A DNA stretch of 64,000 nt, taken from the sequence record LR756511.1; one strand, written 5' to 3'. Below are positions 1 to 64,000 of the stretch, one piece after another; positions within the stretch are counted from its first letter, which is position 1; each line of letters begins with the position of its first letter. The position numbers were made by a program, and so were the translations under genes. The notes beneath the pieces are model-generated. The model did not search any database and was not told the origin of the DNA. It worked only from the letters and a program-made list of their open reading frames with translations.

Positions 1-551
1 TGCCACTACCAATACCAGAACTTCCGAAGTTTAGTCATAAGCCAATTATTTCGGAAGATTCGAAGTTTATGTTCGGTAGCGGACCAATCCCATGCTCCGT
101 TCCTTGTGAGACGATTTGCGTCGAATTAAGGTGCGGAGGCATGGGAATGCCTTGCTGCTGCCTAGAATTACTAAATGGCCGAATACTCTCAGTCGGCAAT
201 GGATACGTTACCGCTCCATCGACTGTTACGATTCCAGGTCGTTGTGATATCGCAGACGTTTATATCAACGGTCTACCACCACCTGTCTTCGTTCTAGATT
301 GTGAAGAAATAGTAGTAACAGTAGTCCCAAGAGACACTACTTGCTGTCAGTGCCAGCAAATCAACGTTGCTTGCGCTCCGTGCCCAATCACTACATTTGC
401 CTTAAAGCCTCTATGGAAGCGAAAGATCGACTCTCGCACAGGCAAGAGCAAATATGATCCGAGAACAGGCAAACCATTACTCCGCATCAACAAGAACGAG
501 CTTATGCGTCGTGTCCTTAGCAGAATCAAGAAATCAAGAGGCGATAAATAG
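1..551 (+). CDS. Cys/Pro-rich hypothetical protein, 5'-truncated by window edge
   Basis: Frame of ORF 69..551 stays open back to the window start (PLPIPELPKF...); many CC/CxxC motifs, basic C-terminus. Confidence 0.6.
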   Translation, partial: PLPIPELPKFSHKPIISEDSKFMFGSGPIPCSVPCETICVELRCGGMGMPCCCLELLNGRILSVGNGYVTAPSTVTIPGRCDIADVYINGLPPPVFVLDCEEIVVTVVPRDTTCCQCQQINVACAPCPITTFALKPLWKRKIDSRTGKSKYDPRTGKPLLRINKNELMRRVLSRIKKSRGDK

Positions 552-2561
552 CTTCTTGGCTTCCGCAAGGATTTCTTCGACTTTATCCTTCTTTAAACCC
601 GTCGCTTTTCTCACAATATCAGGATTATTGACGACATCAGTAATGGACCTAATGCCACTGTTCCATAATTTTGTAGCGCGTGCTTTTCCAACATGCGGAA
701 GCTGACACAATGAAACCATTGGCCCCTTTACCCCATAAGTAATTCTTAACTGAAGTTCTCTGAACCAATCTGCCTTCTTCCATTTGCCTGAAAAACTATC
801 AATCGCCTGTAACACCTGATTTAAGCGAGGAAAATCCCATTGTAGGTTTCGCGTTAGTGAAGCAAATACTGGACTAGTATTCCCTGATAGCATCTGATGA
901 TATACGAATGCTGTCTTAACCACAGATTCCTTTACGCTTTTGCCATACTTGAAATTAACCATACTCTGAAAAGCACTCATTTCCTCACGTTCCGCTTTAC
1001 TAACTATCCCAAAACGGTGAGTGTCCAAATTAGCTAATGCCATCGACAAATGTAGATCGTCTGTGTCTTTTTTGTCGTCAAACAGAGTCTCGAAATTACG
1101 TCGTAAATCGGAAACATCAAACGGCGAGTAGTAGAATAAACTGGCAATTTTCCCAATCGAAGTCACGGTGTACGTATCATTTTCTTCCCATACCGCACCA
1201 CACTTCTTTAACAAATCAATAACTTGATCTACAACATCATCATTAATTTCATTAGCCTGGAAGTGCGCTAAACTTCGCTTATACCAATAATGCACGTCGT
1301 CACGATTTTTAATCGCTTCCTGGTGAATCTCGCTTACAATGTGGAACGCCAACACCTTATGATGCCCGCCTTCCTGATCGAGCATCTGTGACAAAATTGG
1401 TTGTGGAGTCTTAATTCGATCCTTGTGAATATCATATGTGCGTTCAGGCAGTAGAATATACGCATCGCCAACAGGATCAAATGCGGGACGACCAGCACGA
1501 CCAACCATCTGCCAAATATCATAGGTCGCCACTTCCTCTAACCCGCGATGCACCCCAAGAATAACCACTCTTCTCGCTGGCAAGTTTAAACCCCATGCCA
1601 GCGTTGAAGTCGCAATAATTACTCTAAAGTCTTTATCCGTCTTAAATTGCTTTTCTAACTTTGTCCTAGTCGCCTTGTCTAAATCTGCATTGTGAAATTC
1701 ACATTTAATGCCCGCTGCTCTTAAGGCATCCTTCATCATATCGCCCGTTCTCTTGGTGTGGGCGAAGACTAGGAACTTATCATCTGGATAGTATTCTACA
1801 ATTTGTAGACCCATATTCACTTTTTGGCGTTCATTGTCTTCGTAGGTTTGTTCGCCATCCCAGTACTTTTCGTAATGGAGATTAAGTGGACATGGCCTAT
1901 AATTCGACCTTAAAAGAACAGTATCCTTGCTATTCAGAATGAAACTTACCCAATTGGCAATCTCATCAACGTTCGGCATGGTAGCCGAAAGGAAGACCAA
2001 ACGGCATTCCTTGTTGATTTCCGTGAATTTCATCAGGCCAGCTTCTAGATGATCGCCACGATTGGGCACTGTCAAAAGATGCACTTCGTCTGCGACAAGC
2101 GTGCCTACTTTGAACAGGAAGTCACTTCGCTCCGATTTGATATTACGAATACGAGAATTAAACATCTCGTAACTCATAATGATAAGATCGGCGGCATCTA
2201 ACTCCGCTTTTCTTTCGGCAGTTAAGCGATAATCGCCTGTACAAATTGATATTTTCAACCCGCCGAAGTGGTGATTCGGGTCTGTCCAGTCGTCAATCTT
2301 TTCTTGTGCTAAAGCGCGAAGTGGAACTAAATACAAACCCTTTCTGCCGAGCTTTTTAATTTCATAAGAAAGCAACATTTCGCCAACAACCGTCTTTCCA
2401 GACGACGTTGCAGTTGCGATAATTAAATTATTGTCTTTGTCGTAATAATCAAATACGCGGCTCTGGACAGGGTTAAAGTTCTGAAAAGGCCAAGTCGCAT
2501 ATGGGAATTTTGATGTTTCGAGTAGTTCTCCACGATCACCGACTTTAGTAACTGGCGGCAT
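534..2561 (-). CDS. Ski2/Hel308-like SF2 helicase
   Basis: ATATSSGKT Walker A, DEVH, LSAT motif III, QMVGRAGRP motif VI, C-terminal HhH (LPHVGKARA); SD GGAGGTG upstream. Confidence 0.9.
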   Translation of the reverse strand: MPPVTKVGDRGELLETSKFPYATWPFQNFNPVQSRVFDYYDKDNNLIIATATSSGKTVVGEMLLSYEIKKLGRKGLYLVPLRALAQEKIDDWTDPNHHFGGLKISICTGDYRLTAERKAELDAADLIIMSYEMFNSRIRNIKSERSDFLFKVGTLVADEVHLLTVPNRGDHLEAGLMKFTEINKECRLVFLSATMPNVDEIANWVSFILNSKDTVLLRSNYRPCPLNLHYEKYWDGEQTYEDNERQKVNMGLQIVEYYPDDKFLVFAHTKRTGDMMKDALRAAGIKCEFHNADLDKATRTKLEKQFKTDKDFRVIIATSTLAWGLNLPARRVVILGVHRGLEEVATYDIWQMVGRAGRPAFDPVGDAYILLPERTYDIHKDRIKTPQPILSQMLDQEGGHHKVLAFHIVSEIHQEAIKNRDDVHYWYKRSLAHFQANEINDDVVDQVIDLLKKCGAVWEENDTYTVTSIGKIASLFYYSPFDVSDLRRNFETLFDDKKDTDDLHLSMALANLDTHRFGIVSKAEREEMSAFQSMVNFKYGKSVKESVVKTAFVYHQMLSGNTSPVFASLTRNLQWDFPRLNQVLQAIDSFSGKWKKADWFRELQLRITYGVKGPMVSLCQLPHVGKARATKLWNSGIRSITDVVNNPDIVRKATGLKKDKVEEILAEAKKLFIAS

Positions 2562-2580
2562 ATCACCTCCTATGAAACGA

Positions 2581-2619
2581 TGCTGGACTTTATGGTACTA
2601 CGTACCATAAAGTCCAGCA
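2581..2619. repeat. Perfect 18-bp inverted repeat (3-nt loop)
   Basis: TGCTGGACTTTATGGTAC-TAC-GTACCATAAAGTCCAGCA in the intergenic region upstream of the helicase. Confidence 0.9.
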
Positions 2620-2642
2620 AGAGCAGAGAAAGAAATTAATTT

Positions 2643-2906
2643 TTATCCATGTGTAACCAAATCAGGCACTCTACGAGAATATTCCTTCTCTACATACGAC
2701 GCAATCGAGTCTACAACGCTCCAGAACTCTTCGTAGTTCGTTGCAGCCGCAAAAAGCCTATCCAGGTCTGGATGTTTTGCACACAACTCAATCGCTTCCG
2801 AAAGGTCTGGACCCATTCTCTCCGCGAATCGTTCTGCCAAATACTTCAAGCTATCAAACGGCAGCTTCGCCACATACTCTCTGAGTATAGAATCCATCTT
2901 CTTCAT
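2643..2906 (-). CDS. Hypothetical protein
   Basis: ORF; likely start at internal ATG (MKKMDSIL). Confidence 0.6.
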   Translation of the reverse strand: MKKMDSILREYVAKLPFDSLKYLAERFAERMGPDLSEAIELCAKHPDLDRLFAAATNYEEFWSVVDSIASYVEKEYSRRVPDLVTHG

Positions 2907-3032
2907 TCTTATTACCCCAAATAACCAATTACAAATAATGCAACCACGAACCCAGCGACAAAACACATGCCGCCAACAAACATTGTGAACATGATTGTTT
3001 CTCCAAAAGCTAGATGCACTATAGCAGAAAAA

Positions 3033-3332
3033 TTACACTACGTCTAGCTTTCTTACTTTTTCTCCTTCTGGATTTATGACCGTTTCTTCAAAGATCAATG
3101 ACTTGGAATCCTCATTGAAACGAAGGCCAAGATTGTATGAGTCTAGAACAGCCATTCTATCCTCTTTGCTAGCCATGATCCAGCAATAATTCTCGGTGTT
3201 TACCAACTGCCCATTATCACTAATTTGGTTTGTTCCAAGTTCAAGAACAATTCCATCTGGTAGTAAAATTCTGAGCATTCCATGCTTCATCAAATGGCCG
3301 ATTACTAAAGCCTGAATCTTGTTATTATTCAT
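3033..3332 (-). CDS. Hypothetical protein
   Basis: 99-aa ORF co-oriented with neighbours. Confidence 0.65.
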   Translation of the reverse strand: MNNNKIQALVIGHLMKHGMLRILLPDGIVLELGTNQISDNGQLVNTENYCWIMASKEDRMAVLDSYNLGLRFNEDSKSLIFEETVINPEGEKVRKLDVV

Positions 3333-3402
3333 AGGTATTTCCTCACACTGAGTAGAAATTTGTGAAGATATATAGATTTATTAAACTACGTAATTCAATT
3401 TT

Positions 3403-3864
3403 TTATTCATTACTTTTCTCAGTATTCAAACATTTGTAGCAAAGACCTTCATAAACGCATTCGTCCGACAATACTTCCTTCTTATACGGAGCAGGAATAG
3501 GATTATTAGACTTGTCCCTCGCTACCGTCCAACAGTAACTCTTTCTGTTTCCACGCAGGAAATCGACATAAGATAACTGTTGATCGCCCAGGAATTTTTT
3601 ACCGATGTTACATACCAATGAAAACGGTAGGAATGGCATGTAACGACCTGTCACCTGAACAATCTCTAGATAATGATTGCCCCAATCTGCCTTACTGTAA
3701 TACACGACGAGATTATAACCATCTACTACTATTTCCCTAGCCTTAAGACAGCTAATATCATCTTCATCCGCTTGGCTTACTAATGGTCTATTATAAGGCA
3801 TCAGGAACTCGCCAAAAGATTTGAGTTCCTTAACAACTTCATCGAAATTTTTAATCAAGAACAT
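3403..3864 (-). CDS. Hypothetical protein
   Basis: 153-aa ORF co-oriented with neighbours. Confidence 0.7.
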   Translation of the reverse strand: MFLIKNFDEVVKELKSFGEFLMPYNRPLVSQADEDDISCLKAREIVVDGYNLVVYYSKADWGNHYLEIVQVTGRYMPFLPFSLVCNIGKKFLGDQQLSYVDFLRGNRKSYCWTVARDKSNNPIPAPYKKEVLSDECVYEGLCYKCLNTEKSNE

Positions 3865-3885
3865 AGTTCCCCATCATTATTTAGT

Positions 3886-4821
3886 TTAGGTAGAGTAAAT
3901 TTTGTTGTAAAGGCTATTTTGACGGTCTAATCCTCCTGAACCGTCGCTATCTTCAAACATTGCCTTTATGCCCTTTTGTGTAACCATCCTGGTATCTCCG
4001 AACGTATTCGATGCTAACCTACTTATAAACCAATTTCTTATCTGCTTCATCCCTTCTGACAACTCATCATTAAAACCAAGAAATTCAAATACTTCGTCAA
4101 CATCTAACCAGTATAAGTTTTTTGGCGATTTCTCTTTGGCAACTTCCAAAAAATGAATTAGCAATCTAATCCAATTCTTTGCTCCAAACGCATCCTTACA
4201 TAACTTTCCTTCGCCAATCCTAAATTCTATACTCGTTCGTTCTCCAGAGAATAAATGGTAGGTGTTAATGCTATGATATTTAGATTCGCCTAGTATTTTA
4301 ATTATCTCTGATGGTGAAAAACATCTTTCTTCCACCCAATCCCACAAGCCTATATATTGACAATATCTGTTATCCTTACGTGACAAGGAAACGCTATCCA
4401 TGAAGACAGGCTCACACTTGATCCACCAATTTAATATTCTGGCTATCTGACCCATGTTTAAATCACCCACGTCCAAGTGAACATGAAATGAGCATCTATA
4501 ATCCACCTTGATTAGTTTGTCATACTCAAAAGCTTCAACCACGCGACAGACTCGCTTTAAACCATTCCATCCTTGCATTATAGGCGAACATACTTCCATG
4601 CCGCAACTATTATCTGGCTTTAATACCCAATAACCATTGCCGCTCTGCCAGTGTGTATGGCCAAAATCTCTAAGCTCGACATATTCTTCTAATGTCTTTG
4701 AAACTAAATTAGCCACATACGGCATTCCTTTTGGAAGCTCTCCCTCAAAAGTCGAAATCCCGTCAAAGGAATTAATCTCTAACTCGACCCCAAATGGACG
4801 CCAATATAAAAATTTTCTCAT
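3886..4821 (-). CDS. Putative amidoligase (Amidoligase_2 / COOH-NH2 ligase family)
   Basis: FGVELEI, W.LK.D.S.G.EVCSP, CSFHVH, SIEFR motifs. Confidence 0.8.
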   Translation of the reverse strand: MRKFLYWRPFGVELEINSFDGISTFEGELPKGMPYVANLVSKTLEEYVELRDFGHTHWQSGNGYWVLKPDNSCGMEVCSPIMQGWNGLKRVCRVVEAFEYDKLIKVDYRCSFHVHLDVGDLNMGQIARILNWWIKCEPVFMDSVSLSRKDNRYCQYIGLWDWVEERCFSPSEIIKILGESKYHSINTYHLFSGERTSIEFRIGEGKLCKDAFGAKNWIRLLIHFLEVAKEKSPKNLYWLDVDEVFEFLGFNDELSEGMKQIRNWFISRLASNTFGDTRMVTQKGIKAMFEDSDGSGGLDRQNSLYNKIYST

Positions 4822-4886
4822 AAAAACATTGAACCAACTATGCCTTTATTTTATAATAATAGTAGCGATAATATCAAGAGGATAAC

Positions 4887-5345
4887 ATGAAGCAATGTTT
4901 AATGATTCAGACGAGGGATCGTAAAAAGCTATTTACATACGAAAAGAACTTCCCACAACTGATCGCGTTTTCACAAATTTTTGGTGCAGAGATTTCGACT
5001 GTCCAAATCCCTAATGAAACAGAGGTTTTAGAGCTTGAAGACTTGGCTCCCGCCATCTGCGAAAAGAAATCCCAAGACGCAGATTTTAAGATCATTAAGG
5101 TTAAAATAAGACCGAAAGAGAAGCGAAAAATTATGCTTTCTCGCGCCAAACGAATCCAAGGTCACATCCGAAGGAACCTTTTAAAAGGACGAGTTGTTTC
5201 ATTAAAAGAATTAAAAAAAAAGTATCAAAAACATCAACTCACAACCGCCTGCCTTTGCACCCACTTAACCATAGTTCGCAAAGAATTGCAAACTCAAGGC
5301 TGTCAGGTTGTTAAAGTTGGTGGCGGAAAGTATGCCATAAAATAA
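4887..5345 (+). CDS. Hypothetical protein, possible C-terminal winged helix
   Basis: 152-aa basic ORF ending in helix-helix-beta hairpin pattern (VVKVGGGKYAIK). Confidence 0.6.
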   Translation: MKQCLMIQTRDRKKLFTYEKNFPQLIAFSQIFGAEISTVQIPNETEVLELEDLAPAICEKKSQDADFKIIKVKIRPKEKRKIMLSRAKRIQGHIRRNLLKGRVVSLKELKKKYQKHQLTTACLCTHLTIVRKELQTQGCQVVKVGGGKYAIK

Positions 5346-5373
5346 AGCAAGCCAGTCGAAAGACTGGCTTGCT
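5346..5373. terminator. Hairpin between convergent genes
   Basis: AGCAAGCCAGTC-GAAA-GACTGGCTTGCT between the ends of 4887..5345 (+) and recA (-). Confidence 0.75.
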
Positions 5374-5378
5374 GAACA

Positions 5379-6395
5379 TTATCTTAAATTGTATTTTTCT
5401 CTGATCTGTTTTTCGAATCCCTCCGTTAATGATGGATTCTGATTTAGATACTCGCACAACTGCTCTACGCCTTGTGCAACATTCTTGCCGTCTAACTTGT
5501 ACCAGGAACCAGATTTTTCCACTAAATCCATATCCGTAGCCAAGTCTACGATCTCTTTAGTCTTGTTTATACCCTTACCGAAAGTAATCTCAAAGATCGC
5601 AGAGCGGAAAGGTGGTGCAAGTTTGTTTTTAACAATCTTACAAACAGTATCATTGCCAACTGCTTCTTCGCCGTCCTTAACACTTCCTTTTCTACGAGAT
5701 TCAATTCTTATTGAACTCCAGAATTTCAAAGCCATACCGCCAGTTGTGGTTTCTGGATTTCCGAACATTACACCAATTTTCTGTCGAATTTGATTAATGA
5801 AAATACAGGCGGTCTTTGTTTTAGAAAGAGTGCCAGCTAACATTCGACATGCCTTAGACATCAATCTTGCCTGTGTACCAACGTGATAATCTGTCACTTC
5901 GCCTTCCAATTCAGCTTTCGGAATTAAAGCAGCAACACTATCAAGCACAACAATATCAAAAGCGCCAGAGGTAGCCAACTCATTAATAATGTCGATGGCC
6001 ATTTCGCCGTGAGAAGGTTGAGACAAAACCAAGCTGTCTAAATCAACTCCAAGCGCCTCCATATAAGTTGGGTCAAGAGCATGTTCAATATCAACATAAG
6101 CTGCCAAACCGCCAGCTTTTTGTGCTTGTGCTACAGCCGATAATGCTAAGGTTGTTTTGCCGCTCGACTCTGGACCATAAATCTCGACAATTCTACCTCG
6201 CGGCAATCCGCCAATTCCCGTAGCTATATCCAGATTCATTGAGCCAGTGGATATAACTTCTACCTCTAATTTAGGCATTTCGGTATAAACACCGATAGTG
6301 CCAAGTCCATGCTGTTTGTTTAATTTTGCTAATACACTATCACGAATGTCGTTTTTATCCGTACTTTCCGAATGTTGTTCCTTGCTTTTTGCCAT
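5379..6395 (-). CDS. recA: Recombinase RecA
   Basis: GGLPRGRIVEIYGPESSGKTT, YVDIEHALDP, VLDSVAAL, FINQIRQKIGVMFGNPETTTGG; bacterial-type RecA. Confidence 0.97.
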   Translation of the reverse strand: MAKSKEQHSESTDKNDIRDSVLAKLNKQHGLGTIGVYTEMPKLEVEVISTGSMNLDIATGIGGLPRGRIVEIYGPESSGKTTLALSAVAQAQKAGGLAAYVDIEHALDPTYMEALGVDLDSLVLSQPSHGEMAIDIINELATSGAFDIVVLDSVAALIPKAELEGEVTDYHVGTQARLMSKACRMLAGTLSKTKTACIFINQIRQKIGVMFGNPETTTGGMALKFWSSIRIESRRKGSVKDGEEAVGNDTVCKIVKNKLAPPFRSAIFEITFGKGINKTKEIVDLATDMDLVEKSGSWYKLDGKNVAQGVEQLCEYLNQNPSLTEGFEKQIREKYNLR

Positions 6396-6423
6396 AATTG
6401 TACTCCAATGTTAAGAAATTGTA

Positions 6424-6463
6424 AAAAGAGAAAGCCCGCCACCCGTTTAAGAGTGGCGGGCTT
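6424..6463 (-). terminator. Intrinsic terminator after ssb-like gene
   Basis: 11-bp GC-rich stem AAGCCCGCCAC/GTGGCGGGCTT followed on - strand by TCTCTTTTT. Confidence 0.7.
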
Positions 6464-6469
6464 GATTGC

Positions 6470-7525
6470 TTACTTCATGTTCTTAAGGTCGTCATTGACG
6501 CCCTTGACAAAATCTGCTTCAGCAAGAATTTCGTCATCAGACTTTACGATTGGCTTTGCCTCAACCTTTACGCCGCTTGGCGTTGGTGCTGGCTTCTCAA
6601 CCTTCTTCTTCTCTTCCGTAACCTTTTCATCCAAGGTTGGAGCCTTCTTACGATACTTGCTCATATCGAAGGAAGCGTTGTTGTCGTCGTCTGGAATTGC
6701 ACCAGTGTACTTCTGGAGTGCAATGTCGATCTCTTCAACTGGCTTCAAAACTCGCAACGAAGCAAGGTCATGAAGATTACCAAGCCACTGTTCAACTTCC
6801 TCTGGCGTGCCAAGAGGAGTTGAGTCTTGGAACTTCGATTCATCGTAGTAAGGGAAATCGGAACCTTCGCGGAACTTCTTAACGATGATGAAGTCGCGGC
6901 CATTTGTAATGTCGCTTACATCGCCAAGACCCTTACCAGCAGGACCAGCCTTCGGATCGCCAATGATCGCTCGCATAATTCTGTCATGCAGTGTCTTGCC
7001 GACAGAAAGAATCTTTGGACCATCGCTCTTTTCGAGATTGCCCTTCTTATCGAACACTCGGACTACGCAATTGTAGTAGTAGCGAGGAATAGCCTTAATG
7101 CGGCTATATTCGGCGTGAAGAAGCTTACCTTCTGGAGTCCTAATGTTCTTCGTGTTAACTACTCCACCCTCAGCCGCTTCTAGTTCCGCCCAAATGCCTC
7201 TTGTATATAGACAGGCTGGACATGGGCAGTTTGGATCGGTGTCCACCCAAATTTTCTTCCCGTTCTTAGCGGTAGTCATCTCACGCGGACAGTGATAATT
7301 GCGACCACGCTTCTGCTTCGGGTCTTTCACAAAGCGGTGAGTACGAGTTGCACAATAAAACTTCTTACCCTTTGCAGGCGGAAGCAATCTTACAACAACA
7401 TAACCTTCGCCCTGTGGCATCGAGACGAATTTAGCTAGATAATCAGCATTTCCTTCGCCCTCTTCGGGACCTTCGAAGTCTTCCTCAAGCTCCCCAATGT
7501 TCAATGCATCATAGTTTTGTACCAT
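6470..7525 (-). CDS. gp32-like single-stranded DNA-binding protein
   Basis: VVRLLPP, CPACLY Zn motif, RYYYNCVVR, GRDFIIVK, Y(D)ESKF, acidic tail; adjacent to recA. Confidence 0.75.
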   Translation of the reverse strand: MVQNYDALNIGELEEDFEGPEEGEGNADYLAKFVSMPQGEGYVVVRLLPPAKGKKFYCATRTHRFVKDPKQKRGRNYHCPREMTTAKNGKKIWVDTDPNCPCPACLYTRGIWAELEAAEGGVVNTKNIRTPEGKLLHAEYSRIKAIPRYYYNCVVRVFDKKGNLEKSDGPKILSVGKTLHDRIMRAIIGDPKAGPAGKGLGDVSDITNGRDFIIVKKFREGSDFPYYDESKFQDSTPLGTPEEVEQWLGNLHDLASLRVLKPVEEIDIALQKYTGAIPDDDNNASFDMSKYRKKAPTLDEKVTEEKKKVEKPAPTPSGVKVEAKPIVKSDDEILAEADFVKGVNDDLKNMK

Positions 7526-7601
7526 AGTTGGAACTCCTGTAAAAAAATTGTATGAGTTTGTTTAACTCACCGTGAAACTAACGTTTAGTTTCGATGGGTC
7601 A

Positions 7602-7630
7602 GTTATAAGTAATATCGTGAATTGTGTCAA
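7602..7630 (-). promoter_or_regulatory. sigma70-type promoter for ssb-recA
   Basis: TTGACA-17 nt-TATAAC on - strand. Confidence 0.75.
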
Positions 7631-7641
7631 CAGAAATTAAA

Positions 7642-7944
7642 TTATTCTGGAATTTTTGAATTATCGTCCAAAATTACAACGTTCGCGCTCTCTCCACGAA
7701 CAGGTGATTCAGGTTGACGTATCCCAAGCCCTATTGTCTGTTTGCTTTCTTCAACCTTTTGCAAAAGCTCCTGTAATTTCGAAGATACATGCGGCTCTTG
7801 CTTGTCGGCTAATTCTCTTTCCAATCTTTGTTTTTTCTTTTCGACGGCGGCATCTTTTCTCAATGCCGCACGTCGTAAAAGAACTTTCCTATGTTTTGCT
7901 CGCTCACGTTCCTTCTGTTTCTGAAATTTCTTTCGGTTGTTCAT
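7642..7944 (-). CDS. Hypothetical basic coiled-coil protein
   Basis: 100-aa ORF, start overlaps upstream stop. Confidence 0.65.
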   Translation of the reverse strand: MNNRKKFQKQKERERAKHRKVLLRRAALRKDAAVEKKKQRLERELADKQEPHVSSKLQELLQKVEESKQTIGLGIRQPESPVRGESANVVILDDNSKIPE

Positions 7945-8678
7945 TAGAATCCTCTGATGTTCGGCATCGGCATCTTTTTATCTTCTTCATAATCACCAAC
8001 CAAACGCGGTGCAGTCTCCTTATCAACTGCGGAATAAAACCCTTGCACCATTTTCTGATCGGCGTTCACGAAGTATTCATCAATAACATTCACTTCGCGT
8101 TTATTTTCATCAAGCATTGTGTAGATGTTAATACCAAATTGCTTTGATGGAATTTCACTGAACACAGGATATCTCTTATCTACCACGAAAGCTAGACCAG
8201 CACGCTTAACCTTTGCCATGTTCGCATCCGATGGATCAAGCGCAACCCATTTGATCGGTCGGCCAGTCGGAGCAATCAAATTAACCTTGTTCGCTGGTAA
8301 TGCCGCCGTTGCTGGCACCATCATATGATTGCCGTTACCATTTACTTGCGGAACCTGTGTAGGTTGTTGTGGTGTGTCATTAACTTCCTGAACGATAATA
8401 TTAGATTCATCGTCCAAAAGGAATTTCTTGTGCTTAATGACAATGCCGCCCTTCGTTTCTTTGAAATTGATTTTCGTCTTCTTGTATTCGTAGATTTCAG
8501 CATCAATAATCAAAATGTCTCGTCGCGCACGTTGCGACATTACTATCTTGGCAAGCTTCTCCAATGGAACATCATCGTAAGGATCGCCTACCTTCTTCTT
8601 TAATTCTTTAGTTTCTTCCTTGTTGTAGTTACCATCCTCTTCCTGTGGATGATATTTGAAAATAATCTCGTATCCCAT
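7944..8678 (-). CDS. Hypothetical protein
   Basis: 244-aa ORF in operon. Confidence 0.75.
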   Translation of the reverse strand: MGYEIIFKYHPQEEDGNYNKEETKELKKKVGDPYDDVPLEKLAKIVMSQRARRDILIIDAEIYEYKKTKINFKETKGGIVIKHKKFLLDDESNIIVQEVNDTPQQPTQVPQVNGNGNHMMVPATAALPANKVNLIAPTGRPIKWVALDPSDANMAKVKRAGLAFVVDKRYPVFSEIPSKQFGINIYTMLDENKREVNVIDEYFVNADQKMVQGFYSAVDKETAPRLVGDYEEDKKMPMPNIRGF

Positions 8679-8684
8679 AATTTT

Positions 8685-9308
8685 TTAAGCCTTTCTAATT
8701 AAACCGACACCATAAGTAGTGTCAATGTATGTAGGCTCTACATTTACAGTTATGCAAAAATCTTTGAAAGCCTTGCCAGAAACCTTGTTTCGATTTAGAT
8801 AGTCGCAAACCACCAACCCATCGCTGGAAATCTGTGGCCAAAGCAAATCGAAATATGCTCTATGCTTGTCATACGTTGTCTCTTCATTCACAATCGCCAA
8901 ATCAATATCTAAAGCTTTTAGCTTGGCTACAAAAATATCGTCGTTTATATCACCCACATGAACATAGAAGTATTTCTTGTAATTGTCTTTTACATTACGG
9001 CGACCTAAACGATCTGAATAATATTCACCGATTTTAGATTCTTGAACCGCCAAGAAATGCTCCACAGTCTTACAAGATTTAAGGAAGCTGCCACTTAATA
9101 AACCTAAGCGAAAACCAATTTCTACCATTACCTTCGGCTTCAGTAGCGTTCCTAGCCAGTAATAAGTTGGAATGTAAGTTGGATCGTTATAAGCGAAACT
9201 TTGTCTCGATTCTTCGTCAATCAACCGCATTTGACGCAGAAAAATATTGGATGGAAGCCCCTTCTTAAGCTTTCCCTCTACGTAGGTTTTGATCTCTAAC
9301 AAGTCCAT
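8685..9308 (-). CDS. Class I SAM-dependent methyltransferase-like
   Basis: VEIGFRLGLLSG motif I; LAIV..E, L..DGLVVCD. Confidence 0.65.
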   Translation of the reverse strand: MDLLEIKTYVEGKLKKGLPSNIFLRQMRLIDEESRQSFAYNDPTYIPTYYWLGTLLKPKVMVEIGFRLGLLSGSFLKSCKTVEHFLAVQESKIGEYYSDRLGRRNVKDNYKKYFYVHVGDINDDIFVAKLKALDIDLAIVNEETTYDKHRAYFDLLWPQISSDGLVVCDYLNRNKVSGKAFKDFCITVNVEPTYIDTTYGVGLIRKA

Positions 9309-9325
9309 ATTATAGAATAGGGTGA

Positions 9326-9368
9326 AAATAAAAAATGTGGTTTACAAACACGATTTGTAAACCACATT
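9326..9368 (-). terminator. Intrinsic terminator
   Basis: 15-bp perfect stem AATGTGGTTTACAAA/TTTGTAAACCACATT followed by a T-rich tract on - strand. Confidence 0.8.
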
Positions 9369-9513
9369 CCGAAGCTTGGTTACTTCAAAGGTTTATTAGA
9401 GTGGCTTAAACCATCCTCATGCTGCGAAAACCTTAGTTTAAGTGGCAGGGCAAGTTTAAAGCATTTCACAGGTTAGCTTTAAAAGCCTTATCTGCCCACT
9501 TTTAGACAGACCT
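9326..9513 (-). ncRNA. Candidate structured non-coding RNA (~185 nt), family unrecognised
   Basis: No ORF; CATAAATA box at 9518..9525, several foldable hairpins, terminator at 3' end. Confidence 0.5.
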
Positions 9514-9533
9514 ATCTTATTTATGCGAGAGGT

Positions 9534-10061
9534 TTAAAATTCTAATCCTTCTGAATCAAAAGTAATTCCCTGAGCCTTCAATCGACGTGCATAACCCTCT
9601 AAATCTGGAACGAATTTTACGTTATACCACTTCTGTATAAACCGAAGCGGCTTTCGAATCATTTCCTGACGTTGGGCCTGTCGAGGATCACTACTGAAAA
9701 ATTCGCCGCTCGGCGTTTGTGAAAAGACTGATGGGGAGAATTGAGAAAGATAAGGCCGATAGGAAGCAATCTTTCGCTTATCATCTTGGTCAAATACCAC
9801 CGTAGGACGGTCATCCGCTTCTCGCGTAACAACCCACCTTATATCAAGGGGCGTTGCATAAGGAATGACATCTTTTAATTTCCCAGCAAATACACCCTTT
9901 TCTTTTTGCCAACCCGAAGGAATCTTCTCCTGTGTGTCAAATGTACCGCTACCTTTCCAGTCTGGACTACGATAATAAGTTCTCATATTGGCTGAGAAAT
10001 CGCCAATCGGGTCTTTGTCAATACGATAAACGTTTTCCCACCATCCCTTAAAATTTAACAT
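9534..10061 (-). CDS. Hypothetical protein with CTS-like leader (MLNFKGWWE)
   Basis: 175-aa ORF; TATAAATA 4 nt before ATG. Confidence 0.75.
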   Translation of the reverse strand: MLNFKGWWENVYRIDKDPIGDFSANMRTYYRSPDWKGSGTFDTQEKIPSGWQKEKGVFAGKLKDVIPYATPLDIRWVVTREADDRPTVVFDQDDKRKIASYRPYLSQFSPSVFSQTPSGEFFSSDPRQAQRQEMIRKPLRFIQKWYNVKFVPDLEGYARRLKAQGITFDSEGLEF

Positions 10062-10065
10062 ATCC

Positions 10066-10073
10066 TATTTATA
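10066..10073 (-). promoter_or_regulatory. T4-type late promoter TATAAATA
   Basis: Exact T4 late consensus in an 18-nt divergent intergenic gap. Confidence 0.7.
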
Positions 10074-10079
10074 TACTGT

Positions 10080-10274
10080 ATGGAATACAAAATCGTTTAT
10101 GGCACAGGCAACTTAGGAGTAAGGCCGATTTATACCAATCAAGATGACAACGTAGGTCAGATTATGGACCAAGCCTTAACATTACCTTCCAAGACTGCTC
10201 CTACGATTCTCTATACGGTCAAGACTCTTGATCCAACCCTTCCATTTTACCTTGTTGTAGGACCAAAACTATGA
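10080..10274 (+). CDS. Small hypothetical protein
   Basis: 64-aa ORF, stop overlaps next ATG. Confidence 0.55.
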   Translation: MEYKIVYGTGNLGVRPIYTNQDDNVGQIMDQALTLPSKTAPTILYTVKTLDPTLPFYLVVGPKL

Positions 10275-10633
10275 AATTAGATTTCAGAGACTTCACAGAA
10301 GCGGTGCTTAGAATAAACAACCCCTTTGACCCACTTGGACGTGGAGCTAAAACCGTTGGTATAAATAGGGTCGATCCAGAAGAAATTGAACACCTAAAAG
10401 CCGCCAGAGATGCCTTACAAGATAAAGCAATGGGCAATACTGCGGTAATTTCAGCATTGGGCCATTTGCAAAAAGCAATGATGATTGTGGGTCAAGCAAG
10501 CCCGCATTACAAAATGCTAACTCTTGCTGCCGATTATCTAAGTAAACAAGGAAGCGGCGCAATTCCAGTCGATCTAGCCCGCTCTCTCCAAGCTATTGAT
10601 GTTGCAATTAAACAAATTAATCAAGCGGCTTAG
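10271..10633 (+). CDS. Hypothetical protein with CTS-like leader (MKLDFRDFTE)
   Basis: 120-aa helical ORF. Confidence 0.7.
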   Translation: MKLDFRDFTEAVLRINNPFDPLGRGAKTVGINRVDPEEIEHLKAARDALQDKAMGNTAVISALGHLQKAMMIVGQASPHYKMLTLAADYLSKQGSGAIPVDLARSLQAIDVAIKQINQAA

Positions 10634-11286
10634 TACAGGAAAATCCAATCATTCGGTATCAGGACCAGAGTTACACTTGATTCTTCAAGCAGGAATCGAC
10701 TGGAGTAAGGACTATAATCATCCCTGGCGGTTATCCCTTTGTCTAATGCTAAAACTATATCAATACCAGCATTGATAATGACTTTTACACATTCGATACA
10801 TGGAACGCCGCAATAACAAAACATATATGCGCCCGCGACACTTCTATTTGCCCTAGCAATCGCATCAATCTCACCATGAATACAACTGCATAACTCAAGC
10901 CGTTTGCCTCTAGGAGCGTCCACAATTTTCCTTGGGCACTCCCGCGAATTACAAAAGTTTCTCGCAAATGCCTCGCATACAGGCATTTCGTATTCAAACT
11001 TCATTGTAAACTTTGACTTAGCGTTCTCTATCTCTTCGTGAGTCAATTGTGGGAAGACTATCTTCTCCAAGTAGTCCGCATCGTCATTACCAGGACAACC
11101 TTGTGGTGGGCCATTGTGCCCTGATGAAATTAAAGAATTGGTGTCGGGGTCTACAATGACGACGCCAATTTGCCGCGACAAACAAGGACTTTCAACCTCC
11201 TTGACCGCCTTGGCAAGCTTGAACCATTTTCTAGCTTCTTCGTGCTTTAGCTTAAAGTCGTGCGGAAAGAAGTTTTTCATTTTCAT
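10630..11286 (-). CDS. dCMP deaminase family protein
   Basis: SPCLSRQIG, SGHNGPP, HGEIDAI, PCIECVKVIINAGI. Confidence 0.88.
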   Translation of the reverse strand: MKMKNFFPHDFKLKHEEARKWFKLAKAVKEVESPCLSRQIGVVIVDPDTNSLISSGHNGPPQGCPGNDDADYLEKIVFPQLTHEEIENAKSKFTMKFEYEMPVCEAFARNFCNSRECPRKIVDAPRGKRLELCSCIHGEIDAIARANRSVAGAYMFCYCGVPCIECVKVIINAGIDIVLALDKGITARDDYSPYSSRFLLEESSVTLVLIPNDWIFLY

Positions 11287-11915
11287 GACGCTTTACGCCT
11301 TTTAGGTCTATTGGCCGCTTTTTCTCTATAAATACGCCACTTGTCTAAATCCCAAGCCGCATAGGACATACCCTCCATCCTTGCCACCCTCATAGCAAGC
11401 TGTTCAACTTCCAGATATACATTCGGATATTTCTTACTACCTGGAGTTGATTTGGGCACATCATACCCTAAATCATTAAGATATTGAAGGATATGAACGT
11501 CCAAGGGAATACATTCTGCGTTCTCACGGCTATGCAAAATAAAGAGCCGTGAAGTCTTCATGCCTATGTTGTGAATCTTTTCTAAATCAAATGTTGAGCA
11601 TGTTCGAAGGTCTAAACCAGCCCTAACAAGCTGGTAAATCCCCTTCGATTTGTGTGTCATGCACCCAAACCCATACTCCTTAAGAGCAAAGGCAAGACTT
11701 GGGATTCGATCCAATTCAAAGCGACTACATATCTCGAAAGGGGAATCGCCAAGATAGGAGAAATCACTTAAAAACTTGTCTAGATGTTTACAAACGGTTA
11801 GAGCATTCTTTCCAGCAACCAAGATGCCGAAAATAATCATTTCCTCTAACTCGTTGTCAGTTCTATTGAAGTTTGTGATATTGATTGGATCAACCATTAT
11901 TACCTTCCGCAACAT
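11283..11915 (-). CDS. HhH DNA glycosylase-like (Ogg/EndoIII fold)
   Basis: LEKIHNIGMKTSRLF HhH, PLDVHIL catalytic-Asp motif. Confidence 0.65.
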   Translation of the reverse strand: MLRKVIMVDPINITNFNRTDNELEEMIIFGILVAGKNALTVCKHLDKFLSDFSYLGDSPFEICSRFELDRIPSLAFALKEYGFGCMTHKSKGIYQLVRAGLDLRTCSTFDLEKIHNIGMKTSRLFILHSRENAECIPLDVHILQYLNDLGYDVPKSTPGSKKYPNVYLEVEQLAMRVARMEGMSYAAWDLDKWRIYREKAANRPKRRKAS

Positions 11916-12168
11916 CTATAATAAGTTCACGGAATTCTTTAAACTCATCCAGCGTCATTCTATCTTTCTTCTTAACCTTCTTGTTGTAAAAAGAAAGATA
12001 TTTTCGCATGTCGGCTTCAGTCATGTTCTTATATTGAATATAAGACTCAAAGCTGGTAAGATTATCTAAGGCTTTCTTGAAGTTCTCTGTTAGAACCCAC
12101 GCTTCAGCGGGCGTTACCTCATAACCATTTTCCGCCATCATCCGCCGCAATTCCAAATAATCGTCCAT
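11890..12168 (-). CDS. Hypothetical protein
   Basis: 92-aa ORF in operon. Confidence 0.65.
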   Translation of the reverse strand: MDDYLELRRMMAENGYEVTPAEAWVLTENFKKALDNLTSFESYIQYKNMTEADMRKYLSFYNKKVKKKDRMTLDEFKEFRELIIDVAEGNNG

Positions 12169-12509
12169 TATGCTGTCTTCTTACCTTTCCGCTCCAAATA
12201 ATGTTTACGCGCATATCTCATCGCTGAATATTGAATAAGACCATAATAATCTGGTTCTTCTTCAAAGTCCGCAATCTGTATTTTAAATGGAGGCAGTTTT
12301 AGAGCTTTTGCAATCCGTTCCCACTCAGAGACGGGAACATCTGTCTCTTTCGAAACCGAGACACCATCTTCCACAACGCATCGGTCCCAAGACTTACGGG
12401 ACATCACAGCGAAAAGATACGTCGCTCGCTCATTACTATCAGCTAAAAACACCGCAATCGGAAGTTTTTCTTTATCGAAAAACATATAGAATTCAGCGGC
12501 CATTAACAT
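12168..12509 (-). CDS. Hypothetical protein
   Basis: 113-aa ORF in operon. Confidence 0.65.
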   Translation of the reverse strand: MLMAAEFYMFFDKEKLPIAVFLADSNERATYLFAVMSRKSWDRCVVEDGVSVSKETDVPVSEWERIAKALKLPPFKIQIADFEEEPDYYGLIQYSAMRYARKHYLERKGKKTA

Positions 12510-12514
12510 CGTCC

Positions 12515-13027
12515 CTATACGTCGAATGGTTTGATTATTCTATCCACTTCTTCGTAAACACGATCCTTGTTCAAACGCTCCAACTCTTTTCTTAATGTAT
12601 TACCACGGTTTTGCGCGTTCTCATGGTTTTTATCCCATGCCCGCAAGTGCTGGTGGATTAAGCGAACCGCATACTTCAATTCGATTGCTAGTGTTTGAAG
12701 CGCCACAATCTTTTCCTTAGCAGCAACAACCGTAGGCTCAACCTTCGCTTTCGTTTCAGTCAATTTGTCGCTGCCGCCCTCTGTGTCTTTAATCGTGGCA
12801 AACACCTTGGAGTACAAACGGTCATATTGATCTTCTTCCTTCTCAATTGCCATCTCCATCTGAGCTAACTCGCGTTCGGCGTCAGCTAATCTAGCACCAA
12901 AGTAGTCGATCCAACCACCTTCTGTTTCTAAATATTCGCTGAGCGTGCCTTCGCAAAATTGAAGCTTACTCGTATCCAATACTACTGATTTATCGCCAAT
13001 TGTTACTGTTCGTTTTTCATCAAGCAT
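12515..13027 (-). CDS. Coiled-coil protein, possible UvsY-like recombination mediator
   Basis: Long heptad helix, size and position downstream of helicase; inference. Confidence 0.45.
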   Translation of the reverse strand: MLDEKRTVTIGDKSVVLDTSKLQFCEGTLSEYLETEGGWIDYFGARLADAERELAQMEMAIEKEEDQYDRLYSKVFATIKDTEGGSDKLTETKAKVEPTVVAAKEKIVALQTLAIELKYAVRLIHQHLRAWDKNHENAQNRGNTLRKELERLNKDRVYEEVDRIIKPFDV

Positions 13028-13070
13028 AATAACTCCATTCTACAAATCAAAATTTATTTCGCTAGATCAA

Positions 13071-14639
13071 TTATCCAACCCTCTCGCCGTCGCTTGGGGC
13101 AAATGTCGTCGGTTTGCCAACACTGATCTTATCAATTGCTGTTTCCGTGCGGTCTACATCAGCATCTTCTGCCCTGGTCATTTCACTCATGTATGCCGCG
13201 TGGCTAATTTCTTCCAATTTCAAAGTTTGATCCTTAAAGTGATATCGTATTTTGAAATCAAATCTACTCTGACCATTTCTCGTCTTCGCAATGAAACCAC
13301 GACCAACATTAGCCTTCTGTTCCGCCTTTGTCGTATTTAAAGTGATGAAAAGATCAAAAATACGGTCTTGCTTAAATGCATCTGCCTGATTCGATTCGTC
13401 CATGAACTCATCTAGCGTCAATTCTGTAGATGATTTATTAGGATGCAGTGCAATCAATGCACAATGTTGTTCCTCGCCAGCAAAACCTCTAATTTCCTGT
13501 AGTATGTTAAATCTCGCATCCCAACTAGAAATATTGGTCTGATGCTTCATATCGCCTGGATAATCATAAACCACCAAATCTGGCTTAAATCCGACCATAA
13601 CCAATTGAGAGACATATGCTCTCGCTTTAGCCATGTCGAGTGTGCCACTCGGAAACTGCTTAATGATTAGTCTACGCTTGTCTTCATACTCGGTAACAAC
13701 GTCTCTTAATGCTTGCCAAACTTCTTCTTTTCTTAGCATTAATTGATGTTGGCCGATATTGCTAAACATCGCGTCAAAGCGAGTTGCAATACGGTCTTGA
13801 TCCATCTCAGTAGACAGATAAAGAACCTTCTTACCTCTTGCAGCGTTCAGTGAAGAAACCCAAGTTAACCAGAGCGATTTACCACCACCTGAGCGAGCCA
13901 TGACAGCACCAAGCTCACCTCTGGTTAGCCCGCCGCCCATCAAAGCGCCGTCTACCGAACGGAAACCCATCGTAAAGGTTTCCAAATTGGCGATATTAGC
14001 TTCAATTCTCGCGTAGCGTTCCTCTGGTGATTCGAAATAGTTAAGACCTAAATCAAAATTACGATTAACCAATCTGGCTTCCCGATATAATTGGTCAATC
14101 TTATCCCAAGTCTCATCCGACTCTGGATTCCTACGCATCAATTCAATTGATTTAGCAAAAGCTGCTTTGGTAGCCTGCGTGCGAGCAAAGGTTGTAATAC
14201 GATCTAATACAGCATCCGTGGAATCGAGCAGCGGCATCATGTTGCCCACGCCGCCCTTGCTGTAATAATCGTAGATTAGATTTACTTCTGTATTATATAA
14301 CAGCTTAACAGAACGATAACTGTCGTCCTTGTTTTGATATCGTCTCTTGAGATAATCGTCAACTAACTCCCGTAAGAATATCTTACTTGGCGGCTGTTTA
14401 TAATTGTTGAAGTATTTGAACAACATTCGACATACTTCCTGATGGATTTCACTTCGGAAGTATGTGGGCTTAATTAAGCCTGCACCCTGGCATAAAAAGA
14501 AGCGATTACAAAGAAGCATTCCTAGCAACATACGAAGGAAATCGTCGTTGTAAGGATACCTTGGTGTTTCTTCTTGTTGATCGGGATTGATTAAGGAATC
14601 TAGAATTGCTTGATCGTGTTCATTAAGTTTATTTTCCAT
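13071..14639 (-). CDS. Replicative DnaB/gp41-like helicase
   Basis: GGLTRGELGAVMARSGGGKS, YLSTEM, IIKQFPSG, PDLVVYDY, KTRNG. Confidence 0.88.
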   Translation of the reverse strand: MENKLNEHDQAILDSLINPDQQEETPRYPYNDDFLRMLLGMLLCNRFFLCQGAGLIKPTYFRSEIHQEVCRMLFKYFNNYKQPPSKIFLRELVDDYLKRRYQNKDDSYRSVKLLYNTEVNLIYDYYSKGGVGNMMPLLDSTDAVLDRITTFARTQATKAAFAKSIELMRRNPESDETWDKIDQLYREARLVNRNFDLGLNYFESPEERYARIEANIANLETFTMGFRSVDGALMGGGLTRGELGAVMARSGGGKSLWLTWVSSLNAARGKKVLYLSTEMDQDRIATRFDAMFSNIGQHQLMLRKEEVWQALRDVVTEYEDKRRLIIKQFPSGTLDMAKARAYVSQLVMVGFKPDLVVYDYPGDMKHQTNISSWDARFNILQEIRGFAGEEQHCALIALHPNKSSTELTLDEFMDESNQADAFKQDRIFDLFITLNTTKAEQKANVGRGFIAKTRNGQSRFDFKIRYHFKDQTLKLEEISHAAYMSEMTRAEDADVDRTETAIDKISVGKPTTFAPSDGERVG

Positions 14640-14640
14640 A

Positions 14641-15660
14641 CTACACCTTATTTAGAAACAGGCAGACGAATAGCAGGCAGACTGTAACAGAAAATAAGTA
14701 TGAGTGCAAAGCTAATTTTTCCAGCTTCGTTTTCTCAGAAACCACTTTCCTATTCTCTTCCAGCACTTGCTGCAAATCGTAAGCTAAGGTTTTAGAAGCA
14801 TTTAAAGCGTAGTATTTCCCGTTGCCATAATCTGCAATTTGTCTCAAAATTTCTTCATCCATCAAAGAAGTAGAAATCTGATTTCTTTCATCCATAATGT
14901 ATTCTATAAAGTTTCCTTTACTATCTCTGACAATAAGTGGTGCTGGCTTGTCACTTCCAACACCAACTGTGTAGAACTTAAAGTTTTTAGCGGCCAATGC
15001 TCGCGTCAACTGCAACACTCTAGCTCTATTTGTTGCCAACGCCTCTTCTCTACCACCATCCGATAACAGAACAATGATATTCAATCCTGATTTATCAATT
15101 CGATCTTTTTTGATGTAGATTTCATTAATTGCTTCCACCGCCTTTGACAAGTCCGTGCCCAATGCGGGTGCGGATCGCCAATCCAATTGTTCCAGAGTTT
15201 CAAGGAACGAATTTTGATTGTGAGTGAGCGGACAGAAGTAGGGGTTGGTGTCGCCAGCAAAAGGAAGAATCGAAGATTCATAAACGCCATCAAGCGACGT
15301 GTAGAACTTCTTAATCTCCTGTTTCGTGGCTTCTAACCGATTGGGAGGCACATCTTCGGCATAAACCATCGACCTAGAAACATCTACAACAAAAATAAGG
15401 CGAATATCATCGTATTGCCTATACTTGGTCTTCACATAAATATAAGGCTCAGCTAACGCTAAAATTGCTAACGACATTGCTATAACATAACAAACATACG
15501 ATGATATTCGCCTCTTCCACGTCGGGATATTGCTATAAGCCAATAGCTCCCTGGCGTCTCTTTGGAACCTGCGTAGACGCCATATGCTCCAAAAAAACGC
15601 AATAATTACAAGCGGAAGCATAACAAACAGCCACAATACCTTTGGCAATACAAAGTGCAT
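14641..15660 (-). CDS. vWA-domain membrane protein (BatB-like)
   Basis: N-terminal TM helices, VVDVSRSM MIDAS, DVPPNRLE, GTDL, LLSDG; start re-assigned to ATG 15660. Confidence 0.88.
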   Translation of the reverse strand: MHFVLPKVLWLFVMLPLVIIAFFWSIWRLRRFQRDARELLAYSNIPTWKRRISSYVCYVIAMSLAILALAEPYIYVKTKYRQYDDIRLIFVVDVSRSMVYAEDVPPNRLEATKQEIKKFYTSLDGVYESSILPFAGDTNPYFCPLTHNQNSFLETLEQLDWRSAPALGTDLSKAVEAINEIYIKKDRIDKSGLNIIVLLSDGGREEALATNRARVLQLTRALAAKNFKFYTVGVGSDKPAPLIVRDSKGNFIEYIMDERNQISTSLMDEEILRQIADYGNGKYYALNASKTLAYDLQQVLEENRKVVSEKTKLEKLALHSYLFSVTVCLLFVCLFLNKV

Positions 15661-15661
15661 G

Positions 15662-16375
15662 TTAATTACCTGAAGATTTATTGACGCCAAACTTCTTGCT
15701 ATTAAGCATCTGCTTCTTACGCTGCTGTGGACCTGTGCCACTTCCCATCAGCTTATCTTTATTCTTAATCAACAACTCAATATTTACTACGGTATTAATG
15801 TCATTAGGTTTACAACGTAAAGCCTGCTTGTAATACATTACTGTCTGATTAAAGATTTCTGGTGCTGATTCCTTGTCCGCTATCAATTCCAGAAACCGAT
15901 AGGAGATTTCACCTTTCAGATAATTAGTATAGAAGTTAAGGTCATCGTCCTTGTCTTCCTTGACTTTCTCCACTTCTTTTCTAGCCTTCTCGTATAATTT
16001 GACCGCCTTATCCAACGCCAGCTTAGTCAGTGGGTGTAAACTGTCGCCAATGCCACCTGCGGCGGTTTCTATCTCTACTGCCCTACGCAAATTGACTTCC
16101 GCTTCCTCAAAGTAAAGCAATGATCTTTTGAGGTAGAACTTTTGCGACAACTTAGCGAAATCCTTAACCATTATTTCGGTCGGACCACCTAACTCTGCCG
16201 ACGAAGTTGCTCCATTAATCAATCCTCCAAGATAATGTTCGTTCTCTTGACGCGCATAATCTGCATCAACCTTTGACTTGGCATTATTTTCGATAGAGCT
16301 TTCTAGTCTTTCGAAATATAGCCACGCCGCAATCGTGCAGCCCAAAAGAACAAAAGCAGCAATCAATTTCTTCAT
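15662..16375 (-). CDS. TPR-like protein (BatC-like)
   Basis: N-terminal TM/signal, YYKQALRCKPNDINTVVNIELL TPR-like motif. Confidence 0.7.
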   Translation of the reverse strand: MKKLIAAFVLLGCTIAAWLYFERLESSIENNAKSKVDADYARQENEHYLGGLINGATSSAELGGPTEIMVKDFAKLSQKFYLKRSLLYFEEAEVNLRRAVEIETAAGGIGDSLHPLTKLALDKAVKLYEKARKEVEKVKEDKDDDLNFYTNYLKGEISYRFLELIADKESAPEIFNQTVMYYKQALRCKPNDINTVVNIELLIKNKDKLMGSGTGPQQRKKQMLNSKKFGVNKSSGN

Positions 16376-16376
16376 A

Positions 16377-17426
16377 TTAAACCTCTGTGAACTCCAATTG
16401 AACCACAGATCGCCAGATCAAACCAATAACCAATAGGAAGAATGCGTATAAACCAATCCATCCTGATATAGAATTGTCCTTCATCTGCTCCTTCATCTCA
16501 TATTCGGCAGCTTGACTAGAAGCTATTTCCTCATAAATCTGCTCTAGCCGCCTCTTGTCATATCCACTTTTAACGATCTCGCCACGACCACCTGTAGCTC
16601 TGGAATACTCTATAATCGTGCTATCCAGGTTGAAAATCGAAATGAAGTATACCCGAATGCCCAACATTTTGCAAAAGTTGATAATCTTGTAGGAAGACAT
16701 CTTCTGCTCCGATCCACGCGGATCAAAAATACCGTCTGTGAAGATGATGATTGAACCACCCTTGAAATGCTCTTTCTTGGCGACAATACTCTCTAAAACA
16801 GGGTCCATCTTCACATGATGCTCCATCCCCAAAAATCTAATCTGCAAATGATTCAAGTCTTTCTCTGGAACTACATCCTTGTAGGATAACAACATATCCA
16901 CCCCAGCCCATAAACCAGCCTCAATATCGGTGCCCTGGTTCATTGGCTCTGCACGGTAATCAATCCTCTTCAACTTCCTTTGCACAAATTGTGGGTCTTC
17001 ACTCAGGTTCGATACCACAAACGCATCATTAGAGAACACAATCGCGCCAACCAAATCCTTTGTGCCGTCTTTCCGTTTGCCAAGAACATCGAATAGTTTA
17101 TCATTGCCGCTTAAAACAGCGGTCAATTCATCGCCAATGCCATTTTCCTTGGAGCCATTCACCATCGAACCGCTACCATCGTTGACCAAAACATACTTGT
17201 GGGCTAGGTATGTTTTGGTAACTTCTTTCGTCTTCCAGACGAAGTTACATGCGGCGATGAGGAACAGGAAAGCGACCAGCGGAACAAATTTTATTGTATC
17301 TTCGCCACCTTTACTCTGAACGTGTTGAAGGTATGGATGGCGGAAATAGAACTTCCTAACTTTCCTGTACCACCAATACAAAACAAATAAGAGCAAAAGT
17401 AACAGGAACCAAGGATACTCAATCAT
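16377..17426 (-). CDS. vWA-domain membrane protein (BatA-like)
   Basis: YPWFLLLLLL N-terminal TM, DGSGSM MIDAS, GTDI..GL, IIFTDG, C-terminal TM. Confidence 0.85.
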   Translation of the reverse strand: MIEYPWFLLLLLLFVLYWWYRKVRKFYFRHPYLQHVQSKGGEDTIKFVPLVAFLFLIAACNFVWKTKEVTKTYLAHKYVLVNDGSGSMVNGSKENGIGDELTAVLSGNDKLFDVLGKRKDGTKDLVGAIVFSNDAFVVSNLSEDPQFVQRKLKRIDYRAEPMNQGTDIEAGLWAGVDMLLSYKDVVPEKDLNHLQIRFLGMEHHVKMDPVLESIVAKKEHFKGGSIIIFTDGIFDPRGSEQKMSSYKIINFCKMLGIRVYFISIFNLDSTIIEYSRATGGRGEIVKSGYDKRRLEQIYEEIASSQAAEYEMKEQMKDNSISGWIGLYAFFLLVIGLIWRSVVQLEFTEV

Positions 17427-18843
17427 ATTTTCGCTCGAAACAGAATCTACTGAGGGTCTTCCTCAATAACTCAACATTTGGATTACTTTCATTCTCTCGA
17501 AATACCCTATTCAACTCCTGCGTCAACATCTTAAAGTTATCATTGCACTTATTTAGGTCAAGACTATAGAGAGATACACCCCAACAAGCATTCAAAACCC
17601 TATTCAATCTAGATGCAATGAGAAGATATTCTTTCTTCCAATCTTCATGCACAGTGCCAGTGCTACCAGCCAACTCACTCCACAATTCAACCTTATGATC
17701 TGGTTTACGCTTCTTACGATTGGCAAAATCCATATATACCAATGAAAGCATTAACACTGTCAACCCACCAAGGAACGTAAGCACTGGAAACTTGGCACTA
17801 TTCATAAATATATCCTCAGCCTCCAGAGTCCACGGCTCTTTGAAAGGTCTAATCTCATTAATATGCAAATACGGGAAGTTGCGAGCCTGGATATCCTCTA
17901 TCTCTGTGCCTTCGATCACGCTCTTAATCCCAAACTGACAGAGATTAGATTTAGTGGTTCTCAACTTGTTGTGATGCTCGAAAGACACAATCACTGGCTG
18001 AATCACAAAGTTACCAAAGTTCAATTCCCTAAATGGATACTTAACTATAATCGTCTTCCTATGCCCATTCTGGACTTCCTCAATCTCTTGCGGAAGTGAA
18101 TCTAGCCATAATTCACCTGGATTTGGAAATGGAACTAATGTCTGCCCAAACTGAGGTAACAAATCCTTGCGAACACTCACTTCTGGATTCATTACATCAA
18201 TCGTTAACTTCAAAACTCTCAATTCCCCTAAGTGGGAATTAGCTTCCGTTTCCACAGAAAGTGTAGCCTTCACAGGATCAGCCAGTGGAACCCACGCAAT
18301 TACCGCCGTCTTAACCCAAAAGCTATCCTTCGCAATCAGATTAGCCAAGACAAGCATATTCGAAGGATACTTGAGATTGTCAACCTGAACCACATATAAT
18401 CCAGGCCCAACATCCTTAATTACCTTATAATCAGCCTTTGTTTCATCTGTGAGACGCTTTATTAGGTCTTCCTTGCTCACATTTGGCTGAACTCTGATAA
18501 GGATTTCATTAATCGCTGAGCATTCAAACCCTTCATACATAATGACAGGATAGACAGGCTTGCCCTCAAGCTTATTAAGGGCAGCAAATGTTTCCGCTTT
18601 TGTCTTGAAGAACAACAGCAGTCCATTAAGACGGTCGTTCTCGATTTCTTTAAACCGCTCTACACCACCCATCTTCTCGATGGACTTAATAAATTTCTTC
18701 TTGTCATCGGCTGAAGAAATGTCAACATAAAGTTTGTTGACCATGACCGCACCATGACTGTGCAATTCATCGTCGTAGTAGTGGAAGTCTTCTGGTTGAT
18801 ACCCGCCAAGTAGTATAGTTGCGGCTAGAATTAAGCTATTCAT
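17419..18843 (-). CDS. BatD-like exported protein
   Basis: Signal peptide, beta-rich middle, C-terminal TM; position in MoxR operon. Confidence 0.5.
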   Translation of the reverse strand: MNSLILAATILLGGYQPEDFHYYDDELHSHGAVMVNKLYVDISSADDKKKFIKSIEKMGGVERFKEIENDRLNGLLLFFKTKAETFAALNKLEGKPVYPVIMYEGFECSAINEILIRVQPNVSKEDLIKRLTDETKADYKVIKDVGPGLYVVQVDNLKYPSNMLVLANLIAKDSFWVKTAVIAWVPLADPVKATLSVETEANSHLGELRVLKLTIDVMNPEVSVRKDLLPQFGQTLVPFPNPGELWLDSLPQEIEEVQNGHRKTIIVKYPFRELNFGNFVIQPVIVSFEHHNKLRTTKSNLCQFGIKSVIEGTEIEDIQARNFPYLHINEIRPFKEPWTLEAEDIFMNSAKFPVLTFLGGLTVLMLSLVYMDFANRKKRKPDHKVELWSELAGSTGTVHEDWKKEYLLIASRLNRVLNACWGVSLYSLDLNKCNDNFKMLTQELNRVFRENESNPNVELLRKTLSRFCFERKYD

Positions 18844-19676
18844 TACGTCCTCATCAAGTGCTTGACCAATGGAAGTAAAAATCTTTCCTGTTTTACGTCC
18901 AAGAAAATCACATCGCTATAACAACCTAGTAATTTCTTCTTCAGGTCGGAAGACCATTCATCAAAATCTGATTTTGCCGACTTTGTATAGTAAGTGCCCG
19001 TCGCACCTGTTTCGGCATCCTTCAAGGTCACATAACAACTTGATTTCAAGGATGCAAACCAGTCGGACGGATTGTGCATGACAACATTCAAAAAAGTATT
19101 GGTAGGTGTTAACGCAATCTTCTTAATGTTGTTCAAAAAGCCATCGGTGATAGGATAACAAAAATCAGAAATAAAAACAACGAGGGAATTCTTGAGAGAC
19201 AAATCGGCAACCTTCTTCAAACTCACTTCAACAGATGTTTCTGAGTCCATCCGCAACATATTCCACGCCTTCTCAATATTCCCGATCACCGAGGAATAAT
19301 CTTCCGCTACGTCTGTAATTGCCGAACCTGTATCTGTACAAACACACAAACCAATTCGCTCGTTATTAATATCACCTAAATAACAAAGATACAACGCCGT
19401 TACTACAGCAGCATCCAACTTGCTATACTGAGATGAGCTTAAATCTAAAACAATGAATAAGTTTAAAGATCGCTCAGGATTAAACACTCTTGACATAGTT
19501 CTTCCAGATTTAAGGCTGGATTTACTGTCTAAGCGTTTATCCCCAGGCTGATACTCCCGCACAACATCCACTTCAATCAAACTATCTTTAAGCAAAGTGG
19601 GATGGTTGCCAGAAGAAAAGCTATCGAGAAACTTCTTCGCTGTTAACTCTAAAGAACGAAAGTTCTTCTTTTTCAT
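18843..19676 (-). CDS. DUF58 family protein
   Basis: VREYQPGD, ER.LNLFIVLDLSSS, VVFISDF; follows MoxR. Confidence 0.85.
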   Translation of the reverse strand: MKKKNFRSLELTAKKFLDSFSSGNHPTLLKDSLIEVDVVREYQPGDKRLDSKSSLKSGRTMSRVFNPERSLNLFIVLDLSSSQYSKLDAAVVTALYLCYLGDINNERIGLCVCTDTGSAITDVAEDYSSVIGNIEKAWNMLRMDSETSVEVSLKKVADLSLKNSLVVFISDFCYPITDGFLNNIKKIALTPTNTFLNVVMHNPSDWFASLKSSCYVTLKDAETGATGTYYTKSAKSDFDEWSSDLKKKLLGCYSDVIFLDVKQERFLLPLVKHLMRT

Positions 19677-20743
19677 AAGCCGACTTTATTCAAAGCTTGA
19701 TAGATTAAGTTGTCAACCAATTGAGTTTCCGATTGATACTTGTGCGGGAATGAAGATAGCAACAAGTGTAGTGAGGAATCGAAAACAATCAAACGCACAC
19801 GAAATACGTCAGGCGCCACCGCTACCACATCGTACGGTGTTACATAATCCCGCTCATTCATAACCGCTTGCATCATTGCTGCACCCTCTAAGTGCAACAT
19901 GGAGCGATCATTCAATGCTGGCCTTTGCTTAAATAACGGGTCAGAACCAATAACCGCTCGCTCGTCTTTAAACAAGCCAAGCTCATCAGGATGATTCATT
20001 ACATGAATCAAACGGGCACAATAGCGACGAGTTTCATCACTCACATAAGTCTTGTCGAAGAAAAACTCTCTAGCTTCACATACCAGTTTATTTGATGCCA
20101 CTTGCCTCAACTTCGACAAATCAAAATAATGCGTTCGTTTAGCAATTTCAATTTTCTCATCTTCTGTCGTCTCACGCATGACCAACTTAAACATGAAACG
20201 GTCAGCCAAAGCTTCCTGAATACGACTCGTTCCCTTCTGCTCGGTCGGATTTTGTGTCGCTAAACAGAAGAATGGCTGCTCTAAACGATACGTGTCATTA
20301 CCAATCGTCACCGAACCTTCTGCCAATGCCTCAATAAAAGCATTCTGTGCCTTCGGAGGAAATCGGTTAATTTCGTCCGCAAGCATAATGTTACAGAAAA
20401 GTGGACCTTGTACGGTTTTAGTATCACCTGTCAAAAGGATGATTTCACAACCTGTAATATCACTGGCAAGTGCATCAGGCAAACCACTTACACGCTTGTT
20501 GTTGCCCGAAAGAAGGCGAGAGAGAAGTTTGCAAAGAACGGTCTTGCCCGTTCCTGTGCCGCCCTCACACAGAACGTGACCTGTGCCTAAGAACCGAGAG
20601 CCATCAGGATAGAAGTCACGTTGACCCACGGCAAATAGAGCCATTACAACCCGTCGAACCACTTCCTTTTGGCCAACGATAACACTTGAAATAGACTCTT
20701 CTAATGGAAACACATGCTCATGCAGAAGTTTACTGAATTTCAT
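19673..20743 (-). CDS. MoxR-family AAA+ ATPase
   Basis: HVLCEGGTGTGKT, LADEINR.PPK.Q.A..EA, LATQNPTEQ.GT, ALADRF. Confidence 0.93.
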   Translation of the reverse strand: MKFSKLLHEHVFPLEESISSVIVGQKEVVRRVVMALFAVGQRDFYPDGSRFLGTGHVLCEGGTGTGKTVLCKLLSRLLSGNNKRVSGLPDALASDITGCEIILLTGDTKTVQGPLFCNIMLADEINRFPPKAQNAFIEALAEGSVTIGNDTYRLEQPFFCLATQNPTEQKGTSRIQEALADRFMFKLVMRETTEDEKIEIAKRTHYFDLSKLRQVASNKLVCEAREFFFDKTYVSDETRRYCARLIHVMNHPDELGLFKDERAVIGSDPLFKQRPALNDRSMLHLEGAAMMQAVMNERDYVTPYDVVAVAPDVFRVRLIVFDSSLHLLLSSFPHKYQSETQLVDNLIYQALNKVGL

Positions 20744-21306
20744 TCTTCTTCCTCATCGTCAAAAGCTTTAACTGAAGCAACTCTAATTCTCAAAAAATTA
20801 CTTGGAGTATCCTCAAACGTTAATCCAACCTCATGTGTCTTCATTTCCCGCCAACCGTGAATCACATCATAAATCTTCCACCCCTTCACGCCGCGATGCA
20901 TAAGCGGAATGGTTAATCTAAGATTGGGCATCAAATTTTTAATGTTGAACAAGGCGGGGAAATCATACCACTTACATTCTTCCACTTCGCCCGCGCGTGG
21001 ATTCAATTCCTGCCTTGCAGAAATAGGAACTCGCACACAATGAATTAGTGATTTTGTCCCCTCAATATGACCCATATATTCGGATGGGTAATAAGCCATC
21101 CCATCATATTCCTGAATCTCTTCCAGGCCAGTCTCTTCCCTAAGCTCACGAATCGCAGCATGAACGGGATGTTCGCCCTTCTCAACCTTGCCGCCAGGAA
21201 GATTGAGCATTCCTTCCATGTAATCAGGCTTAATTTTCTTGATTAAAGGAAGGCGAAACGTCGGCCCTTCGACAAAAAACGGGTAAACTACGACATATTC
21301 AATCAT
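20740..21306 (-). CDS. NUDIX hydrolase
   Basis: GGKVEKGEHPVHAAIRELREETG Nudix box. Confidence 0.9.
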   Translation of the reverse strand: MIEYVVVYPFFVEGPTFRLPLIKKIKPDYMEGMLNLPGGKVEKGEHPVHAAIRELREETGLEEIQEYDGMAYYPSEYMGHIEGTKSLIHCVRVPISARQELNPRAGEVEECKWYDFPALFNIKNLMPNLRLTIPLMHRGVKGWKIYDVIHGWREMKTHEVGLTFEDTPSNFLRIRVASVKAFDDEEEE

Positions 21307-21869
21307 TCGTAATTGCCTAAATAATCGAAATCCGATAAGCTTGTCATGCCTGATCGAATATTCTTTTCCTTTGTGATCTTCCTACCCATGCTTTTCTGCG
21401 CGTTCCAAGCTATTGCCTTGCAATAGGTTGTAAACTTAGTGTCAATTTTAAGCGGGGCATTCTTCTTGGGGCGAGATTCCTTCGGAACGTATGTTTTAAC
21501 AATATGGTTCAAAAAGTTCTCTTGAGCAAGGCCAAATTTTTGACGATTGGCACCATGCCGTGTTCTGTTACGCCAAAGGTCTTCTAGACCCTCCAACATC
21601 CGACTCATGAAGATATCATTTACGTGTTTTTTCGCAACCTCAAAACACCGCTCAATGTAAATTTGCCTTTTGTAGTAAGACCCCGCCCGTATGAGCGACA
21701 TAATCAATTCTTGGTTTATATCCTCAAAATCATCGGTGTGATTATTTTTCGCATTCTTCCTTAACAACTGCCAAGACGCATACTTTGTTAATTGCCCAAA
21801 CGATTTCTCTAAAGCTAAATATTCGTCATTATTTATGGGAAAATTATTGGTTATACTATTATGCATCAA
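21303..21869 (-). CDS. Hypothetical protein, sigma-factor region 2-like
   Basis: DFEDINQELIMSLIRA (2.1/2.2-like) and KFTTYCKAIAWN (2.3/2.4-like) separated by an insertion. Confidence 0.4.
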   Translation of the reverse strand: MMHNSITNNFPINNDEYLALEKSFGQLTKYASWQLLRKNAKNNHTDDFEDINQELIMSLIRAGSYYKRQIYIERCFEVAKKHVNDIFMSRMLEGLEDLWRNRTRHGANRQKFGLAQENFLNHIVKTYVPKESRPKKNAPLKIDTKFTTYCKAIAWNAQKSMGRKITKEKNIRSGMTSLSDFDYLGNYE

Positions 21870-21919
21870 CCCTCCACTAGAGACACAATACAGCCATTAT
21901 AATATAAAATTAAACTAAA

Positions 21920-23206
21920 TCAAGCTAAAGTCTTTGATATTTTACAGTTAGCCTTTATTTTTAAACCTTCAAACAATTGACTCTCAGAATTAAGCGACTT
22001 TAAACATATAGTTTTGACGCTTTCCGTCTGTTTTTCACTACATGCAACAACATAGCCGTCATGAATGTGTGCTACAAGCCTGCCATAGTCACCCAGGTCA
22101 TTGTACAAATGAACAAGTTTCTCCAGAGCGAACATAGCCCCTGGCGACTGAATAATGAAGTTCCTATATTTATACTCTAATTCCTTGGTAAACTCACGCT
22201 TGCGACCCACGTAATCTGTATATACGAGATTATCGCCTGAATAGTTCTCTACCCAATCAAAAACCCCACTAAATACCTTCCTAAGTCTCGCAGCTAGCTT
22301 TTCACAAGTTTCCAACGGAAGATTCGTCCGCTCCGACAATGTATGAGCCGATTGCCCATAGACCGTGGGCAGAAATAAACAATCTTTACACAGGGATCGA
22401 GCCTTTTCATCCCCGTCCTGACCTGTCAGAAGTTTATACGTCGCCAAATAAACATCTTCGTCCGTAGAAAGTATCTCTAACAGCCGTCGATCTTTGCTCA
22501 ACCATGCTAACATGCAAACTTCATGGAAATGATAATCAAACCAAAGGAAAGTTAGCTCGTTTTCCTTTGGTTGAAGGTGGGGCCGCTGTTCAGGCATCAA
22601 GGAATGAGGATTAAAGGCGTTCTCATAAGCCAAATGGCAAATCATACGCCCGTTTCTTGACCCTTCAATCTCATAATAAGGATAAAGTATCTTCCTTTGC
22701 GACGAATCAAAGACGCCCTCCACCTCAATACGCGGAATAACCCTTGCCAGCAATGGTAAATAAATCTTCTGATATAGCTTTTTAAATTGATTCCACGATG
22801 AATTGGATGCTAGAGCCTTTAAACGCGCCAGAGCTTCATTAAATTCACTTGGACGCTTCTCACGAATGCCTACAAAGGCTTCCCCAAGTCTTAGGTCCAG
22901 TAATTTACTTTCGAACTCAAGACTGCTGCCCGTGAATGCCAAAACCGCCGAAAATAGGTTTTTGAGATTCCAACCTATTACAGTAATATCGCTTTCTAGA
23001 ATTGCTGTTTTAAGAAACGTGATTGTTTGAAGGAAGTTCTCTCGATCAATTTTAATTTCTACTGTGTCTGTTTTGCCAGAAACTTTAATCGTGGTGGAAA
23101 AGTCCCCCTTCGTAAAGTCTACAATCTCAGGGTCCATCCTGAGAAAAACAATAGGACCAGCCTGGATAAGCTGATCCAGTTGAACTGCTAACTGAATTTC
23201 ATTCAT
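21920..23206 (-). CDS. Divergent family-A DNA polymerase-like protein
   Basis: Motif A WFDYHFHEV, motif B RSLCKDCLFLPTVYG, motif C HIHDG; degenerate exo-like N-terminus. Confidence 0.7.
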   Translation of the reverse strand: MNEIQLAVQLDQLIQAGPIVFLRMDPEIVDFTKGDFSTTIKVSGKTDTVEIKIDRENFLQTITFLKTAILESDITVIGWNLKNLFSAVLAFTGSSLEFESKLLDLRLGEAFVGIREKRPSEFNEALARLKALASNSSWNQFKKLYQKIYLPLLARVIPRIEVEGVFDSSQRKILYPYYEIEGSRNGRMICHLAYENAFNPHSLMPEQRPHLQPKENELTFLWFDYHFHEVCMLAWLSKDRRLLEILSTDEDVYLATYKLLTGQDGDEKARSLCKDCLFLPTVYGQSAHTLSERTNLPLETCEKLAARLRKVFSGVFDWVENYSGDNLVYTDYVGRKREFTKELEYKYRNFIIQSPGAMFALEKLVHLYNDLGDYGRLVAHIHDGYVVACSEKQTESVKTICLKSLNSESQLFEGLKIKANCKISKTLA

Positions 23207-24366
23207 GCAGGCTCAACCCGAATGGACGGGGAAAGATTAAAATTGGCAAACTCTTCCAGAATGATTTTCTTTATCTTAGTTACATTGTCCTCAGTCGTCA
23301 AGATTGAGTCATGGATCGTCGCCATGAAAGTGCCTTCATGCTCAGTCATGATCCGTCTACAAATGTGATTTATTACTAAATTGGACTCTGCCTTCTGCAT
23401 CATCCAAGCCAAAGAGCGATAATCGTCTTTCTTGATTTCAGCCAGCAGTCTTGCAACCGTAGGAAATAACTCACTGAATGTCTTACTTATTCTCTTGCCA
23501 AAGAACGTTTCACGAAAGAACTTCTCCTTGAACTCAGCACGGCTATCCTCCGCAGCATGTTTCATCAAATAATCGTAGAGCTTTCCCTGCTCAGCCAAAC
23601 TCTTGTAAGTGAAAATATCCATACCACCACTTTCAAAGTAAATTGAAAATGCGCATCGTATGGAGTGTAGGATAGGAGGAGTGAGTAATAGGAGTAAAGG
23701 TTGAGAGTTGATTATGTCAATATTAACCAATGCTTGCCCTTTGTACAATAGGAATTTCCTCAAAGTTGACTTCAAATTAGTAATATTTGTATGAACACGA
23801 CCATAATCATCAGAATAGAGAAAGTAATCTCTGTTGAGAAACTTATCTATTGCTATCTTGGCACTATTATACTCGTTTATGGGCATTGTCTCCACATAAT
23901 TTAAAGCTGCATCATAGTTTATGTCTATTTGCTTTAGAAATTCATAAAGGTATAAATGAATATCAGTGATTGGCAAACGGCTTCGTTGCCACTTTTCGAT
24001 ATTTCTTAAAAGTGATTTTGACTTTAATTCAATTTGTTTGTGGCGTACGTTAGCATACTTCTCACAGAGCCGATAACCGTAGGATTTTTCCCCCTTGATA
24101 AACTGACGGTCGCACTCTATGATATTTCCATCTATTAAAATTTGTCGGTAAACAGTGTATGGGGTACGGTCACTCCCACGACCAATTATATTGCCAAGAT
24201 AAATCGCTTTTAACGGAATGAACTCTTCTGGATTTTTGTATAGTATCCGCTGCTCATATATAAGATGGATCAAATAGTGAAATCTGTCTAAATGCCTCAA
24301 CGAGCAGTAATCAGAATCTAACAACGTTGGTAGGTCAAGGTTCGAAGGAATATATATCTTTTTCAT
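23203..24366 (-). CDS. Second PolA-palm-like protein
   Basis: YGRVHT, NIDIINSQP (A), RAEFKEKFFRETFFG (B), TIHDSI (C). Confidence 0.5.
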   Translation of the reverse strand: MKKIYIPSNLDLPTLLDSDYCSLRHLDRFHYLIHLIYEQRILYKNPEEFIPLKAIYLGNIIGRGSDRTPYTVYRQILIDGNIIECDRQFIKGEKSYGYRLCEKYANVRHKQIELKSKSLLRNIEKWQRSRLPITDIHLYLYEFLKQIDINYDAALNYVETMPINEYNSAKIAIDKFLNRDYFLYSDDYGRVHTNITNLKSTLRKFLLYKGQALVNIDIINSQPLLLLLTPPILHSIRCAFSIYFESGGMDIFTYKSLAEQGKLYDYLMKHAAEDSRAEFKEKFFRETFFGKRISKTFSELFPTVARLLAEIKKDDYRSLAWMMQKAESNLVINHICRRIMTEHEGTFMATIHDSILTTEDNVTKIKKIILEEFANFNLSPSIRVEPA

Positions 24367-24375
24367 GAGGTTACT

Positions 24376-25065
24376 ATGAGTGACTACAATCTAGAGCCAA
24401 TTGTTGAATACCAAATGACCGAACCCGAAGCAATGGCCTACAAGATAGGCTTGCTTTGGATGGCAATTTCAACAGAAATGTTCCCTGATTACAAGCACTC
24501 TTGTAGATTTCCTAAAAAGGGCGATCCAAGAAAAAGCAGTTTGTTTAGATACTGTCATACCTTAATGACCAAGACTAAAGGCTTAATTGATCCTAAAGAT
24601 TATAAGCTATATATCGCCGCTCAACTCCAGATGCTTAAAAGCATTGAGATTGGCAATACCCACCCTCTCATCGGTCCCTGGTGTCTTGTAGGCGACAAAG
24701 CCTGGACACGCTGGAAAGTTTGGAGAAATAAATATGACAATGTAGTAAAAGCCAAAACTTTGAAAGATGTAGGTTTAGATAAAACTAAATTTTCCGAAGT
24801 TAAAGTTGGCTTAGATCAAACGAAAAAATTCATAACCGACAAGTGGGGAACACTAACCGAAGAAACATATAAAACAATAGCAAAAGATATTGTTCGCTAT
24901 GCATCACTCACAAAGATTAGCCATTTTTACTTGGCCATATCACCTTGGGCAAACAAATACTGCGATCTTTCAAACGTTGATCTAACGTTCTATAAGAACG
25001 TTGGTGAGGATGCTAAAGACTACTTCAAACAGTTATTCCCGAACGAAACCAATGGTACCCTCTAA
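24376..25065 (+). CDS. Hypothetical protein
   Basis: 229-aa ORF divergent from upstream gene with a 9-nt gap. Confidence 0.7.
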   Translation: MSDYNLEPIVEYQMTEPEAMAYKIGLLWMAISTEMFPDYKHSCRFPKKGDPRKSSLFRYCHTLMTKTKGLIDPKDYKLYIAAQLQMLKSIEIGNTHPLIGPWCLVGDKAWTRWKVWRNKYDNVVKAKTLKDVGLDKTKFSEVKVGLDQTKKFITDKWGTLTEETYKTIAKDIVRYASLTKISHFYLAISPWANKYCDLSNVDLTFYKNVGEDAKDYFKQLFPNETNGTL

Positions 25066-25960
25066 GCATATAGTAAATCAACGCCATGCGAACATAAACG
25101 CCGTTCTGGACCTGTTCGAAATATTTTGCTCGTTTATTTATGTCAACTGTTGCGCATATTTCATCGTTTCTTGGAAGAGGATGAAGGATTATGGCATCTT
25201 CTTGCATCCTATTTGCCAAGCTGCCGCTTAGCTTAAATTCTGTGTCTACTCGTTTACTACGTGGGTTTTGTAGGTTATGTCGTTCTTTTTGCATCCGTGT
25301 GACATAAAGCACGTCTACTCCTGGCAATTCATTTAACAACACTTGCTCATTGCCATAGTAGCAACAACCAGGAACCTTAGCGGCATCAGCCTTTAGCTCT
25401 GGATTAACTTCATTTGTAAAAATTAGTTCTAATTTATAATCACTAAGTTTCAACAACCGTATTAGTGAATTGACGGTTCGACTATAATATAGATCGCCAG
25501 CGAACATAATAGTCAGTTCTTTATCATGTGGTCGATTCTCACAAATAGTGAAATAATCAATCAGTGCTTGAGTGGGATGTTCCTTTGCGCCTTCGCCCGC
25601 GTTGATGATAGGAACAATACGTTCGTTTTGTCCGTGTATGCAAACAGGGATATCAAGCGGATGTCTGATGGCTATAATGTCGGCAATCTGTGACACGGTT
25701 TTGATCGTGTCTACATGCGACTCTCCCCTCTTTAGCGATGTGTTCTCGCCAAAGTCGATTACACCACCGCCCATCTTGAGCATGGCCGTTTGAAAAGATA
25801 AACGAGTGCGAGTAGATGGTTCAAAAAACAAAGTAGCCAAGACCTTACCTTCCATTTGATTGTTATAAAGGTGTCCTTGGGTCTTGGCTTCTCTGGCGAT
25901 TTTGAAAATACGATTTAGTATTGCTTTGTCTAAATTATCAACAGATAGTAAGTTATTCAT
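25025..25960 (-). CDS. pyrB: Aspartate carbamoyltransferase catalytic subunit
   Basis: FFEPSTRTRLSF, INAGEGAKEHPTQAL, LYVTRMQKER, HPLPR. Confidence 0.95.
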   Translation of the reverse strand: MNNLLSVDNLDKAILNRIFKIAREAKTQGHLYNNQMEGKVLATLFFEPSTRTRLSFQTAMLKMGGGVIDFGENTSLKRGESHVDTIKTVSQIADIIAIRHPLDIPVCIHGQNERIVPIINAGEGAKEHPTQALIDYFTICENRPHDKELTIMFAGDLYYSRTVNSLIRLLKLSDYKLELIFTNEVNPELKADAAKVPGCCYYGNEQVLLNELPGVDVLYVTRMQKERHNLQNPRSKRVDTEFKLSGSLANRMQEDAIILHPLPRNDEICATVDINKRAKYFEQVQNGVYVRMALIYYMLRGYHWFRSGITV

Positions 25961-25975
25961 AATGAACTGATTATA

Positions 25976-26764
25976 TCAGTAGCAATTAAAATGAGCAAGC
26001 ACAGCTTCTAGAATTTCGTCTTGTTTTTGTGCTGGACTGAACCATTCTATAAAGTTTGAAGGGTCGTAAATCCAACGGTGTTTGTCGATCTTATCCCCCA
26101 ATGGAGTGCCGCTAAGCTTAATCAATCCATTGTCCTTGTGGTATTCGACGTGAATAGCAAACTGATCTAAGCGTTTCTGCCCTCTTCTCTGAACGCCCAT
26201 GCCCGTCACGCCGAAGTGAATGATATATTTTTCGTCCTGTTGAATAACACGAATACCTTCATACATGAAGATTTTTTGTGTGGTGTTTCTTCGAAGATTG
26301 CTTGCCATTTCAATAACAAGTCTTTGTAGACCTTTATAATCTCTCAACGGCGTATCCAAGCCTTCGTAGTCGATTTTGTCTAAGTTTTCTCTAATCTGAA
26401 AAACAAGTTTGTCTGGTAGATCGTCGTAGAAATTCTTTACTTCTATGACCTTTTTGCATATCCATTGAGGATCACCAGCCAAATCATGAATAAGCTTTCT
26501 AATAATGACTCGATTGCCGCCAAAATTGCTGAAATACATGCGAATTGCACCGTCATCGCTACCCCATTGCAATTCGCCAAAATGATCGTTAGGTATAGCG
26601 TATTTTTCACCTAAGATTGTAGTTTTTAAAGACTTAACCACATACTCTACATTTAAAGGCATGAGAGGCTTGTCTCTATTCTTCATTTCTGGCTCTTTTG
26701 GACGTTGAGTAAAGTCTAATCCAAAATCGGCGTATTCATTAAACCACGAAGCAAAGCTTTTCAT
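25976..26764 (-). CDS. Hypothetical protein with CTS-like leader (MKSFASWFNE)
   Basis: 262-aa ORF; TATATATA 5 nt before ATG. Confidence 0.75.
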   Translation of the reverse strand: MKSFASWFNEYADFGLDFTQRPKEPEMKNRDKPLMPLNVEYVVKSLKTTILGEKYAIPNDHFGELQWGSDDGAIRMYFSNFGGNRVIIRKLIHDLAGDPQWICKKVIEVKNFYDDLPDKLVFQIRENLDKIDYEGLDTPLRDYKGLQRLVIEMASNLRRNTTQKIFMYEGIRVIQQDEKYIIHFGVTGMGVQRRGQKRLDQFAIHVEYHKDNGLIKLSGTPLGDKIDKHRWIYDPSNFIEWFSPAQKQDEILEAVLAHFNCY

Positions 26765-26793
26765 TATGTTATATATACCAGAGAGGAAACAAC

Positions 26794-27198
26794 ATGAAGA
26801 ATTTTAGGGTCTGGTTAGAAGAAAAATTAGCAGTAAGAAATCTAAAACACACTTTGCTTAATGCTTTAGGTTTTGCAAAAGACGCCTTAGATAACGGAGG
26901 CGATATTCCTTTAAGAAAAGTGAATCAAAAACGACTACTCGACCAACTCAGCAACATAGGCTTAAACAAGAAGGCCCAGGAAATTTTACAGAATTATGCT
27001 CGTAATAGCTGGAATGGCGGAACTTTGAATGCAATGTTGGCGACGATTAAGGATAGCGATTTTGAGCAACAGGACACGTTATCCAGTGAGCCTGCGGTAT
27101 TACCACAGGCTAACGAACCTGTTCCTAAACCAATTAATAAACAACAAATGATCCAACAACAGCAACAGCAGCAGCAAATGCCGCCGCAAGGTTATTAA
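26794..27198 (+). CDS. Hypothetical protein with CTS-like leader (MKNFRVWLEE) and polyQ tail
   Basis: 134-aa ORF with SD-like AGAGG. Confidence 0.7.
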   Translation: MKNFRVWLEEKLAVRNLKHTLLNALGFAKDALDNGGDIPLRKVNQKRLLDQLSNIGLNKKAQEILQNYARNSWNGGTLNAMLATIKDSDFEQQDTLSSEPAVLPQANEPVPKPINKQQMIQQQQQQQQMPPQGY

Positions 27199-27419
27199 AA
27201 GCCTGCCCACTGACCAATTACTTCGAAAGTCATGTGATCTACGTTGTTATACGAAGTGGTTACGCCGATAACTTCCATAACAATGTGGTCGATATCAATG
27301 GTTCCAAATTGGAATTTTCCAAGAACTTCCATAACAATATGACCGATATTGCATTGCTGCATAAATGAGGCTTGTCCGATAACTTCCATCGTTAGGTGAT
27401 CCACAAGTGCTTGCGCCAT
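27195..27419 (-). CDS. Small repeat protein (4 x 'DH..MEV(I/L)G')
   Basis: Internal ~17-19-aa repeats; SD GGAG. Confidence 0.7.
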   Translation of the reverse strand: MAQALVDHLTMEVIGQASFMQQCNIGHIVMEVLGKFQFGTIDIDHIVMEVIGVTTSYNNVDHMTFEVIGQWAGF

Positions 27420-27486
27420 TTTTTCTCCGTAAAAAAAATCAACTATACCATATATATTTCGAGATCAAGAAAATTAGGAGAATAAA

Positions 27487-28506
27487 ATGGCACTACGATG
27501 GGTAGAAGGTTTTGAATCATATTCGAATTTAGTCCAGTTCCTGCCTTTCAGATACGCAACTTTTGTCGGTCCAAACGCTACTTTCGTGCCTGGACGCGCC
27601 ATTGGCAATGCTCTATCTTTCAATGGCACAAGTTTCGCAACGCCGACCTTTAGTAATAACGCCACATGGATTGTTGGTTTCGCATTCCGAAACACTAATC
27701 TAGGTGCAAGCAATATTAACATGCCTTTGGTCGATATTAGAGACGCCACAACCGCTCAATTGACCTTGGCTTTCAATCCTAGCACAAAGGTTGTCGTTCT
27801 ACTTCGTGGTTCCACCGTGTTAGGCACAGGAACCTTCGTAATGACGACAGGTGCTTGGTATTATATCGAAATCAGCGGTTTCATTGATCCGACCATTGGT
27901 GCCGTGACCGTAAAGGTTAATACTGTAAGCGACATTACTTTCAGTGGCAATACTCAGGTAAGTATCAATAATTATGCTAACAACATTAATTTCCGTGGTC
28001 CAGCCGCCGTTGGTTTAGGTGGAGCTTACGCAATTGATGACATTTATATCAATGACGGCTCTGGCGTAGTTAATAATACATTCTTAGGCGATATGAAGGT
28101 TGAAGCTGTCAATGTTCTCCAGGGCGGCGATGAAACTCAGTGGGGTGTCAATGTTCTAAATACGCCTAACTTCCAGGCTGTTCAGGTTCTAAATGACGGT
28201 CTTTACATTCAGTCGAACACGGCTGGCAATAAGGACGCCTACACAACTTCCGCTCTCAATAGAATCACAGGCAGTATTGCAGGTGTTTCGGCGGTCTACT
28301 GGACAAGAAATACCGATTCTACTGTCCACACGATTCAATCGTTGGCAAGAATTAGTGCAACTGACTACTTTGGCTCCGCAACCTCGATCACTGATACCGC
28401 TTTCAAAGCATATCAGTATATTTGGGAGCAAGACCCAAGCACAGTAGCAGCATGGTCTGTAAGCGGCGTCGGAACAACTCAATTCGGCGTTAAATTAAAC
28501 TCGTAA
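27487..28506 (+). CDS. Putative virion fibre/ConA-like beta-sandwich protein
   Basis: T/N/G/S-rich, paralogous to 59141..60163 and 60438..61529 (EGFxxY start, WYxIE, DDxYxxD, FGxKL end). Confidence 0.65.
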   Translation: MALRWVEGFESYSNLVQFLPFRYATFVGPNATFVPGRAIGNALSFNGTSFATPTFSNNATWIVGFAFRNTNLGASNINMPLVDIRDATTAQLTLAFNPSTKVVVLLRGSTVLGTGTFVMTTGAWYYIEISGFIDPTIGAVTVKVNTVSDITFSGNTQVSINNYANNINFRGPAAVGLGGAYAIDDIYINDGSGVVNNTFLGDMKVEAVNVLQGGDETQWGVNVLNTPNFQAVQVLNDGLYIQSNTAGNKDAYTTSALNRITGSIAGVSAVYWTRNTDSTVHTIQSLARISATDYFGSATSITDTAFKAYQYIWEQDPSTVAAWSVSGVGTTQFGVKLNS

Positions 28507-28518
28507 CTCCTTGAAGGC

Positions 28519-28553
28519 AAAAAGACCCAAACTAGCGAGGTTTGGGTCTTTTT
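28519..28553 (+). terminator. Intrinsic (bidirectional-type) terminator
   Basis: AAAAAGACCCAAAC-TAGCGAG-GTTTGGGTCTTTTT. Confidence 0.85.
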
Positions 28554-28575
28554 ATTGCGCTAACTATAATATGGT

Positions 28576-28950
28576 ATGGAAAAATCAACAGTTGATAAGA
28601 AAATCTTCGAAAAAGCCATCAAAGAATATCAAGAAAACCCCGATGTAGACTCAATGGTAGCCATTTTTGAAGCTTTCTGGATAATTACGGAAAGTATCAT
28701 AGATTATACAAAATTCATTCCTCCAGAAAAGAAGCATAAAGCAATGGTCAGCGGTGTTTGTAACGCATTTATAAAGATTCCTCGTTTTAATGCCGACAAG
28801 GGCAAAGCTTTTAACTACTTCACAACTGTAATCCTTTGCGCATTACGCCAGGAATTCAGAAGTCATAAGAATTATCAAGAATTGAAAACCAAATATGAAG
28901 AGAAAATTAAATCAGATCGTTCATCAAGGAAAAAAGTATCTCGTTCTTGA
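28576..28950 (+). CDS. gp55-like late sigma factor
   Basis: RFNADKGKAFNYFTTVILCALRQ resembles gp55-family FNPEKS.NAFAYFTQI; short length. Confidence 0.65.
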   Translation: MEKSTVDKKIFEKAIKEYQENPDVDSMVAIFEAFWIITESIIDYTKFIPPEKKHKAMVSGVCNAFIKIPRFNADKGKAFNYFTTVILCALRQEFRSHKNYQELKTKYEEKIKSDRSSRKKVSRS

Positions 28951-29152
28951 CACGGAAGCATTTGATTGGGAAGTAGAAGAAGCTCAGTTAAATAAAATTA
29001 AATTAAGTGTAGCCTCCGAGCAACATGCCAAAGAAAGGTTTGTTGAAAGTATTATCAATCATTTTGTTGATTCTTTCTCTGAGTTTCTAGGCAAGAAAGT
29101 TACACTTAAGCAAATAAATGACGCTATTGAACAAGAATATATTGAACTATGA
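28895..29152 (+). CDS. Hypothetical protein
   Basis: 85-aa ORF, stop overlaps next ATG. Confidence 0.6.
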   Translation: MKRKLNQIVHQGKKYLVLDTEAFDWEVEEAQLNKIKLSVASEQHAKERFVESIINHFVDSFSEFLGKKVTLKQINDAIEQEYIEL

Positions 29153-29670
29153 TCTTTGTAGAAGAACCAGATAATCGTTTTTATATTGGCCAATCCACTA
29201 TTCCTAATGCTGGATTAGGATGTTTTACTAAGACTCTCTTGAAAAGGGGAGATTGCTTAGAAATAATTGGCGTGTATGTAAAAAGAGGCAGTCTAGCCGA
29301 TCAATGTACGGAGTATGCACGACGGTATAAATTCGCTGGGAGCGAGAATTTTAACGCCAAAATTGTACCAATGGGCTTTGGCGCTATGGTAAATCATAGC
29401 GATAACCCACAATTACAGAATTGCTATTTGACTTTTGATAAGAAACGCCTGAAAAAAAGCGAACACGCTGGCCAAGTATTCTATGTTTTCACGCGAGACA
29501 TTCTCCCTGATGAAGAACTTATTGGTAATTACGGCGAAGAAGTTGGTAAAGAAATTCAAAAGACCAACGAAGCAACAGATTTCCTTTACGACAATAAAGC
29601 GGAAATCGCTCGCTTTTTAAGCTATGACCTGTATGACCTTAAGAACATAATGGAGAAAATATGTTCATAG
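29149..29670 (+). CDS. SET-domain protein
   Basis: STIPNAGLGCF, GAMVNHS, TRDILPDEELIGNYG. Confidence 0.88.
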   Translation: MIFVEEPDNRFYIGQSTIPNAGLGCFTKTLLKRGDCLEIIGVYVKRGSLADQCTEYARRYKFAGSENFNAKIVPMGFGAMVNHSDNPQLQNCYLTFDKKRLKKSEHAGQVFYVFTRDILPDEELIGNYGEEVGKEIQKTNEATDFLYDNKAEIARFLSYDLYDLKNIMEKICS

Positions 29671-29725
29671 AAGTAATATTGTTTTCTATTCTTGTCTTCA
29701 TCGCCTATAAGTTTATCATGGGCGA

Positions 29726-31132
29726 CTAGAAATCAATTTCGTCTTTAATAACAACCTTATGGTTCTCTTTCTTGAGAATCTTCACTCTTTGTTTGGAATG
29801 GTCTTCCAGGTAAGGATTGATTTCAAGGAAGAAGTCGAAGTAGTTTAGAATTACTTTATCACCCGCCGTTCTTAGTCCACGACCCATTCTCTGAATAATA
29901 TCATGTTCTGCCTTACCACCCGCCGCATTAATTAAATTATGGACAAAGAAGTTAACACCTTCGCCAAAGATACCAGGAGTAGCAATAGCGATTACATCGT
30001 CTTTAGCTTCTTGTAATTGGGTAATGACATGCTCTCTGGTCTTCTCGTCGTCCTTACCATGAACCCAAAGGGCATTTGGCATCAATCTCTTTAAATTATC
30101 ACCCTGAACAATACGCTCAACAAGGATTAAAGTCCTACCCTTTTGCTTCTGAGCAAGACGAGTAACAGTCCTGTGAAACTCCCAATTGTTAGCGATACCA
30201 TTCGTTACAGCATCAATATAAAGATCATAAGGGAATTGTGGTTCCTTGATCCTGTAGAACGTACAAATGGAATCTGATAGCGTTCCTCTGTCTTGGAGGA
30301 AGCTAGTCGTTAACTTACCAGTTTCTACAGCATCAGTAGTGAAGATGGGGCCAAAGTATCCTTTCAAGGCATACTTCTGCACATCATCTGTGCCGCCGAA
30401 TTTATATGGTGTTGCACTTACCGCAATACGAACGGATGCTCCTTTTAATTTCTTAAAGGTGGCAAAACCAGAGTCATTGGTGAGTCTATGCACCTCATCA
30501 GCAATGACTACCTTGAAAGTAGGAAGTATTTTATCTAAATGGTGGGCCGATTGAACAGTCGCGCATGTAATGACATTAGGCTCATGATAGTCGCTATAGA
30601 AACGACCGACGTTCTTGAAACCCCATTTCATCATTCGTTTGTAGTTCTGAGCAATAAGCGACTTTCTATTAGCCAAGAATAGAATCGGTGTATCCTCTGG
30701 CAATGACTTCATTATCGCAATCATAATCTCAGTTTTGCCAGCACTGGTCGGTGCCTGAATTATACCACGCTTATGCCTGATTGTCTTATTAACAAAATCG
30801 CACTGATAATCGTATAAGGTTATACCAGATAACAAGTTAGGATTAACTGCTTCATAGAGAAAGGGAACAGCATCCCTGGTATCATCTAGAGAGAATGACA
30901 CATTGCATGATTTGAGGGCAAAGCGGACTTCTGGCAGTAAACCAGTTAGGAATTTGCCTGTTTTCTTGTTAAAGAAGTCTACATAACCGTCCCAAATACC
31001 CTGTCGATAGGCGCGGGTGTGGAAATATCCCTTTTTTCTGAATCGTAATTTGCTCCACAAAAAGTTTCTTATGTTCTGATCGCTTGTTACAACGTAACTG
31101 TAGTCGTTATTTATCTTTAGTATCGCGTCCAT
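29726..31132 (-). CDS. UvsW-like SF2 DNA helicase
   Basis: QAPTSAGKT, DEVH, SAT, QRMGRGLR. Confidence 0.85.
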   Translation of the reverse strand: MDAILKINNDYSYVVTSDQNIRNFLWSKLRFRKKGYFHTRAYRQGIWDGYVDFFNKKTGKFLTGLLPEVRFALKSCNVSFSLDDTRDAVPFLYEAVNPNLLSGITLYDYQCDFVNKTIRHKRGIIQAPTSAGKTEIMIAIMKSLPEDTPILFLANRKSLIAQNYKRMMKWGFKNVGRFYSDYHEPNVITCATVQSAHHLDKILPTFKVVIADEVHRLTNDSGFATFKKLKGASVRIAVSATPYKFGGTDDVQKYALKGYFGPIFTTDAVETGKLTTSFLQDRGTLSDSICTFYRIKEPQFPYDLYIDAVTNGIANNWEFHRTVTRLAQKQKGRTLILVERIVQGDNLKRLMPNALWVHGKDDEKTREHVITQLQEAKDDVIAIATPGIFGEGVNFFVHNLINAAGGKAEHDIIQRMGRGLRTAGDKVILNYFDFFLEINPYLEDHSKQRVKILKKENHKVVIKDEIDF

Positions 31133-31178
31133 TCCATTATTTTACCAAATTGCATTAGCTCTGTCTACCGATATATTT

Positions 31179-31961
31179 ATGAAACTAATGGCGCCAAAAC
31201 TACATAAATATATGTTTCTTGAGTTCATGAGGCGTAAGAACGCCGACAAATTCAACGATGAGTTAATTGAAGCGACCAAAGGTAGAACAGATTTGATTCA
31301 GATTGGCACGCAAGACGGCCATCAAATATTCAAAGCTGTCATTAATCCCGATGGAAAGCATTGCGTCTGCTTTATTGCTGGACTCCACGGCAATGAAGAG
31401 GGCGGTCCTTATGGTGTGCTGGAGTTCTTGAAGACCGACTTCCACGTTCCAAAACACAAAAAGGTCGTTCTCATTCCCCTTGCCAATCCAACAGGCTTTC
31501 GCAACGGTACAAGAAAAAATGGCGATGATCGTGACATCAATCGCCATTTTCTCGACAAGGAGTTAAAGGATGAGTGTAAGTGTATTTGGGATGCAATTAA
31601 GGAAGAAAACGTCGAGCTACTTCATACGCTCCATGAAGACCCTGGACTAAAAACATTCTATCTTTATTACACTCACCACAAAGAACTTGCCGAAGACTTA
31701 CGCGAATTAGCAACCAAGTATTTTAAAATCTACGGTCGAGACGAACGTGAGCCGTTGGAAAAGGATCATAAACTCTATGGAGATAGAGTTTATGATGGGC
31801 TTATTCCTCTTCCACACGAAATTACTGGAACGATAGAAGATAAAGTCCTCATGGAGAAATTCATTCCCTATATCGTCACCGAAAGTCCTGGCAAGGCTAA
31901 ATTAAAAGACCGAGCCGAATTCAACAAGAACGCCATCAAAATGACTATTCACGCTTTTTAA
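31179..31961 (+). CDS. M14-family zinc peptidase / desuccinylase-like
   Basis: AGLHGNEEGG, ANPTGF...R.N...DINRHF, TLHED. Confidence 0.8.
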   Translation: MKLMAPKLHKYMFLEFMRRKNADKFNDELIEATKGRTDLIQIGTQDGHQIFKAVINPDGKHCVCFIAGLHGNEEGGPYGVLEFLKTDFHVPKHKKVVLIPLANPTGFRNGTRKNGDDRDINRHFLDKELKDECKCIWDAIKEENVELLHTLHEDPGLKTFYLYYTHHKELAEDLRELATKYFKIYGRDEREPLEKDHKLYGDRVYDGLIPLPHEITGTIEDKVLMEKFIPYIVTESPGKAKLKDRAEFNKNAIKMTIHAF

Positions 31962-32956
31962 TCGTGAAGCTCTCAATTTCCAATTTGTTCTCAATCACAC
32001 GCACAAACGCATCGGTCTTTTCGTAAATGATATGACCGAACTCAGGTACAAGGAAATTACCTTCCTTCTTACTCGACAATAGACCCTGCTTCATCTCATA
32101 ATCCTTGTTCATATTCAGTTGTTTATACTTGACAAGGGAAATATGCGATGGATAGTTTTCAGGGAAGTTCGTGTCGGGCACCTGGAGATAGAACTCATTA
32201 ATCCAACCCTTAACCTTATACTGATGCCCTGATCCACAACGATCCAGAACAAACATTCCACGCCAGAAATCAGCGTCGTCCAGTGACTTTGCCGCCTCAT
32301 CAAAGGTTTCCTGCAAGCGGGTTATGTAATCCTGATGCTTAGTAAAGAGCTTGCCGATTTGTCTCCAGCAACTTGCCATCTTTTCCCAATCCGACTTATC
32401 GCCTTGAACGTCGATTGCTGGAAAACCACAGCAATACATCATATAGTTGTAATACGGCGAAACCATATCTGCGAAAGCTGCATAACGCGCAAATATGGAT
32501 CGCTGAGTGGAGGTAGAGAACTCAGGCATAAATGCCTTAATGTCCGATGGAACATTCTTGGCTATTGCCTGTATTAATACGTCTAGCGGCATGACCGTCA
32601 TAGAACCCGATTGAACTTTGATGTCCTTCTTATCGGGAGAATCGGTGAAAAGGTCACGGTAGCTCGCAAAGTGCAGTATACCAAAGAATATCAGGATTGA
32701 CGACGATGCCCCAATGAGCGTCCCATGCGCCCAATAGATACTCAATATAGTTCTTATGGGAATATTCGCCCGTAAGATTATCCTCTACATACTTTAGGTC
32801 TTGAGTTATCTTAGTTTGGTAATCAGGACAGTAAGGTTTACCGCCCTTCTTTTTAACATACTCAGTCTTGACGTTAAGCAGCGTATCAATAAGCTGTCTC
32901 TTTTCAACAGGCTTGTAGTAGCCTTCTTTTAGCTTGTCATTTAGTGTTAGGATCAT
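31945..32956 (-). pseudogene. DUF4419-like gene broken by a frameshift near 32660
   Basis: Frame 1 (ATG 32956) ends ...PDILWYTALCELP*; frame 2 continues YRDLFT...CCGFP...CGSG...GWI. Confidence 0.6.
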
Positions 32957-33531
32957 ATTTTCCTCGGATGTTTCTTTCTTAATAATTGAATAACGGCCAT
33001 TGCATCTTCTAATGCCGTATGTGCGACACAGGCATCTAAGCCCGCACGCTTCAGACACATTTCTGTACTAGGTGGCTCCGCATCATCTACGTCTAGGTAC
33101 ATTGAGCCAGGATCAAGAGGACGATGGCTAAATCTAACCAGCGATCCATTGTTGAGCTTTTCTATGAACTTACTATCAAAGTTACCAAAATTCTTTCCAG
33201 CAATATTAATCTTTATTTGGGAGGAAGCGAAAGAGCTATAACCGCCCAACGTTGTTAGAAAGGTATAGAATTTTGTCATCAATTGGTTAGGCTCACAAAT
33301 ATTGATACCATTCTCTTGCCATTTAGCGATCTTTCTGAACGTTTCCGCGTGCATACTTAATGCATATGGTTCACCAATGTAATGCTCATGTAGAATATAG
33401 GTTTGAAACTTAGGCAAAGAGTCTAGCGGCGCTTGAATCTTCAAATTATCTACAACAGCCGCGAACTCAATGATTTGACAATAATTGTGATCTAAACCCG
33501 TTGTCTCTATGTCGATGCTACAATATTTCAT
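32953..33531 (-). CDS. DEDDh 3'-5' exonuclease
   Basis: SIDIETTGLD, AGKNFGNFD, HTALEDA. Confidence 0.88.
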   Translation of the reverse strand: MKYCSIDIETTGLDHNYCQIIEFAAVVDNLKIQAPLDSLPKFQTYILHEHYIGEPYALSMHAETFRKIAKWQENGINICEPNQLMTKFYTFLTTLGGYSSFASSQIKINIAGKNFGNFDSKFIEKLNNGSLVRFSHRPLDPGSMYLDVDDAEPPSTEMCLKRAGLDACVAHTALEDAMAVIQLLRKKHPRKI

Positions 33532-33716
33532 TGAAATTCCTGCAACTTCTTAAAAGTGATAACATCCCAAAAGTGAGTCCAACAAGTGTCGGCCTTAGCT
33601 TTTGGATTATTTACTTGCCAGAAGTAGCATGATACAGAAATGAATAATAAAAAGCAAAGCAAAATTCCAAGGATGAAATTAGCTACGTCTACGTCCTCTA
33701 TTCGCCTTTCTTCCAT
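33528..33716 (-). CDS. Small membrane protein
   Basis: Single hydrophobic helix. Confidence 0.55.
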   Translation of the reverse strand: MEERRIEDVDVANFILGILLCFLLFISVSCYFWQVNNPKAKADTCWTHFWDVITFKKLQEFQ

Positions 33717-34009
33717 TTTCGTTCAACTTTAGAGTTATCCCAAAAAACGCAACACATATGACTTGTGACCCATTCTTGGACATCTTTATGTGTGCAGAAC
33801 CCAACACCTTTTTGGGCGGAACTTTTCATGAATAGACAGTTTCCACAATTAGTTCCCTCCACAGGCAACGTAATCAGGTCGATCTTCTTGAATTTCTTAA
33901 CTTGATCGGGAGCGGGATCAAAGCCGCCCTGATCGTTCTTCTTCTCTGGAACTTTTTTACCAAATCCCGCTTCTAGTTGACTATTTTGCCATTCGTTGAA
34001 ACTAATCAT
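33698..34009 (-). CDS. HiPIP-like Cys protein with CTS-like leader (MISFNEW)
   Basis: CGNCLFM...GFC...VTSHMCCVFW pattern. Confidence 0.55.
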   Translation of the reverse strand: MISFNEWQNSQLEAGFGKKVPEKKNDQGGFDPAPDQVKKFKKIDLITLPVEGTNCGNCLFMKSSAQKGVGFCTHKDVQEWVTSHMCCVFWDNSKVERKWKKGE

Positions 34010-34010
34010 A

Positions 34011-34784
34011 CTAGTATTTAATCACATCCCGCTCTAAATCCAGCAGGCTTTCTGAAGAAATACTACTGTATCCAAATTTGCCTAAAACGTCATTAATACC
34101 AGGAATGAATGGTCTTAAAATATCCCAATCGTACGCCGATAAATACTTGGAGGACGATCCAACATATTCCTGTTTTTCGAGCTTAGATAAACCACACCAA
34201 TTCTTTAAGTCTTCAACATCAATGTTCTCATAGCGAAATATACGCTCTTTGTCGTTTGTACCAAGTATGTGAATTTGGTTCGCCATCCTTAACCATTCGC
34301 GGATAAAGCCAATTCTTCCCGTTTCTCCAAGCAACCAACCTGTGCCAGTGGCGCTCCTATAACAGTCCAAGAAGTTTCTAATTAGGAAAATTACTCTACA
34401 ATCATTCCAGTGTTTGCGAACAAACAAAACATCTTCTAAATTCCAACTTACTTCTTTTAATCCCCATCGCCTAAAACCTTCCCTCTCGGCGGCAGTTTGG
34501 AATGTTTTGTCCATCATTGCCGCCCAACCAACATTTAAATCCTCTTCAAAAGGACGAAGCATGGCACTCCACATAGTAGTGCCATGCTTTCTAAAGTAAT
34601 GTAAATCGTTATCTTTGCCTGTGTCTTCTTTAAATGTCCATCTTACCGAATTAAGATAATTGAACCGACACTGTAGAAGATTGGTTTCTGCCCAAACAAG
34701 GACTTCGTTTGAAGAAGTGAGGAGCCGACCTAACCAAGTGCTACCCGTTCTGCCGCCACATGGAAATATAAATATTGGACACAT
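34011..34784 (-). CDS. Sulfotransferase
   Basis: GGRTGSTWL PAPS loop, WGLKE, LIRNFLDCYRS, RYE. Confidence 0.8.
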   Translation of the reverse strand: MCPIFIFPCGGRTGSTWLGRLLTSSNEVLVWAETNLLQCRFNYLNSVRWTFKEDTGKDNDLHYFRKHGTTMWSAMLRPFEEDLNVGWAAMMDKTFQTAAEREGFRRWGLKEVSWNLEDVLFVRKHWNDCRVIFLIRNFLDCYRSATGTGWLLGETGRIGFIREWLRMANQIHILGTNDKERIFRYENIDVEDLKNWCGLSKLEKQEYVGSSSKYLSAYDWDILRPFIPGINDVLGKFGYSSISSESLLDLERDVIKY

Positions 34785-34786
34785 AA

Positions 34787-35416
34787 TTACTTCTTTCTAC
34801 TTCCATAGTTGAGTGACGCTAATGAGGTTAAATTTCTATACATTGGGCGACCATCTTTAATAGCATAAACTACATTAGAATCGAAATGACTTTCATCCTT
34901 AATTCTTGAGTAGAACCGCCAATCATTTGCAATATGTCCTTCACAATCAGTTGGATAATCGTATTTATCTACTATGTTCCTTGTGAATGAATAGTTTGCT
35001 ATGTCTATTGTTCCATTAACATAAGGCGGAATAGGCAGGATTCGTCTTTTGTGTATGGTTTTAGATATGATGACATCAGCTTTATCATGAATAACTTTAA
35101 TTTTGGCAAAGAAGTCATTATCAGTTACTTTGAGATCGGCGTCAAAGAAAAAGTAACGATCCGCCACGAATTTTTTAAGACAATAATTACGACGCTTGCC
35201 AAGATTGGCTATAAGCTCAAACAGACCGTTCAACTTTTCAAACGGATATTGCTCATAAACGAAACGCTTGTCCTGAATCTTTAGTGTTTGTTTAATTGGG
35301 CCATTACTGATTAAAACATGCGTAAAATCTTTGTAGGTTTGATTTTGTAAATCTTGGGTTAGAAGCTTTGCTGCCTCCACCGCATCATCAAAGATAGGAG
35401 TTATAACACAGAACAT
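34787..35416 (-). CDS. Glycosyltransferase family 2-like
   Basis: VITPIF, QNQTYKDF, GKRRNYCL, FFDAD. Confidence 0.7.
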   Translation of the reverse strand: MFCVITPIFDDAVEAAKLLTQDLQNQTYKDFTHVLISNGPIKQTLKIQDKRFVYEQYPFEKLNGLFELIANLGKRRNYCLKKFVADRYFFFDADLKVTDNDFFAKIKVIHDKADVIISKTIHKRRILPIPPYVNGTIDIANYSFTRNIVDKYDYPTDCEGHIANDWRFYSRIKDESHFDSNVVYAIKDGRPMYRNLTSLASLNYGSRKK

Positions 35417-35431
35417 ACTATATTAATAATT

Positions 35432-36037
35432 ATGTGGACTATCTTTGGTGCTGGAAATTTGTTTTGGGACATTGCTTACGCAATATTGTCTACAGGCGCG
35501 GGTATTAAGAGTGTAGTTTTGAATAGACCCGCTCCTGATATTTTAAACAATTTACCGACCGCAAAATGGGAAGATTATATACCCGATACCACCTACAAAA
35601 TATTTGGGTTCGTATATCCTGACAAGAGTGAATTTCTCACAAAACTAAGTTCACTAGAATTCAATAATGTAATTCATGCTAAAGCTTATGTGACGCCTGA
35701 TTACAAAACTAGTCATGGCAATTATTTTGCTGCAAATAGCACAATGGCGTCTGGAGTAAGTATCGGCAGTTTTAATTACTTTAATCGCAATTGCTCAATC
35801 GGACACCATTGCACGATAGGAGACTATAATCATGTAGGCCCAGGCGCAACAATTTGTGGCCGCGTCAAGATAGGCAATCGTTGTTTTGTTGGCGCTGGAA
35901 GTGTAATTCGTGATGGAATTACAATTGGAGACGGTGTAACAATCGGTGCAGGAGCCGTGGTTGTAAAGGATGTGGCAGAGCCAGGAGTTTATATTGGCAA
36001 TCCAGCCAAATTATTTAGTAAGTCCGCGTATGATTAA
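35432..36037 (+). CDS. NeuD/PglD-type hexapeptide acetyltransferase
   Basis: IFGAG, hexapeptide repeats, IGAGAVVVKDV...GNPAK. Confidence 0.88.
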   Translation: MWTIFGAGNLFWDIAYAILSTGAGIKSVVLNRPAPDILNNLPTAKWEDYIPDTTYKIFGFVYPDKSEFLTKLSSLEFNNVIHAKAYVTPDYKTSHGNYFAANSTMASGVSIGSFNYFNRNCSIGHHCTIGDYNHVGPGATICGRVKIGNRCFVGAGSVIRDGITIGDGVTIGAGAVVVKDVAEPGVYIGNPAKLFSKSAYD

Positions 36038-36122
36038 ATAACCTAAGAACACAGCTAGTTGTGTTCCTAAAATAAAGATACAACCTACCGCGAAGCCAGC
36101 CCTGAAATTATCCCACATTGGA

Positions 36123-36854
36123 TCAACCATTGAGCAATTTCTCCACTAACTCTGGCATTTTCTCGCCAGCCTTACCCTCGATGAGAGTATAATTACCAAT
36201 TTTCTTTGGCTTAGGATCGACAATATATTTTTCTGGCACTTGAACAAAGAGAGGGAGGAGGGCGGCGGCTGGATGAACTTGAGCAGATGTCCCCACACAA
36301 ATAAATACTCCTCTATTATATTTCACTTCTCGCACTAAGTCTTTAATAGACTCAAATTCAAAAGCAACAGGTTCGTCAAACCAAACAACATCGGGACGCA
36401 TTTGCCCACCGCATTTGTGGCACAAATCACCTAGTTTAATTGGCTCGTCATGTGTTTGCTGTACATCGCAAGTGTAACGGGTGTCACCATCCAACATCGA
36501 ACAAGTTTTGTGCCACTCGCATTTTCTTTTGTTAAGACTACCGTGGAAATGACGAACATCGTTGGCCCCTGCTCTTTCAAGCAAGTCATCGACGTTCTGC
36601 GTGAGATTAATGACTTCAAACTTTTCTTGAAGCTTTGCAATAGCGAAATGAGCCGCATTAGGTTCAGCTTTCTTAACAGCTTCATACCTTTGCTCGTAGA
36701 ATTTAAGGACAAGAGATTTGTCATTTGCCCATCCACTCGGATGAGCCACATCTTCAACCTTGTGATTCTCCCACAATCCGTTCGAATCCCTAAACGTAGG
36801 AATTCCACTTTCCGTGCTAAGTCCTGCTCCAGAAAATACTACTACTGTTCTCAT
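36123..36854 (-). CDS. Sir2/CobB NAD-dependent deacylase
   Basis: GAGLSTESGIPTFRD, TQNVDDL, HGS, RPDVVWF, GTSAQVHPAA. Confidence 0.93.
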   Translation of the reverse strand: MRTVVVFSGAGLSTESGIPTFRDSNGLWENHKVEDVAHPSGWANDKSLVLKFYEQRYEAVKKAEPNAAHFAIAKLQEKFEVINLTQNVDDLLERAGANDVRHFHGSLNKRKCEWHKTCSMLDGDTRYTCDVQQTHDEPIKLGDLCHKCGGQMRPDVVWFDEPVAFEFESIKDLVREVKYNRGVFICVGTSAQVHPAAALLPLFVQVPEKYIVDPKPKKIGNYTLIEGKAGEKMPELVEKLLNG

Positions 36855-36860
36855 TGAACC

Positions 36861-37133
36861 TCACTTAAGGAAAAATGCCACACTAACCGCCAAACTTGCT
36901 ATAGCCGTAATCGTAGACATCACAGCCATAATCGTAATCCACTTAGTAAAATAGTGCAATTCATGCGTATATTTCAACATTTTGTCGTTTAGTTTCTCCG
37001 CATCTCGACGGGCCAACTCTTCACGATAAAATGATGGCCCCAATTGCGCCGATTTAACGAGATTATCAAATTCCTTGACCAAATCTTCGTCGTTAAGCTT
37101 TCGGAGTTCTTCAAATTTATATGCCATAGTCAT
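36861..37133 (-). CDS. Hypothetical protein with C-terminal TM helix
   Basis: 90-aa ORF. Confidence 0.65.
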   Translation of the reverse strand: MTMAYKFEELRKLNDEDLVKEFDNLVKSAQLGPSFYREELARRDAEKLNDKMLKYTHELHYFTKWITIMAVMSTITAIASLAVSVAFFLK

Positions 37134-37220
37134 CTAATATAGTAAGTCAATTGGAGTATTAGTCGCTAGTGGCCGAGGCGGGATTTGAACCCGCACACCG
37201 CTTACGCGATACAGGATTTT

Positions 37221-37920
37221 CTTACCACTTCGGCTTTCGCCGCCCGTAGGGTTCGTGGTCTGGACTATGCCTTGACCATAGGTGTTCCACCTTAGGTCGC
37301 GCCCGTCTAGTCTCTACACCTTTTTATTCTTGCCTCTATAATTGCCAGTTTTTGCGTGACAATTAGGACACAAGAGTTTGAGGTTATCCAACTCATTGTT
37401 CTTCCTGTCTCCATCAATATGATGAAGCTCAAGAGGAATAGGTTCTCCCATCCAATCAGTTAAATTGCACCGCTCGCACTTCGCTTCTTTTATTCCTCCC
37501 GTTAAAAGTCGATTTTTTAATCGGTAAGTGTTTTCTAACTTACCACTAACCAAAATCTCTTTTAACGGACGAAGCCGATACGCACAAGTTTTGCCTTTTA
37601 ACCAACCCTGGCCTGTAAAATGTGAAGTGTCTAAAGAATAATGCGAAATCGCTTTCTTTAAAACCTCGTAATTACCGCCAGCAGGAGAAACCCTCAATTG
37701 AGTTAGGACGCCCCTCAAGGAAAAATTACCGCTTACAGCATCCCTTAGCTGGGTCACTGTGTATTTCTTTAATCTCATACCCCTAAGGTAGTAAAGGCAT
37801 GAGAAAAAGATGCGGTGCGTTTTCCCAAGAATAAACTTGGCTCGGCGTTGCCATTTTAAAGGTTTCACCGAGTTTGAGCGCATCCCATCGAGAGTTTCCT
37901 ACTCGATGGCTCCTTTCTTA
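37221..37920 (-). mobile_element. Group I intron (IC3/trnL-like), 700 nt
   Basis: Inserted after U34, ends in G; core motifs CTCAAACTCGGTGAAACC, GGCAACGCCGAGCCAAG, GTAGAGACTAGACG, ATAGTCC. Confidence 0.85.
37314..37778 (-). CDS. Intron-encoded HNH homing endonuclease
   Basis: CERC..W....LELHHIDGDRKNNELDNLKLLCPNCH; start re-assigned to ATG 37778. Confidence 0.9.
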   Translation of the reverse strand: MRLKKYTVTQLRDAVSGNFSLRGVLTQLRVSPAGGNYEVLKKAISHYSLDTSHFTGQGWLKGKTCAYRLRPLKEILVSGKLENTYRLKNRLLTGGIKEAKCERCNLTDWMGEPIPLELHHIDGDRKNNELDNLKLLCPNCHAKTGNYRGKNKKV

Positions 37921-37954
37921 AAGTCCTGTGTGTCTGCCAGTTTCACCACTCGGC

Positions 37955-38491
37955 CTAATCAAACTTTCTATAGATCACGTCCGACCGTAAGATAATCTTA
38001 CAACCCTTCGTTACTGTCGCTCCTTCATGTTTAAGCTCATGTGGGAACAAAATAGCATCGCCCATCTTCGGAACCACAACCATATCATCAAATACCGTCT
38101 GCCCACCTTCGAATTCATCGTTCAAGTAAACAATGAACGTTAGAAACGTTCTGGTATCGTCGTTTATTCTAAACATAATATCAAAGTGCCTGGAGAACAA
38201 CTGCCCAATCTCGTATTTGTAATACCGTAACCGATAGTTCAAACCAGTCGGTTCCCACACCTTAATATCTTCAAACGGATCAGGTCGCAAATCTTTAAAG
38301 AATGTCTCTAACGGAGGTATTTTCAACTTCTTGTAAATCTGTTCCGCTCTGGCCCTATCATCTATGAAAGCGCGTCTACGATCATGCGAGCCGTATTTCT
38401 GCACTAGGAAGCCTGCTTTGGCGGCATAAGCAAGCTCGTCCTCGCATTCTTCTTTTGTGTAAAATCCAGGTATTACTAATACATTATCCAT
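37955..38491 (-). CDS. 2OG-Fe(II) oxygenase (prolyl hydroxylase-like)
   Basis: RHFD HxD, YLNDEFEGGQT, HEG, ILRSDV. Confidence 0.85.
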   Translation of the reverse strand: MDNVLVIPGFYTKEECEDELAYAAKAGFLVQKYGSHDRRRAFIDDRARAEQIYKKLKIPPLETFFKDLRPDPFEDIKVWEPTGLNYRLRYYKYEIGQLFSRHFDIMFRINDDTRTFLTFIVYLNDEFEGGQTVFDDMVVVPKMGDAILFPHELKHEGATVTKGCKIILRSDVIYRKFD

Positions 38492-38744
38492 TCTTCTTAA
38501 GCTTTTCTTTCAGTTTAGATATAAAATCTTCAGCGTGACATGATGGAAGATTGCTTATGTCCACATACCAAACTCTTCTTTCTCCATAATTAACTTCCCT
38601 TATTGGAATCCATTCGTCGGCTGGTTCTAAAGCCTTTGCAATGCCAACCAATCCGCCGCCCATCGCCAAAAATGCCAAAGTGCTTTTTAAGAAGTTCCTA
38701 CGGCTGTTTTTGTGGCAATTTTCCATAAACGTCGCCGTTCTCAT
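38484..38744 (-). CDS. Small protein with twin-arginine-like signal and portal-like motif
   Basis: SRRNFLK + hydrophobic stretch; [13 protein letters not shown]. Confidence 0.55.
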
Positions 38745-38982
38745 TTATTTTTGTATTTTCATAAGGCGCAGCAATACGTCTGTAGTATTCCTGCTTAACA
38801 CATTCTAGCACGCCGATTACTTCGTTCAACACGGCGTAGTTTTTTCCTTTGACCTGTACATATGTGTCAACCATCCTACTTAACACATAGTTAAGTTCGC
38901 CCGCATCCGTAGGCATATTTTGCATAAACAGATGCAGCAACGGTTCCAGTCGAACACGACCAGCTTCTCTAATGTATGACAT
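38698..38982 (-). CDS. Conserved phage hypothetical protein
   Basis: M.YI...GELNY..S...EYYRR..APYE..KI.ENGDVY pattern. Confidence 0.7.
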
Positions 38983-38984
38983 AG

Positions 38985-39539
38985 TTACCTCGCAAATCCA
39001 AAAGGCTGAATATACGATTTAGGCAAAACAGAGTTTACCCCCCAAGTGCCTTCACAGCTGTACAATACCAGCTTTGGCATCGTGATCTTGACGCCTTTGG
39101 GAACATTGGGAGTTCGCTTGATTTCGTCTAAAACTCTATCACGGTCAGATTTCGTGAACGCTGCGGCCTGTGACCAAGTTTGCATTGGAGGATCAGGATG
39201 TTCAAGCACAAAATTTAAATTTTCTCCTGGTTTGATGTCCAAAAGAATGTCGCTTTCCGAACCGCTTTGAAGCGCCCTATTCAGAGCAGTCCATTTTACC
39301 TTAACAGGCACCTTACCTGTATTTTTGATCGAATACATATAAGTGTACGTGTCGCCCGACTTGCTAACCTTTGATATAAGCTCTACAGCACAATCGTTAA
39401 CAGAAATATTTTGTTTAAACTCTTCATCTAACTGAACACTACCCATGAACAATGCCGCTGTTGTTAATGCTGTCAATAATCCTAAAGCCATTATATATCT
39501 CCATTCATTAATTTCTCTTCTTTGTGGAAATAATCCCAC
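38985..39539 (-). CDS. Putative exported protein
   Basis: Signal-like [15 protein letters not shown]. Confidence 0.6.
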
Positions 39540-39715
39540 AGTGTTTTTTCTATGGATTCCATATTTTTCTTCATTCCTTCAATTAACTCTACTTCGTAGG
39601 GGGCTAGTTCGCCCAAGTAATGTCGTTCAATGCAATCTAGGTAAGTTTTCATTTGCACGTAGACGCCCATTAACATAGAATGGCGCACGCGGACATTCCC
39701 TAACTCTTGCATCAT
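39491..39715 (-). CDS. Hypothetical protein
   Basis: SD GGAGGAG, 74 aa. Confidence 0.65.
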   Translation of the reverse strand: MMQELGNVRVRHSMLMGVYVQMKTYLDCIERHYLGELAPYEVELIEGMKKNMESIEKTLWDYFHKEEKLMNGDI

Positions 39716-39778
39716 TCTCCCTCCCTTGACGAGAATTTCACAACATTGTAACAGAAATACTATATATTACAAGGGGTA

Positions 39779-40324
39779 ATGATGAATTTTGCACAATGGG
39801 TAGAAAACGAAATGACACTCCCTCTTCCTGACGCGAAACAGTTTTCGTACATCGCTTGCGTTCTTGACGAGATGAGTCAAACTCACTTAGAGAGCGCAAC
39901 GAAAAAGTGGTTTTTCGAATTTTTCGGCCATGACGTGCCGCCTAGCTGGAGTTGGCGATGTCACCATATGACCGTTCTATTCCGTCAAGGCGGCATTCTA
40001 ACCGAAGACTTAGAGAAGTATCGACAATACTTTGGTGATAATGTTGTACTACACATTAAAGCTATTGTGGCCGACGATAATGCGGTTGCAGCCCTTGTTC
40101 GCCCAAATATCAATTTCCCAATACAGAACCCAATTCCGCATATAACCATTGCGCACTCTAAGAGCGTATCTCCAGTTTATAGCAATTCTTTGTTATTAAA
40201 CAGAGAAAAGTTCCATAAGGTTGAAACTGTAGATGTAAACTCAGTTTTTGCGGCTGTTAAAAAGAACCAGACGGATATTTGGCCCGAAAAACCGTTTAAG
40301 CTAGCAAGTCCCGTAAAATCCTAA
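39779..40324 (+). CDS. 2H phosphoesterase (cyclic phosphodiesterase-like) with CTS-like leader
   Basis: Two HxT motifs (HHMTV, PHITIA); N-terminus MNFAQWVENE. Confidence 0.75.
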   Translation: MMNFAQWVENEMTLPLPDAKQFSYIACVLDEMSQTHLESATKKWFFEFFGHDVPPSWSWRCHHMTVLFRQGGILTEDLEKYRQYFGDNVVLHIKAIVADDNAVAALVRPNINFPIQNPIPHITIAHSKSVSPVYSNSLLLNREKFHKVETVDVNSVFAAVKKNQTDIWPEKPFKLASPVKS

Positions 40325-40335
40325 CTAGATACGGT

Positions 40336-40986
40336 ATGTTCCAGAAACTACACGAAGATGCAGATTTAACATATTTTAAGCATTTCGCTACCCAAAGAGA
40401 TAAAAGCGAGAGCGTTCCTTACGCTGAAGACTATTTCAATAAATATGTGGCTTATGAGAATTCTGAAATTTCAAAAAAGCTAAATCAGGGACGAGTGCAA
40501 ATCACAGAGAAATACTGCAAAAAAGCACTTTTGGATGTGGGTATCGGTTCTGGTGAGTTTATTAAATGTTCAAAATTAAAGGTCTATGGAACCGATATAA
40601 ATGAAGTAGCAATTGACTGGCTTAAATTTCACAAACTATATGTTGATCCATACAAAGCGGTTCCGTCTGATGTGGATGGCTGGACGTTTTGGGATAGTTT
40701 AGAGCATTTCCGCGAGCCACAGGATATTTTAACCAAAATTCCAGAAGGTAATTATGTGTTCATTTCTATGCCAATTTTCCACAATATTATGGAAGTGAAG
40801 GCAAGTAAGCATTACAGGCCAAATGAACATTACTATTACTTTACATCAATTGGTTTGATGGAATACATGAAGCAGGGTGGCTTTACGTTAGTAGAACATA
40901 ATGACCAGGAATCAAAAGCGGGTCGTGACCAAATCTTAACTTTTGTTTTCTGGAAGCATTATCCACTTAAGCGGTATATCGCCTAG
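40336..40986 (+). CDS. Class I SAM-dependent methyltransferase
   Basis: LLDVGIGSG, GTDIN, WDSLEHF, HYYYFT. Confidence 0.8.
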   Translation: MFQKLHEDADLTYFKHFATQRDKSESVPYAEDYFNKYVAYENSEISKKLNQGRVQITEKYCKKALLDVGIGSGEFIKCSKLKVYGTDINEVAIDWLKFHKLYVDPYKAVPSDVDGWTFWDSLEHFREPQDILTKIPEGNYVFISMPIFHNIMEVKASKHYRPNEHYYYFTSIGLMEYMKQGGFTLVEHNDQESKAGRDQILTFVFWKHYPLKRYIA

Positions 40987-41157
40987 TTCGCTGGCGATTT
41001 CTTTCTTTGTGGCGTTAGACATGCCTTTTTGATATTGAATTCCGATTACCCATTGACCTTTTTCATTTGTGGTTAGCTTTGTGCTTTCAAAGAAAGGTCT
41101 TTTCTTCAACCATTCTGAATATTGTTTCTCAAGTTTTTTCAGGTGATCGTACGTCAT
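40936..41157 (-). CDS. Small hypothetical protein
   Basis: 73-aa ORF. Confidence 0.55.
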   Translation of the reverse strand: MTYDHLKKLEKQYSEWLKKRPFFESTKLTTNEKGQWVIGIQYQKGMSNATKKEIASELGDIPLKWIMLPENKS

Positions 41158-41518
41158 TCTTTCCTCGCTCCCTTACTTGAACATAAAAAATGAAGGAATT
41201 AGGGAGTGGTTGCTCTGTATTTTTGTCCACTTGTTGATGGTATTTAACATGCAGTCGTGTATCTCCCTGGTCATAGTTTACCAAATCTTTGATTCTCGAT
41301 ACAATAGAATTTATAAATTGTTGGGTTCCTGTGACTCTAACTCCATCATATGTTAGGGTTGAACCCTCTATATTAGAAGGCACAATTTTAAATGGTTGTA
41401 TTGGCGCATTTGGCGGTAAACGATTCCAGAAGGATAGAATCTGCTCTTTATTTGCTCTCCAAGGTTTAATAGGAGCTACGATCTGACTTTGCTCGCACCA
41501 CTCCCTGAAACTTAACAT
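41129..41518 (-). CDS. Hypothetical protein with CTS-like leader (MLSFREWCE)
   Basis: CATAAATA 4 nt before ATG. Confidence 0.7.
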   Translation of the reverse strand: MLSFREWCEQSQIVAPIKPWRANKEQILSFWNRLPPNAPIQPFKIVPSNIEGSTLTYDGVRVTGTQQFINSIVSRIKDLVNYDQGDTRLHVKYHQQVDKNTEQPLPNSFIFYVQVRERGKNDVRSPEKT

Positions 41519-41525
41519 ACCTTAT

Positions 41526-41852
41526 TTATGTATTTTTGTGGAGAATTACCCAAAATGGTTCTTTAGGTTGAGCAATTTTATCATGTAGAACATATAAATT
41601 CAGCCTGTGATACAAGCGTGGCATTTTTAAAACGCCTTCGATGCCGTAGCGGGTATAACGCAAGTGATGCGCTATACCCACTTTCGGCGCGAACTCTGCT
41701 GGATATCGTGGCTGCTTTCGATCAGGATAAATGACCGAAAGGACAGTAGGCATTCGATCATACCATCCTTTCGTTTCTGGCGTATTTTTCACCAAAACCA
41801 CTTCCTTTTCGATTATCGTATATGCTCGCTCAAGCCAATAATTATTCATCAT
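41526..41852 (-). CDS. Hypothetical protein
   Basis: 108-aa ORF downstream of RF gene. Confidence 0.6.
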   Translation of the reverse strand: MMNNYWLERAYTIIEKEVVLVKNTPETKGWYDRMPTVLSVIYPDRKQPRYPAEFAPKVGIAHHLRYTRYGIEGVLKMPRLYHRLNLYVLHDKIAQPKEPFWVILHKNT

Positions 41853-41854
41853 AC

Positions 41855-42633
41855 TTATTTATTTACGATTAATAATTCGAATTGGCCCTTCTTTAATATT
41901 GCATCTACGTTAGAAACTTTCTTGTTGGTCCTATGATCCGTTACCCTATGTTCCAACAAGTTATAGGTTCTAATCTTGTTGCCACGGTTCCCATCCATCA
42001 ATTCCTTCCGCATTTGTGAATAAACTGACTTATCCTTATTCTGGATATAATCATTCACCTTTGCGGTTAGAATCTTCAAGGCTTCTCTCTTGTTACTGTG
42101 TTGGTCCCTTCCGTTTATGAAGACTTGAATTCCTGTCGGCTTATGAGTCATTCTAACGGCGGATGCTGTCTTATTCTGATGTTGCCCACCTGGACCATGC
42201 CCGCATTGAGTTACTGTATCCAATTCCCCTTCAGGAAGTGGTTTAAACTCATGTTGTGGAGGTAACGGAAGAATCGCAACCGCCACTACGGACGTTTGCT
42301 TTCTTCCCTTCGTTTCAGTTGGAGGGATACGCTGGATTATATGTTTTCCAGTTTCGTATTTAAATTTCTTCCCTGCATCCTTGCCAGAAACTTTGGCAAC
42401 AACATGACCGTTCTCCGAATCCAGAATTTCCACTTCTAGATTTGAGTTTTTGGCATATTTTGTGTATGCCGAGAATAGATCGTAGCAGAAGAGTTTCGAG
42501 TCCTCCCCGCCACACCCAAATTGGATTTCTAAGATGATTTCGTTAGCTTTGTCAAAGACGGTCTAACGGCGAAGTGGTTGCGGGATTTGCGGCTGAGTTA
42601 AAGACACACCTGATTTTTAACTTTCTTCTTCAT
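41855..42633 (-). CDS. RF1-like peptide chain release factor lacking domain 1, predicted via two +1 frameshifts (258 aa)
   Basis: SD AAAGGAGG + ATG 42633; CTT-TAA-C 42603..42597; CTT-TGA-C 42557..42551; ILEIQFGCGGEDSKLF, KYETGKHIIQRIPPTETKGR (PxT), GPGGQHQNKT (GGQ), IRTYN. Confidence 0.85.
42551..42557 (-). promoter_or_regulatory. RF2-type +1 frameshift site #2 (CUU UGA C)
   Basis: In-frame CTT TGA C after shift #1; RF1-like P-x-D-x-x-D...ILEI spans the junction; no obvious internal SD. Confidence 0.75.
42597..42611 (-). promoter_or_regulatory. RF2-type +1 frameshift cassette #1 (internal SD + CUU UAA C)
   Basis: AGGTG-TGT-CTT-TAA-C mirrors E. coli prfB AGGGGG-TAT-CTT-TGA-C spacing. Confidence 0.75.
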
Positions 42634-42664
42634 TTTTGCTTCCTCCTTTGATCTATATAAAAGC

Positions 42665-42991
42665 ATGAAGACAGTTGCGTTCTGGACCTTCCTTAGTTTG
42701 CTAATTCTGATCCATTCTATAGATATGGAACTTACCAGATATTATATTGGAAATCAATGGACAAATGAAACTTTTCCCCTAATGCGATATACCATCAAAT
42801 ATTGTGGTATTTACAACGCCATTTGGGTTAGTCGCATCTGTAGCTATATTTTCTTCTTTATTTGCTATATTTATCGGAACAATGATAAGTTGCTTTACGC
42901 TATGTTTCTCATTACTATTTTGTATTATGTAGCAATGGTAGACTGGTTATTTAGTCTAAATTTAGTTACTTGGCCGCTTCCGCCTCAATAA
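42665..42991 (+). CDS. Small integral membrane protein
   Basis: Three hydrophobic helices; D...T.Y......E..PLMR. Confidence 0.7.
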   Translation: MKTVAFWTFLSLLILIHSIDMELTRYYIGNQWTNETFPLMRYTIKYCGIYNAIWVSRICSYIFFFICYIYRNNDKLLYAMFLITILYYVAMVDWLFSLNLVTWPLPPQ

Positions 42992-43244
42992 ACCACATAT
43001 GTCGGATAAAATTCCACACATCTTCGGCCTGTTTCCAGGTGTCTAGATCACAACCTTCTGGTTTGTAATTCTTATGCCAGATAGCGAAGGCAATCTTTGA
43101 AACGATTGTTTTCTTTACTAGTTCGAAGTCTTTTGCCTCTGGCAAGACCGTATATGGTGGAAATGCGGCAAAGTGTGGAAGTTTATGCACTTCTCGATAT
43201 AGTTCTTTACGCCAATCCATGAGTTCGGCAGATGTAAAATCCAT
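42966..43244 (-). CDS. Hypothetical protein
   Basis: 92-aa ORF. Confidence 0.6.
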   Translation of the reverse strand: MDFTSAELMDWRKELYREVHKLPHFAAFPPYTVLPEAKDFELVKKTIVSKIAFAIWHKNYKPEGCDLDTWKQAEDVWNFIRHMWFIEAEAAK

Positions 43245-43291
43245 AGTTACCTCAGCTTAAATGGAGTAAGACCTGTACAAAATATCAGAAT

Positions 43292-43319
43292 TTGACAAAC
43301 CGAAAATTCGTAGTAAAGT
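43292..43319 (+). promoter_or_regulatory. sigma70-type promoter
   Basis: TTGACA-16 nt-TAAAGT, 5 nt before ATG 43325. Confidence 0.55.
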
Positions 43320-43324
43320 AGGGT

Positions 43325-43546
43325 ATGAACAACTGTGAATCCTGCCGATGGCATATGGAAAATACCAATCCCGAAGAAACGCCAAGCTTTGTTCGGGGGT
43401 GGGTGTGGGACCATTTGTTAAATTGCGAAGCCTGTAAAGATTGGGCGTGGGACAAACTTACACTAGAGCAAAAAGAACAAGTAGATCGAAATAGTCCGAG
43501 TGTTCCTCAAGAAATGCATTTTTGTTTAAATAAAGACTCTAATTAA
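43325..43546 (+). CDS. Small Zn-finger-like protein
   Basis: CESC...HLLNCEAC. Confidence 0.6.
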   Translation: MNNCESCRWHMENTNPEETPSFVRGWVWDHLLNCEACKDWAWDKLTLEQKEQVDRNSPSVPQEMHFCLNKDSN

Positions 43547-43872
43547 CCTTGCGGTTGCTGCCACTGTTGGTATTTTGCCATCCAAGGTTGTTTAGCAACT
43601 TCCAACGCTTGTTGTACAGCCTGTGCCAAGTTCATTTGTCTGCCCTGTATCACTCGTTGTAACCCATCTAAAGTCTGTTGTTCTTGTCCCCGTTTCATTT
43701 GAAGTAATTGGTCTAGTGCCGCTTTTGTCGCGGTATCCGCATCACTCAACATTCCAGCATATTGAGGATATTTCGCAGCCAGTCCTCCCACTTTGAATGG
43801 ATTCTTTACCCAATCCCATACTCCTTCATCTAGTGGATGCTTTTCTACAATCCATTCCGCGAATGTCTTCAT
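43543..43872 (-). CDS. Q-rich protein with CTS-like leader (MKTFAEWIVE)
   Basis: Start re-assigned to ATG 43872, 4 nt after CCTAAATA. Confidence 0.7.
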   Translation of the reverse strand: MKTFAEWIVEKHPLDEGVWDWVKNPFKVGGLAAKYPQYAGMLSDADTATKAALDQLLQMKRGQEQQTLDGLQRVIQGRQMNLAQAVQQALEVAKQPWMAKYQQWQQPQG

Positions 43873-43887
43873 GCCATATTTAGGCAC

Positions 43888-44190
43888 CTAAGACGGATTT
43901 TCACGACCATCCCAATAATCGACATGCTCCTCCATGATCGTGTCCATATCATGATCTTCTAGATAGTCTCTATAACGAATATCGAATTCATCCTTGCTAT
44001 CCATCCAGAATATCTTCTTGCAAGACCAACAACGACAACCATCCCTTATATCAGGATAGGTACGCTGGGAATGGCTATCGTATAACCAGTTTTTTGCGTT
44101 ACATTTCGGACAGTAGCCTTTTCGCCAAAACTCGCAAAATTCCTGAATATATTGGTCACTCATAATAATGTTCTGCCCAAACTGAGCCAT
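43888..44190 (-). CDS. Zn-ribbon hypothetical protein
   Basis: CPKC...CWSC. Confidence 0.6.
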   Translation of the reverse strand: MAQFGQNIIMSDQYIQEFCEFWRKGYCPKCNAKNWLYDSHSQRTYPDIRDGCRCWSCKKIFWMDSKDEFDIRYRDYLEDHDMDTIMEEHVDYWDGRENPS

Positions 44191-44687
44191 CTTTAGTATA
44201 GATTACAGTTGTCGCAAACGGATGTCTAAATGCCGACCAAATGATAAGGCGGCACACCTTGCTAAAAAATAGCATTGTGAAAAGAATGAACAAAGGGATC
44301 AACACGAACCACATTTTTCACCTTCTGTCGTAATCGTCCTTTGGGACGGCTCTTGCATCTGTGTTATAGTAAACGGTTGTGGACCCCATACGAGTATCGT
44401 ATTGCGGCTCACCCTGTTCATCACAACCACACACTAGTCTGTCATCTGATCCTCCCAGCTTATTTTGATGGTCGTTGTGGCGATGGTCCGATTTTATGTG
44501 TGTAATAAATGTGGTAAGCCACAATTTTTACACTGAAAGAAACCTCTTGTTCTTGGGCCGTACGCTGGTTTACCACACCAAGGAAACCATACACCGCACC
44601 AAATACAACGGAACCAACTATAGATGAAATAACGAAATAGGAAATTAACTACAGACCACAGTAAGTCCACGGTCATAGTGATTGTCT

Positions 44688-45203
44688 TCATTTTAAGCAC
44701 TCCTTTAGGTCTTCATCAATGTTGAAGCCTTTGTGACGAAAGATAACTTCATCCTTCTTCTTCTTGTCAACTATATATATCCCGCCACGGTCTAATGGCT
44801 CATAGTTCTCTTTGTTAAATACGCTATAATAAACAGATAATTCGTGACCCTTGTATTTTCCCTGGATTAATCGCAAGTAAGGCAGCACATCTTCCACCAA
44901 AGCCGACCTTAGTTTCTTACGAATGTCCCCATAAACAGGGAAAACAGCCAATCCACGGCTAAAACTCAGGTCATTGTCCCAGGTGTTTATATGCTCATGT
45001 TTATACTCATGATATTCCAATAACGGCAATATGGCGTACCACCAATTAGGACGTTTTGGAAGGTCGATAGATGGAAGCCAATTATTGTAATACAAATCCA
45101 ACATATTAACATCAAGAGTTTTAATCACATCACTGGTTTGTAAAACGTGACTAAAACCCTTGGGCAGTTTTGTTTTCCTGATTCTTTTCTCAAACGGCGT
45201 CAT
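44688..45203 (-). CDS. Hypothetical protein
   Basis: 171-aa ORF coupled to rplL stop. Confidence 0.65.
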   Translation of the reverse strand: MTPFEKRIRKTKLPKGFSHVLQTSDVIKTLDVNMLDLYYNNWLPSIDLPKRPNWWYAILPLLEYHEYKHEHINTWDNDLSFSRGLAVFPVYGDIRKKLRSALVEDVLPYLRLIQGKYKGHELSVYYSVFNKENYEPLDRGGIYIVDKKKKDEVIFRHKGFNIDEDLKECLK

Positions 45204-45595
45204 TTCAAGCTGACCTTTCCGCCCGCTTCTTCTAACTGAGCCTTCAGTTTTTCTGCTTCAGCCTTTGGCAATGCATCCTTGACCTTGGCAGGCGTTCCAG
45301 GCAATGCATTAATCGAAGCCATTGCATCTTTCAAGCTTGCGCCCGTAATCTCACGGTAAGTCTTGATAACGCCGATTCGCTTCGAATCTTCAGTATAACC
45401 GTCCAAAATGACATCAAATTCAGTCTTTTCAGGCGGCTTTTCTTCTTTTTTCTCTTCTTTCTTTACTTGTGGAATGTTCGGCGGCTCAATACCGTAATTC
45501 GTCTTCAAATAGTCCAGTAATTCATTAGCAGCATCGGATTTTAACCCAACGAGTTGCGTTCCGATTTCCACGACTTCTGACGACCATTCTCGCAT
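45200..45595 (-). CDS. rplL: Ribosomal protein bL12 (L7/L12)
   Basis: NTD A.EL.DYL..YGIEP; CTD KTEFDVIL..IGVIKTYREITG.SLKDA..KAEAEKLKAQLEEAGGKVSLK; SD GAGGTG. Confidence 0.93.
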   Translation of the reverse strand: MREWSSEVVEIGTQLVGLKSDAANELLDYLKTNYGIEPPNIPQVKKEEKKEEKPPEKTEFDVILDGYTEDSKRIGVIKTYREITGASLKDAMASINALPGTPAKVKDALPKAEAEKLKAQLEEAGGKVSLK

Positions 45596-45729
45596 GTCTC
45601 ACCTCACTAAAAAAGTCAAAATTATCAATGCAAATAAAAGGCCAAACAATGCCGCTTTCGTTGCATGTCTTTTAAGTTCTGCCTCTATAAAGCACTTAAT
45701 TGCTAACAAAGAAAATATTATGAAATCCA

Positions 45730-45948
45730 TTACATCCTGATTGTTTCATCCACTTTCGCCATTCCTCTAATTATTAGGTATGGTTCCATATGGGTGTCGT
45801 TTTTCCGTTTATATTCTTCTTTTGCTCTTTTTAATTCATAGTATGTTTTTTCACTACAAATCCATTGAATATACCGATGGTTTGTAGCGTCCCATACTGT
45901 AAGGCTATACCTTGGGGGCAGCTTTGGCCCCAAGTCTTCGCATTTCAT
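45730..45948 (-). CDS. Small hypothetical protein
   Basis: 72-aa ORF. Confidence 0.55.
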   Translation of the reverse strand: MKCEDLGPKLPPRYSLTVWDATNHRYIQWICSEKTYYELKRAKEEYKRKNDTHMEPYLIIRGMAKVDETIRM

Positions 45949-46487
45949 AGACTGCCCTCTACAAGTTCCTTATACAAGCCATCCACAAAAATTCGAAAAT
46001 TTGGGTCCGTAGCCTGATCGCTTATTATACCTTGTCCCTCATACGGTGTCCAGTCACTATCTTGCATCAACCCAGCTAAGACGCGAACTATCGCCGCACA
46101 TTTTTCATCTTGGCTAAGAATACCTAGATTTCTTTTTGCCCTCAATATTTCCTGCCAAGTAGAACCAGGACTTTCAATCAATACGACACAGGAAAACTTA
46201 GGAGGTTCGGGCAAATTTATCTGAATGGAAGGAATAATTGGTTGAATTACGACACAGGAAAACTTAGGAGGTTCGGGCAAATTTATCTGAATGGAAGGAA
46301 TAATTGGTTGAACTACTGAAATGTCAAAAGAAAGGTTGAAATCACTCTCGCAAGTCATTTCGAACTTTGGTGGTGGCCCAAACTCTATGGGAGGAAAGTC
46401 AGGAACATGCGTGACTAATTTTTCTGGTATAAATGCTTTACTCGGCGTCTCCATTTTCACACTTCCTAATGAACTGCTGTATATCAT
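45945..46487 (-). CDS. Pro-rich hypothetical protein with internal 22-aa duplication
   Basis: VV.QPIIPSIQINLPEPPKFSC twice. Confidence 0.55.
   Translation of the reverse strand: MIYSSSLGSVKMETPSKAFIPEKLVTHVPDFPPIEFGPPPKFEMTCESDFNLSFDISVVQPIIPSIQINLPEPPKFSCVVIQPIIPSIQINLPEPPKFSCVVLIESPGSTWQEILRAKRNLGILSQDEKCAAIVRVLAGLMQDSDWTPYEGQGIISDQATDPNFRIFVDGLYKELVEGSL
46182..46312. repeat. Tandem duplication, 66-bp period
   Basis: TACGACACAGGAAAACTTAGGAGG...GGTTGAA repeated; in-frame within CDS. Confidence 0.9.
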
Positions 46488-46785
46488 CTACAATATACTT
46501 ATTTATCTTATTATCATCAACAACGAACCAAACTTCATTTAAATTATCTTTGTCCCAAATCACGCTTATCATATCTGTGCCACCGCAATCATCTGGAATA
46601 TCTTCGTCCCACGCCTTCTTCGCGTTCGCGTCTTTATAAACGAAAAGCCAAACTTGGTCAGGAAGGGCAGAATCCAATTCTGTGACCATGTTCGGCCAGT
46701 GATCTTCAATCAGTATTTCTACAAGACTTGGATTGAGTGGAACGGTTTCCCACTTGACACAGATATCACAACCATGAATTTCCAT
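46438..46785 (-). CDS. Hypothetical acidic protein
   Basis: 115-aa ORF. Confidence 0.6.
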   Translation of the reverse strand: MEIHGCDICVKWETVPLNPSLVEILIEDHWPNMVTELDSALPDQVWLFVYKDANAKKAWDEDIPDDCGGTDMISVIWDKDNLNEVWFVVDDNKINKYIVDDIQQFIRKCENGDAE

Positions 46786-46815
46786 GTCATTATATAAGTT
46801 TAACTTATACGGAAA

Positions 46816-47064
46816 TCAATTTTTTTCTCGGTTTGTTAGCTCTTTTTCGTAATCGTCAATTTCTTTAACAAGCTTCTGAAGACGAATTTTGTATTGCTCT
46901 GCTTCTTGCATGGTTTTTAGCTCTATACTACAGGAATTTCCATTGTTTCTATGGACAATCTTTAGGCGAACATCATTCCCTGAGCGTGTGTAATGGACTT
47001 CATCGCTCGGTCCATCACAGCCAAGGATTGCCAATGCCGCCACAACGAAAAGTAGTTTTTTCAT
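46816..47064 (-). CDS. Putative lipoprotein
   Basis: MKKLLFVVAALAILGC lipobox. Confidence 0.7.
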   Translation of the reverse strand: MKKLLFVVAALAILGCDGPSDEVHYTRSGNDVRLKIVHRNNGNSCSIELKTMQEAEQYKIRLQKLVKEIDDYEKELTNREKN

Positions 47065-47070
47065 TCCGTT

Positions 47071-47099
47071 AATTTAGCTTTACAGCTGGGTAAAATCAA
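47071..47099 (-). promoter_or_regulatory. sigma70-like promoter
   Basis: TTGATT-17 nt-TAAATT, 6 nt before ATG 47064. Confidence 0.45.
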
Positions 47100-47121
47100 C
47101 TTCAATCCGATAAATAACCTT

Positions 47122-49971
47122 ATGGTAAGAGAATTTGTGAGTTGGGTGAAAAAGAAGCGATTGGATGAAGGTATTTGGGGCAACTGGACTTACGAAGTTC
47201 CTATTGACCCAAAACAACAGATGTATGACTTTTACATGCTGGAATATTTACTTCCTCACGGCATTGGTTTGTACTTAACGGTATTTGACTTCGACCCTGA
47301 CGAAAACAAACAAGGTGAAATCGACCCTGAAACGGGAAAGGCACATGGCGAGCCAGCCATGCCCCTCCAACGTAAGTTTAATATGGCTTTATATGAAGTT
47401 GCCAACAAGCTTTTACCAGCTTTAAAGAAAGAGCTTTTAAAAGCTGTTGAGTTTGCGGTTGCCGCAGAACTTAGGCACATCGAAGGCGATTCTCTTGAGA
47501 ATATTCAATATGGCGGCAGTTATAAAGAAAGACTAAAGATGTTAATTCAAACAGTAAAAGAAAAGCGTGGCAAGGCTGACGCTGATTTACTGCGAAGATA
47601 CTTTGTTGCTTACAAGCAATATATGGGCGGCGAAACCAAGGAATTTATGCCGCGTGATCCGCTTGATCCACTTTATGATTATGGTGAAAGCGGCAAAGGC
47701 GGCACACATCAAGAATATCGTAGATCATTTCGTGCTATGAAGGATGCTGGCGGTTCTACAGAGCAATGGATGAGCCTTGCTAGCTGGTTATTTACTAACG
47801 CTGAATGGAATGAAGCATATGGCGGAAAGAATTGGGCACTCATTGCTGACGCATGGGGCCATCTATATCACGCTAAAGCAGCACACGAAATAATTACGTA
47901 TATTGACCATGTTTATGACCTACAACATAACACAGGTAGTGTTTTCACCAAATTACCAAAATTCTCCAAAAACGGTAGCTTTAAATGGATCGAGAAAGCT
48001 TTGGACCATAAGCGGGATATGGTAGCTCCACACGAATTTATTGAGCATTTGTCAAAACCTATGCAGGAATTGGCACTTATTGGCATTAAGTTAAAAACTG
48101 GTAAGACCTTCGGTGACTTTGAAGCAGATTGGCCTGAAATCGTCAAAAAGAAAACAGAAATCCACAATTACAACATGGAAAAGAAGTGGGAAAAAGAGAA
48201 AGAAAAATATTTTTCACAGAAAGCCAGGACGTATTATGAGCAGCAATTACAAGGCTGGGAAGCTGAAAAGAAAAATTATCTGAAAAACAATCCAGGCGGG
48301 GAATTCACTGTTCCTAAGCCAACGCGGTTATCAGCAGAAGACTATCAAAAGAAATTCCCTCATCAAACTTTTTACAATCCAAAACCTAGTCCTATTTCCG
48401 TAGACACGTTTGAAAGAAACGTGGTAACGGACACTGGTAGTCCTTATAGCGTTGCCCGTTTAACAAAACATCATAAGCTGGGACAAGATTCTAGATTTTC
48501 CCACTTGATAGGAAACGGCACACCAGACGTTCCTAAGAAGATTACTGACTATCATCCAGGGGATCAGGTGTCTACACACTGGCCACCTAGAGAGTGGTTA
48601 ACGGTTACGGGTATTCGTCCTGCATCATTCGAAGGCGCAACAGAGTATCTTGACATAGATGGCTTTGCTTTAAGATTAGATAGGGTTAAGGGCTACTTGT
48701 CTAAAGACGCAAAAAATCCCGCACAGATATCGAAACCACCACAGGAACCAGTCTATGACTATCACAACAAACAGATTAATGTTGGTGATCGGGTAAAGCA
48801 ATTTAGCTCATCCACAGATAAAAGTGGCCAAGTTGAAAAGATTGCGAATGGCTGGGTATATGTAAAGTGGGACGATGGCATATCGCAGAAAGCATATATG
48901 CCTTACCTTTTGGTCGTCCTCAAAGATATTAAAGACAAAAACGGAAAAGTAATCAAAGTGGGCGACACCGTAACCTATTCAGGTTATGTTACTGGCGCTA
49001 TTACTAAAATAAGCGATTCTGGCATTGTAACTGTTAAATCTCCATCAGGAATTGCTGGACAATATCAAGCGTCGGATTTAGAAAAGATTGAAAAAGCAAA
49101 AGAGCTTGTTGACAAGCACGGCAAGCCAATTAAAGTTGGCGATCTTGTGAAGTGGTCATATGGTGGTGGTAGAATCCGACAAATAATTGGCAATCAAATT
49201 AAGATTGATTTCCACGGTGATGTTATTACAAAGACGGCAAACGAACTTGAACTCATAACAAGCCCAATGGAAGCCAAAGATTTTAATGGCAAAAACATTA
49301 GCGTAGGCGACAAAGTAATTTTCAGAGCTAATTCTGAATTTGTCGGAAAAGCTACTGAAATTACACCTCTTGGTGAAGTCAAAGTTAAGTGGGACCAAGA
49401 AAATCTTGGCCACACTTTTCTAAATGGTTCCGAATTGATCGTGCAGGTTCCTACACCACAAATGCCAGCGCCTGCACCACAACCATCTTCAACAATGTCC
49501 TCTATCAAGTTGACGTGGGATGATTTGAAGGGTGTTCCAGTTGTTCTACGATTTGTCAGAACTATTAAGGCCATCTACACACATAGTTCCATTGAAAATT
49601 ATGTCAAACAAATATCACAAGCTGTTGGTGTGCCAGTTGAAGAAAAAGACATGGTAGCAATTAAGAAAATGTTTTGGGAAGAAGATACCAAGGAGAAATA
49701 CTATAAACAACGCGGCATGGCTCTCTTCCCACATGACCTTAAGCCGAATGATGCAGTAAAAGTGAAAGCAACAAACTACCCAAGTCCACCGCCCGTGTTC
49801 TTGGATCATTTAACTGGCGATAAAGTGGAAGCCGCTTTACTTGCACATAAGAATGAGGAAGCGGTCAAAATAGTTCAAGATAAAACCAAGTTTGGCACCG
49901 TTGCGGCGAAGGGACTTGTTATATTGTTTAAGTTAGATTTATTTGCAAACGGCATGTACCAAGCAGCATAA
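47122..49971 (+). CDS. 949-aa protein: CTS-like leader, conserved helical NTD, KOW/SH3-like repeats, L12-CTD-like end
   Basis: MVREFVSW; repeats D..(G)K.I.VGD.V (x4); terminal EAVKIVQDKTKFGTVAAKGLV; GATAAATA 5 nt before ATG. Confidence 0.8.
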   Translation: MVREFVSWVKKKRLDEGIWGNWTYEVPIDPKQQMYDFYMLEYLLPHGIGLYLTVFDFDPDENKQGEIDPETGKAHGEPAMPLQRKFNMALYEVANKLLPALKKELLKAVEFAVAAELRHIEGDSLENIQYGGSYKERLKMLIQTVKEKRGKADADLLRRYFVAYKQYMGGETKEFMPRDPLDPLYDYGESGKGGTHQEYRRSFRAMKDAGGSTEQWMSLASWLFTNAEWNEAYGGKNWALIADAWGHLYHAKAAHEIITYIDHVYDLQHNTGSVFTKLPKFSKNGSFKWIEKALDHKRDMVAPHEFIEHLSKPMQELALIGIKLKTGKTFGDFEADWPEIVKKKTEIHNYNMEKKWEKEKEKYFSQKARTYYEQQLQGWEAEKKNYLKNNPGGEFTVPKPTRLSAEDYQKKFPHQTFYNPKPSPISVDTFERNVVTDTGSPYSVARLTKHHKLGQDSRFSHLIGNGTPDVPKKITDYHPGDQVSTHWPPREWLTVTGIRPASFEGATEYLDIDGFALRLDRVKGYLSKDAKNPAQISKPPQEPVYDYHNKQINVGDRVKQFSSSTDKSGQVEKIANGWVYVKWDDGISQKAYMPYLLVVLKDIKDKNGKVIKVGDTVTYSGYVTGAITKISDSGIVTVKSPSGIAGQYQASDLEKIEKAKELVDKHGKPIKVGDLVKWSYGGGRIRQIIGNQIKIDFHGDVITKTANELELITSPMEAKDFNGKNISVGDKVIFRANSEFVGKATEITPLGEVKVKWDQENLGHTFLNGSELIVQVPTPQMPAPAPQPSSTMSSIKLTWDDLKGVPVVLRFVRTIKAIYTHSSIENYVKQISQAVGVPVEEKDMVAIKKMFWEEDTKEKYYKQRGMALFPHDLKPNDAVKVKATNYPSPPPVFLDHLTGDKVEAALLAHKNEEAVKIVQDKTKFGTVAAKGLVILFKLDLFANGMYQAA

Positions 49972-49982
49972 TTGGAGAATAG

Positions 49983-52067
49983 ATGCTAGAAAGCTTTATA
50001 GGCTGGATCAAAAATATAAATGAAGTTTGGGGGTCATCGTGGAAGTATGAAGTTCCAGAGGACAAGGAACAACAGCTTTATGATTTCTACATGATAGAAT
50101 CATTGCTCCCACCTGGAGTAATGTTATACCTAAAGCCATTTGATTTCGGCCACGATAATCCGCCAACTGGCTATTGGGAACATCCTAGAGAAGATCAAGT
50201 ATATTATGCCATCTATGAAGCAGCAGGAAAGCTTATTCCTACCTTAAAGAAAAATTTGCTTGATGCGGTGCTGTTTTCCATCATGTCTGAACTTCGACAC
50301 GTCTTAGATGTTTACGTTGATGACTACAGCGGCAGTCATTATGCTGGGGAAGGCAAGGAAGGAATTAGGGGCTTAGCCAAACGAGTGCGTAAGGAATTCG
50401 ATCCAGAAACAGAAAATATGTTTAAGAATTATATCAAAAATATGGTTCTACATACCAGACCAGAAACAGCTGCTTTCATGCGAAGAAAAAAAGTGCCAGA
50501 AGACCTAAAATCCAGTCACGAATCTAGAAGGGCGTCCTTTCAAGCAATGCTGAAAAGCGGCGGCACTCCTGAAAAATGGGTAGAATTAGCCCGACATTTA
50601 TTCCAACATGAACAGTGGAATGTATCTTTCGGTGGCCCAGCATGGGCCGATATTGCCGAAGGATGGTTAAAGTTATATAAAGCCTCAGCTTTAGGGCATC
50701 AAATTGCGGCTATTGACCGAATTTATGACTTGCAACATAATACTGATACTGTTTTCAACAAGGTTGAAAGCTATCTGAAAGATGGAGGTTACGACTGGCT
50801 TAGAGCCGCCCTAGACCATAAAAGATACATTCAGTCCCCATATGAAATTATTGATAAAGTATCTCCGTGGATGAAAATTCTCGCAAAGAAAGCAATGTGG
50901 GTCATTAAAGGTGTTTCTTGGGCGGAATTTCAGGATAAAAAGGAAGACTATGACAAACAACGTCAAGCTGCCATCCATCAGAAGTATTATGGATCGCCAC
51001 CGAAGGAACCAGAGGTAGAAGAACCAGAAGTACATGACCCTGCGAAAGATTATGTAACACTCAAGTCTCCGTCCCTTTCTTATTATCCGTGGTATGTTAG
51101 CGTGGCCCGAATTGCGTACCGTGTTCCAATGTCTTTTAGTGCATCAGATGAGGAACGAGTTAAGAAAGTTATGCAATATATGGAACTTGATACATCGGAA
51201 ACGAATATAGATAAAGCAGTAGGCCAACTAGAACGGGAAAGACATAATGACCAATACTACGCTGAAAAAGTCAGCATAACAGGACCAGTTGCAGAGTTTA
51301 TAGCCAAGCAAGAGGCAATAAATTTATTAGCACAACACTTCCATGATGCCCCACAAGTTATACTAGACCCATATGATTTTGATGCCGTGATTAACTATTT
51401 GAAACAGGGGACACATAATGGTATAGAAAATGCTAGAATAAAGCTTTCGCAAGCTACTAACTATACACCAACTGCTCTTGATAGTTTAAGATACTATATT
51501 TTCCTAAAAGCAGTCGCAGAAGATAAGTTTGGCGAGGAGTGGGCAAAGCAAGGATATGAAAAACAACAAGCGGCACTAAAAGAAAAATTAACTACCGCTT
51601 GGCTTCCCGTCTCTAGTAGTTCTTTACCAATCGAAACAAAGCTGGCTAGGGTTTTACGTTTGACTAACTACGAATGGAAGAAAATCAAACCAGATGACTT
51701 AATGGCGGCGGTGAAAGTTCTTAATTTACCAATGGGAGTTCTGCAAAAGAAGCAAGCATGGGACATCTTCCAAAAAGAAAGGCAAATGGAAGAATACTTC
51801 GATAAACACTTGGTTACTAGCGTTTATGACGCTACCGATAGGCCAACTGTCTACAAATTATTAGAAACCCACTTCCCTAATGCTCCTCAAATTAAACTCG
51901 ATCCAAAAATCGAAAAAGAACTTGAGGCACTGATATTGAATAAGAATAAAAAGATCAGTGCAATAAAATTATTCAGAGAACAGACAGGGTGGGGTTTAAG
52001 AGCTTCCAAAGACTACGTTGAATACTTACAGCTTGAAATGATCTACTTGGGCGCAAAGGTTGCTTAA
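49983..52067 (+). CDS. 694-aa paralogue: CTS-like leader, same NTD, C-terminal L7/L12-CTD-like domain
   Basis: MLESFIGW; shares QxYDFYM, ELRH, GG..WA.IA, YDLQHNT, ALDHKR; ends KKISAIKLFREQTGWGLRASKDYVE. Confidence 0.8.
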   Translation: MLESFIGWIKNINEVWGSSWKYEVPEDKEQQLYDFYMIESLLPPGVMLYLKPFDFGHDNPPTGYWEHPREDQVYYAIYEAAGKLIPTLKKNLLDAVLFSIMSELRHVLDVYVDDYSGSHYAGEGKEGIRGLAKRVRKEFDPETENMFKNYIKNMVLHTRPETAAFMRRKKVPEDLKSSHESRRASFQAMLKSGGTPEKWVELARHLFQHEQWNVSFGGPAWADIAEGWLKLYKASALGHQIAAIDRIYDLQHNTDTVFNKVESYLKDGGYDWLRAALDHKRYIQSPYEIIDKVSPWMKILAKKAMWVIKGVSWAEFQDKKEDYDKQRQAAIHQKYYGSPPKEPEVEEPEVHDPAKDYVTLKSPSLSYYPWYVSVARIAYRVPMSFSASDEERVKKVMQYMELDTSETNIDKAVGQLERERHNDQYYAEKVSITGPVAEFIAKQEAINLLAQHFHDAPQVILDPYDFDAVINYLKQGTHNGIENARIKLSQATNYTPTALDSLRYYIFLKAVAEDKFGEEWAKQGYEKQQAALKEKLTTAWLPVSSSSLPIETKLARVLRLTNYEWKKIKPDDLMAAVKVLNLPMGVLQKKQAWDIFQKERQMEEYFDKHLVTSVYDATDRPTVYKLLETHFPNAPQIKLDPKIEKELEALILNKNKKISAIKLFREQTGWGLRASKDYVEYLQLEMIYLGAKVA

Positions 52068-52735
52068 AGGAATTGACCCGATCCCATCTGATATGCCATT
52101 AAATAGATTTCGTCCCCATCACCCTGTTCAAAGGCATGTCTTGGCGTCTTTCTGAATGATGGGCTTGGCGTATCCAGCCACGCATCTATAGCTTCTTCTT
52201 TAATCACGGTTGCAAGAGCCTTCTTTACATGGTTAATATCGTAACGTCCCCATGTAAAACCCCACGGCTCCTGTTTGTTACCATTGGAGGCGCCAGTCTT
52301 GTTCAGAAAACGCCATAAGTCTGTATAGTCGCTTTGCTCTATATCTTTGCAATCAGCACAATAACTGTGATAATAGTCATCGTGTTTATTCCAATCAGGA
52401 TGATGGTCGTAAATCAAATCTTCGACGTTGGCTTCTTTACCACAGAATTCACAGGTATCTTTGTAACCAGTGTTAAGCAGTTTCTCGTCAGCTTTTTGAG
52501 TGTATTGACCCCAATGGGACAAGTCGCCGCGATGGTAAACATGAGTGCCATGATGTTCTGTAAAAATGATTATATAGTCTTTAAATTCCTTTATGAATGC
52601 ACTTCGGAAGGTTAATGTCGTTCCTTCTTCATGAAGAACGAATACCAAGCTCGATGGACCAAAATCATATGCGGAGATTTTCATGTCTACCGTGCGGGCA
52701 AGTTCTTCAACTTCTTTGTAGTGCGTTCTAATCAT
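52064..52735 (-). CDS. Hypothetical protein with C-terminal MbcA/ParS/Xre antitoxin-like (DUF2384) motif
   Basis: AIDAWLDTPSPSFRKTPRHAFEQGDGDEI. Confidence 0.55.
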   Translation of the reverse strand: MIRTHYKEVEELARTVDMKISAYDFGPSSLVFVLHEEGTTLTFRSAFIKEFKDYIIIFTEHHGTHVYHRGDLSHWGQYTQKADEKLLNTGYKDTCEFCGKEANVEDLIYDHHPDWNKHDDYYHSYCADCKDIEQSDYTDLWRFLNKTGASNGNKQEPWGFTWGRYDINHVKKALATVIKEEAIDAWLDTPSPSFRKTPRHAFEQGDGDEIYLMAYQMGSGQFL

Positions 52736-53022
52736 TTCGCAACTTTCGTTTGGAGAAACTCAGTTAGAGCATCAAGACGGGCTTGATTTACCTTTATAAT
52801 CTGTTTGTAATTGTCTATTTGACTTTCCATATATCTATAAAGATTACTTATGGCTTCGTTTTTCGTGTCTCCACCGTGAGAGTAATGCCAATCAAGCAAA
52901 TGGATTTGTGCAAGCCATTCATCGTGGAAACTATCGTCTCCGTAATGATTAGTTAGATTTAGTTGACGGTGGACACATACACCATTTGGCAAAGTCCCTT
53001 CATCAAGGTGCCGTTTTTTCAT
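52732..53022 (-). CDS. Hypothetical protein, HicB-like motif
   Basis: SHGGDTKNEAISNL; start re-assigned to ATG 53022. Confidence 0.45.
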   Translation of the reverse strand: MKKRHLDEGTLPNGVCVHRQLNLTNHYGDDSFHDEWLAQIHLLDWHYSHGGDTKNEAISNLYRYMESQIDNYKQIIKVNQARLDALTEFLQTKVAK

Positions 53023-53591
53023 TTTATATTCCTGAACGTAAGGTTGATTCGTGGACCGATTTCCTTCGTTGTTTTGGGCACACAATGCTGCCAGTGATGC
53101 TGCATCGTTCCACCCATCACAAGAAGACTACCGTTCGTGAGAACGTATTCCTTCTTGTCTTTGCTCTTATTGTGTCTGATTTGGAAAACCCGCTCCGCTC
53201 CGATGGACACAGAAGCAATGACGGGGTTCACGCCCAACTCTTTTTCATTGTCGGCGTGCCAACCAATCGAATCTTTACCGTCACGATATTGGTTAAGGAG
53301 AAGACTATTGAATTGATTGCCCGTGATTTCCTCAATCTTAAGTTTGATGCGTTTGAGATAATTAGGCCACTCCAGGGAATCATGAACGACACCCGAATAG
53401 GCATACTTGACGCCTGGATCAGCATAGTATGCGGTAAGACGTGGGAATTTATTGCCATAGAAGGTTACTTCTTGCTTCCACGGCACATGCACGCTCATTG
53501 CATCCAAAAGGCTATCGGCTGTTTCTTTTGGAAGGAAATTGGGATCGTAATATAACGTTCCGCCATCAGTCAACTCGATTAGGTCCGTCAT
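53019..53591 (-). CDS. AlkB-family 2OG-Fe(II) dioxygenase
   Basis: PRLTAYY, NQYRDGKDSIGWHADNE, HWQHCVPK, RINLTFR. Confidence 0.92.
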   Translation of the reverse strand: MTDLIELTDGGTLYYDPNFLPKETADSLLDAMSVHVPWKQEVTFYGNKFPRLTAYYADPGVKYAYSGVVHDSLEWPNYLKRIKLKIEEITGNQFNSLLLNQYRDGKDSIGWHADNEKELGVNPVIASVSIGAERVFQIRHNKSKDKKEYVLTNGSLLVMGGTMQHHWQHCVPKTTKEIGPRINLTFRNIK

Positions 53592-53784
53592 TTTTAAGAT
53601 AAAGCCTTGTTAAACAGGAGTTAATTATCTGGTCTAGTGGATGCGATTGGTGCTTGTTTATAATGTCTTCCAAGCCCATGTTAAAGTGCTTGGAATGGCG
53701 AAGCATTGCCGCAACAATCCGTTCATGAAGCTCATCAGCAGTGAAATCCTTACCATAACCCTGACTGCCTATATACTCGCTCAT
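53566..53784 (-). CDS. Small hypothetical protein
   Basis: ATG overlapping upstream stop. Confidence 0.5.
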   Translation of the reverse strand: MSEYIGSQGYGKDFTADELHERIVAAMLRHSKHFNMGLEDIINKHQSHPLDQIINSCLTRLYLKNDGPNRVD

Positions 53785-54365
53785 ACCCGTACCACCGTTT
53801 CTCGTTCGTAACACGCTTGTAGTGCCGCTTTAACTTCATCATAGTTTGTTCCGTCCCACTTAATGCACCGTGGGTGAGTATAATCTAGGTTTGTTCGATT
53901 AACAGGCATGATTGCTATACCGCGAGGTCGAGCCTTTAACCAATCATCCACATAGTCTGGATAATCGTCATAAAGAAACTTTCCATAAACCATTGACTTT
54001 CTGGAGGTAATGTGGACGTTTACCAGATCGCCAAGATTAGCCTGACTCCACTCTACCTTCTCTTTCCATGCTCGCGGGTATCGCTTTGGACCTTTCGTAA
54101 GAATATGGTTTTCAAAACCAATCTTTTCTGCCAACTTGTAAATCTCCATCCCATCCTGAAGGACTGGCAGATTTCGCCACCAACAAGGTTGCTTCTTAAT
54201 CAAACGAATAAGAGACTTAAACGGCTCCTGCTCGTCAGCTTTCCACATGCCAAGTTCATCAAATCTTTTCAAGTCTAAGGCGGATAGAAGTTTAACTAGG
54301 TCGTTTCGTAATTGTCCTTCGTAGTCCGTAAGGCTCCCATCCAGGTCAAACAGGCCGATATTCAT
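53781..54365 (-). CDS. 5'(3')-deoxyribonucleotidase (HAD, NT5C-like)
   Basis: FDLDGSL, ILTK, EKVEW, KSMVYG.FLYDD. Confidence 0.8.
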   Translation of the reverse strand: MNIGLFDLDGSLTDYEGQLRNDLVKLLSALDLKRFDELGMWKADEQEPFKSLIRLIKKQPCWWRNLPVLQDGMEIYKLAEKIGFENHILTKGPKRYPRAWKEKVEWSQANLGDLVNVHITSRKSMVYGKFLYDDYPDYVDDWLKARPRGIAIMPVNRTNLDYTHPRCIKWDGTNYDEVKAALQACYERETVVRV

Positions 54366-54543
54366 TGTCGCCTCCACTATATTTTTTCATCTTCTTTGTT
54401 TCGCAATTGCCGTAATCAGGCTGGTCGTCCCAATGTGCTTCATCGGGATGTTCCCTTAAACCCTCTTTGAGTTTCTTGCGGGCTTTCTTATTGCCTTCTT
54501 TTTTCAAAGTCCGCTTCAGCTTTCTATATTCTCGCTTGTCCAC
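54346..54543 (-). CDS. Small basic protein
   Basis: 65-aa K/R-rich ORF. Confidence 0.5.
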   Translation of the reverse strand: MDKREYRKLKRTLKKEGNKKARKKLKEGLREHPDEAHWDDQPDYGNCETKKMKKYSGGDNEYRPV

Positions 54544-55202
54544 GTTTTTAACTCCACGTTGCCGTTATCTATAGTTAGATAAGTAGGTGGCAACTCTGTC
54601 CATGTTCCACTGTTAAAATAATTCCCCTCACTCGCTGCCAAGTGAGTATGGCCGCAACACACAATGTCGCAGTCCAACTTATTCTTGTGTTTCAAGGCCA
54701 TGTTCTTTACCCTTTCTACGCAGCGAAGGAACGTTTTTGAGCTATGTTTCGCCATTTTTGCGAGAAAAAAGCTTCCATCAACCTTCTGTAATAACCAGTA
54801 AATCCAATCAGCAATATACGTCAAGAACGGATGTTCAGTCAAGAAGTCATCGTAAATATCGCCATGAAAACAGAGGATTTTCTTCCCGCCGCTCTCAAAA
54901 ACGTATTCCTCATAGTATTCTGCCCCAATCAAATGAGCGATAGAAAGGGCAGGACCATGAGCATCATGATTTCCTCTAATCCAAACCACCTCAACAATAT
55001 CCGAAATACTTCTCAAAGCCGAAAGAATCTTCCAATTCCATTTATGAAGACGAGAATCAAAGTTCTCAAATACATCACCATTCAAGATCAGCTTCTTAGT
55101 AACTATCTCCTGCTTATGTATCTTTTCTAAAAAGTTAACCAAAAGCCTAGCCTGACAGTTACCTGCGCCGATGTGAATATCACTAATTATAATTGCGTCC
55201 AT
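54516..55202 (-). CDS. Metallophosphoesterase (LpxH-like)
   Basis: ISDIHIG, LNGDVFE, RGNHD, FHGD, CGHTH, NSGTW. Confidence 0.88.
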   Translation of the reverse strand: MDAIIISDIHIGAGNCQARLLVNFLEKIHKQEIVTKKLILNGDVFENFDSRLHKWNWKILSALRSISDIVEVVWIRGNHDAHGPALSIAHLIGAEYYEEYVFESGGKKILCFHGDIYDDFLTEHPFLTYIADWIYWLLQKVDGSFFLAKMAKHSSKTFLRCVERVKNMALKHKNKLDCDIVCCGHTHLAASEGNYFNSGTWTELPPTYLTIDNGNVELKTWTSENIES

Positions 55203-55237
55203 GCAATTATCTTAACTTAATAGCACGTCGATCCCTG

Positions 55238-55501
55238 TTAAGTTTCTAAGAAGATTTGGGTACTCATATTATCACATCCAACATGAATACGATACTGCAC
55301 TTCATTCCACCCGTCTAGAAAAACTCCAACACGACAATTAGCCTTTAAAGCACGCTTCAATACCTTCTTCAAACCGTCTTCGGTGGCCTTGAAGTTAAAG
55401 TAATGAATGCCGCAATGCTGTGCTTGCGTGTCGTCAATCAGGCGGATTCCCTCTTCATTTTGGAAATACGCCTTCAACTTTTCATGGTTGGAGTCTTTCA
55501 T
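55238..55501 (-). CDS. Hypothetical protein
   Basis: 87-aa ORF. Confidence 0.55.
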   Translation of the reverse strand: MKDSNHEKLKAYFQNEEGIRLIDDTQAQHCGIHYFNFKATEDGLKKVLKRALKANCRVGVFLDGWNEVQYRIHVGCDNMSTQIFLET

Positions 55502-55680
55502 TTTCCGTTATCGCCGTAATCGTTTCTGGTTTCGTAAAATTGCTTACAGTCCTTGCAGTCACGTTTCGGTGGACGCTTGCCTTGATACTTTGGATGCTTG
55601 GGGCAAGGTCTTGGATTGCCTTCTACATCACATCGCGGATCATGAAAACAATCAAGCCCCGCATAAGGTCTGAATGTCAT
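55498..55680 (-). CDS. Small Cys/basic protein
   Basis: CPKHPKY....P..DCKDC; start moved outside the tRNA. Confidence 0.55.
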   Translation of the reverse strand: MTFRPYAGLDCFHDPRCDVEGNPRPCPKHPKYQGKRPPKRDCKDCKQFYETRNDYGDNGK

Positions 55681-55700
55681 TTTCTTTAATCCTCTGGAAG

Positions 55701-55783
55701 TGGTCAAGGAGGGATTCGAACCCTCACGCCCTTACGGGCACTGGCTCCTAAGGCCAGCGTGTCTGCCGTTCCACCACTTGACC
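55701..55783 (-). tRNA. tRNA-Leu(UAG)
   Basis: GGTCAAG acceptor, CTGGC-CTTAGGA-GCCAG, long variable arm, GGTTCGAATCC; no CCA. Confidence 0.93.
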
Positions 55784-55789
55784 TACTAC

Positions 55790-56011
55790 TCACGATACTT
55801 TAAAATCTTTGTGTCTCTTCATAAACCTAATGATAATGGGCAACATTGATGCTTCGTGACCATTGGGACATTTGAAGCTCCAATCATTCCCACATTTCTC
55901 TACAGAACAATTAACGCTGGCTACTGCCGCCGCTAATTGTTCTTCGTAGTTTGGGCCTAATGCGATGAATGCTTCAGATTCAAACCCACACGTCTTGCAA
56001 TCAATATACAT
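55790..56011 (-). CDS. Small Zn-ribbon protein
   Basis: CKTC...C...C...CPNGH. Confidence 0.55.
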   Translation of the reverse strand: MYIDCKTCGFESEAFIALGPNYEEQLAAAVASVNCSVEKCGNDWSFKCPNGHEASMLPIIIRFMKRHKDFKVS

Positions 56012-56400
56012 CTATCTATCCCAATCCCTTATAAAGAACGTGATGCGTGTACCAACTATCAAAGTTTTTATTCTCTGGACACGCCCAATTATTCTTAATG
56101 CACAAATCAACCAATTCTTGCCTATCACCTGAGTAGAACAGAATTCGTTCCTTCTCTTCTACCTCAAAATCACCAAACTGAGTGGTTTCCACCAAGTAAT
56201 AAGACAGTTCTGGAACCCCGTGCAATGGATTATACTTATGCATTATGTATCCGATTTCTTGCTTATATAGTTGCTTACTGCACAACAAATAACCACCAAT
56301 AACACCATGCCCATTATACCAATTATGTGCCACCCACAAACATTGGCTGGGGCTGTGGAATGATCGCTAGCTAATTGCTTCGCTAAATGTTCCGCTCTAT

Positions 56401-56652
56401 TCATATGTCAGACGCCTTTCTAGTCTTCAAATATAAACGACTATCCTGCTCAACATCCTTCGCTGGTCTTCTTGGACTAGGTTCGCCGTAAACTACCCAG
56501 CCATCATCCCACTGGTCCGTATCCTCAATTCGAAGTTTCAAAACCTTATCTTTTACACAAAATGGTTCTGGAATATAACTAACTTGTTCCATATAGCCAT
56601 CAGGCGTCTTTTTCCTCAATGTGCATTGCCTGTAATATAAGTCTTTTTTCAT
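56401..56652 (-). CDS. Hypothetical protein
   Basis: 83-aa ORF. Confidence 0.65.
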   Translation of the reverse strand: MKKDLYYRQCTLRKKTPDGYMEQVSYIPEPFCVKDKVLKLRIEDTDQWDDGWVVYGEPSPRRPAKDVEQDSRLYLKTRKASDI

Positions 56653-56816
56653 TTTTCAACTCCAAGTATTCTTCTGCCAACTTCCTTAATATATTTTTCG
56701 TGGTAGAATCTTCGCACACAATTATGCAATTTCCCCAATCAAGTTCAAACGTTGAGTTTCCCCAAGTGCGATCTCCTGCCAATTCTTTTGCTAAATATTC
56801 TACATCTGTCATTTTA

Positions 56817-57824
56817 TCACCCGTAACTAGCACAAAACTCTAACTTAATCGGATAAACCTTCTGCTTAGAGTAATCGAAATCAGGATCGTTGGATAAGTC
56901 CCAATAAGCTGCTGGGAACTTTCCATATTCCCTTGGATTCCATTCTTCAATTTTGCAATGCTTCTTAAACAAAGCGTGCCAACGATCCCAATTGTCATAT
57001 TCGGATAGTTGTATTGTGAGCATATAAGGATACTCGCCCCAACCTATTTGAGCATTCACATAATTCGGCCTGTGTCCACCAATTATAACCCTAAACTTAT
57101 TTGCAGCCAAAACCGCAAATCGCATTTCCAATGCTGCACGAATGCCCTTCTGCTGTACTACCAATTTATAAGGAGCGTTGTCTTCGTCCTCTATCTCTAC
57201 CAATTTAGGGATCAAATCATCAATTTCTTGCTTGAAAATTGGATCAATTGTAAATGGCTTAGGCACTTTAGGTGGTAATGGTTCCATCTTCCTAATGCGT
57301 TCCGCTGCCTCCGCGTATGGAACCTTAAGTCGGTTCCAAACTTCTAAATGTTCGGGCCGTTCACGAAAATTTGCCACAACATTCCATTCGTCATGGTAGG
57401 AGTGGGTATTATCAGGCAAACCTTTTGCTTTAAATGTCACTGTAATTGGTGGGTCGATACCCTTACAATCATCATGGAACACAAGATAAACTTCGGATTC
57501 AGATGCCGTTGAGAATCTTTTTAACTTATCGTAATAAGCTAGCTGTTCTTCGCATGGTGGACCGTAACAATCGTTGTGTTGATAATCACCACTTACTCTA
57601 CGGACCATATTCAATTGTTCAGCTATTTGCTCATCTGTTGCGCCACGCTGCACATAAATGCTGTTTACTGGACCGTCTGCTAGGCCAATTTGTGCGCTTA
57701 GATAATACCTTTCTTGTCTATTCCATTCCTCAACGTGGTCGCCGTTGGAATAGTCCAAGAAGTTTCTCATCGCAAAGGCGTCCAAAGGGGTCCATTCGCC
57801 CCAAATGCCTTTCTCTGTATCCAT
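56817..57824 (-). CDS. Hypothetical protein
   Basis: 335-aa ORF with SD AAGGAG and sigma70 promoter. Confidence 0.75.
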   Translation of the reverse strand: MDTEKGIWGEWTPLDAFAMRNFLDYSNGDHVEEWNRQERYYLSAQIGLADGPVNSIYVQRGATDEQIAEQLNMVRRVSGDYQHNDCYGPPCEEQLAYYDKLKRFSTASESEVYLVFHDDCKGIDPPITVTFKAKGLPDNTHSYHDEWNVVANFRERPEHLEVWNRLKVPYAEAAERIRKMEPLPPKVPKPFTIDPIFKQEIDDLIPKLVEIEDEDNAPYKLVVQQKGIRAALEMRFAVLAANKFRVIIGGHRPNYVNAQIGWGEYPYMLTIQLSEYDNWDRWHALFKKHCKIEEWNPREYGKFPAAYWDLSNDPDFDYSKQKVYPIKLEFCASYG

Positions 57825-57843
57825 AGGGAGTCTCCTTAACCCT

Positions 57844-57871
57844 ATTATACTACGGATTTACCGTTTGGCAA
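57844..57871 (-). promoter_or_regulatory. sigma70-type promoter
   Basis: TTGCCA-16 nt-TATAAT. Confidence 0.7.
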
Positions 57872-57896
57872 GGAAGAAAAGCTGCATATATAAGGT

Positions 57897-58484
57897 ATGC
57901 TGGAGTTCCGACAATGGTTTGAAGCCTATCAAGTGCCAAAATCGCACATTACGATCAAACTGCCTTCAACAAAGCAGACAACCAACTATTCTTGTGGACC
58001 CGTCAGTTTAAAAGCCATTGCCCGTTACTTCAAAGTCGGTCCAGATGACGAACAGTATTATATTCGCCTCTGTAACGCCAACTCCAAAGACGGCACAACC
58101 CCAAATAACTTAACCCAAGCCGCTAAGAAATTAGGACTTTACGTTAAGTTGAAGCAGAATATGACTTTAGATGAGCTAAAAGAATATCTGGACAGGAAAG
58201 TGCCAGTCATTTGCGACATTCAAGCATGGGGAAACAAGAAAGATTTTGCCGATGATAAAGATGGGCATTATGTTGTGGCAATAGGCTACAGCAACAGTCA
58301 CATTTATTTTATGGACCCTTCGGTAAAGGGAAGTCATGGATACTTGTCTAATGCTGAATTTTTAAGTCGTTGGCATGACGAAGAAAAAGGCGGTAAGAAA
58401 ACTCATCGCCTTGGTATTGCTATTTGGAAAGATACCCCCGAAAAAGAAAAGCAACAACTTCACAAGGTAAAAAAAATTAAATGA
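57897..58484 (+). CDS. C39-like cysteine peptidase with CTS-like leader (MLEFRQWFE)
   Basis: KQTTNYSCGP, GHYVVAIGY, YFMDP; CATATATA 4 nt before ATG. Confidence 0.85.
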   Translation: MLEFRQWFEAYQVPKSHITIKLPSTKQTTNYSCGPVSLKAIARYFKVGPDDEQYYIRLCNANSKDGTTPNNLTQAAKKLGLYVKLKQNMTLDELKEYLDRKVPVICDIQAWGNKKDFADDKDGHYVVAIGYSNSHIYFMDPSVKGSHGYLSNAEFLSRWHDEEKGGKKTHRLGIAIWKDTPEKEKQQLHKVKKIK

Positions 58485-58852
58485 TTAACGTTCAAAACGA
58501 CATTTTAACCCCTTATTCCCCGCCGCAGCCTGTGCTGAGCGGATATCAAATCAACTATAAGCCAGCGAATATCAATATTATTGCTGGAACAATTGTTGGC
58601 AATGTGTATTTGAATGGACAACTATCGCAAACATTCACCGCCAATCAAAGTGGTGAATGCACGTTTAATTTCGTTTCTCAGATGAACAATTGGATCAAAT
58701 TTGCTTTCTTCGATATCACGACTGGATATCTTAGAGCGACATGGGCGGACAATCCCGATCCAGTTTATACTTATAGCATTACGATGAGCTATAGTTACAA
58801 TACCGCCATGATTGATCCAGCTTTTCTGCCGACGCATGAAGATGGTAATTAA
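58481..58852 (+). CDS. Hypothetical beta-rich (possibly structural) protein
   Basis: 123-aa ORF coupled to peptidase stop. Confidence 0.6.
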   Translation: MINVQNDILTPYSPPQPVLSGYQINYKPANINIIAGTIVGNVYLNGQLSQTFTANQSGECTFNFVSQMNNWIKFAFFDITTGYLRATWADNPDPVYTYSITMSYSYNTAMIDPAFLPTHEDGN

Positions 58853-59091
58853 ATAAGGTGCGATCTGCTTGTTAGTATTTTAGCCGAGCCGACACTGCCT
58901 AAGACTTCGACATACTGTTGGGTGACTCTTGCGAACAAGTTACCAATACCCAACACCTCAACGGGCTGTTGAGTAATTCTTACGGCTGTATTGCCAATAC
59001 CCAACACCTCAACGGGCTGTTGAGTAATTCTCACGGTTGGGTCATTTATACCCAGCACTTCAATTGGTTCTTGAGTAAGCCTTACTGCCAT
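58849..59091 (-). CDS. Small repeat protein (4 x 'VR(I/L)TQ.P(V/I)EVLG')
   Basis: 17-aa (51-bp) tandem repeats. Confidence 0.75.
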   Translation of the reverse strand: MAVRLTQEPIEVLGINDPTVRITQQPVEVLGIGNTAVRITQQPVEVLGIGNLFARVTQQYVEVLGSVGSAKILTSRSHLI

Positions 59092-59140
59092 TTTGTTCCC
59101 TTTAGTAATATATATAAATATCCAAAAAGAAAGGTGATTA

Positions 59141-60163
59141 ATGGCTATAGTTTTTATGGACGGTTTTGATAATTATGTCTCAAATGGCAGCGCAATTGGC
59201 ACTCCCTTGCTGAGAAAGTGGCACCAAATTGATTTTTCTAACCCGCAACCCTCAGCACAACCTGGACGTATTAGTGGGCTTTGCTTGTACACTGGCGCTT
59301 CTAACTGCTATACTCTTCCGTTTACTTCTCAAGCAACATATATTATTGGGTTTGCATTTAAATTAACATCATATAATTTTTACGGAGCTATAGGAGTGGT
59401 AAAGTTCATGGACAGCACTTCTTTTCAGTGCAGTCTTATGGTAGATAGTGTTGGGCACCTTTATTTTACTAATGGAAACAACGGAACGCAATTAGGGTCA
59501 ACAGGAACAACGATACTGGCTCTTAGCACTTGGTATCACATAGAAACCAAAATAACTATTAACAATACTACTGGATCGTTTACAGTTAAATTAAATGGCG
59601 TTACTGAAATATCTGCAACTAGCGTCAACACAAGAACCACTTCAAACAATACATGCAATAGATTTCTTCTCCCAGGCACCAGAAACTATTATGATGATTT
59701 TTTTATTCTGGACACCACTGGCTCTGCCAATAATGATTTTATTGGTGATAATAAAGTAGAGACTCTCTTGCCGAATGCCGCTGGCAATTACAGTCAGTGG
59801 ACGCCTTCTTCTGGCGCCAATTACACCACAGTCAATGAAACCGCAGTTAATGATGACACCAATTACAATTCAACAGCAACCGCTAACAATATTGACACTT
59901 ATAATTTTGGCAATTTAGTCAATGTTGCAACTGGCATTAGAGGCATTTGCATAAACGAGCATGTCAGGAAAGACAACGCTGGAACAAAAACCATAGCTCC
60001 TGTTATTCGTATATCTTCCACGGACTATGTAGGCAACACAGTTTCTGCGATTGACAGCTATTACATAGCTCTACAAATATATGAACAAAATCCAAACACA
60101 ACCGCGTCGTGGACTAATACTGATATTAACAACGCTGAATTTGGAATTAAATTAATTAGTTAA
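59141..60163 (+). CDS. Putative virion fibre/ConA-like protein (paralogue 2)
   Basis: TATAAATA at 59113..59120, SD AAAGGTG; paralogous motifs. Confidence 0.65.
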   Translation: MAIVFMDGFDNYVSNGSAIGTPLLRKWHQIDFSNPQPSAQPGRISGLCLYTGASNCYTLPFTSQATYIIGFAFKLTSYNFYGAIGVVKFMDSTSFQCSLMVDSVGHLYFTNGNNGTQLGSTGTTILALSTWYHIETKITINNTTGSFTVKLNGVTEISATSVNTRTTSNNTCNRFLLPGTRNYYDDFFILDTTGSANNDFIGDNKVETLLPNAAGNYSQWTPSSGANYTTVNETAVNDDTNYNSTATANNIDTYNFGNLVNVATGIRGICINEHVRKDNAGTKTIAPVIRISSTDYVGNTVSAIDSYYIALQIYEQNPNTTASWTNTDINNAEFGIKLIS

Positions 60164-60171
60164 GGAGAAAA

Positions 60172-60429
60172 TTGCCAGCAAGTACATTAAATGGTGCAAT
60201 TGACGATGCCGTTACAACAATTATTGTAATGGACGCTACAGGATTTCCAACACCTAATTTTCGCATTCAGGTGGAAGATGAACTTATGCTTGTGACACAG
60301 GTTACAAGTAATACGTTTACGGTAACGAGGGGAGATTTACAAACGCCAGCCGCCTCTCACGTTGATGGAACTGCTGTGACCTATGTGGTTTCTAGCGATA
60401 TATCATCGGATACTATATCTACTTATTAA
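60172..60429 (+). CDS. Small putative tail-associated beta-protein
   Basis: TTG start after AAGGAG; TL.GAI....TTI.V....GFP...RIQV.DE.M.VT....TFTVTRG. Confidence 0.6.
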   Translation: MPASTLNGAIDDAVTTIIVMDATGFPTPNFRIQVEDELMLVTQVTSNTFTVTRGDLQTPAASHVDGTAVTYVVSSDISSDTISTY

Positions 60430-60437
60430 GGGGAATT

Positions 60438-61529
60438 ATGGCATTACTATTTGCAGAAGGGTTTGATGCTTATTCAACAACGATTGGCGCTGTTCCCACT
60501 TACAGAAAATGGTATCCGACGAACAATCCAAGCAACACTATTGTCGCTGGAAGATTTGCCGCATACGCTTCTAATTGCCGTCAGTTTTTAAACACTAAGC
60601 TCTATACGCCTACCGCCACGCTAATTTGTGGTTTTGCCATTAAAAGAAGCCAGTACATTACTGGACAAACATCTTCAATTATTCTCACATTCAACCAAGG
60701 AGTAACAGGAACCCATTGTTTTCTTTCAGTGAATAAAGATGATTATTTAGAGTTTTACCGCAACGGTGTAGGTGCGGCAGAAGTGTTATTAGGCACTGGA
60801 ACGACTAAAGTTAGGTCAGGGCTTTGGTACTATATAGAGGCAAAAACCACAATCAACACCACAACAGGAGCAGTTACCATTCGTGTCAATGGTCTTAACG
60901 ATATTGTTCTCACGAATGTTAATACACATGGGGATGAAAGTGTGACCGCTTCAGATACCACTGATAGTGTATGTCTGTATACAGACTTGTCTCAAGGCGG
61001 ATCAGTTACAAGAAGCGGCACCACCATTTCTTGCAGCGTAACCAATAATGGACCAGTTTACGATGATTTTTACCTATGTGACACCACAGGTAGTGTGAAT
61101 AATGACTTCCTTGGGGAAGTATATGTGAATACGCTATTTGCTAATGGCGCTGGCAATTACACGAATTGGACACCAAATACAGGCAGCAATTATACCGCTG
61201 TGAATGAAGTTGCTGTTAATGACGATACTACTTACGTGTCAACAAATACCGCGACAACTAATGATTCATATGCGTTTAGCAATTTAACAATTACACATAT
61301 CGTTGGTGGATTAAATACTAACTTAATTGCGCGTATGGACGACGCAGGACCACATACAGTTGCGACTCTTGTAAGAATATCCTCGACAGATTACGTTGGC
61401 ACCGCAATATCAACCACATCAACCTATACAAATTTACCGCAAATTTATGAAACAAGCCCAAACTCAGGCTCTGCCTGGACGGTTTCTGAGGTTAATGCTG
61501 CTGAATTTGGCATTCAACTGGTCAGTTAA
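60438..61529 (+). CDS. Putative virion fibre/ConA-like protein (paralogue 3)
   Basis: Same motif set; ends AEFGIQLVS. Confidence 0.65.
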   Translation: MALLFAEGFDAYSTTIGAVPTYRKWYPTNNPSNTIVAGRFAAYASNCRQFLNTKLYTPTATLICGFAIKRSQYITGQTSSIILTFNQGVTGTHCFLSVNKDDYLEFYRNGVGAAEVLLGTGTTKVRSGLWYYIEAKTTINTTTGAVTIRVNGLNDIVLTNVNTHGDESVTASDTTDSVCLYTDLSQGGSVTRSGTTISCSVTNNGPVYDDFYLCDTTGSVNNDFLGEVYVNTLFANGAGNYTNWTPNTGSNYTAVNEVAVNDDTTYVSTNTATTNDSYAFSNLTITHIVGGLNTNLIARMDDAGPHTVATLVRISSTDYVGTAISTTSTYTNLPQIYETSPNSGSAWTVSEVNAAEFGIQLVS

Positions 61530-61530
61530 T

Positions 61531-62205
61531 ATGAAATATGATTACAAACATTTCCCGCTCATTGATCCAAATAACAAGATCGTTATGGGTTGGGCGGCAA
61601 AGTCAGGCTGTACCATAGCAGTAAAAATGTTTTTTGACCACATGGACATTCTTGAAGAAGCAGAAGGTTTTAGCGATGGTGATAAGGCAGTTCATGATTT
61701 TCGAATGCTTGTTTTCTATGACAGATATGGCAAACCTACCAATAGACATTTCTCAGACTCAACCTACTTTAAATTCAAAGTTGTTAGAAACCCATTTGAA
61801 AGAGCGGTTAGTAGCTTCATTCATTACGTTGAGCATTGCGCATCTAACCCTTGTTCATTTGTGGACTTTGTTAGATTTCTAAAAACAGAAAACTTAGAGG
61901 ATTGTGATGCTCATTGGAAACTACAACTGGATGGATTTGATGATAAGTACGATAAAATAATTAAACTTGAAGACATGGCTGAAGGTATTAAAAAAATAAA
62001 CATTTTGCGTGGCACTAAATTTAGAACCAACTTTACAAGTGGGCATCACCACATCAAAAAGGATGCGGGTGAATTTGTTGGTTACAAAAAATTCATCTGC
62101 GGGATGATTAAAACAATACCAAGTTATAACAATTTTTACAATGATGTCCTTAAAGAAGATATTGCCAAACTTTACAACAAAGATATTGCTGGACTTGGCT
62201 TATAA
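61531..62205 (+). CDS. Sulfotransferase family 2 protein
   Basis: AKSGCT, FKVVRNPFERAVSSF, HWKLQ, IIKLED, LYNKDI; start re-assigned to ATG 61531. Confidence 0.85.
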   Translation: MKYDYKHFPLIDPNNKIVMGWAAKSGCTIAVKMFFDHMDILEEAEGFSDGDKAVHDFRMLVFYDRYGKPTNRHFSDSTYFKFKVVRNPFERAVSSFIHYVEHCASNPCSFVDFVRFLKTENLEDCDAHWKLQLDGFDDKYDKIIKLEDMAEGIKKINILRGTKFRTNFTSGHHHIKKDAGEFVGYKKFICGMIKTIPSYNNFYNDVLKEDIAKLYNKDIAGLGL

Positions 62206-62206
62206 A

Positions 62207-62395
62207 CTACTTAGTTTTTGCTATATCTACTTCGCTATGCCATTGTAACTTGCCATCCTTGTCTACGACTTTGTATTCGTGTAAAGGAGGCAGTTGCATG
62301 TCTTGCTGTTTAATTGTTCTAATGTCGGTAACAAAGCCTACATAACTGTCGGTCGGCCTTACTACTCTGACTTTTTCACCTAATTGAATATCCAT
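62207..62395 (-). CDS. Small SH3/KOW-like protein
   Basis: ATG 2 nt after tRNA discriminator; IQLGEKVRV. Confidence 0.6.
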   Translation of the reverse strand: MDIQLGEKVRVVRPTDSYVGFVTDIRTIKQQDMQLPPLHEYKVVDKDGKLQWHSEVDIAKTK

Positions 62396-62397
62396 AG

Positions 62398-62483
62398 TGA
62401 CCAAGGTGGGATTCGAACCCACACGGAGTAAAAACTCCACCAGGGTTTAAGCCTAGCGCGTCTACCAGTTCCGCCACATGGTC
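62398..62483 (-). tRNA. tRNA-Leu(UAA), intron-less
   Basis: CTAGG-CTTAAAC-CCTGG anticodon arm; one T-T mismatch in acceptor stem; no CCA. Confidence 0.88.
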
Positions 62484-62484
62484 A

Positions 62485-62748
62485 TTAGTAATCATCGTAA
62501 CCACCTTGAGAAGAATAATAATCTTCCCAAGCTTCTCTACGTATCTTATCTATAATCTCCTGTTCCCGTATCTCGTCTAATGACGGATAACCGTTAGCTT
62601 GTCGGTCATCTCCAGCGTTAATTAGTTTTGATAGTTGTAAACTTGGGTCTGTTGCATGGGCATCCCCGTAATAGTATTCGTATTTACATTTAGGGCAATA
62701 ATCTCTTCTTGCACTACTAACCATGTCTGGATGTTCGCAGAAACTCAT
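62485..62748 (-). CDS. Small hypothetical protein
   Basis: C.H...CPKC; stop 1 nt before tRNA. Confidence 0.6.
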   Translation of the reverse strand: MSFCEHPDMVSSARRDYCPKCKYEYYYGDAHATDPSLQLSKLINAGDDRQANGYPSLDEIREQEIIDKIRREAWEDYYSSQGGYDDY

Positions 62749-62767
62749 TTTTTAACCCTCTTAGTAG

Positions 62768-62851
62768 TGGCCGAAGTGGGAGTCGAACCCACACTCCCTT
62801 TCGGGAACCAGATTTTGAGTCTGGCGCGTCTGCCAGTTCCGCCATTCGGCC
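62768..62851 (-). tRNA. tRNA-Leu(CAA)
   Basis: CCAGA-CTCAAAA-TCTGG; GGTTCGACTCC. Confidence 0.95.
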
Positions 62852-62852
62852 T

Positions 62853-63017
62853 TTAATCTATCCACGGACCATTCTTCTCTTTAATTCTATACTTTCTACA
62901 CTTGCGTAAGGTTTTACACCTTTCCATTTCAACCACACATTCTTCAAATGTTCCTTCAAAGAATGTCCATGACCAAGCCTCTTGATCCCATTCGAATAAT
63001 TCATATAATTTCTCCAT
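62853..63017 (-). CDS. Small hypothetical protein between tRNAs
   Basis: MEKLYELFEW..., ATG 2 nt after tRNA, stop 1 nt before next tRNA. Confidence 0.55.
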   Translation of the reverse strand: MEKLYELFEWDQEAWSWTFFEGTFEECVVEMERCKTLRKCRKYRIKEKNGPWID

Positions 63018-63019
63018 AG

Positions 63020-63101
63020 TGACCGAGGTGGGATTCGAACCCACACCCCTTTCGGGACAAGCTTCTGAGGCTTGCGCGTCTACCAGTTCCGCCACTCGGC
63101 C
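63020..63101 (-). tRNA. tRNA-Leu(CAG)
   Basis: CAAGC-CTCAGAA-GCTTG; GGTTCGAATCC. Confidence 0.95.
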
Positions 63102-63103
63102 AG

Positions 63104-63271
63104 TTAGTATTTCAAATCACTTTTGTTTCCACCCTTGTTCAAGCGGTCAATAATTGCGGACGGGAATTCTTTGGTAGGTTTTCCCCACCATTTCCCCATC
63201 TTGCGATCCCATATCTGCCATCCTTTAGGTGGATTCGCTCTGACACAATATCTAGCGTTCTTCTTACCCAT
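63104..63271 (-). CDS. Small basic protein between tRNAs
   Basis: MGKKNARYC..., ATG 2 nt after tRNA, stop 2 nt before next tRNA. Confidence 0.55.
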   Translation of the reverse strand: MGKKNARYCVRANPPKGWQIWDRKMGKWWGKPTKEFPSAIIDRLNKGGNKSDLKY

Positions 63272-63273
63272 AG

Positions 63274-63355
63274 TGACTACGGTGGGAGTCGAACCCACAC
63301 CCCCGAAGGGACAAGTTTCTAAAACTTGCGCGTATACCGATTCCGCCACGCAGCC
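63274..63355 (-). tRNA. tRNA-Leu(UAG)
   Basis: CAAGT-TTTAGAA-ACTTG; GGTTCGACTCC. Confidence 0.9.
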
Positions 63356-63357
63356 AT

Positions 63358-63507
63358 TTACTTCATCATCTTGCGTATCTTTTCGCTTACACAATACGTT
63401 ACCAATAAAGCGGGCACTACAATCATCCAAAAATAAGTAAGCTTAACCTTCTCCCAAAAACTAGCTCTTTCCCAAATCCTATTGTGATATTCAATACTTG
63501 TATTCAT
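63358..63507 (-). CDS. Small membrane protein (not in ORF track)
   Basis: MNTSIEYHNRIWERASFWEKVKLTYFWMIVVPALLVTYCV...; ATG overlaps upstream stop; stop 2 nt before tRNA. Confidence 0.5.
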   Translation of the reverse strand: MNTSIEYHNRIWERASFWEKVKLTYFWMIVVPALLVTYCVSEKIRKMMK

Positions 63508-63806
63508 TTTATTTGCTCGTAATTCAATTGAACAGGCTTGTCGTCGTATACTGTTATTTGGAAATTCTTATCCATAAACAAAATGTGATAAGGGATTTCT
63601 AGGAGTTTTAGATGTTCCTCTGTGATAGCTCTGAACTCTTCTCTACGACTCGTCCATATTATAATATGGACGCCAGTTTCATATTGTTTTCTTAACTCAT
63701 TGACTATTTCACTTTTGACTTTTAGAACAAATATACCTTTATCGGGGTCTGTTCCGTCTTCCACTAAAGTTCCGTCAATATCATAGATTCTAGTATGGTG
63801 TTTCAT
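63504..63806 (-). CDS. HAD-like phosphatase (capsule/PNK-type)
   Basis: YDIDGTL, IWTSR, YH.LFMDK, YDDK. Confidence 0.7.
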   Translation of the reverse strand: MKHHTRIYDIDGTLVEDGTDPDKGIFVLKVKSEIVNELRKQYETGVHIIIWTSRREEFRAITEEHLKLLEIPYHILFMDKNFQITVYDDKPVQLNYEQIK

Positions 63807-63810
63807 TTAG

Positions 63811-63893
63811 TGCGTATGGTAGGAATCGAACCTACAAAGCCCGAAGGCGACAGATTTACAGTCTGTGGGACTCACCACCTGTCCAACATACGC
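63811..63893 (-). tRNA. tRNA-Tyr(GUA)
   Basis: GCGTATG/CATACGC acceptor, ACAGA-CTGTAAA-TCTGT, long variable arm; no CCA. Confidence 0.9.
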
Positions 63894-64000
63894 CTAATTA
63901 CATTCTTGTCTTCCTTTAGATAATTTTATCAAAAAGAATCCAGGTATCTCACCTTCTTCATCAACACAAAGTAAAACTCTATCATCTACTTTAGGTTTAA

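What the first reader, a model, noticed from the sequence alone, without database searches (positions are those of the whole stretch)
9534..58484. About 11 dispersed genes share a T4 capsid-targeting-like N-terminal leader: an injected cargo set
Seen N-termini: MLNFKGWWE (10061-), MKLDFRDFTE (10271+), MKSFASWFNE (26764-), MKNFRVWLEE (26794+), MISFNEWQNSQLE (34009-), MNFAQWVENE (39779+), MLSFREWCE (41518-), MKTFAEWIVE (43872-), MVREFVSWVKKKRLDE (47122+), MLESFIGWIKNINE (49983+), MLEFRQWFE (57897+). The rest of these proteins are unrelated apart from the 47122/49983 pair. Established: T4 internal proteins carry a ~10-aa capsid targeting sequence (MKTYQEFIAE-type), removed after Glu by the prohead protease. 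Inference: this is a Trp-variant CTS that loads diverse effectors (2H phosphoesterase, C39 protease, HiPIP-like protein, two giant proteins) into the head for delivery with the DNA.
Basis: partly seen in the sequence, partly recalled or inferred. Interest (0 to 1): 0.78.

Follow-up and report, generated by a model that had tools for sequence, protein, structure and literature searches.

The report
Head-loading leader on many phage proteins
A huge uncultured phage with T4-type head genes puts the same ~10-residue N-terminal tag, a Phe/Trp version of the phage T4 capsid targeting sequence, on about 55 otherwise unrelated proteins (11 in this window), so it probably loads an unusually large set of proteins into its head for delivery with the DNA.

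Summary
All 11 N-termini are present. Ten carry M-x(1-3)-F-x-x-W, against about 0.4 expected by chance.

The window is part of LR756511.1, an unannotated 595-kb uncultured phage. Genome-wide, about 37 strict and 18 relaxed members share the consensus M-K-T-F-x-[E/Q]-W-L-E.

- **Level of conservation:** it is at the protein level, because codons vary synonymously.
- **Cargo bodies:** they are unrelated except for the 47122/49983 pair, and they are basic.
- **Orthologues:** two families keep F4, W7 and the Glu.
- **T4 comparison:** T4 IPII and IPIII start MKTYQEFIAE. Published mutagenesis assigns targeting to residues 4 and 7 and processing to residues 8 and 10, which are the positions conserved here.
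- **Head genes:** the genome encodes a gp21-type S77 prohead protease, a gp23 capsid protein and a gp20 portal.
- **Cleavage site:** 78% of leaders end in hydrophobic-x-Glu, against 16% in controls.
- **Regulation:** 56% have a TAAATA/TATATA box 3-9 nt before the ATG. A baseplate gene and an adaptor gene have the same box.
- **Distribution:** the leader recurs at ORF starts in related viral contigs, while matches in bacterial genomes are mostly internal to ORFs.

The best reading is a capsid-targeting propeptide (confidence 0.65). Packaging, cleavage and injection are untested. I rate it a new variant of a known kind.

The parts
9534..10061 (-). 175-aa ORFan. Leader MLNFKGWWE, with a predicted cut after E9 (leader nt 10035-10061). 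TATATAAATA box ends 4 nt before the ATG.
   Evidence: no Pfam or PHROG hit
10271..10633 (+). 120-aa ORFan. Relaxed leader MKLDFRDFTE (F..F, 'LDF[KR]x[WF]' subtype). No box; it overlaps the stop of an upstream 64-aa ORF.
25976..26764 (-). 262-aa protein. Leader MKSFASWFNE, followed by YADFGLD. It shares a TATATATA box with the divergent gene at 26794.
   Evidence: Among 50 aligned sequences (44-73% identity), M1, F4 and W7 are at least 90% conserved and E10 is invariant.
26794..27198 (+). 134-aa ORFan. Leader MKNFRVWLE(E). It has both a TATATA box and an SD-like GAGAGG.
33698..34009 (-). 103-aa protein. Leader MISFNEWQNSQLE, TTAAATA box. The body has a C-x2-C-x13-C-x13-C pattern and a weak HiPIP match below the Pfam cut-off.
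39779..40324 (+). 180/181-aa 2H (CNPase / tRNA-ligase-CPD-like) 2',3'-cyclic phosphodiesterase. Leader M(M)NFAQWVE. In the AF2 model the leader is a detached low-confidence helix (residues 3-10) and the first strand of the fold starts at about residue 21.
   Evidence: the orthologues keep MxFxxW-hydrophobic-x-E
41129..41518 (-). 129-aa ORFan. Leader MLSFREWCE. CATAAATA box ends 4 nt before the ATG.
   Evidence: the homologue in L052 starts MKRFADYMRE
43543..43872 (-). 109-aa ORFan. Leader MKTFAEWIVE, the closest of all to T4 MKTYQEFIAE. CTAAATA box ends 4 nt before this ATG, which supports it over the upstream GTG at 43887.
47122..49971 (+). 949-aa protein of unknown function (phrog_20946). 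Extended leader MVREFVSWVKKKRLDE, with L-D-E at the predicted cut. GATAAATA box.
49983..52067 (+). 694-aa paralogue of 47122. Leader MLESFIGWIKNINE, with I-N-E at the predicted cut. The paralogues agree closely from just after the predicted cut (WG..W.YEVP).
57897..58484 (+). 195-aa C39-type cysteine peptidase. Leader MLEFRQWFE, TATATAA box. The catalytic domain starts at about residue 18-23.
   Evidence: homologues in the related contigs L022 and L024 lack the leader

Best explanation
The shared N-terminus is a capsid (prohead-core) targeting propeptide of the T4 type.

Proposed mechanism:
1. Late in infection each protein is made with an 8-16-residue amphipathic leader: M-K/L-T/S/N-F-x-E/Q/D-W-hydrophobic-(x0-3)-E.
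2. The two aromatic residues (positions 4 and 7) dock the protein onto the scaffolding core while the gp23-type shell assembles around it.
3. The gp21-type S77 prohead protease cuts after the Glu of a hydrophobic-x-Glu site at the end of the leader. This frees the mostly basic mature protein inside the head.
4. The protein is later ejected with the DNA.

Shown here: the motif, its N-terminal specificity, protein-level selection, conservation in orthologues, the T4-type head genes, the enriched hydrophobic-x-Glu site and the shared regulatory box.

Inferred by analogy with T4: docking to the core, cleavage, retention in the virion and injection. Injection is the least certain step.
For: - **Enrichment at N-termini:** 10 found against about 0.4 expected in the window. 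Genome-wide, 29 found against a mean of 3.7 in shuffles, with a positional peak at residues 3-4.
- **Match to T4:** T4 IPII and IPIII read MKTYQEFIAE in the T4 record. Review PMC9026906 reports that targeting depends on residues 4 and 7 and processing on residues 8 and 10. The consensus here is MKTFx[EQ]WLE. One generalised regex picks only IPII and IPIII in 76 kb of T4, 8 ORFs in the window and 43 in the rest of the genome.
- **Protein-level selection:** the Phe codon is TTT in 32 and TTC in 20, and five different Leu codons are used.
- **T4-type head genes in the same genome:** Peptidase_S77 2.5e-27 with aligned His/Ser/Asp motifs, Gp23 2.5e-86 and Portal_T4 2.6e-73.
- **Cleavage motif:** hydrophobic-x-Glu lies within 10 residues of the second aromatic in 43/55 leaders, against 16% of control segments. 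The predicted propeptides are 8-16 aa, mostly 9-12.
- **Orthologues:** in the 262-aa family F4 and W7 are at least 90% conserved and the Glu is invariant. The W-to-Glu spacing varies, and longer inserts end in L/I-x-E. The 2H family behaves the same way.
- **Cargo bodies:** they are unrelated and basic, with median pI 8.7 against 6.9, P = 2e-4.
- **Structure:** in the AF2 model of the 2H enzyme the leader is a detached helix outside the fold.
- **Co-regulation:** 56% of leader genes have a TAAATA/TATATA box 3-9 nt before the start, against 4.6% of other genes. The same box precedes a baseplate wedge gene and a head-tail adaptor gene.
- **Phage-specific and N-terminal:** a back-translated pattern finds 43 viral stretches (47 matches, 40 with no upstream in-frame ATG). 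A reversed-codon control finds 4. In 596 Gb of prokaryote genomes there are 16 stretches, about 13 of them inside long ORFs.
- **Lead from a cultured relative:** XacN1 ORF272 was reported packed in virions (PMC5852040). Its ORF extends upstream to an unannotated ATG that follows AATAAATA-N5 and reads MKNNPFIKWFE.
Against: - There are no virion proteomics, cleavage data or expression timing for this uncultured phage.
- Glu is most often at position 9, so Trp would be the P3 residue. T4 has I8-x-E10. Twelve of 55 leaders lack a hydrophobic-x-Glu site.
- No gp22 homologue was detected. The 310-aa ORF between the protease and capsid genes is only positionally a scaffold.
- No gp55, gp45 or gp43 homologue was found, with either T4 or XacN1 queries. 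Calling the box a 'T4-type late promoter' therefore rests on sequence resemblance and on the structural genes that carry it.
- Leader genes are not denser around the capsid gene in 80 related loci (35 per Mb) than in the whole genome (about 65 per Mb).
- Fifty-five cargo species (about 5% of genes) is far more than the handful of CTS proteins in T4.
- C39 homologues in two relatives lack the leader.
- The XacN1 lead depends on an unannotated start codon.
Confidence: 0.65

Rival explanations
1. The leader is a docking or regulatory tag for some other late process rather than a head-loading signal. Examples are recognition by a phage chaperone, adaptor or protease that times activity or turnover, or an amphipathic helix for transient membrane or assembly-site association.
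For: - The leader is short and amphipathic.
- Some cargo are enzymes (2H phosphodiesterase, HAD, PRTase, C39 peptidase) that could equally act in the infected cell.
- Leader genes are not concentrated near the head module.
- The family is very large.
Against: - The match to the T4 CTS falls at the functionally mapped positions.
- The genome has the S77/gp23/gp20 module.
- An invariant Glu and an enriched hydrophobic-x-Glu site follow the aromatics.
- The bodies are basic.
- There is no hydrophobic core, twin-arginine motif or lipobox, so it is not a classical secretion signal (sequences).
Confidence: 0.17
2. The proteins are targeted to the prohead core as proposed. However, they act as core or scaffold components, or are degraded and expelled during maturation like T4 gp67, gp68 and gp22. 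They are not delivered as effectors.
For: In T4 the same protease also destroys core proteins (PMC5694885). Many members are small ORFans of 52-130 aa.
Against: Several members are folded enzymes or large proteins (949, 694, 1076, 1039 and 486 aa) with a single N-terminal site. The basic pI fits residence with DNA.
Confidence: 0.1
3. The conservation is a nucleic-acid or translation feature of leaderless late mRNAs (a 5' coding-region signal), not a peptide signal.
For: The start codon lies 4-5 nt after a TAAATA box in 17/55 members. These transcripts would have almost no 5' leader. The A/U-rich codons 2-4 (AAA ACA TTT) are common.
Against: - Synonymous codons vary freely while the amino acids are fixed.
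- About a quarter of members have an SD and no box, here and in relatives.
- Trp at position 7 and Glu at 9/10 are conserved in orthologues whose spacing from the ATG varies.
- Other genes with the box lack the motif.
Confidence: 0.05
4. The shared N-terminus is a recombination scar: a promoter plus 5' cassette copied between genes, with no function of its own. Alternatively it is chance.
For: In T-even phages the shared CTS is thought to help shuffling of internal-protein genes (own knowledge). The leader and the box co-occur.
Against: - There is no nucleotide identity between the leaders.
- Purifying selection is visible across 44-73%-identical orthologues.
- The enrichment is far above shuffles and above the reversed-codon control.
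Confidence: 0.03

Closest known systems
Phage T4 capsid targeting sequence (CTS) of the internal proteins IPI, IPII, IPIII and of Alt (Mullaney & Black 1996; reviewed in PMC9026906 and PMC3012670)
   Same: - An N-terminal peptide of about 10 residues on otherwise unrelated, mostly basic proteins.
- MKT start, aromatics at positions 4 and 7, an aliphatic residue at 8, and a Glu at the end.
- A phage with a gp21 (S77) protease, a gp23 capsid protein and a gp20 portal.
- The window protein at 43872(-) starts MKTFAEWIVE, against T4 MKTYQEFIAE.
   Different: - Phe/Trp replaces Tyr/Phe.
- Glu is most often at position 9, not 10.
- About 55 carriers (about 5% of genes), against a handful in T4.
- Many carriers have a TAAATA/TATATA box 4-5 nt from the ATG.
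- There is no detectable homology to the T4 internal proteins, and no gp22, gp55, gp45 or gp43.
- The capsid protein is only about 30% identical to those of cultured T4-like phages.
- Function is untested.
Propeptides of head/ejection proteins in phiKZ-like giant phages (phiKZ, 201phi2-1, SPN3US; PMC5694885, PMC7411985)
   Same: Many internal head proteins are processed by a gp21-related prohead protease after Glu. The propeptides are thought to target proteins into the prohead. A diverged second protease paralogue is present there too.
   Different: Those propeptides are mostly longer than 100 residues, share no short common N-terminal consensus, and use an (S/A/G)-x-E site. Here the leader is a uniform 8-16-residue tag.
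Encapsulin cargo-loading peptides
   Same: A short conserved terminal peptide directs unrelated enzymes into an HK97-fold shell.
   Different: Those peptides are usually C-terminal and are not removed by a maturation protease. The cargo is not delivered to another cell, and there is no sequence relation.

Membership tests
T4-type capsid targeting sequence / internal-protein system | A short (10-19 aa) peptide at the extreme N-terminus of the precursor | tested here: met
   F..W peaks at residues 3-4 of ORFs. Predicted propeptides are 8-16 aa. 40 of 47 viral-contig matches have no upstream in-frame ATG.
T4-type capsid targeting sequence / internal-protein system | Targeting determinants at residues 4 and 7 (Tyr4 and Phe7 in T4) | tested here: met
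   Phe4 and Trp7 (or Phe/Tyr) define the family. They are at least 90% conserved in 50 aligned sequences of one family and kept in most of the 39 aligned sequences of a second family. The T4 rule comes from PMC9026906. Their function here is inferred.
T4-type capsid targeting sequence / internal-protein system | Processing site hydrophobic-x-Glu at the end of the leader (I8-A9-E10 in T4) | tested here: met
   43/55 leaders have [LIVMFW]-x-E within 10 residues, against 16% in controls. The Glu is invariant in orthologues. In 20 of the 43 the P3 residue is Trp itself, and 12/55 lack the site.
T4-type capsid targeting sequence / internal-protein system | The phage encodes a gp21-type (S77) prohead protease | tested here: met
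   Genome 525953-526621(-): phmmer against T4 gp21 gives 3.7e-23, and Pfam Peptidase_S77 gives 2.5e-27. The GELDHP, SSRG and DAV motifs align with T4.
T4-type capsid targeting sequence / internal-protein system | A gp22-type scaffolding core to which the CTS binds | tested here: inconclusive
   A 310-aa ORF rich in Glu, Lys and Ala lies between the protease and capsid genes, in the gp22 position. It has no detectable similarity to gp22 or to any Pfam family.
T4-type capsid targeting sequence / internal-protein system | Carriers are otherwise unrelated, mostly basic proteins | tested here: met
   All-against-all BLAST of the bodies finds one clear paralogue pair. Median pI is 8.7 against 6.9.
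T4-type capsid targeting sequence / internal-protein system | Expression at the time of head assembly (late) | tested here: inconclusive
   The shared TAAATA/TATATA box also precedes baseplate-wedge and head-tail-adaptor genes. There is no transcript data and no gp55 homologue.
T4-type capsid targeting sequence / internal-protein system | The proteins are present in virions with the leader removed, and are ejected into the host | not testable with these tools
   The phage is uncultured. The only indirect lead is XacN1 ORF272, which is packed in virions and has a leader-like unannotated upstream start.
phiKZ-type ejection-protein propeptides | Long (>100 aa) propeptides without a common short N-terminal consensus, cut at (S/A/G)-x-E | tested here: not met
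   The leaders here are 8-16 aa with a common consensus and a hydrophobic P3 residue. The phiKZ description is from PMC5694885.

The most novel reading that the evidence does not exclude
A simple N-terminal code (MKTFxEWLE-type) marks the encapsidated and injected proteome of an abundant, uncultured clade of phages with genomes up to about 600 kb. About 5% of all genes would then be pre-loaded into the head and delivered with the DNA. These include a 2',3'-cyclic phosphodiesterase, a C39-type peptidase, a HAD phosphatase, a PRTase-domain protein and roughly 1000-aa proteins of unknown function. That repertoire would be an order of magnitude larger than in T4, and it could be read directly from sequence.
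Probability: 0.4. Interest if true: 0.75.

Novelty: new variant of a known kind. Interest (0 to 1): 0.62.

Why it matters
- **Prediction from sequence:** if the tag really is a head-loading signal, one can predict which proteins an uncultivated huge phage carries into its host. At present that requires purified virions and mass spectrometry.
- **Function of ORFans:** it would give a first functional handle (delivered with the genome, acting before any transcription) on dozens of ORFans. It would also point to candidate early host-takeover or anti-defence proteins.
- **Generality of the T4 CTS rule:** it would show that the rule (aromatics at 4 and 7, cut after Glu) holds across the gp23/gp21 head lineage and can expand to about 5% of a genome.
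- **Engineering use:** it would supply alternative tags for protein packaging in engineered phage capsids.
- **Gene expression:** the tight coupling to a box 4-5 nt from the ATG suggests leaderless late mRNAs in this clade, which bears on how huge phages organise expression.

Tried and rejected
- **Relatives of the 949-aa protein:** tblastn against 50,697 phage records found only the source record.
- **Late-transcription and replication homologues:** phmmer with T4 gp55, gp45, gp44, gp62 and gp43, and with the XacN1 'late sigma factor', found nothing in the 595-kb genome. Only gp46 and gp47 matched. The 'gp55-type late promoter' link is therefore not demonstrated.
- **Scaffold:** T4 gp22, gp67 and gp68 gave no hits.
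- **Clustering with the head module:** three leader genes lie just downstream of the capsid gene here and in L014, L017, L021 and L034. Across 80 related capsid-gene loci, however, the density (35 per Mb) is not above the genome average. I dropped this as evidence.
- **Anti-CBASS reading of the 2H enzyme:** it has no PDB sequence match. Its fold is CNPase / tRNA-ligase-CPD-like (TM 0.5-0.6), and Acb1 is only a weak match (TM 0.38). An Acb1-like role is not supported.
- **Window gene 3886-4821(-):** it starts MRKFLYW and is an Amidoligase_2 protein. It has no acidic or hydrophilic tail after the Trp and no box, so I treated it as a chance match.
- **Window genes 41526-41852(-) and 42665(+):** MMNNYWLE has the wrong spacing, and MKTVAFW... 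is a hydrophobic membrane-type N-terminus. Neither is counted.
- **HiPIP assignment:** it is below the Pfam threshold.
- **Literature:** there is no paper mentioning LR756511. None of the 18 listed papers (of 21 that hold the term 'capsid targeting sequence') concerns huge uncultured phages or a Phe/Trp variant.
- **XacN1 M23 peptidase (ORF322):** it sits in the baseplate module, so it is not informative about head loading.

Full report
**Source and context**

The window is identical to positions 372001-436000 of LR756511.1, an unannotated 595,163-bp 'uncultured phage' assembly. It has no N. About 102 genes can be called in it. They include:
- RecA, a DnaB-like helicase, a family-A DNA polymerase and two further helicases;
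- a MoxR-type AAA ATPase with a VWA protein;
- aspartate carbamoyltransferase, a Sir2 protein and a sulfotransferase;
- six tRNA genes.

This is not a structural-gene region. I fetched the rest of the genome in overlapping pieces and analysed them piece by piece.

**The observation**

All 11 reported N-termini are present.
- Ten have F-x-x-W with Phe at residue 3-5. Composition predicts about 0.4 such genes in the window (Poisson P = 2e-11).
- The eleventh (10271+, MKLDFRDFTE) is an F..F variant of an 'LDF[KR]xW' subtype that recurs elsewhere in the genome.
- The 43872(-) start is an internal ATG of a longer GTG ORF. It follows CTAAATA-TGGC, as many other members do.

Genome-wide figures:
- 29 longest-ORF starts match the strict pattern, against a mean of 3.7 (maximum 11) in 500 shuffles.
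- F..W occurrences peak sharply at residues 4 and 3.
- Several apparent 'internal Met' matches are true starts preceded by the same upstream box.
- A PSSM from 37 curated members gives the consensus M-K-T-F-x-[Q/E]-W-L-E-E-K-E. It scores at least 12 at 38 starts in called genes and at 4 starts in ORFs that the gene caller did not select. Those four belong to three small ORFs that the greedy gene caller skipped.
- Adding F/Y/W variants brings the family to about 55 of about 1090 genes. A few more appear among box-bearing genes.

**Protein-level or nucleotide-level conservation**

- The Phe codon is TTT in 32 and TTC in 20, as in the genome overall.
- Leu at position 8 uses TTA, TTG, CTT, CTA and CTG.
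- There is no nucleotide similarity among the leaders.
- After removal of 16 residues the bodies are unrelated, apart from the 47122/49983 pair (37% identity over 338 residues) and one short match between two small members elsewhere in the genome.
- In that pair, close agreement resumes just after the predicted cut (…RLDE|GIWGNWTYEVP against …NINE|VWGSSWKYEVP).

**Conservation in orthologues**

- The 262-aa protein (25976-26764) has 52 metagenomic homologues at 44-73% identity, some on contigs of 586-623 kb.
- In the alignment, M1, F4 and W7 are at least 90% conserved and Glu10 is invariant. The following YADFG is also conserved. The W-to-Glu spacing varies, and longer inserts end in L/I-x-E (RLTE, QLDE, RIDE).
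- The 2H enzyme family (41 hits) keeps M-x-F-x-x-W-F-x-E ahead of a conserved LPDARQFSY.
- Other orthologue pairs swap W, Y and F but keep the i/i+3 aromatic pair.
- C39 homologues in two related contigs lack the leader, so it can be gained or lost as a module.

**Comparison with T4**

- The T4 record gives MKTYQEFIAE as the N-terminus of both IPII and IPIII. The same string is quoted as the CTS in 10.1101/2021.01.19.427310.
- The review PMC9026906 summarises the Mullaney and Black amber-suppressor work. The first 10 residues suffice, targeting depends mainly on residues 4 and 7, and processing depends on residues 8 and 10.
- These are the positions fixed in the family here: aromatic 4, aromatic 7, aliphatic 8, Glu 9 or 10.
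- A single generalised regex finds only IPII and IPIII in 76 kb of T4. It finds 8 ORFs in the window and 43 in the rest of the genome.

**The machinery**

phmmer with T4 proteins finds these in the huge phage:

| T4 protein | Genome position | E-value |
|---|---|---|
| gp23 | 523506-524981 | 9.7e-36 |
| gp21 | 525953-526621 | 3.7e-23 |
| gp20 | 531014-533587 | 3.1e-34 |
| gp17 | 535401-537242 | 1.4e-28 |

- Pfam confirms Gp23 (2.5e-86), Peptidase_S77 (2.5e-27) and Portal_T4 (2.6e-73), plus a second diverged S77 paralogue.
- The protease aligns with T4 gp21 through the GEL(N/D)HP, SSRG and DAV motifs.
- The Pfam capsid model starts at residue 69. This leaves an N-terminal extension with an L-F-N-E61 site where T4 gp23 is cut after L-T-E65 (the T4 site is from my own knowledge).
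- No homologue of gp22, gp55, gp45 or gp43 was found. The phage therefore shares the T4 head module, not the T4 replication or late-transcription genes.
- Its capsid protein is at most about 33% identical to those of cultured phages (Microcystis Mel-JY01, Xanthomonas XacN1, T4-like cyanophages).

**Cleavage-site and cargo properties**

- A [LIVMFW]-x-E site lies within 10 residues of the second aromatic in 43/55 leaders, against 16% of control segments. This gives propeptides of 8-16 residues, mostly 9-12.
- The mature parts are basic (median pI 8.7 against 6.9, P = 2e-4).
- In an AF2 model of the 2H enzyme (pLDDT 91) the leader is a low-confidence detached helix (residues 3-10) ahead of a linker and the fold.
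- That fold matches CNPase / tRNA-ligase-CPD-type 2H phosphodiesterases. Acb1 is only a weak match.
- Other cargo with assignable domains are a C39 peptidase (nearest solved relatives PeiR endoisopeptidase and ComA peptidase domains), a HAD_SAK_1 phosphatase and a PRTase-domain protein.
- Most members are ORFans.

**Regulatory box**

- 56% of leader genes have TAAATA or TATATA ending 3-9 nt before the start codon, against 4.6% of other genes.
- TAAATA sits exactly 4-5 nt upstream in 17/55 leader genes, against 13/1041 others.
- The other genes with the box include a baseplate wedge subunit (phrog_219, 2e-31) and a head-tail adaptor (phrog_211, 6e-13).
- The box resembles the T4 late promoter TATAAATA (own knowledge). 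At this distance it would give nearly leaderless mRNAs.
- About a quarter of leader genes have an SD and no box, here and in relatives. The peptide motif is therefore not a by-product of the box.

**Distribution**

- A back-translated pattern for MKTFx[EQ]W[LF]E finds 43 stretches (47 matches) in IMG/VR. Forty matches have no upstream in-frame ATG. Many follow CTAGATAGGGC or CTAAATAGAGC, and several loci carry 3-5 further non-identical leaders.
- The same codons in reversed order give 4 stretches, all inside ORFs.
- In 596 Gb of prokaryote genomes there are 16 stretches, about 13 of them inside long ORFs.
- Many of the viral contigs are relatives of this phage, with capsid protein 75-80% and protease 58-60% identical.
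- The clade is large: 388 IMG/VR stretches encode close capsid-protein relatives, on contigs up to 533 kb.

**A lead from a cultured relative**

- In XacN1 the 'chitinase' ORF272 lies two genes downstream of the capsid gene. It was reported packed in virions (PMC5852040).
- Its ORF extends 24 codons upstream of the annotated start, to an ATG that follows a terminator-like hairpin and AATAAATA-N5. From that ATG it reads MKNNPFIKWFE|YPD.
- This is one case and it depends on an unannotated start.

**Verdict**

- The CTS reading is the best-supported explanation (0.65).
- Rivals, in order: another late docking or regulatory tag (0.17); core targeting without delivery (0.10); an mRNA-level signal (0.05); a functionless cassette or chance (0.03).
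- It is a variant of a known system. It is notable for its scale, its Phe/Trp consensus, its coupling to a start-proximal box and its spread in an abundant uncultured clade.

Noticed in passing
window 26765-26793, and upstream of 10061(-), 41518(-), 43872(-), 47122(+), 57897(+); genome-wide: A TAAATA/TATATA box ends 4-5 nt before the ATG, and these genes usually have no Shine-Dalgarno. This implies leaderless or near-leaderless transcripts. The divergent leader genes 26764(-) and 26794(+) share one palindromic TATATATA in a 29-bp spacer. The pair at genome 473532(-)/473554(+) is built the same way. The box also precedes baseplate-wedge and head-tail-adaptor genes.
   Followed up: partly
window 27487-28506(+), 59141-60163(+), 60438-61529(+): Three proteins of about 340-360 aa share a different conserved N-terminus, MA(L/I)xFxxGF(D/E)xY. 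They have no Pfam hit and their function is unknown. I did not check whether they are full-length paralogues.
   Followed up: partly
window 55700-55783 and 62397-63893: There are six tRNA genes on the minus strand: five tRNA-Leu (anticodons TAG x2, TAA, CAA, CAG) and one tRNA-Tyr. That is nearly a full set of Leu isoacceptors.
   Followed up: no
window 16377-20743(-): A MoxR-type AAA ATPase (AAA_3, 8e-38) lies in the same minus-strand gene run as a VWA-domain protein and membrane-like ORFs. The run sits between the DnaB-like helicase and family-A polymerase genes.
   Followed up: no
window 36123-36854(-), 25025-25960(-), 34011-34784(-), 3886-4821(-): Auxiliary genes: a Sir2-family protein (1.2e-41), aspartate carbamoyltransferase (2e-38), a sulfotransferase and an Amidoligase_2 protein. 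The amidoligase starts MRKFLYW, which I judged a chance match to the leader.
   Followed up: partly
L011:1014-3587 (genome 531014-533587, minus strand): The T4-type portal gene is 857 aa. It has an intein-like insert (Intein_splicing 3.7e-8, below the Pfam cut-off) ahead of the Portal_T4 domain.
   Followed up: no
L006:2240-3133 (genome 242240-243133, minus strand): A second, diverged S77 prohead-protease paralogue (297 aa, Pfam 3e-8) lies far from the head module. A similar diverged paralogue is reported for SPN3US-like giant phages (PMC5694885).
   Followed up: no
L078:21880-22587 (XacN1 AP018399.1, ORF272): The virion-packed 'chitinase' of the cultured jumbo phage XacN1 has an unannotated upstream in-frame ATG. 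That ATG is preceded by AATAAATA-N5 and reads MKNNPFIKWFE. This is the same box-plus-leader arrangement as in the window. ORF299 and ORF270 nearby contain KFSEYLAE and LSFKDYYDNKE.
   Followed up: partly
genome 466654-475513 (L009): Four leader genes cluster here: 469121-472279 (ORF of 1052 aa; 1039 aa from the leader start at 472240), 473239-473532, 473554-474063 and 474060-474467. They are interleaved with a head-tail adaptor gene and a weak gp15-like gene. The block is conserved at 55-90% identity in contigs L029 and L023.
   Followed up: partly

What the first reader, a model, noticed from the sequence alone, without database searches (positions are those of the whole stretch)
41855..42648. 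Phage RF1-like release factor apparently gated by TWO tandem RF2-style +1 frameshifts (CUU-UAA-C, then CUU-UGA-C)
Seen in sequence: a strong SD (AAAGGAGG) and ATG 42633 open an 11-codon ORF ending AGGTG-TGT-CTT-TAA-C. A +1 shift gives 15 codons (NSAANPATTSPLDRL) that end in-frame at CTT-TGA-C. A second +1 shift enters DKANEIILEIQFGCGGEDSKLF..., which runs through the PxT (PPT) and GGQ motifs. The joined sequence PLDRL|DKANEIILEI matches the RF1 pattern PKDPNDxxNVILEI across the second junction. No in-frame ATG/GTG/TTG precedes these ~40 conserved residues, which the ORF track misses. Established: bacterial prfB uses a single internal-SD + CUU UGA C +1 shift for autoregulation; RF1 (PxT) reads UAA/UAG; domain 1 mediates RF3 interaction. 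Inference: this is a two-input sensor that makes the factor only when termination at both UAA (own feedback) and UGA (host RF2 status) is slow. I know of no described RF1-type gene with a frameshift, let alone two.
Basis: partly seen in the sequence, partly recalled or inferred. Interest (0 to 1): 0.92.

Follow-up and report, generated by a model that had tools for sequence, protein, structure and literature searches.

The report
Phage release factor behind two frameshifts
A huge phage carries a shortened RF1-type translation-termination factor whose message can only be read to the end if the ribosome slips forward one base at two successive 'CUU-stop-C' sites; related phages keep this layout, so it is probably a built-in sensor of how well termination is working.

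Summary
On the minus strand, SD AAAGGAGG and ATG 42633 open MKKKVKNQVCL, ending AGGTG-TGT-CTT-TAA-C. The +1 frame gives 15 codons ending CTT-TGA-C. The next +1 frame gives 232 codons of an RF1-type factor (PPT, GGQ) that lacks domain 1 and has no start codon for its first 40 conserved residues.

It is not an assembly error, a pseudogene or an alternative code. I read the 5' ends of 40 distinct related loci from independent assemblies. Thirteen have two tandem CTT-stop sites in exactly the +1/+1 geometry. Twenty-three have one site, two have a plain ATG, and two are unclear. Neutral sites are saturated between relatives, yet GTCTTTGACAA is invariant. Every first site has an SD-like run exactly 3 nt before CTT.

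The "two-input sensor" follows mechanistically for this gene, but it is not a conserved design. Within the same clade the first stop is TAA, TAG or TGA, and pairs with the same stop twice exist. Doubling may mainly tighten or steepen the control.

The papers I searched report no frameshift in RF1 genes and no TAG in the prfB frameshift motif. The nearest precedent is the mimivirus release factor, which needs two recoding events. I rate this a new variant of a known kind, of high interest, and untested experimentally.

The parts
42642..42649 (-). Shine-Dalgarno AAAGGAGG for initiation of ORF0, 8 nt before the ATG
   Evidence: Sequence read. Equivalent SD+ATG+Lys-rich starts occur in relatives.
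42598..42633 (-). ORF0: ATG...TAA, 11 codons, MKKKVKNQVCL*
   Evidence: Leaders in relatives are MKKKNWKSQENGQKMVSL*, MKKKDWKNQQMVCL* and MKKKNQQMVYL*.
42597..42611 (-). Frameshift site 1: SD-like AGGTG, 3-nt spacer TGT (E-site codon), slippery CTT, stop TAA, then C
   Evidence: All 10 first sites tabulated have a G-rich SD-like run ending exactly 3 nt before CTT, and 9 of 10 have C after the stop. The three further doubles read also have GGTG at that spacing.
42552..42599 (-). Middle (+1) frame segment: 15 codons NSAANPATTSPLDRL, then TGA; it has no ATG/GTG/TTG of its own
   Evidence: The same length and similar peptides occur in relatives (SSATTPAQSPLLDCL, SSSNNPAQTPLLDCL), with synonymous-type changes. 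In L242 the homologous SSSN... segment is directly in frame with an SD-led ATG.
42551..42560 (-). Frameshift site 2: CGT (E-site codon), CTT, TGA, C; there is no SD-like run upstream (TTAGAC)
   Evidence: GTCTTTGACAA is invariant in the six-sequence DNA alignment A1, although synonymous sites are saturated. Thirty of 32 sites that enter the release-factor frame are CTT-stop and 2 are GTT-TGA.
41855..42553 (-). Main frame: 232 codons plus TAA, an RF1-type class-I release factor with domains 2-4 only
   Evidence: Pfam PCRF (model positions 99-194 of 194) plus RF-1. NCBIfam prfA scores 223 bits from model position 103, against 152 for prfB. PDB RF1 chains score 153 bits against 93 for RF2. The AlphaFold2 model has pLDDT 88 and TM 0.85-0.89 to ribosome-bound RF1.
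42500..42541 (-). EIILEIQFGCGGED: start of the conserved domain, aligning to RF1's RAGTGGDEA segment. It lies upstream of the first possible in-frame start.
   Evidence: G13, G15, G16, D18, S19 and K20 are invariant in the family alignment. For codons 1-40, pN is 0.09-0.26 against pS 0.72-1.0 in the five closest comparisons.
42290..42334 (-). Stop-codon reading loop QRIPPTETKGRKQTS, with the PxT tripeptide as PPT (42317-42325)
   Evidence: It aligns with QRVPxTExxGRxHTS of full-length RF1.
42182..42190 (-). GGQ peptidyl-tRNA hydrolysis motif (GPGGQHQNK)
   Evidence: G122, G123 and Q124 invariant.
42431..42433 (-). GTG, the first in-frame start codon of the main frame (codon 41); it is what an ORF finder reports (192 aa)
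   Evidence: The database entry P0001 is this 192-aa truncation.

Best explanation
The gene encodes a phage version of bacterial release factor 1. It keeps the stop-codon-reading and peptide-release domains (2-4) but lacks domain 1. The full protein would be 258 residues (11 + 15 + 232).

Proposed route of translation:
1. Ribosomes start at ATG 42633.
2. After 11 codons, CUU sits in the P site and UAA-C in the A site, with an SD-like AGGUG 3 nt behind. Either a release factor terminates, giving an 11-residue peptide, or peptidyl-tRNA-Leu re-pairs from CUU to UUU (+1) and reading continues at AAC.
3. Fifteen codons later the same choice recurs at CUU-UGA-C. Termination gives a 26-residue peptide. 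A +1 slip enters the release-factor frame at GAC.

The yield is the product of two probabilities, each of which falls as termination at that stop gets faster. The factor is therefore made only when termination is slow. UAA is read by RF1-type factors, by inference including the product itself, and by RF2. UGA is read only by host RF2.

Shown here: the anatomy, its conservation, selection on the first 40 codons, and the RF1 identity of the product.

Inferred: that slippage actually happens, which factors govern each site, and that the product is an active UAA/UAG terminator that works without RF3.

One possible rationale (inference): an RF1-type factor takes over UAA (53% of this phage's stops) and so frees scarce RF2 for UGA. 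Doubling the site may mainly lower the basal level and steepen the response.
For: **Anatomy.**

**Identity of the product.**

**Not an alternative code.** ORFs of at least 100 aa cover 85% of the window under code 11, and all three stops are in use. Genome-wide, treating TAG as sense gains no more than the TGA control; stops are TAA 260, TGA 138, TAG 89.

**Not an assembly error.**
- The genome is the manually curated complete SR-VP_PHAGE_COMPLETE_CIR-CU-CL_42_23.
- Both sites recur in independent assemblies at 72-86% protein identity: L035, L002/L003, L037, L240/L241, L243 and L238/L239.
- Tandem sites also occur in more distant lineages: L039, L038, L040, L043, L115 and L120.

**Frame census.** Upstream CTT-stop motifs fall only in the two required frames (32 and 11, none in the third). 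All CTT-to-CTT spacings are 1 mod 3: 46, 40, 43, 67, 52, 49 and 37 nt.

**Selection.**
- pN is 0.09-0.38 while pS is about 0.7-1.0 (saturated). This includes the 40 codons that have no start of their own.
- An 11-nt block, GTCTTTGACAA, is invariant.
- An SD-like run sits 3 nt before CTT at every first site, and at 14 of the 23 single sites by my reading of the and 98 tables.

**Context.**
- L242 has the middle-frame peptide directly in frame with an ATG, so that segment is translated sequence.
- Gene order around the locus is conserved, with neighbours at 50-70% identity.
- The genome holds tRNA-Leu(GAG) and two tRNA-Leu(UAG), which can read CUU.
- It has only this one release-factor homologue.
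- Domain 1 is dispensable for release in vitro, and truncated RF1 works in vivo, as cited in PMC1586002.
Against: - There is no experimental evidence of slippage or of the 258-residue product.
- Site 2 in this clade has no SD-like stimulator (TTAGAC-CGT). No RNA structure is evident either; the leader folds less well than shuffled sequences (z = +1.66). The combined yield could therefore be very low.
- Gating is dispensable in evolution. L242 (79% identity) has one site, and L007 and L044 have a plain ATG.
- The stop at site 1 is TAA, TAG or TGA within one clade. Most single-site relatives pair an RF1-type PxT loop with UGA. 'Autoregulation at one site, host RF2 at the other' is therefore not a conserved rule.
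- The host is unknown.
- The same genome carries an amber-suppressor tRNA(CUA). Its interplay with an RF1-type factor is unexplained.
Confidence: 0.8

Rival explanations
1. Only site 2 is a programmed frameshift. ORF0 is a separate upstream mini-ORF, and ribosomes enter the middle frame by some other route: a non-canonical start, or re-initiation after terminating at TAA.
For: - Site 2 is the widespread, probably ancestral, element: 23 single-site relatives.
- L002 has an ATG in the middle frame (MARKWCLF...).
- L242 shows that a single-site version works in the same clade.
Against: - In the window, in L037 and in L240, the middle frame has no ATG/GTG/TTG between its upstream stop and site 2.
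- In every double the strong SD and ATG are in the outer frame.
- Every first site carries the full prfB signature: an SD-like run, a 3-nt spacer, CTT, a stop and mostly C.
- The first site always lies in the one frame that feeds the middle frame. Ten of 10 first sites within 100 nt in the census do so, and the three further doubles do too.
Confidence: 0.1
2. Translational bypassing (hopping), as in T4 gene 60. Peptidyl-tRNA-Leu takes off from CUU before the UAA, and the ribosome slides about 46 nt. It lands on the second CUU/UUU, so the 15 codons in between are never translated.
For: - The take-off and landing codons match (CTT...CTT), and a stop follows the take-off codon directly.
- The gap of 37-52 nt in most relatives is close to the 50-nt gap of gene 60 (recalled from memory).
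Against: - The codon after a CUU landing is itself a stop (UGA), so a shift would still be needed.
- All 13 tandem pairs have a spacing of 1 mod 3 and a stop-free middle frame, which bypassing does not require.
- The middle-frame peptide is partly conserved, with synonymous-type changes. In L242 it is in frame with an ATG.
- No take-off hairpin is predicted.
Confidence: 0.04
3. There is no frameshift. The main frame is read from an upstream start (GTG 42607-42605), and its in-frame TAG (42565-42563) is decoded by the phage's own amber-suppressor tRNA or under a TAG-recoded code.
For: - The genome encodes a well-formed tRNA with anticodon CUA (Rfam 65 bits).
- The TAG three codons before GAC is kept in the close clade.
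Against: - The genome uses TAG as a stop (89 of 487 long ORFs), and treating TAG as sense gains no more than the TGA control.
- The GTG has no usable SD, and it is GTC in L002.
- L005 and many single-site relatives have no start at all in the main frame.
- The conserved TAG is explained as (T/C)TA-GAC = Leu-Asp in the middle frame, with a synonymous TTA/CTA change.
- The strong SD+ATG lies in another frame in every relative.
Confidence: 0.03
4. Sequencing or assembly indels in TTT runs, or a decaying pseudogene.
For: Both sites contain a T triplet, where an extra T would mimic a frameshift.
Against: - The same two interruptions occur in at least seven independent assemblies of the close clade and in other lineages.
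- The genome was manually curated to completion.
- There is strong purifying selection, with pN far below pS.
- The flanking SD-like run, spacer and +4 C co-occur with the sites.
Confidence: 0.02

Closest known systems
Programmed +1 frameshift of bacterial prfB (RF2 autoregulation)
   Same: - The gene encodes a class-I release factor.
- A short ORF0 ends in CUU-stop-C.
- An SD-like run lies 3 nt before CUU (site 1).
- The +1 frame carries the conserved protein.
- Slippage competes with termination, so the site senses release-factor activity.
   Different: - The product is RF1-type (PxT) and lacks domain 1.
- It is phage-encoded.
- Two sites act in series.
- The stops used across the family include UAG and UAA. 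PMC12421855 found TGA in 98.6% of 8,164 prfB motifs and never TAG.
- At UGA sites the factor being sensed (RF2) is not the factor being made.
- Site 2 here lacks the SD.
Mimivirus/Megavirus class-I release factor gene (Jeudy et al. 2012, PMC3521657)
   Same: It is a virus-encoded termination factor whose translation must pass two internal stops by two recoding events. The authors interpret this as bacterial-style autoregulation.
   Different: - That factor is eRF1-type, in a virus of amoebae.
- The two events differ in kind (one readthrough, one frameshift).
- Here both events are prfB-like +1 shifts, about 46 nt apart, at the very start of a bacterial-type RF1.
Phage-encoded RF1/RF2 in stop-codon-recoded phages (Borges et al. 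preprint 10.1101/2021.08.26.457843; PMC10746230)
   Same: Phages carry their own class-I release factors together with suppressor tRNAs. This genome also has a tRNA(CUA).
   Different: - Those factors are discussed as tools for switching the genetic code.
- The word 'frameshift' does not occur in any of the three papers searched.
- This genome uses the standard code.
PrfH (RF-H), the domain-1-less release-factor homologue paired with RtcB2
   Same: It lacks domain 1 and keeps GGQ (PMC1586002).
   Different: - PrfH has a divergent decoding region and rescues damaged ribosomes.
- The window protein scores 77 bits against a cut-off of 166.65 for the prfH model.
- It keeps the RF1 PxT loop.
- The ten neighbouring ORFs scanned gave no RtcB hit.
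Antizyme +1 frameshifting
   Same: It is a sensor-effector circuit in which slippage at a codon-stop junction sets the level of a regulator.
   Different: It is eukaryotic, polyamine-sensing and single-site, with different stimulators. This entry is from memory and PMC5009743 only.

Membership tests
Bacterial RF1 (prfA; Pfam PCRF + RF-1; NCBIfam TIGR00019 / NF001859) | GGQ peptidyl-tRNA hydrolysis motif | tested here: met
   GPGGQHQNK, residues 122-124 of the main frame; invariant in the family alignment.
Bacterial RF1 (prfA; Pfam PCRF + RF-1; NCBIfam TIGR00019 / NF001859) | RF1-type decoding loop: the PxT tripeptide with its flanking Gln and Thr (QRxPxT...HTS) | tested here: met
   QRIPPTETKGRKQTS aligns with QRVPxTExxGRIHTS of full-length RF1. 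HMM scores favour RF1 over RF2: 223 against 152 bits, and 153 against 93 bits for PDB chains.
Bacterial RF1 (prfA; Pfam PCRF + RF-1; NCBIfam TIGR00019 / NF001859) | Fold of domains 2, 3 and 4 | tested here: met
   The AlphaFold2 model has pLDDT 88 and pTM 0.74. Foldseek gives TM 0.85-0.89 and rmsd 2.6-2.9 Å to ribosome-bound RF1.
Bacterial RF1 (prfA; Pfam PCRF + RF-1; NCBIfam TIGR00019 / NF001859) | N-terminal domain 1 (about 100 residues; the RF3 contact region, PMC1586002) | tested here: not met
   HMM matches begin at model position 103 of 347 (NF001859), 111 of 361 (TIGR00019) and PCRF 99 of 194. The leader adds only 26 residues. No domain-1-like gene is found next door.
Bacterial RF1 (prfA; Pfam PCRF + RF-1; NCBIfam TIGR00019 / NF001859) | Score above the curated equivalog cut-off | tested here: not met
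   223 bits against a cut-off of 400, and 218 against 423. I therefore call it an RF1-derived short paralogue, not a prfA equivalog. The short forms make one clade (100/100 support) apart from full-length RF1.
Bacterial RF1 (prfA; Pfam PCRF + RF-1; NCBIfam TIGR00019 / NF001859) | Codon-dependent peptide release at UAA and UAG | not testable with these tools
   This needs an in vitro release assay.
prfB-type programmed +1 frameshift cassette | CUU in the P site directly followed by a stop codon, with the conserved protein in the +1 frame | tested here: met
   Both sites: CTT-TAA and CTT-TGA.
prfB-type programmed +1 frameshift cassette | Weak termination context: C after the stop | tested here: met
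   C at 42597 and at 42551. C follows the stop in 23 of 32 sites that enter the release-factor frame and in 9 of 10 first sites.
prfB-type programmed +1 frameshift cassette | Internal Shine-Dalgarno-like run 3 nt upstream of CUU | tested here: inconclusive
   Site 1 has it (AGGTG plus TGT), and so do all 10 first sites. Site 2 does not (TTAGAC plus CGT), in the window or in any member of its clade.
prfB-type programmed +1 frameshift cassette | Short ORF0 with its own start signals, and no start codon in the downstream frame | tested here: met
   SD AAAGGAGG and ATG 42633. The middle frame has no start codon, and the main frame has none before codon 41.
prfB-type programmed +1 frameshift cassette | Site and frame geometry conserved among homologues | tested here: met
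   36 of 40 distinct loci carry at least one site, and 13 carry two.
prfB-type programmed +1 frameshift cassette | The stop in the site is one read by the encoded factor (true autoregulation) | tested here: inconclusive
   By the PxT rule the product should read UAA (site 1) but not UGA (site 2). No general covariation between the tripeptide and the stop codon was found. The only hint is L038: SPT with TGA,TGA.
prfB-type programmed +1 frameshift cassette | Demonstrated +1 slippage that responds to release-factor level | not testable with these tools
   This needs reporter assays or mass spectrometry.
PrfH (RF-H) | Score above the prfH model cut-off, and pairing with RtcB | tested here: not met
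   77 bits against a cut-off of 166.65. The neighbours scanned gave no RtcB hit.
T4 gene 60-type translational bypass | Matched take-off and landing codons, a stop after take-off, and decoding that resumes directly after landing | tested here: not met
   The codons match (CTT/CTT), but the codon after landing is TGA. Spacing is always 1 mod 3 with an open middle frame. No hairpin is predicted.

The most novel reading that the evidence does not exclude
Huge phages carry a family of short, probably RF3-independent RF1-type terminators. Their synthesis would be switched on by a translational logic gate built from one or two prfB-like +1 frameshift sites. The stop codon at each site (UAG, UAA or UGA) chooses which termination pathway is monitored. 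The window gene would then be an AND gate over RF1/RF2-dependent (UAA) and RF2-dependent (UGA) termination. This would be the first frameshift-controlled RF1-type gene, the first natural use of CUU-UAG-C, and the first tandem +1 frameshift sensor.
Probability: 0.55. Interest if true: 0.9.

Novelty: new variant of a known kind. Interest (0 to 1): 0.85.

Why it matters
RF2 autoregulation by +1 frameshifting is a textbook case of recoding. Its restriction to prfB, and to UGA, has been taken as evidence that only RF2 needs such control (PMC12421855).

These phage genes suggest that the same device has been fitted to an RF1-type factor, with UAG, UAA or UGA, and repeatedly duplicated in tandem. Three consequences follow.

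- They offer natural material for testing how stop identity, the SD-like run, the E-site codon and site number set the gain of a translational sensor.
- They suggest that huge phages monitor and adjust termination capacity in the infected cell.
- Gene callers truncate or mis-start these genes (192-224 aa entries, invented TTG starts). Surveys of phage translation genes may therefore have missed the leaders.

Tried and rejected
- **Alternative genetic code.** Rejected. Code 11 gives 85% coverage, and treating TAG as sense gains no more than the controls, both in the window and genome-wide.
- **TAG readthrough in the main frame.** Rejected; see the rival explanations.
- **Covariation between the decoding tripeptide and the stop used at the site.** Not found. 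PPT occurs with TGA, TAG and TAA. The only hints are L038 (SPT with TGA,TGA) and a PKN/PKS-loop clade with TGA.
- **RNA structure as a stimulator for the SD-less second site.** None found. The leader folds less well than shuffled sequences.
- **Promoter and terminator scan around the gene.** Nothing above chance.
- **DNA-pattern scan of IMG/VR with the site-1 motif.** Of 27 hits, only the two already known contigs carry a release-factor gene.
- **Domain 1 supplied by a neighbouring gene.** No Pfam or PHROG hit was found for the four nearest ORFs, and no domain-1-like Pfam hit in any of the ten scanned.
- **Host assignment.** The source paper gives no host call (82% of genes unknown; Proteobacteria, Parcubacteria and Planctomycetes 2-4% each). 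The Planctomycetota bias among full-length relatives is partly an artefact of the peptide pattern PGGQHQNK used for retrieval.
- **GenBank phage collection.** It holds no close relative other than the source record.
Full report
**What is in the sequence**

The window is part of LR756511.1, a 595,163-bp uncultured phage genome. The source paper lists it as SR-VP_PHAGE_COMPLETE_CIR-CU-CL_42_23, from vernal-pool mud, manually curated to completion, with no host call.

The gene lies on the minus strand.
- AAAGGAGG (42649-42642) and ATG 42633 open MKKKVKNQVCL*. This ends AGGTG-TGT-CTT-TAA-C (42611-42597).
- The +1 frame reads NSAANPATTSPLDRL* and ends CGT-CTT-TGA-C (42560-42551).
- The next +1 frame runs 232 codons to TAA at 41855.

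The last frame is closed by TAG three codons upstream, and its first ATG/GTG/TTG is GTG 42433, codon 41. The middle frame has no start codon at all.

**What the product is**

The 232-residue part matches Pfam PCRF (only model positions 99-194) and RF-1. It scores 223 bits on NCBIfam prfA from model position 103, against 152 on prfB and 77 on prfH. Against solved structures it gives 153 bits for RF1 chains and 93 for RF2.

It carries GGQ and the RF1-type loop QRIPPTETKGRKQTS. An AlphaFold2 model (pLDDT 88) superposes on ribosome-bound RF1 with TM 0.85-0.89.

It is therefore an RF1-derived factor without domain 1. It falls below the equivalog cut-offs, and the short forms make a clade of their own (100/100 support) apart from full-length RF1. 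Baranov et al. cite earlier work showing that domain 1 is not needed for release in vitro and that truncated RF1 works in vivo (PMC1586002). The full product would be 11 + 15 + 232 = 258 residues.

**Not a different code, an error or a pseudogene**

- Under code 11, ORFs of at least 100 aa cover 85% of the window, and all three stops are used. The same holds for the whole genome: TAA 260, TGA 138, TAG 89. Treating TAG as sense gains no more than the TGA control. Readthrough alone cannot join the pieces in any case, because the frame changes twice.
- Between the window and its relatives, synonymous sites are saturated (pS 0.72-1.0) while pN is 0.09-0.38. This holds for the first 40 codons, which have no start of their own. 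That stretch is therefore translated.
- Gene order around the locus is conserved, with neighbours at 50-70% identity.

**Relatives**

I searched viral, metagenome and genome collections and looked up called proteins, then read the 5' regions of 40 distinct short-RF loci.

Thirteen have two tandem sites.

| Locus | Identity | Stops (site 1, site 2) |
|---|---|---|
| Window | - | TAA, TGA |
| L035, L002/L003, L037, L240/L241, L243 | 72-86% | TAG, TGA |
| L238/L239 | 73% | TGA, TGA |
| L039 | 58% | TAG, TGA |
| L038 | 56% | TGA, TGA |
| L040, L043, L115, L120 | 53-55% | TAG, TAG |

Twenty-three have one site: 16 CTT-TGA, 5 CTT-TAG and 2 GTT-TGA. L007 and L044 start with an ordinary ATG just before the domain. 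L053 and L054 are unclear, with an in-frame TGA after a short leader.

An unbiased census found CTT-stop motifs upstream only in the two frames the model needs (32 and 11, none in the third). Their density is about 12 times that inside the genes. All tandem spacings are 1 mod 3.

GTCTTTGACAA is invariant across six sequences despite saturated neutral sites. All 10 first sites tabulated have a G-rich SD-like run ending exactly 3 nt before CTT (GGTG, GGAGG or GGGGG), and the three further doubles have GGTG at the same spacing. The E-site codon is usually TGT, and C usually follows the stop.

L242 (79% identity) has a single site. Its ATG is directly in frame with the SSSN... peptide that in the doubles lies between the sites. 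That segment is therefore real coding sequence.

The tree places doubles in at least four or five lineages, next to singles. The second site has been gained or lost repeatedly.

Database proteins for this family are typically truncated (192-224 aa), or start at invented TTG codons that read the site as ...VFD....

**How it most likely works**

By analogy with prfB (established mechanism): with CUU in the P site and a poorly read stop in the A site, peptidyl-tRNA-Leu can re-pair on UUU, in competition with termination.
- At site 1 the competitors are any factors that read UAA. These are host RF1 and RF2 and, by inference, the phage factor itself.
- At site 2 only RF2 reads UGA.
- Output is the product of the two slippage probabilities. 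The factor is made only when both kinds of termination are slow.

It remains an inference.

The relatives qualify it. Within one clade site 1 can be TAA, TAG or TGA. Pairs with the same stop twice are common. Most single-site members combine a PxT loop with UGA. The general function of doubling may therefore be a tighter off-state and a steeper response, rather than two distinct inputs.

A UGA sensor driving an RF1-type factor may still make sense, because extra RF1-type activity takes over UAA (53% of this phage's stops) and frees RF2 for UGA. That idea is speculative.

A weak point is that site 2 in this clade has no SD-like run and no predicted RNA structure.

**Rivals**

- A separate upstream mini-ORF plus a single shift is possible, but it fits poorly with the start-less middle frame and the complete prfB signature at site 1.
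- A gene-60-like hop from CUU to CUU is disfavoured by the stop after the landing codon and by the strict frame rule.
- Reading the main frame through its TAG with the phage's own tRNA(CUA) lacks a usable start and is contradicted by the single-site relatives.
- Assembly error is excluded by recurrence in independent assemblies.

**Comparison with what is known**

- A 2025 survey of more than 12,000 bacterial genomes found no programmed frameshift in prfA, and never TAG in the prfB motif (PMC12421855).
- The 2016 recoding review calls the RF1 counterpart unknown. It does note a giant-virus release factor that needs a readthrough and a frameshift (PMC5009743; PMC3521657).
- Papers on phage release factors discuss code switching. 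The word 'frameshift' does not occur in any of the three searched.
- My searches found no description of this family or its leaders.

I therefore rate it a new variant of a known kind: the prfB device on a phage RF1-type gene, with other stop codons, and in tandem.

**Verdict**

The structural interpretation is supported. The regulatory logic is plausible but untested and not universal in the family. Interest is high.

Noticed in passing
L198 29588-29661 (-), = LR756511.1 179588-179661 (outside the window): The same phage genome encodes a well-formed tRNA with anticodon CUA, an amber suppressor (Rfam tRNA 65 bits). Yet TAG ends about 18% of its long ORFs and the genome reads as standard code. 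The window gene has TAA at site 1, where five of the six other tandem-site members of its clade have TAG and one has TGA. This may or may not be connected.
   Followed up: partly
L200 40614-40689 (-), = LR756511.1 290614-290689: ARAGORN calls a tRNA-like gene with an 8-nt anticodon loop and a four-base anticodon 'gaaa' (loop UGGAAACA). That shape resembles +1 frameshift-suppressor tRNAs. It would read UUUC, not the CUUU of the release-factor sites.
   Followed up: no
L201 41280-41632 (-), = LR756511.1 341280-341632: A phage-encoded tmRNA with tag peptide ANPEFAMAA. The genome has 62 tRNA genes and only this one release-factor homologue.
   Followed up: no
window 55700-55783, 62397-63355 and 63810-63893 (-): A cluster of five tRNA-Leu genes (anticodons UAG twice, UAA, CAA, CAG) plus tRNA-Tyr. 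tRNA-Leu(UAG) would read the CUU slippery codon with a weak third-position pair, which could favour slippage.
   Followed up: no
window 39779-40324 (+) and 40336-40986 (+): Two conserved neighbours downstream of the release-factor operon: a protein with a tRNA-ligase cyclic-phosphodiesterase-like domain (PF08302) and a class-I methyltransferase (PF13489). Both are also present next to the gene in L002/L003.
   Followed up: partly
window 42665-42991 (+): A divergently transcribed 108-aa ORF with a hydrophobic N-terminus starts about 30 nt from the release-factor start. It is conserved (59-65% identity) in L002-L006 and L037. The release-factor promoter must therefore lie inside it. No family match was found.
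   Followed up: partly
L208 (LR756501.1), L209 (LR745206.1), L210 (LR756502.1), each about 1185-1900: Other huge phages (634-735 kb) also carry short RF1-type genes (PPT loop), but with an ordinary ATG right before the domain. They have one or two in-frame TGA codons, one of them at the same aligned position in all three. This would fit TGA-recoded genomes. L207 (LR756504.1) has an in-frame TAA instead.
   Followed up: partly
L053 about 180-290; L054 about 1300-1400 (= L062): Two relatives have no frameshift. Instead a short leader sits in the same frame as the factor, interrupted by TGA (MRTQYSKKGSS*RET..., MGK*TEGAS...). This is either readthrough-type gating or a downstream non-ATG start.
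   Followed up: no
L045 about 1496 and L047 about 290: A sister pair uses GTT-TGA-G instead of CTT-TGA, still with an SD-like run 3 nt upstream. The slippery P-site codon is therefore not restricted to Leu CUU.
   Followed up: no
L038 (decoding loop) and L048, L008/L049, L051, L056: L038 has SPT instead of PxT and uses TGA at both sites. This could be a factor that also reads UGA. A separate clade has a one-residue-shorter loop (QRCPKN-GGGR) in place of PxTE.
   Followed up: partly
L004 and L005/L006, 3' end of the release-factor gene (proteins P0012, P0015): The single-site sister group of the window clade has a C-terminal extension of about 55 residues with a Cys-rich motif (..CDWCLEYVL..) that is absent from the window protein.
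   Followed up: no
L115-L122 (contigs binned as Pirellulaceae/Planctomycetota MAGs): Short frameshift-gated release-factor genes occur on contigs assigned to planctomycete MAGs. The nearest full-length RF1s retrieved are also planctomycete. This may be a host hint or mis-binned phage contigs, and retrieval was biased by the motif PGGQHQNK.
   Followed up: partly

What the first reader, a model, noticed from the sequence alone, without database searches (positions are those of the whole stretch)
47122..52067. Two giant paralogous cargo proteins ending in ribosomal L7/L12-CTD-like domains, one with KOW-like repeats
Seen: the 949-aa and 694-aa ORFs share a ~300-aa N-terminal domain (QxYDFYM, ELRH, (Y/F)GG..WA.IA, ID..YDLQHNT..VF.K, ALDHKR) that I cannot assign. 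The 694-aa protein ends in KKISAIKLFREQTGWGLRASKDYVE, a close match to the bL12 CTD factor-binding helix pair. The 949-aa protein has four D..(G)K.I.VGD.V barrel repeats and a degenerate version of the same C-terminal motif. Established: the bL12 CTD recruits translational GTPases; KOW domains bind RNA/ribosome/RNAP. Inference: these are injected modular effectors that carry an unknown catalytic or binding domain to the host translation apparatus.
Basis: partly seen in the sequence, partly recalled or inferred. Interest (0 to 1): 0.7.

Follow-up and report, generated by a model that had tools for sequence, protein, structure and literature searches.

The report
Huge-phage modular proteins with bL12-like hairpin
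Two neighbouring genes of a 595-kb uncultured phage belong to a large unstudied phage protein family that joins a constant all-helical N-terminal domain of unknown function to variable tails; here the tails end in a helical hairpin resembling the part of ribosomal protein bL12 that binds translation factors, but they are not bL12 domains and nothing shows they are injected.

Summary
ORFs 47122-49971 (949 aa) and 49983-52067 (694 aa) share a ~335-aa N-terminal domain (37% identity, E=7e-63). The 949-aa protein has four ~58-aa barrel-like repeats. Both proteins end in a related C-terminal segment.

- **N-terminal domain:** a large metagenomic phage family (1285 clusters), confidently all-alpha (pLDDT 88), with no PDB match by fold or sequence. 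It often forms tandem arrays of 2-6 paralogues with variable tails (ankyrin, PDZ, KOW/SH3, beta-solenoid).
- **C-terminus:** the "L12 CTD" is the last hairpin of a repeated ~145-aa all-helical module, present once in the 949-aa protein and twice in the 694-aa protein. The hairpin is bL12-like at profile level: hhalign 92% over 25 columns, and a hairpin HMM finds 110 of 120 true bL12s. The module has no beta-sheet and scores below Pfam's threshold, so it is not a bL12 CTD.
- **Context:** a full-length bL12 gene lies 1.5 kb upstream, and this synteny recurs in only one close relative.

Best reading (about 0.35): intracellular modular phage proteins whose hairpin docks on translational GTPases and brings the unknown N-terminal domain to them. 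Injection is unsupported. bL12-like segments inside larger phage proteins were already reported (Mizuno 2019).

The parts
47122..49971 (+). Gene A, 949-aa modular protein (whole ORF with stop)
   Evidence: ORF list; identical in LR756511.1
47122..48132 (+). Gene A N-terminal domain (aa 1-337), conserved all-alpha family domain of unknown function
   Evidence: Paralogy E=7e-63; profile search with 1285 clusters; phrog_20946 E=2.2e-9
48133..48756 (+). Gene A lineage-specific middle region (aa 338-545), no recognised domain
   Evidence: Conserved only in close relatives; no Pfam hit
48757..49470 (+). Gene A four tandem ~58-aa KOW/SH3-like barrel repeats (aa 546-783)
   Evidence: Regex and pairwise BLAST E 7e-7 to 2e-3; KOW4_SPT5 29.2 bits above the cut-off of 27, in repeat 1; the other repeats sub-threshold
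49534..49959 (+). Gene A C-terminal ~145-aa all-alpha module (aa 805-946), one copy, with a degenerate bL12-like hairpin at about 49852-49926
   Evidence: Family module HMM E=1.3e-26; aligned in A3
49983..52067 (+). Gene B, 694-aa modular protein (whole ORF with stop)
   Evidence: ORF list
49983..50975 (+). Gene B N-terminal domain (aa 1-331)
   Evidence: AlphaFold2 model pLDDT 88.3, pTM 0.87, 15 helices; no PDB fold or sequence match
51084..51530 (+). Gene B module copy 1 (aa 368-516), hairpin degenerate
   Evidence: Module HMM E=3.7e-24; internal BLAST against copy 2 E=6e-5
51624..52058 (+). Gene B module copy 2 (aa 548-692)
   Evidence: Module HMM E=6.1e-36; AlphaFold2 model pLDDT 91.5, seven helices, no strands
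51948..52022 (+). bL12 alpha4-alpha5-like helical hairpin (aa 656-680) at the end of module copy 2
   Evidence: hhalign against bL12 profile 92%, E=6e-7, 25 columns; Pfam L12 positions 10-36 of 67, sub-threshold; hairpin HMM hits 110 of 120 bL12; column shares
45200..45595 (-). Neighbouring full-length phage bL12 homologue (131 aa); context only, not part of the two genes
   Evidence: Pfam Ribosomal_L12 E=5.7e-19, full CTD; 45-48% identity over 98-100% of cellular bL12; same synteny in L001

Best explanation
The two genes are tandem paralogues of a large, uncharacterised family of modular, probably intracellular (non-virion) proteins of large and huge phages.

Each member joins a constant ~330-aa all-alpha N-terminal domain to a variable C-terminal adaptor region. 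The N-terminal domain carries an invariant polar signature (E103, R105, H106, D245, H252, N253, K260 in the 694-aa protein). I take it to be the working part, either an enzyme or a ligand-binding domain.

In this phage the adaptor region is made of KOW/SH3-like beta-barrels (949-aa protein) and one or two copies of a ~145-aa helical module. The final hairpin of that module reproduces the conserved Lys/Arg-bearing helix pair (alpha4-alpha5) of the bL12 C-terminal domain.

Proposed mechanism (inferred, not shown): the hairpin docks on the G domains of translational GTPases (EF-Tu, EF-G, IF2, RF3), or on another partner of the bL12 CTD. It would either tether the N-terminal domain to these factors or compete with the ribosomal stalk. 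The barrels would add RNA or ribosome contacts.

Shown: paralogy, family size, domain anatomy, predicted folds, profile-level bL12 likeness of the hairpin.

Inferred: exposure of the basic face of the hairpin, factor binding, and any catalysis by the N-terminal domain.
For: - Paralogy. The family has 1285 clusters, and the domain is N-terminal in 182 of 195 members sampled.
- Invariant polar residues across 114 members, partly kept in distant stand-alone homologues.
- Confident all-alpha models.
- The hairpin-bL12 relation is reproducible across four tests.
- The bL12 positions that are near-invariant (I, K, R, T, G, L) are also among the most conserved in the modules, with shares of 0.44-0.78 for the same residue. 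The module's most conserved hairpin position is a Lys (0.83) at the bL12 helix-5 column that one search lists as near-invariant Lys, where the window's own bL12 copy has Met.
- bL12 helices 4 and 5 form the conserved, positively charged site that binds IF2, EF-Tu, EF-G and RF3 (PMC6753160).
- Partner domains in the family are intracellular binding modules: ankyrin, PDZ, KOW, SH3.
- The genomic setting is non-structural and translation-flavoured, with a bL12 gene, six tRNA genes and an AlkB-like oxygenase.
- bL12-like segments inside larger phage proteins are precedented, and one such protein was found in ribosome fractions (PMC6375957).
Against: - The likeness covers only 25 columns. It could be convergence, or a common helical-hairpin packing motif.
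- The module as a whole has no bL12 fold.
- The hairpin is degenerate in the 949-aa protein and in copy 1 of the 694-aa protein.
- Only 37-42 of 195 family members carry the hairpin or module, so translation targeting cannot be the family's general role.
- A bL12 gene lies nearby only in the window and in one close relative, out of 48 loci examined.
- There is no evidence on binding, expression or localisation.
- The N-terminal domain matches no known enzyme.
Confidence: 0.35

Rival explanations
1. Generic diversifying adaptor proteins. The constant N-terminal domain acts on, or senses, something unrelated to translation, for example a host defence or takeover target. The variable tails supply binding specificity. 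The bL12-like hairpin is only a structural helix-turn-helix that converged on, or was long ago borrowed from, bL12, and it does not bind translation factors.
For: - Tandem arrays of 2-6 paralogues with divergent tails (L012, L017, L025, L037) are typical of arms-race families.
- The partner domains are heterogeneous: ankyrin, PDZ, beta-solenoid, GNAT, DUF5662.
- Most members lack the hairpin.
- The module is a compact seven-helix bundle in which the hairpin's hydrophobic positions are the best conserved class.
Against: - Basic and polar bL12 signature positions (K, R, T, K) are conserved in the modules, not only the hydrophobic ones.
- The hairpin HMM recognises 110 of 120 bL12 proteins.
- No PADLOC match.
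Confidence: 0.3
2. The N-terminal domain belongs to a nucleotide or nucleic-acid modification pathway. The fused tails merely localise it.
For: Distant stand-alone ~340-aa homologues occur in cultured phages: Vibrio SIO-2-like siphoviruses and Rhodobacter RcZahn (family HMM E=4.7e-14 and 1.2e-9 at Z=1e6). They sit in a conserved cluster with a PPDK-like kinase (PPDK_N plus the PEP-utilisers mobile domain) and DSP-type phosphatases, close to the DNA polymerase gene.
Against: - That cluster is absent around the window genes and the other fused members.
- Only the core of the domain (aa ~205-280) is shared with the stand-alone proteins.
- No Pfam match to any known DNA-modification enzyme.
Confidence: 0.12
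3. One reading: virion-packaged proteins injected with the DNA. The constant N-terminal domain would serve as the packaging or ejection part, or as a warhead, delivered at the start of infection.
For: A constant N-terminus with variable C-termini, and some very large family members (stop-to-stop ORFs of up to about 4156 aa), recall polyvalent or ejected phage proteins. One weak structural neighbour in BFVD is unnamed.
Against: - No virion genes nearby in the window or in five related loci.
- No virion-associated Pfam family matched any member examined.
- Invariant polar residues fit a pocket better than a packaging signal.
Confidence: 0.1
4. Structural fibres or receptor-binding proteins, with a conserved N-terminal anchor and variable distal tips.
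For: The tandem-array, constant-N, variable-C pattern. Beta-solenoid repeats in a few members.
Against: - The N-terminal domain is a 330-aa globular helical domain with polar invariants.
- The tails here are helical bundles and small barrels, and ankyrin, PDZ and GNAT partners are intracellular in type.
- No tail genes nearby.
Confidence: 0.03

Closest known systems
Ribosomal protein bL12 C-terminal domain (Pfam PF00542), helices 4 and 5
   Same: A 25-residue helix-turn-helix with the same pattern of conserved I, K, R, T, G and L positions. In bL12 this is the conserved basic surface that binds IF2, EF-Tu, EF-G and RF3 (PMC6753160).
   Different: Only the hairpin is shared. The phage module is a ~145-aa seven-helix bundle without the beta-sheet. 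It scores below the Pfam gathering score. It has no bL12 N-terminal dimerisation domain or hinge, and no bL12 appears in the Foldseek results.
bL12-like domains embedded in larger phage proteins (Mizuno et al. 2019, PMC6375957; e.g. the 724-aa Erwinia phage Ea9-2 protein and the 418-aa Salmonella phage FSL SP-058/076 proteins)
   Same: A short bL12-like segment covering a small fraction of a much larger phage polypeptide. The suggested role is an interface with translation factors.
   Different: The flanking sequences are unrelated: tblastn of the module against 50,697 phage records found only hairpin-length, non-significant matches (E 0.1-3) to roseophage 'ribosomal protein' genes and others. 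Here the segment is part of a repeated helical module fused to a different, very large family domain, in huge phages.
phrog_20946 and stand-alone ~340-aa hypothetical proteins of Vibrio SIO-2-like siphoviruses and Rhodobacter phage RcZahn
   Same: They share the core of the N-terminal domain: W..YGG.AW..IA, D......HN......K.
   Different: They are stand-alone, with no C-terminal modules. They sit next to a PPDK-like kinase and DSP phosphatases. The first ~100 residues and the E-x-R-H motif are not alignable. Function is unknown there too.
KOW / SH3-like barrels of Spt5/NusG type (PF23291, PF00467)
   Same: Small repeated ~58-aa units starting with the G-K-x-I-x-V-G-D-x-V pattern. There is a Pfam KOW4_SPT5 hit, and KOW hits in relatives.
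   Different: Only one of the four repeats scores convincingly. There is no NGN domain. The barrel fold was not modelled here.
EF-Ts N-terminal domain motif, said to resemble bL12 helices 4-5 (Wieden et al. 2001; recalled from my own knowledge, not retrieved)
   Same: A precedent that this hairpin can be reused outside bL12 as an EF-Tu-binding element.
   Different: No EF_TS or UBA family appeared in Pfam scans of 36 modules at E<=0.1, nor in the Foldseek results.

Membership tests
bL12 C-terminal domain (PF00542) | Match to the whole CTD profile at or above the curated score | tested here: not met
   17.1-19.5 bits against a cut-off of 25.9, covering only profile positions 10-36 of 67. Ten of 36 modules hit, all sub-threshold. 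TIGR00855 E=0.027.
bL12 C-terminal domain (PF00542) | Alpha/beta fold with a three-stranded sheet packed against the helices | tested here: not met
   The AlphaFold2 model (pLDDT 91.5) has seven helices and no strands. No bL12 among the top 50 Foldseek PDB matches. Only about 13 residues follow the hairpin.
bL12 C-terminal domain (PF00542) | Conserved helix 4 - helix 5 hairpin with basic factor-binding positions | tested here: met
   hhalign 92%, E=6e-7. PDB profile search gives bL12 as 11 of the top 12 hits. The hairpin HMM hits 110 of 120 bL12. Column shares.
bL12 (whole protein) | N-terminal dimerisation/bL10-binding domain and flexible hinge | tested here: not met
   No Ribosomal_L12_N hit in either protein. 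The neighbouring 131-aa gene, by contrast, aligns end to end with cellular bL12.
bL12 (function) | Binding of translational GTPases | not testable with these tools
   No binding or complex-prediction tool was available.
KOW domain (PF00467 / PF23291) | Profile match above the curated score | tested here: inconclusive
   Whole protein 29.2 bits against 27, due to repeat 1. Taken alone, repeat 1 gives E=2.5e-4 (21.3 bits) and repeats 2-4 give E>=0.026 for other families. Relatives carry precomputed KOW hits.
KOW domain | Five-stranded SH3-like barrel fold | not tested
Phage proteins with embedded bL12 domain (Mizuno 2019) | bL12-like segment inside a larger phage polypeptide | tested here: met
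   description in PMC6375957.
Phage proteins with embedded bL12 domain (Mizuno 2019) | Homology of the flanking regions to those proteins | tested here: not met
   tblastn of the 155-aa module found only hairpin-length, non-significant matches in cultured phages.
phrog_20946 / N-terminal-domain family | Significant profile match to the conserved core | tested here: met
   E=2.2e-9 and 2.8e-8. 1285 clusters found by the profile. Family HMM against cultured-phage members E=4.7e-14 and 1.2e-9.
Virion-packaged polyvalent / ejected proteins | Known virion or polyvalent-protein domains, or a location in the structural gene module | tested here: not met
   No such Pfam domains in these two proteins, in the 79 relatives scanned as alignment A4, or in the 15 large relatives and giant ORFs scanned. 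Neighbours are non-structural.
Known anti-phage defence or counter-defence proteins (PADLOC) | Match to any PADLOC model | tested here: not met
   No hit at E<=0.1.

The most novel reading that the evidence does not exclude
The ~145-aa helical module is a dedicated decoy or adaptor for translational GTPases, built around a grafted bL12 alpha4-alpha5 hairpin. The conserved N-terminal domain would be a new-fold enzyme that modifies the captured factor or the ribosome. Together they would make a new class of phage translation-takeover proteins, and their tandem amplification and tail swapping would re-aim one catalytic head at different host targets.
Probability: 0.2. Interest if true: 0.8.

Novelty: new variant of a known kind. 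Interest (0 to 1): 0.5.

Why it matters
Huge phages are thought to redirect host translation (PMC7162821), yet few concrete protein mechanisms are known beyond encoded tRNAs, bS21 and bL12.

If the hairpin module really docks on translational GTPases, these proteins would be a testable example of molecular mimicry of the ribosomal stalk by a phage.

Whatever the hairpin does, the N-terminal domain is a sizeable piece of phage 'dark matter':
- at least 1285 clusters at 50% identity;
- a confident predicted fold with no solved relative;
- invariant polar residues;
- tandem amplification with swapped tails.

Solving one structure would annotate many metagenomic proteins at once.

Tried and rejected
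- **Known domains for the N-terminal domain.** Pfam, NCBIfam and PADLOC scans of both proteins found none.
- **PDB sequence searches.** The single proteins and the 79-sequence profile gave only low-complexity artefacts: huntingtin polyQ and a designed repeat protein.
- **Foldseek on the N-terminal domain.** Against PDB the best match was E=0.49 with TM 0.15. Against BFVD there was one unnamed viral protein at TM 0.50.
- **Foldseek on the module against PDB.** Nothing significant; NusB-like bundles at E~0.8.
- **Ferritin-like di-metal site.** I considered one from E103-x-x-H106 and D249-x-x-H252.
- **Protein search restricted to the module (aa 540-694).** It returned only the query itself.
- **The search for related loci.** It could not use the module alignment, and with the two-sequence alignment it found one locus. 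The 79-sequence alignment worked.
- **Promoter and terminator scans.** No more sites than the shuffled controls gave.
- **Tandem-repeat finder on the DNA.** Nothing relevant.
- **Large relatives.** Pfam gave nothing for four of the five proteins and for most of the giant ORFs. Several of them are simply two or three family units in one ORF.
- **Literature.** I looked for virion proteomics of the cultured-phage homologues and found none usable. The jumbo-phage comparative paper does not mention this family.
Full report
**Source and genes.** The window is identical to positions 372001-436000 of LR756511.1, an unannotated 595,163-bp 'uncultured phage' record. It is of the kind described by Al-Shayeb et al. 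2020 (PMC7162821). They lie between minus-strand genes, diverging from 46816-47064 and converging on 52064-52735.

**Check of the observation.** BLASTP of the two proteins aligns residues 1-334 with 1-317 at 37% identity, E=7e-63. The last ~100 residues align at E=3e-4. The four repeats lie at aa 546-783 of the 949-aa protein, with pairwise E-values from 7e-7 to 2e-3. Pfam gives KOW4_SPT5 (E=8.8e-7, 29.2 bits, cut-off 27) on the first repeat. The other repeats are sub-threshold when scanned alone. The C-terminal motif of the 694-aa protein matches Pfam Ribosomal_L12 only weakly (E=0.007, 17 bits, cut-off 25.9) and only over model positions 10-36 of 67.

**The N-terminal domain.**
- *Family size.* A profile of the two N-terminal domains, searched against 1.84 billion cluster representatives, found 1285 proteins at E<=1e-3 and 293 at E<=1e-30. 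A word-indexed search returned 87 relatives, all metagenomic. Some sit on contigs of up to 213 kb. Almost none is named; one JGI entry is auto-named 'ribosomal protein L7/L12'.
- *Position.* The domain starts within the first 60 residues in 182 of 195 members sampled.
- *Conserved residues.* In 114 members the invariant or near-invariant residues (694-aa numbering) include E103, R105, H106, W212, G217, G218, W221, D245, Y248, D249, Q251, H252, N253, K260, W272, L277 and K280.
- *Predicted fold.* AlphaFold2 with a 79-sequence alignment gives a confident all-alpha model: pLDDT 88.3, pTM 0.87, 15 helices.
- *No solved relative.* Foldseek finds nothing in the PDB (best E=0.49, TM 0.15). In BFVD there is one unnamed viral protein (probability 1.0, TM 0.50). 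Sequence-profile searches of the PDB give only artefacts. NCBIfam and PADLOC give nothing for this domain. PHROGs places the core in phrog_20946, function unknown.

**Distant stand-alone homologues.** Proteins of ~340 aa exist in cultured phages: Vibrio SIO-2-like siphoviruses and Rhodobacter phage RcZahn. The family HMM scores them at E=4.7e-14 and 1.2e-9 with Z=1e6. There the gene sits between a PPDK-like kinase, DSP-type phosphatases and the DNA polymerase. These proteins keep W212, G217-G218, W221, D245, H252, N253 and K260, but not D249 or the E-x-R-H stretch.

**Family behaviour.** I examined the window and 48 fetched loci: five metagenomic or genomic contigs, three cultured phages and 40 IMG/VR viral contigs, the largest 572 kb.
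- The domain often occurs in tandem arrays: two copies (window, L001, L012), three (L037), five (L025, L028-L030) and six (L017).
- It also occurs inside very long stop-to-stop ORFs of up to 4156 aa.
- Some long database proteins are simply two or three family units in a row.
- Recognisable partner domains are ankyrin repeats, PDZ, KOW, SH3_15, YdcK-type beta-solenoid, GNAT, DUF5662 and DUF4116. Most tails have no Pfam match.

The family therefore has a constant head and swapped tails.

**The C-terminal part.**
- *A repeated module.* An HMM iterated from the last 150 residues of the 694-aa protein defines a ~143-aa module. It occurs once in the 949-aa protein (aa 805-946, E=1.3e-26) and twice in the 694-aa protein (aa 368-516, E=3.7e-24; aa 548-692, E=6.1e-36). 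The two copies in the 694-aa protein also match by BLAST (E=6e-5).
- *Distribution.* The module is present in 42 of 195 family members, in one to three copies, and it usually ends within 25 residues of the C-terminus.
- *Predicted fold.* AlphaFold2 on a 36-module alignment gives pLDDT 91.5, pTM 0.85, with seven helices and no strand. Foldseek against the PDB finds nothing significant and no bL12 in the top 50. The C-termini are therefore not bL12 C-terminal domains.

**The hairpin.** The last two helices of the module are nevertheless bL12-like well beyond chance.
- The module profile's best PDB sequence hits are bL12: 11 of the top 12, best E=0.0012, always over the same ~35 residues.
- Ten of 36 modules give sub-threshold Pfam L12 hits, and no other family recurs.
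- hhalign of the module profile against a profile of 36 true bL12 proteins gives 92% probability, E=6e-7, over 25 columns.
- A 39-column HMM built only from the phage modules detects 110 of 120 true bL12 proteins at E<=1e-3. A reversed-sequence control of the family gives no hits.
- Column by column, the bL12 positions that are nearly invariant (I, K, R, T, G, L) are also among the most conserved in the modules. The module's helix-5 Lys is kept in 83% of modules.

In bL12, helices 4 and 5 form the conserved, positively charged site that binds IF2, EF-Tu, EF-G and RF3 (PMC6753160).

**Context.**
- A genuine full-length bL12 homologue (131 aa, 45200-45595, minus strand) lies 1.5 kb upstream. Pfam gives E=5.7e-19, and it is 45-48% identical to cellular bL12 over its whole length.
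- The same order recurs in a related 24-kb contig, L001: bL12, small genes, the tandem pair, and a 2OG-Fe(II) oxygenase a few genes further on. A bL12 gene is not nearby in any of the other loci.
- Other neighbours are an AlkB-like oxygenase, an NT5C nucleotidase, six tRNA genes and many small unknown ORFs.
- No virion genes were seen near the family in the window or in L001-L005.

**Interpretation.** Most likely these are intracellular modular phage proteins with a constant working head and exchangeable adaptor tails. In this lineage the tails carry a bL12-type hairpin, and in the 949-aa protein also KOW/SH3-like barrels. Together these would direct the head to translational GTPases or the ribosome, or would compete with the stalk.

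I put about 0.35 on this mechanism. Factor binding, exposure of the basic face and catalysis are all inferred. The main rival, at about 0.3, is that the hairpin is only a structural element and the family serves other targets. A link to nucleotide or nucleic-acid modification (about 0.12), virion cargo (about 0.1) and structural fibres (about 0.03) are less likely.

**Comparison with what is known.** Mizuno et al. 2019 (PMC6375957) already reported bL12-like domains placed inside larger phage proteins of up to 724 aa. They suggested that such domains provide interfaces for translation factors, and they found one such protein in ribosome fractions.

The present case differs in four ways:
- only the hairpin is kept;
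- it is built into a repeated all-helical module;
- it is fused to a very large, unrelated family domain;
- the flanks show no similarity to the earlier examples.

I therefore rate it a new variant of a known kind, with moderate interest. The uncharacterised N-terminal domain family is arguably the more valuable lead.

Noticed in passing
window 45200-45595 (-): A full-length phage-encoded bL12 homologue (131 aa). Its helix 5 departs from the bL12 norm: it has Met at the column that one search lists as near-invariant Lys (only 6% of the aligned bL12s share its residue), whereas the modules of the two large proteins keep Lys at the aligned position in 83% of copies.
   Followed up: partly
window 55700-55783 and 62397-63893 (-): Six tRNA genes: five tRNA-Leu covering four anticodons (tag twice, taa, caa, cag) and one tRNA-Tyr.
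   Followed up: no
window 53019-53591 (-) and 53781-54377 (-): An AlkB-like 2OG-Fe(II) oxygenase (E=3.3e-37) and an NT5C-type 5'-nucleotidase (E=8.4e-9), a few genes downstream of the pair. The oxygenase keeps its place in the related contig L001.
   Followed up: partly
window 45945-46487 (-): The 180-aa ORF contains an exact internal duplication of about 20 residues (QPIIPSIQINLPEPPKFSCV, twice), visible in the translation.
   Followed up: no
L006 2298-6549, L007 2109-7353, L008 1546-6463: In cultured Vibrio (SIO-2-like) and Rhodobacter (RcZahn) phages, the stand-alone homologue of the N-terminal domain sits in a conserved cluster with a PPDK-like kinase and one or two DSP-type phosphatases, close to the DNA polymerase and portal genes. 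This is an unexplained and possibly functional gene set.
   Followed up: partly
L017 8535-16439; L025 3251-11374; L027 1313-13780: Six and five tandem paralogues of the family in single viral contigs. Separately, a 4156-aa stop-to-stop ORF carries the domain together with GNAT and beta-solenoid segments. Some long 'proteins' may be adjacent genes merged by gene calling or by a different genetic code.
   Followed up: partly
window 49983-52067, aa 638-683: NCBIfam PRK06771, a 97-aa bacterial 'hypothetical protein' model, matches the hairpin region better (E=1.7e-5) than the bL12 model does. The hairpin may therefore also exist in small cellular proteins.
   Followed up: no
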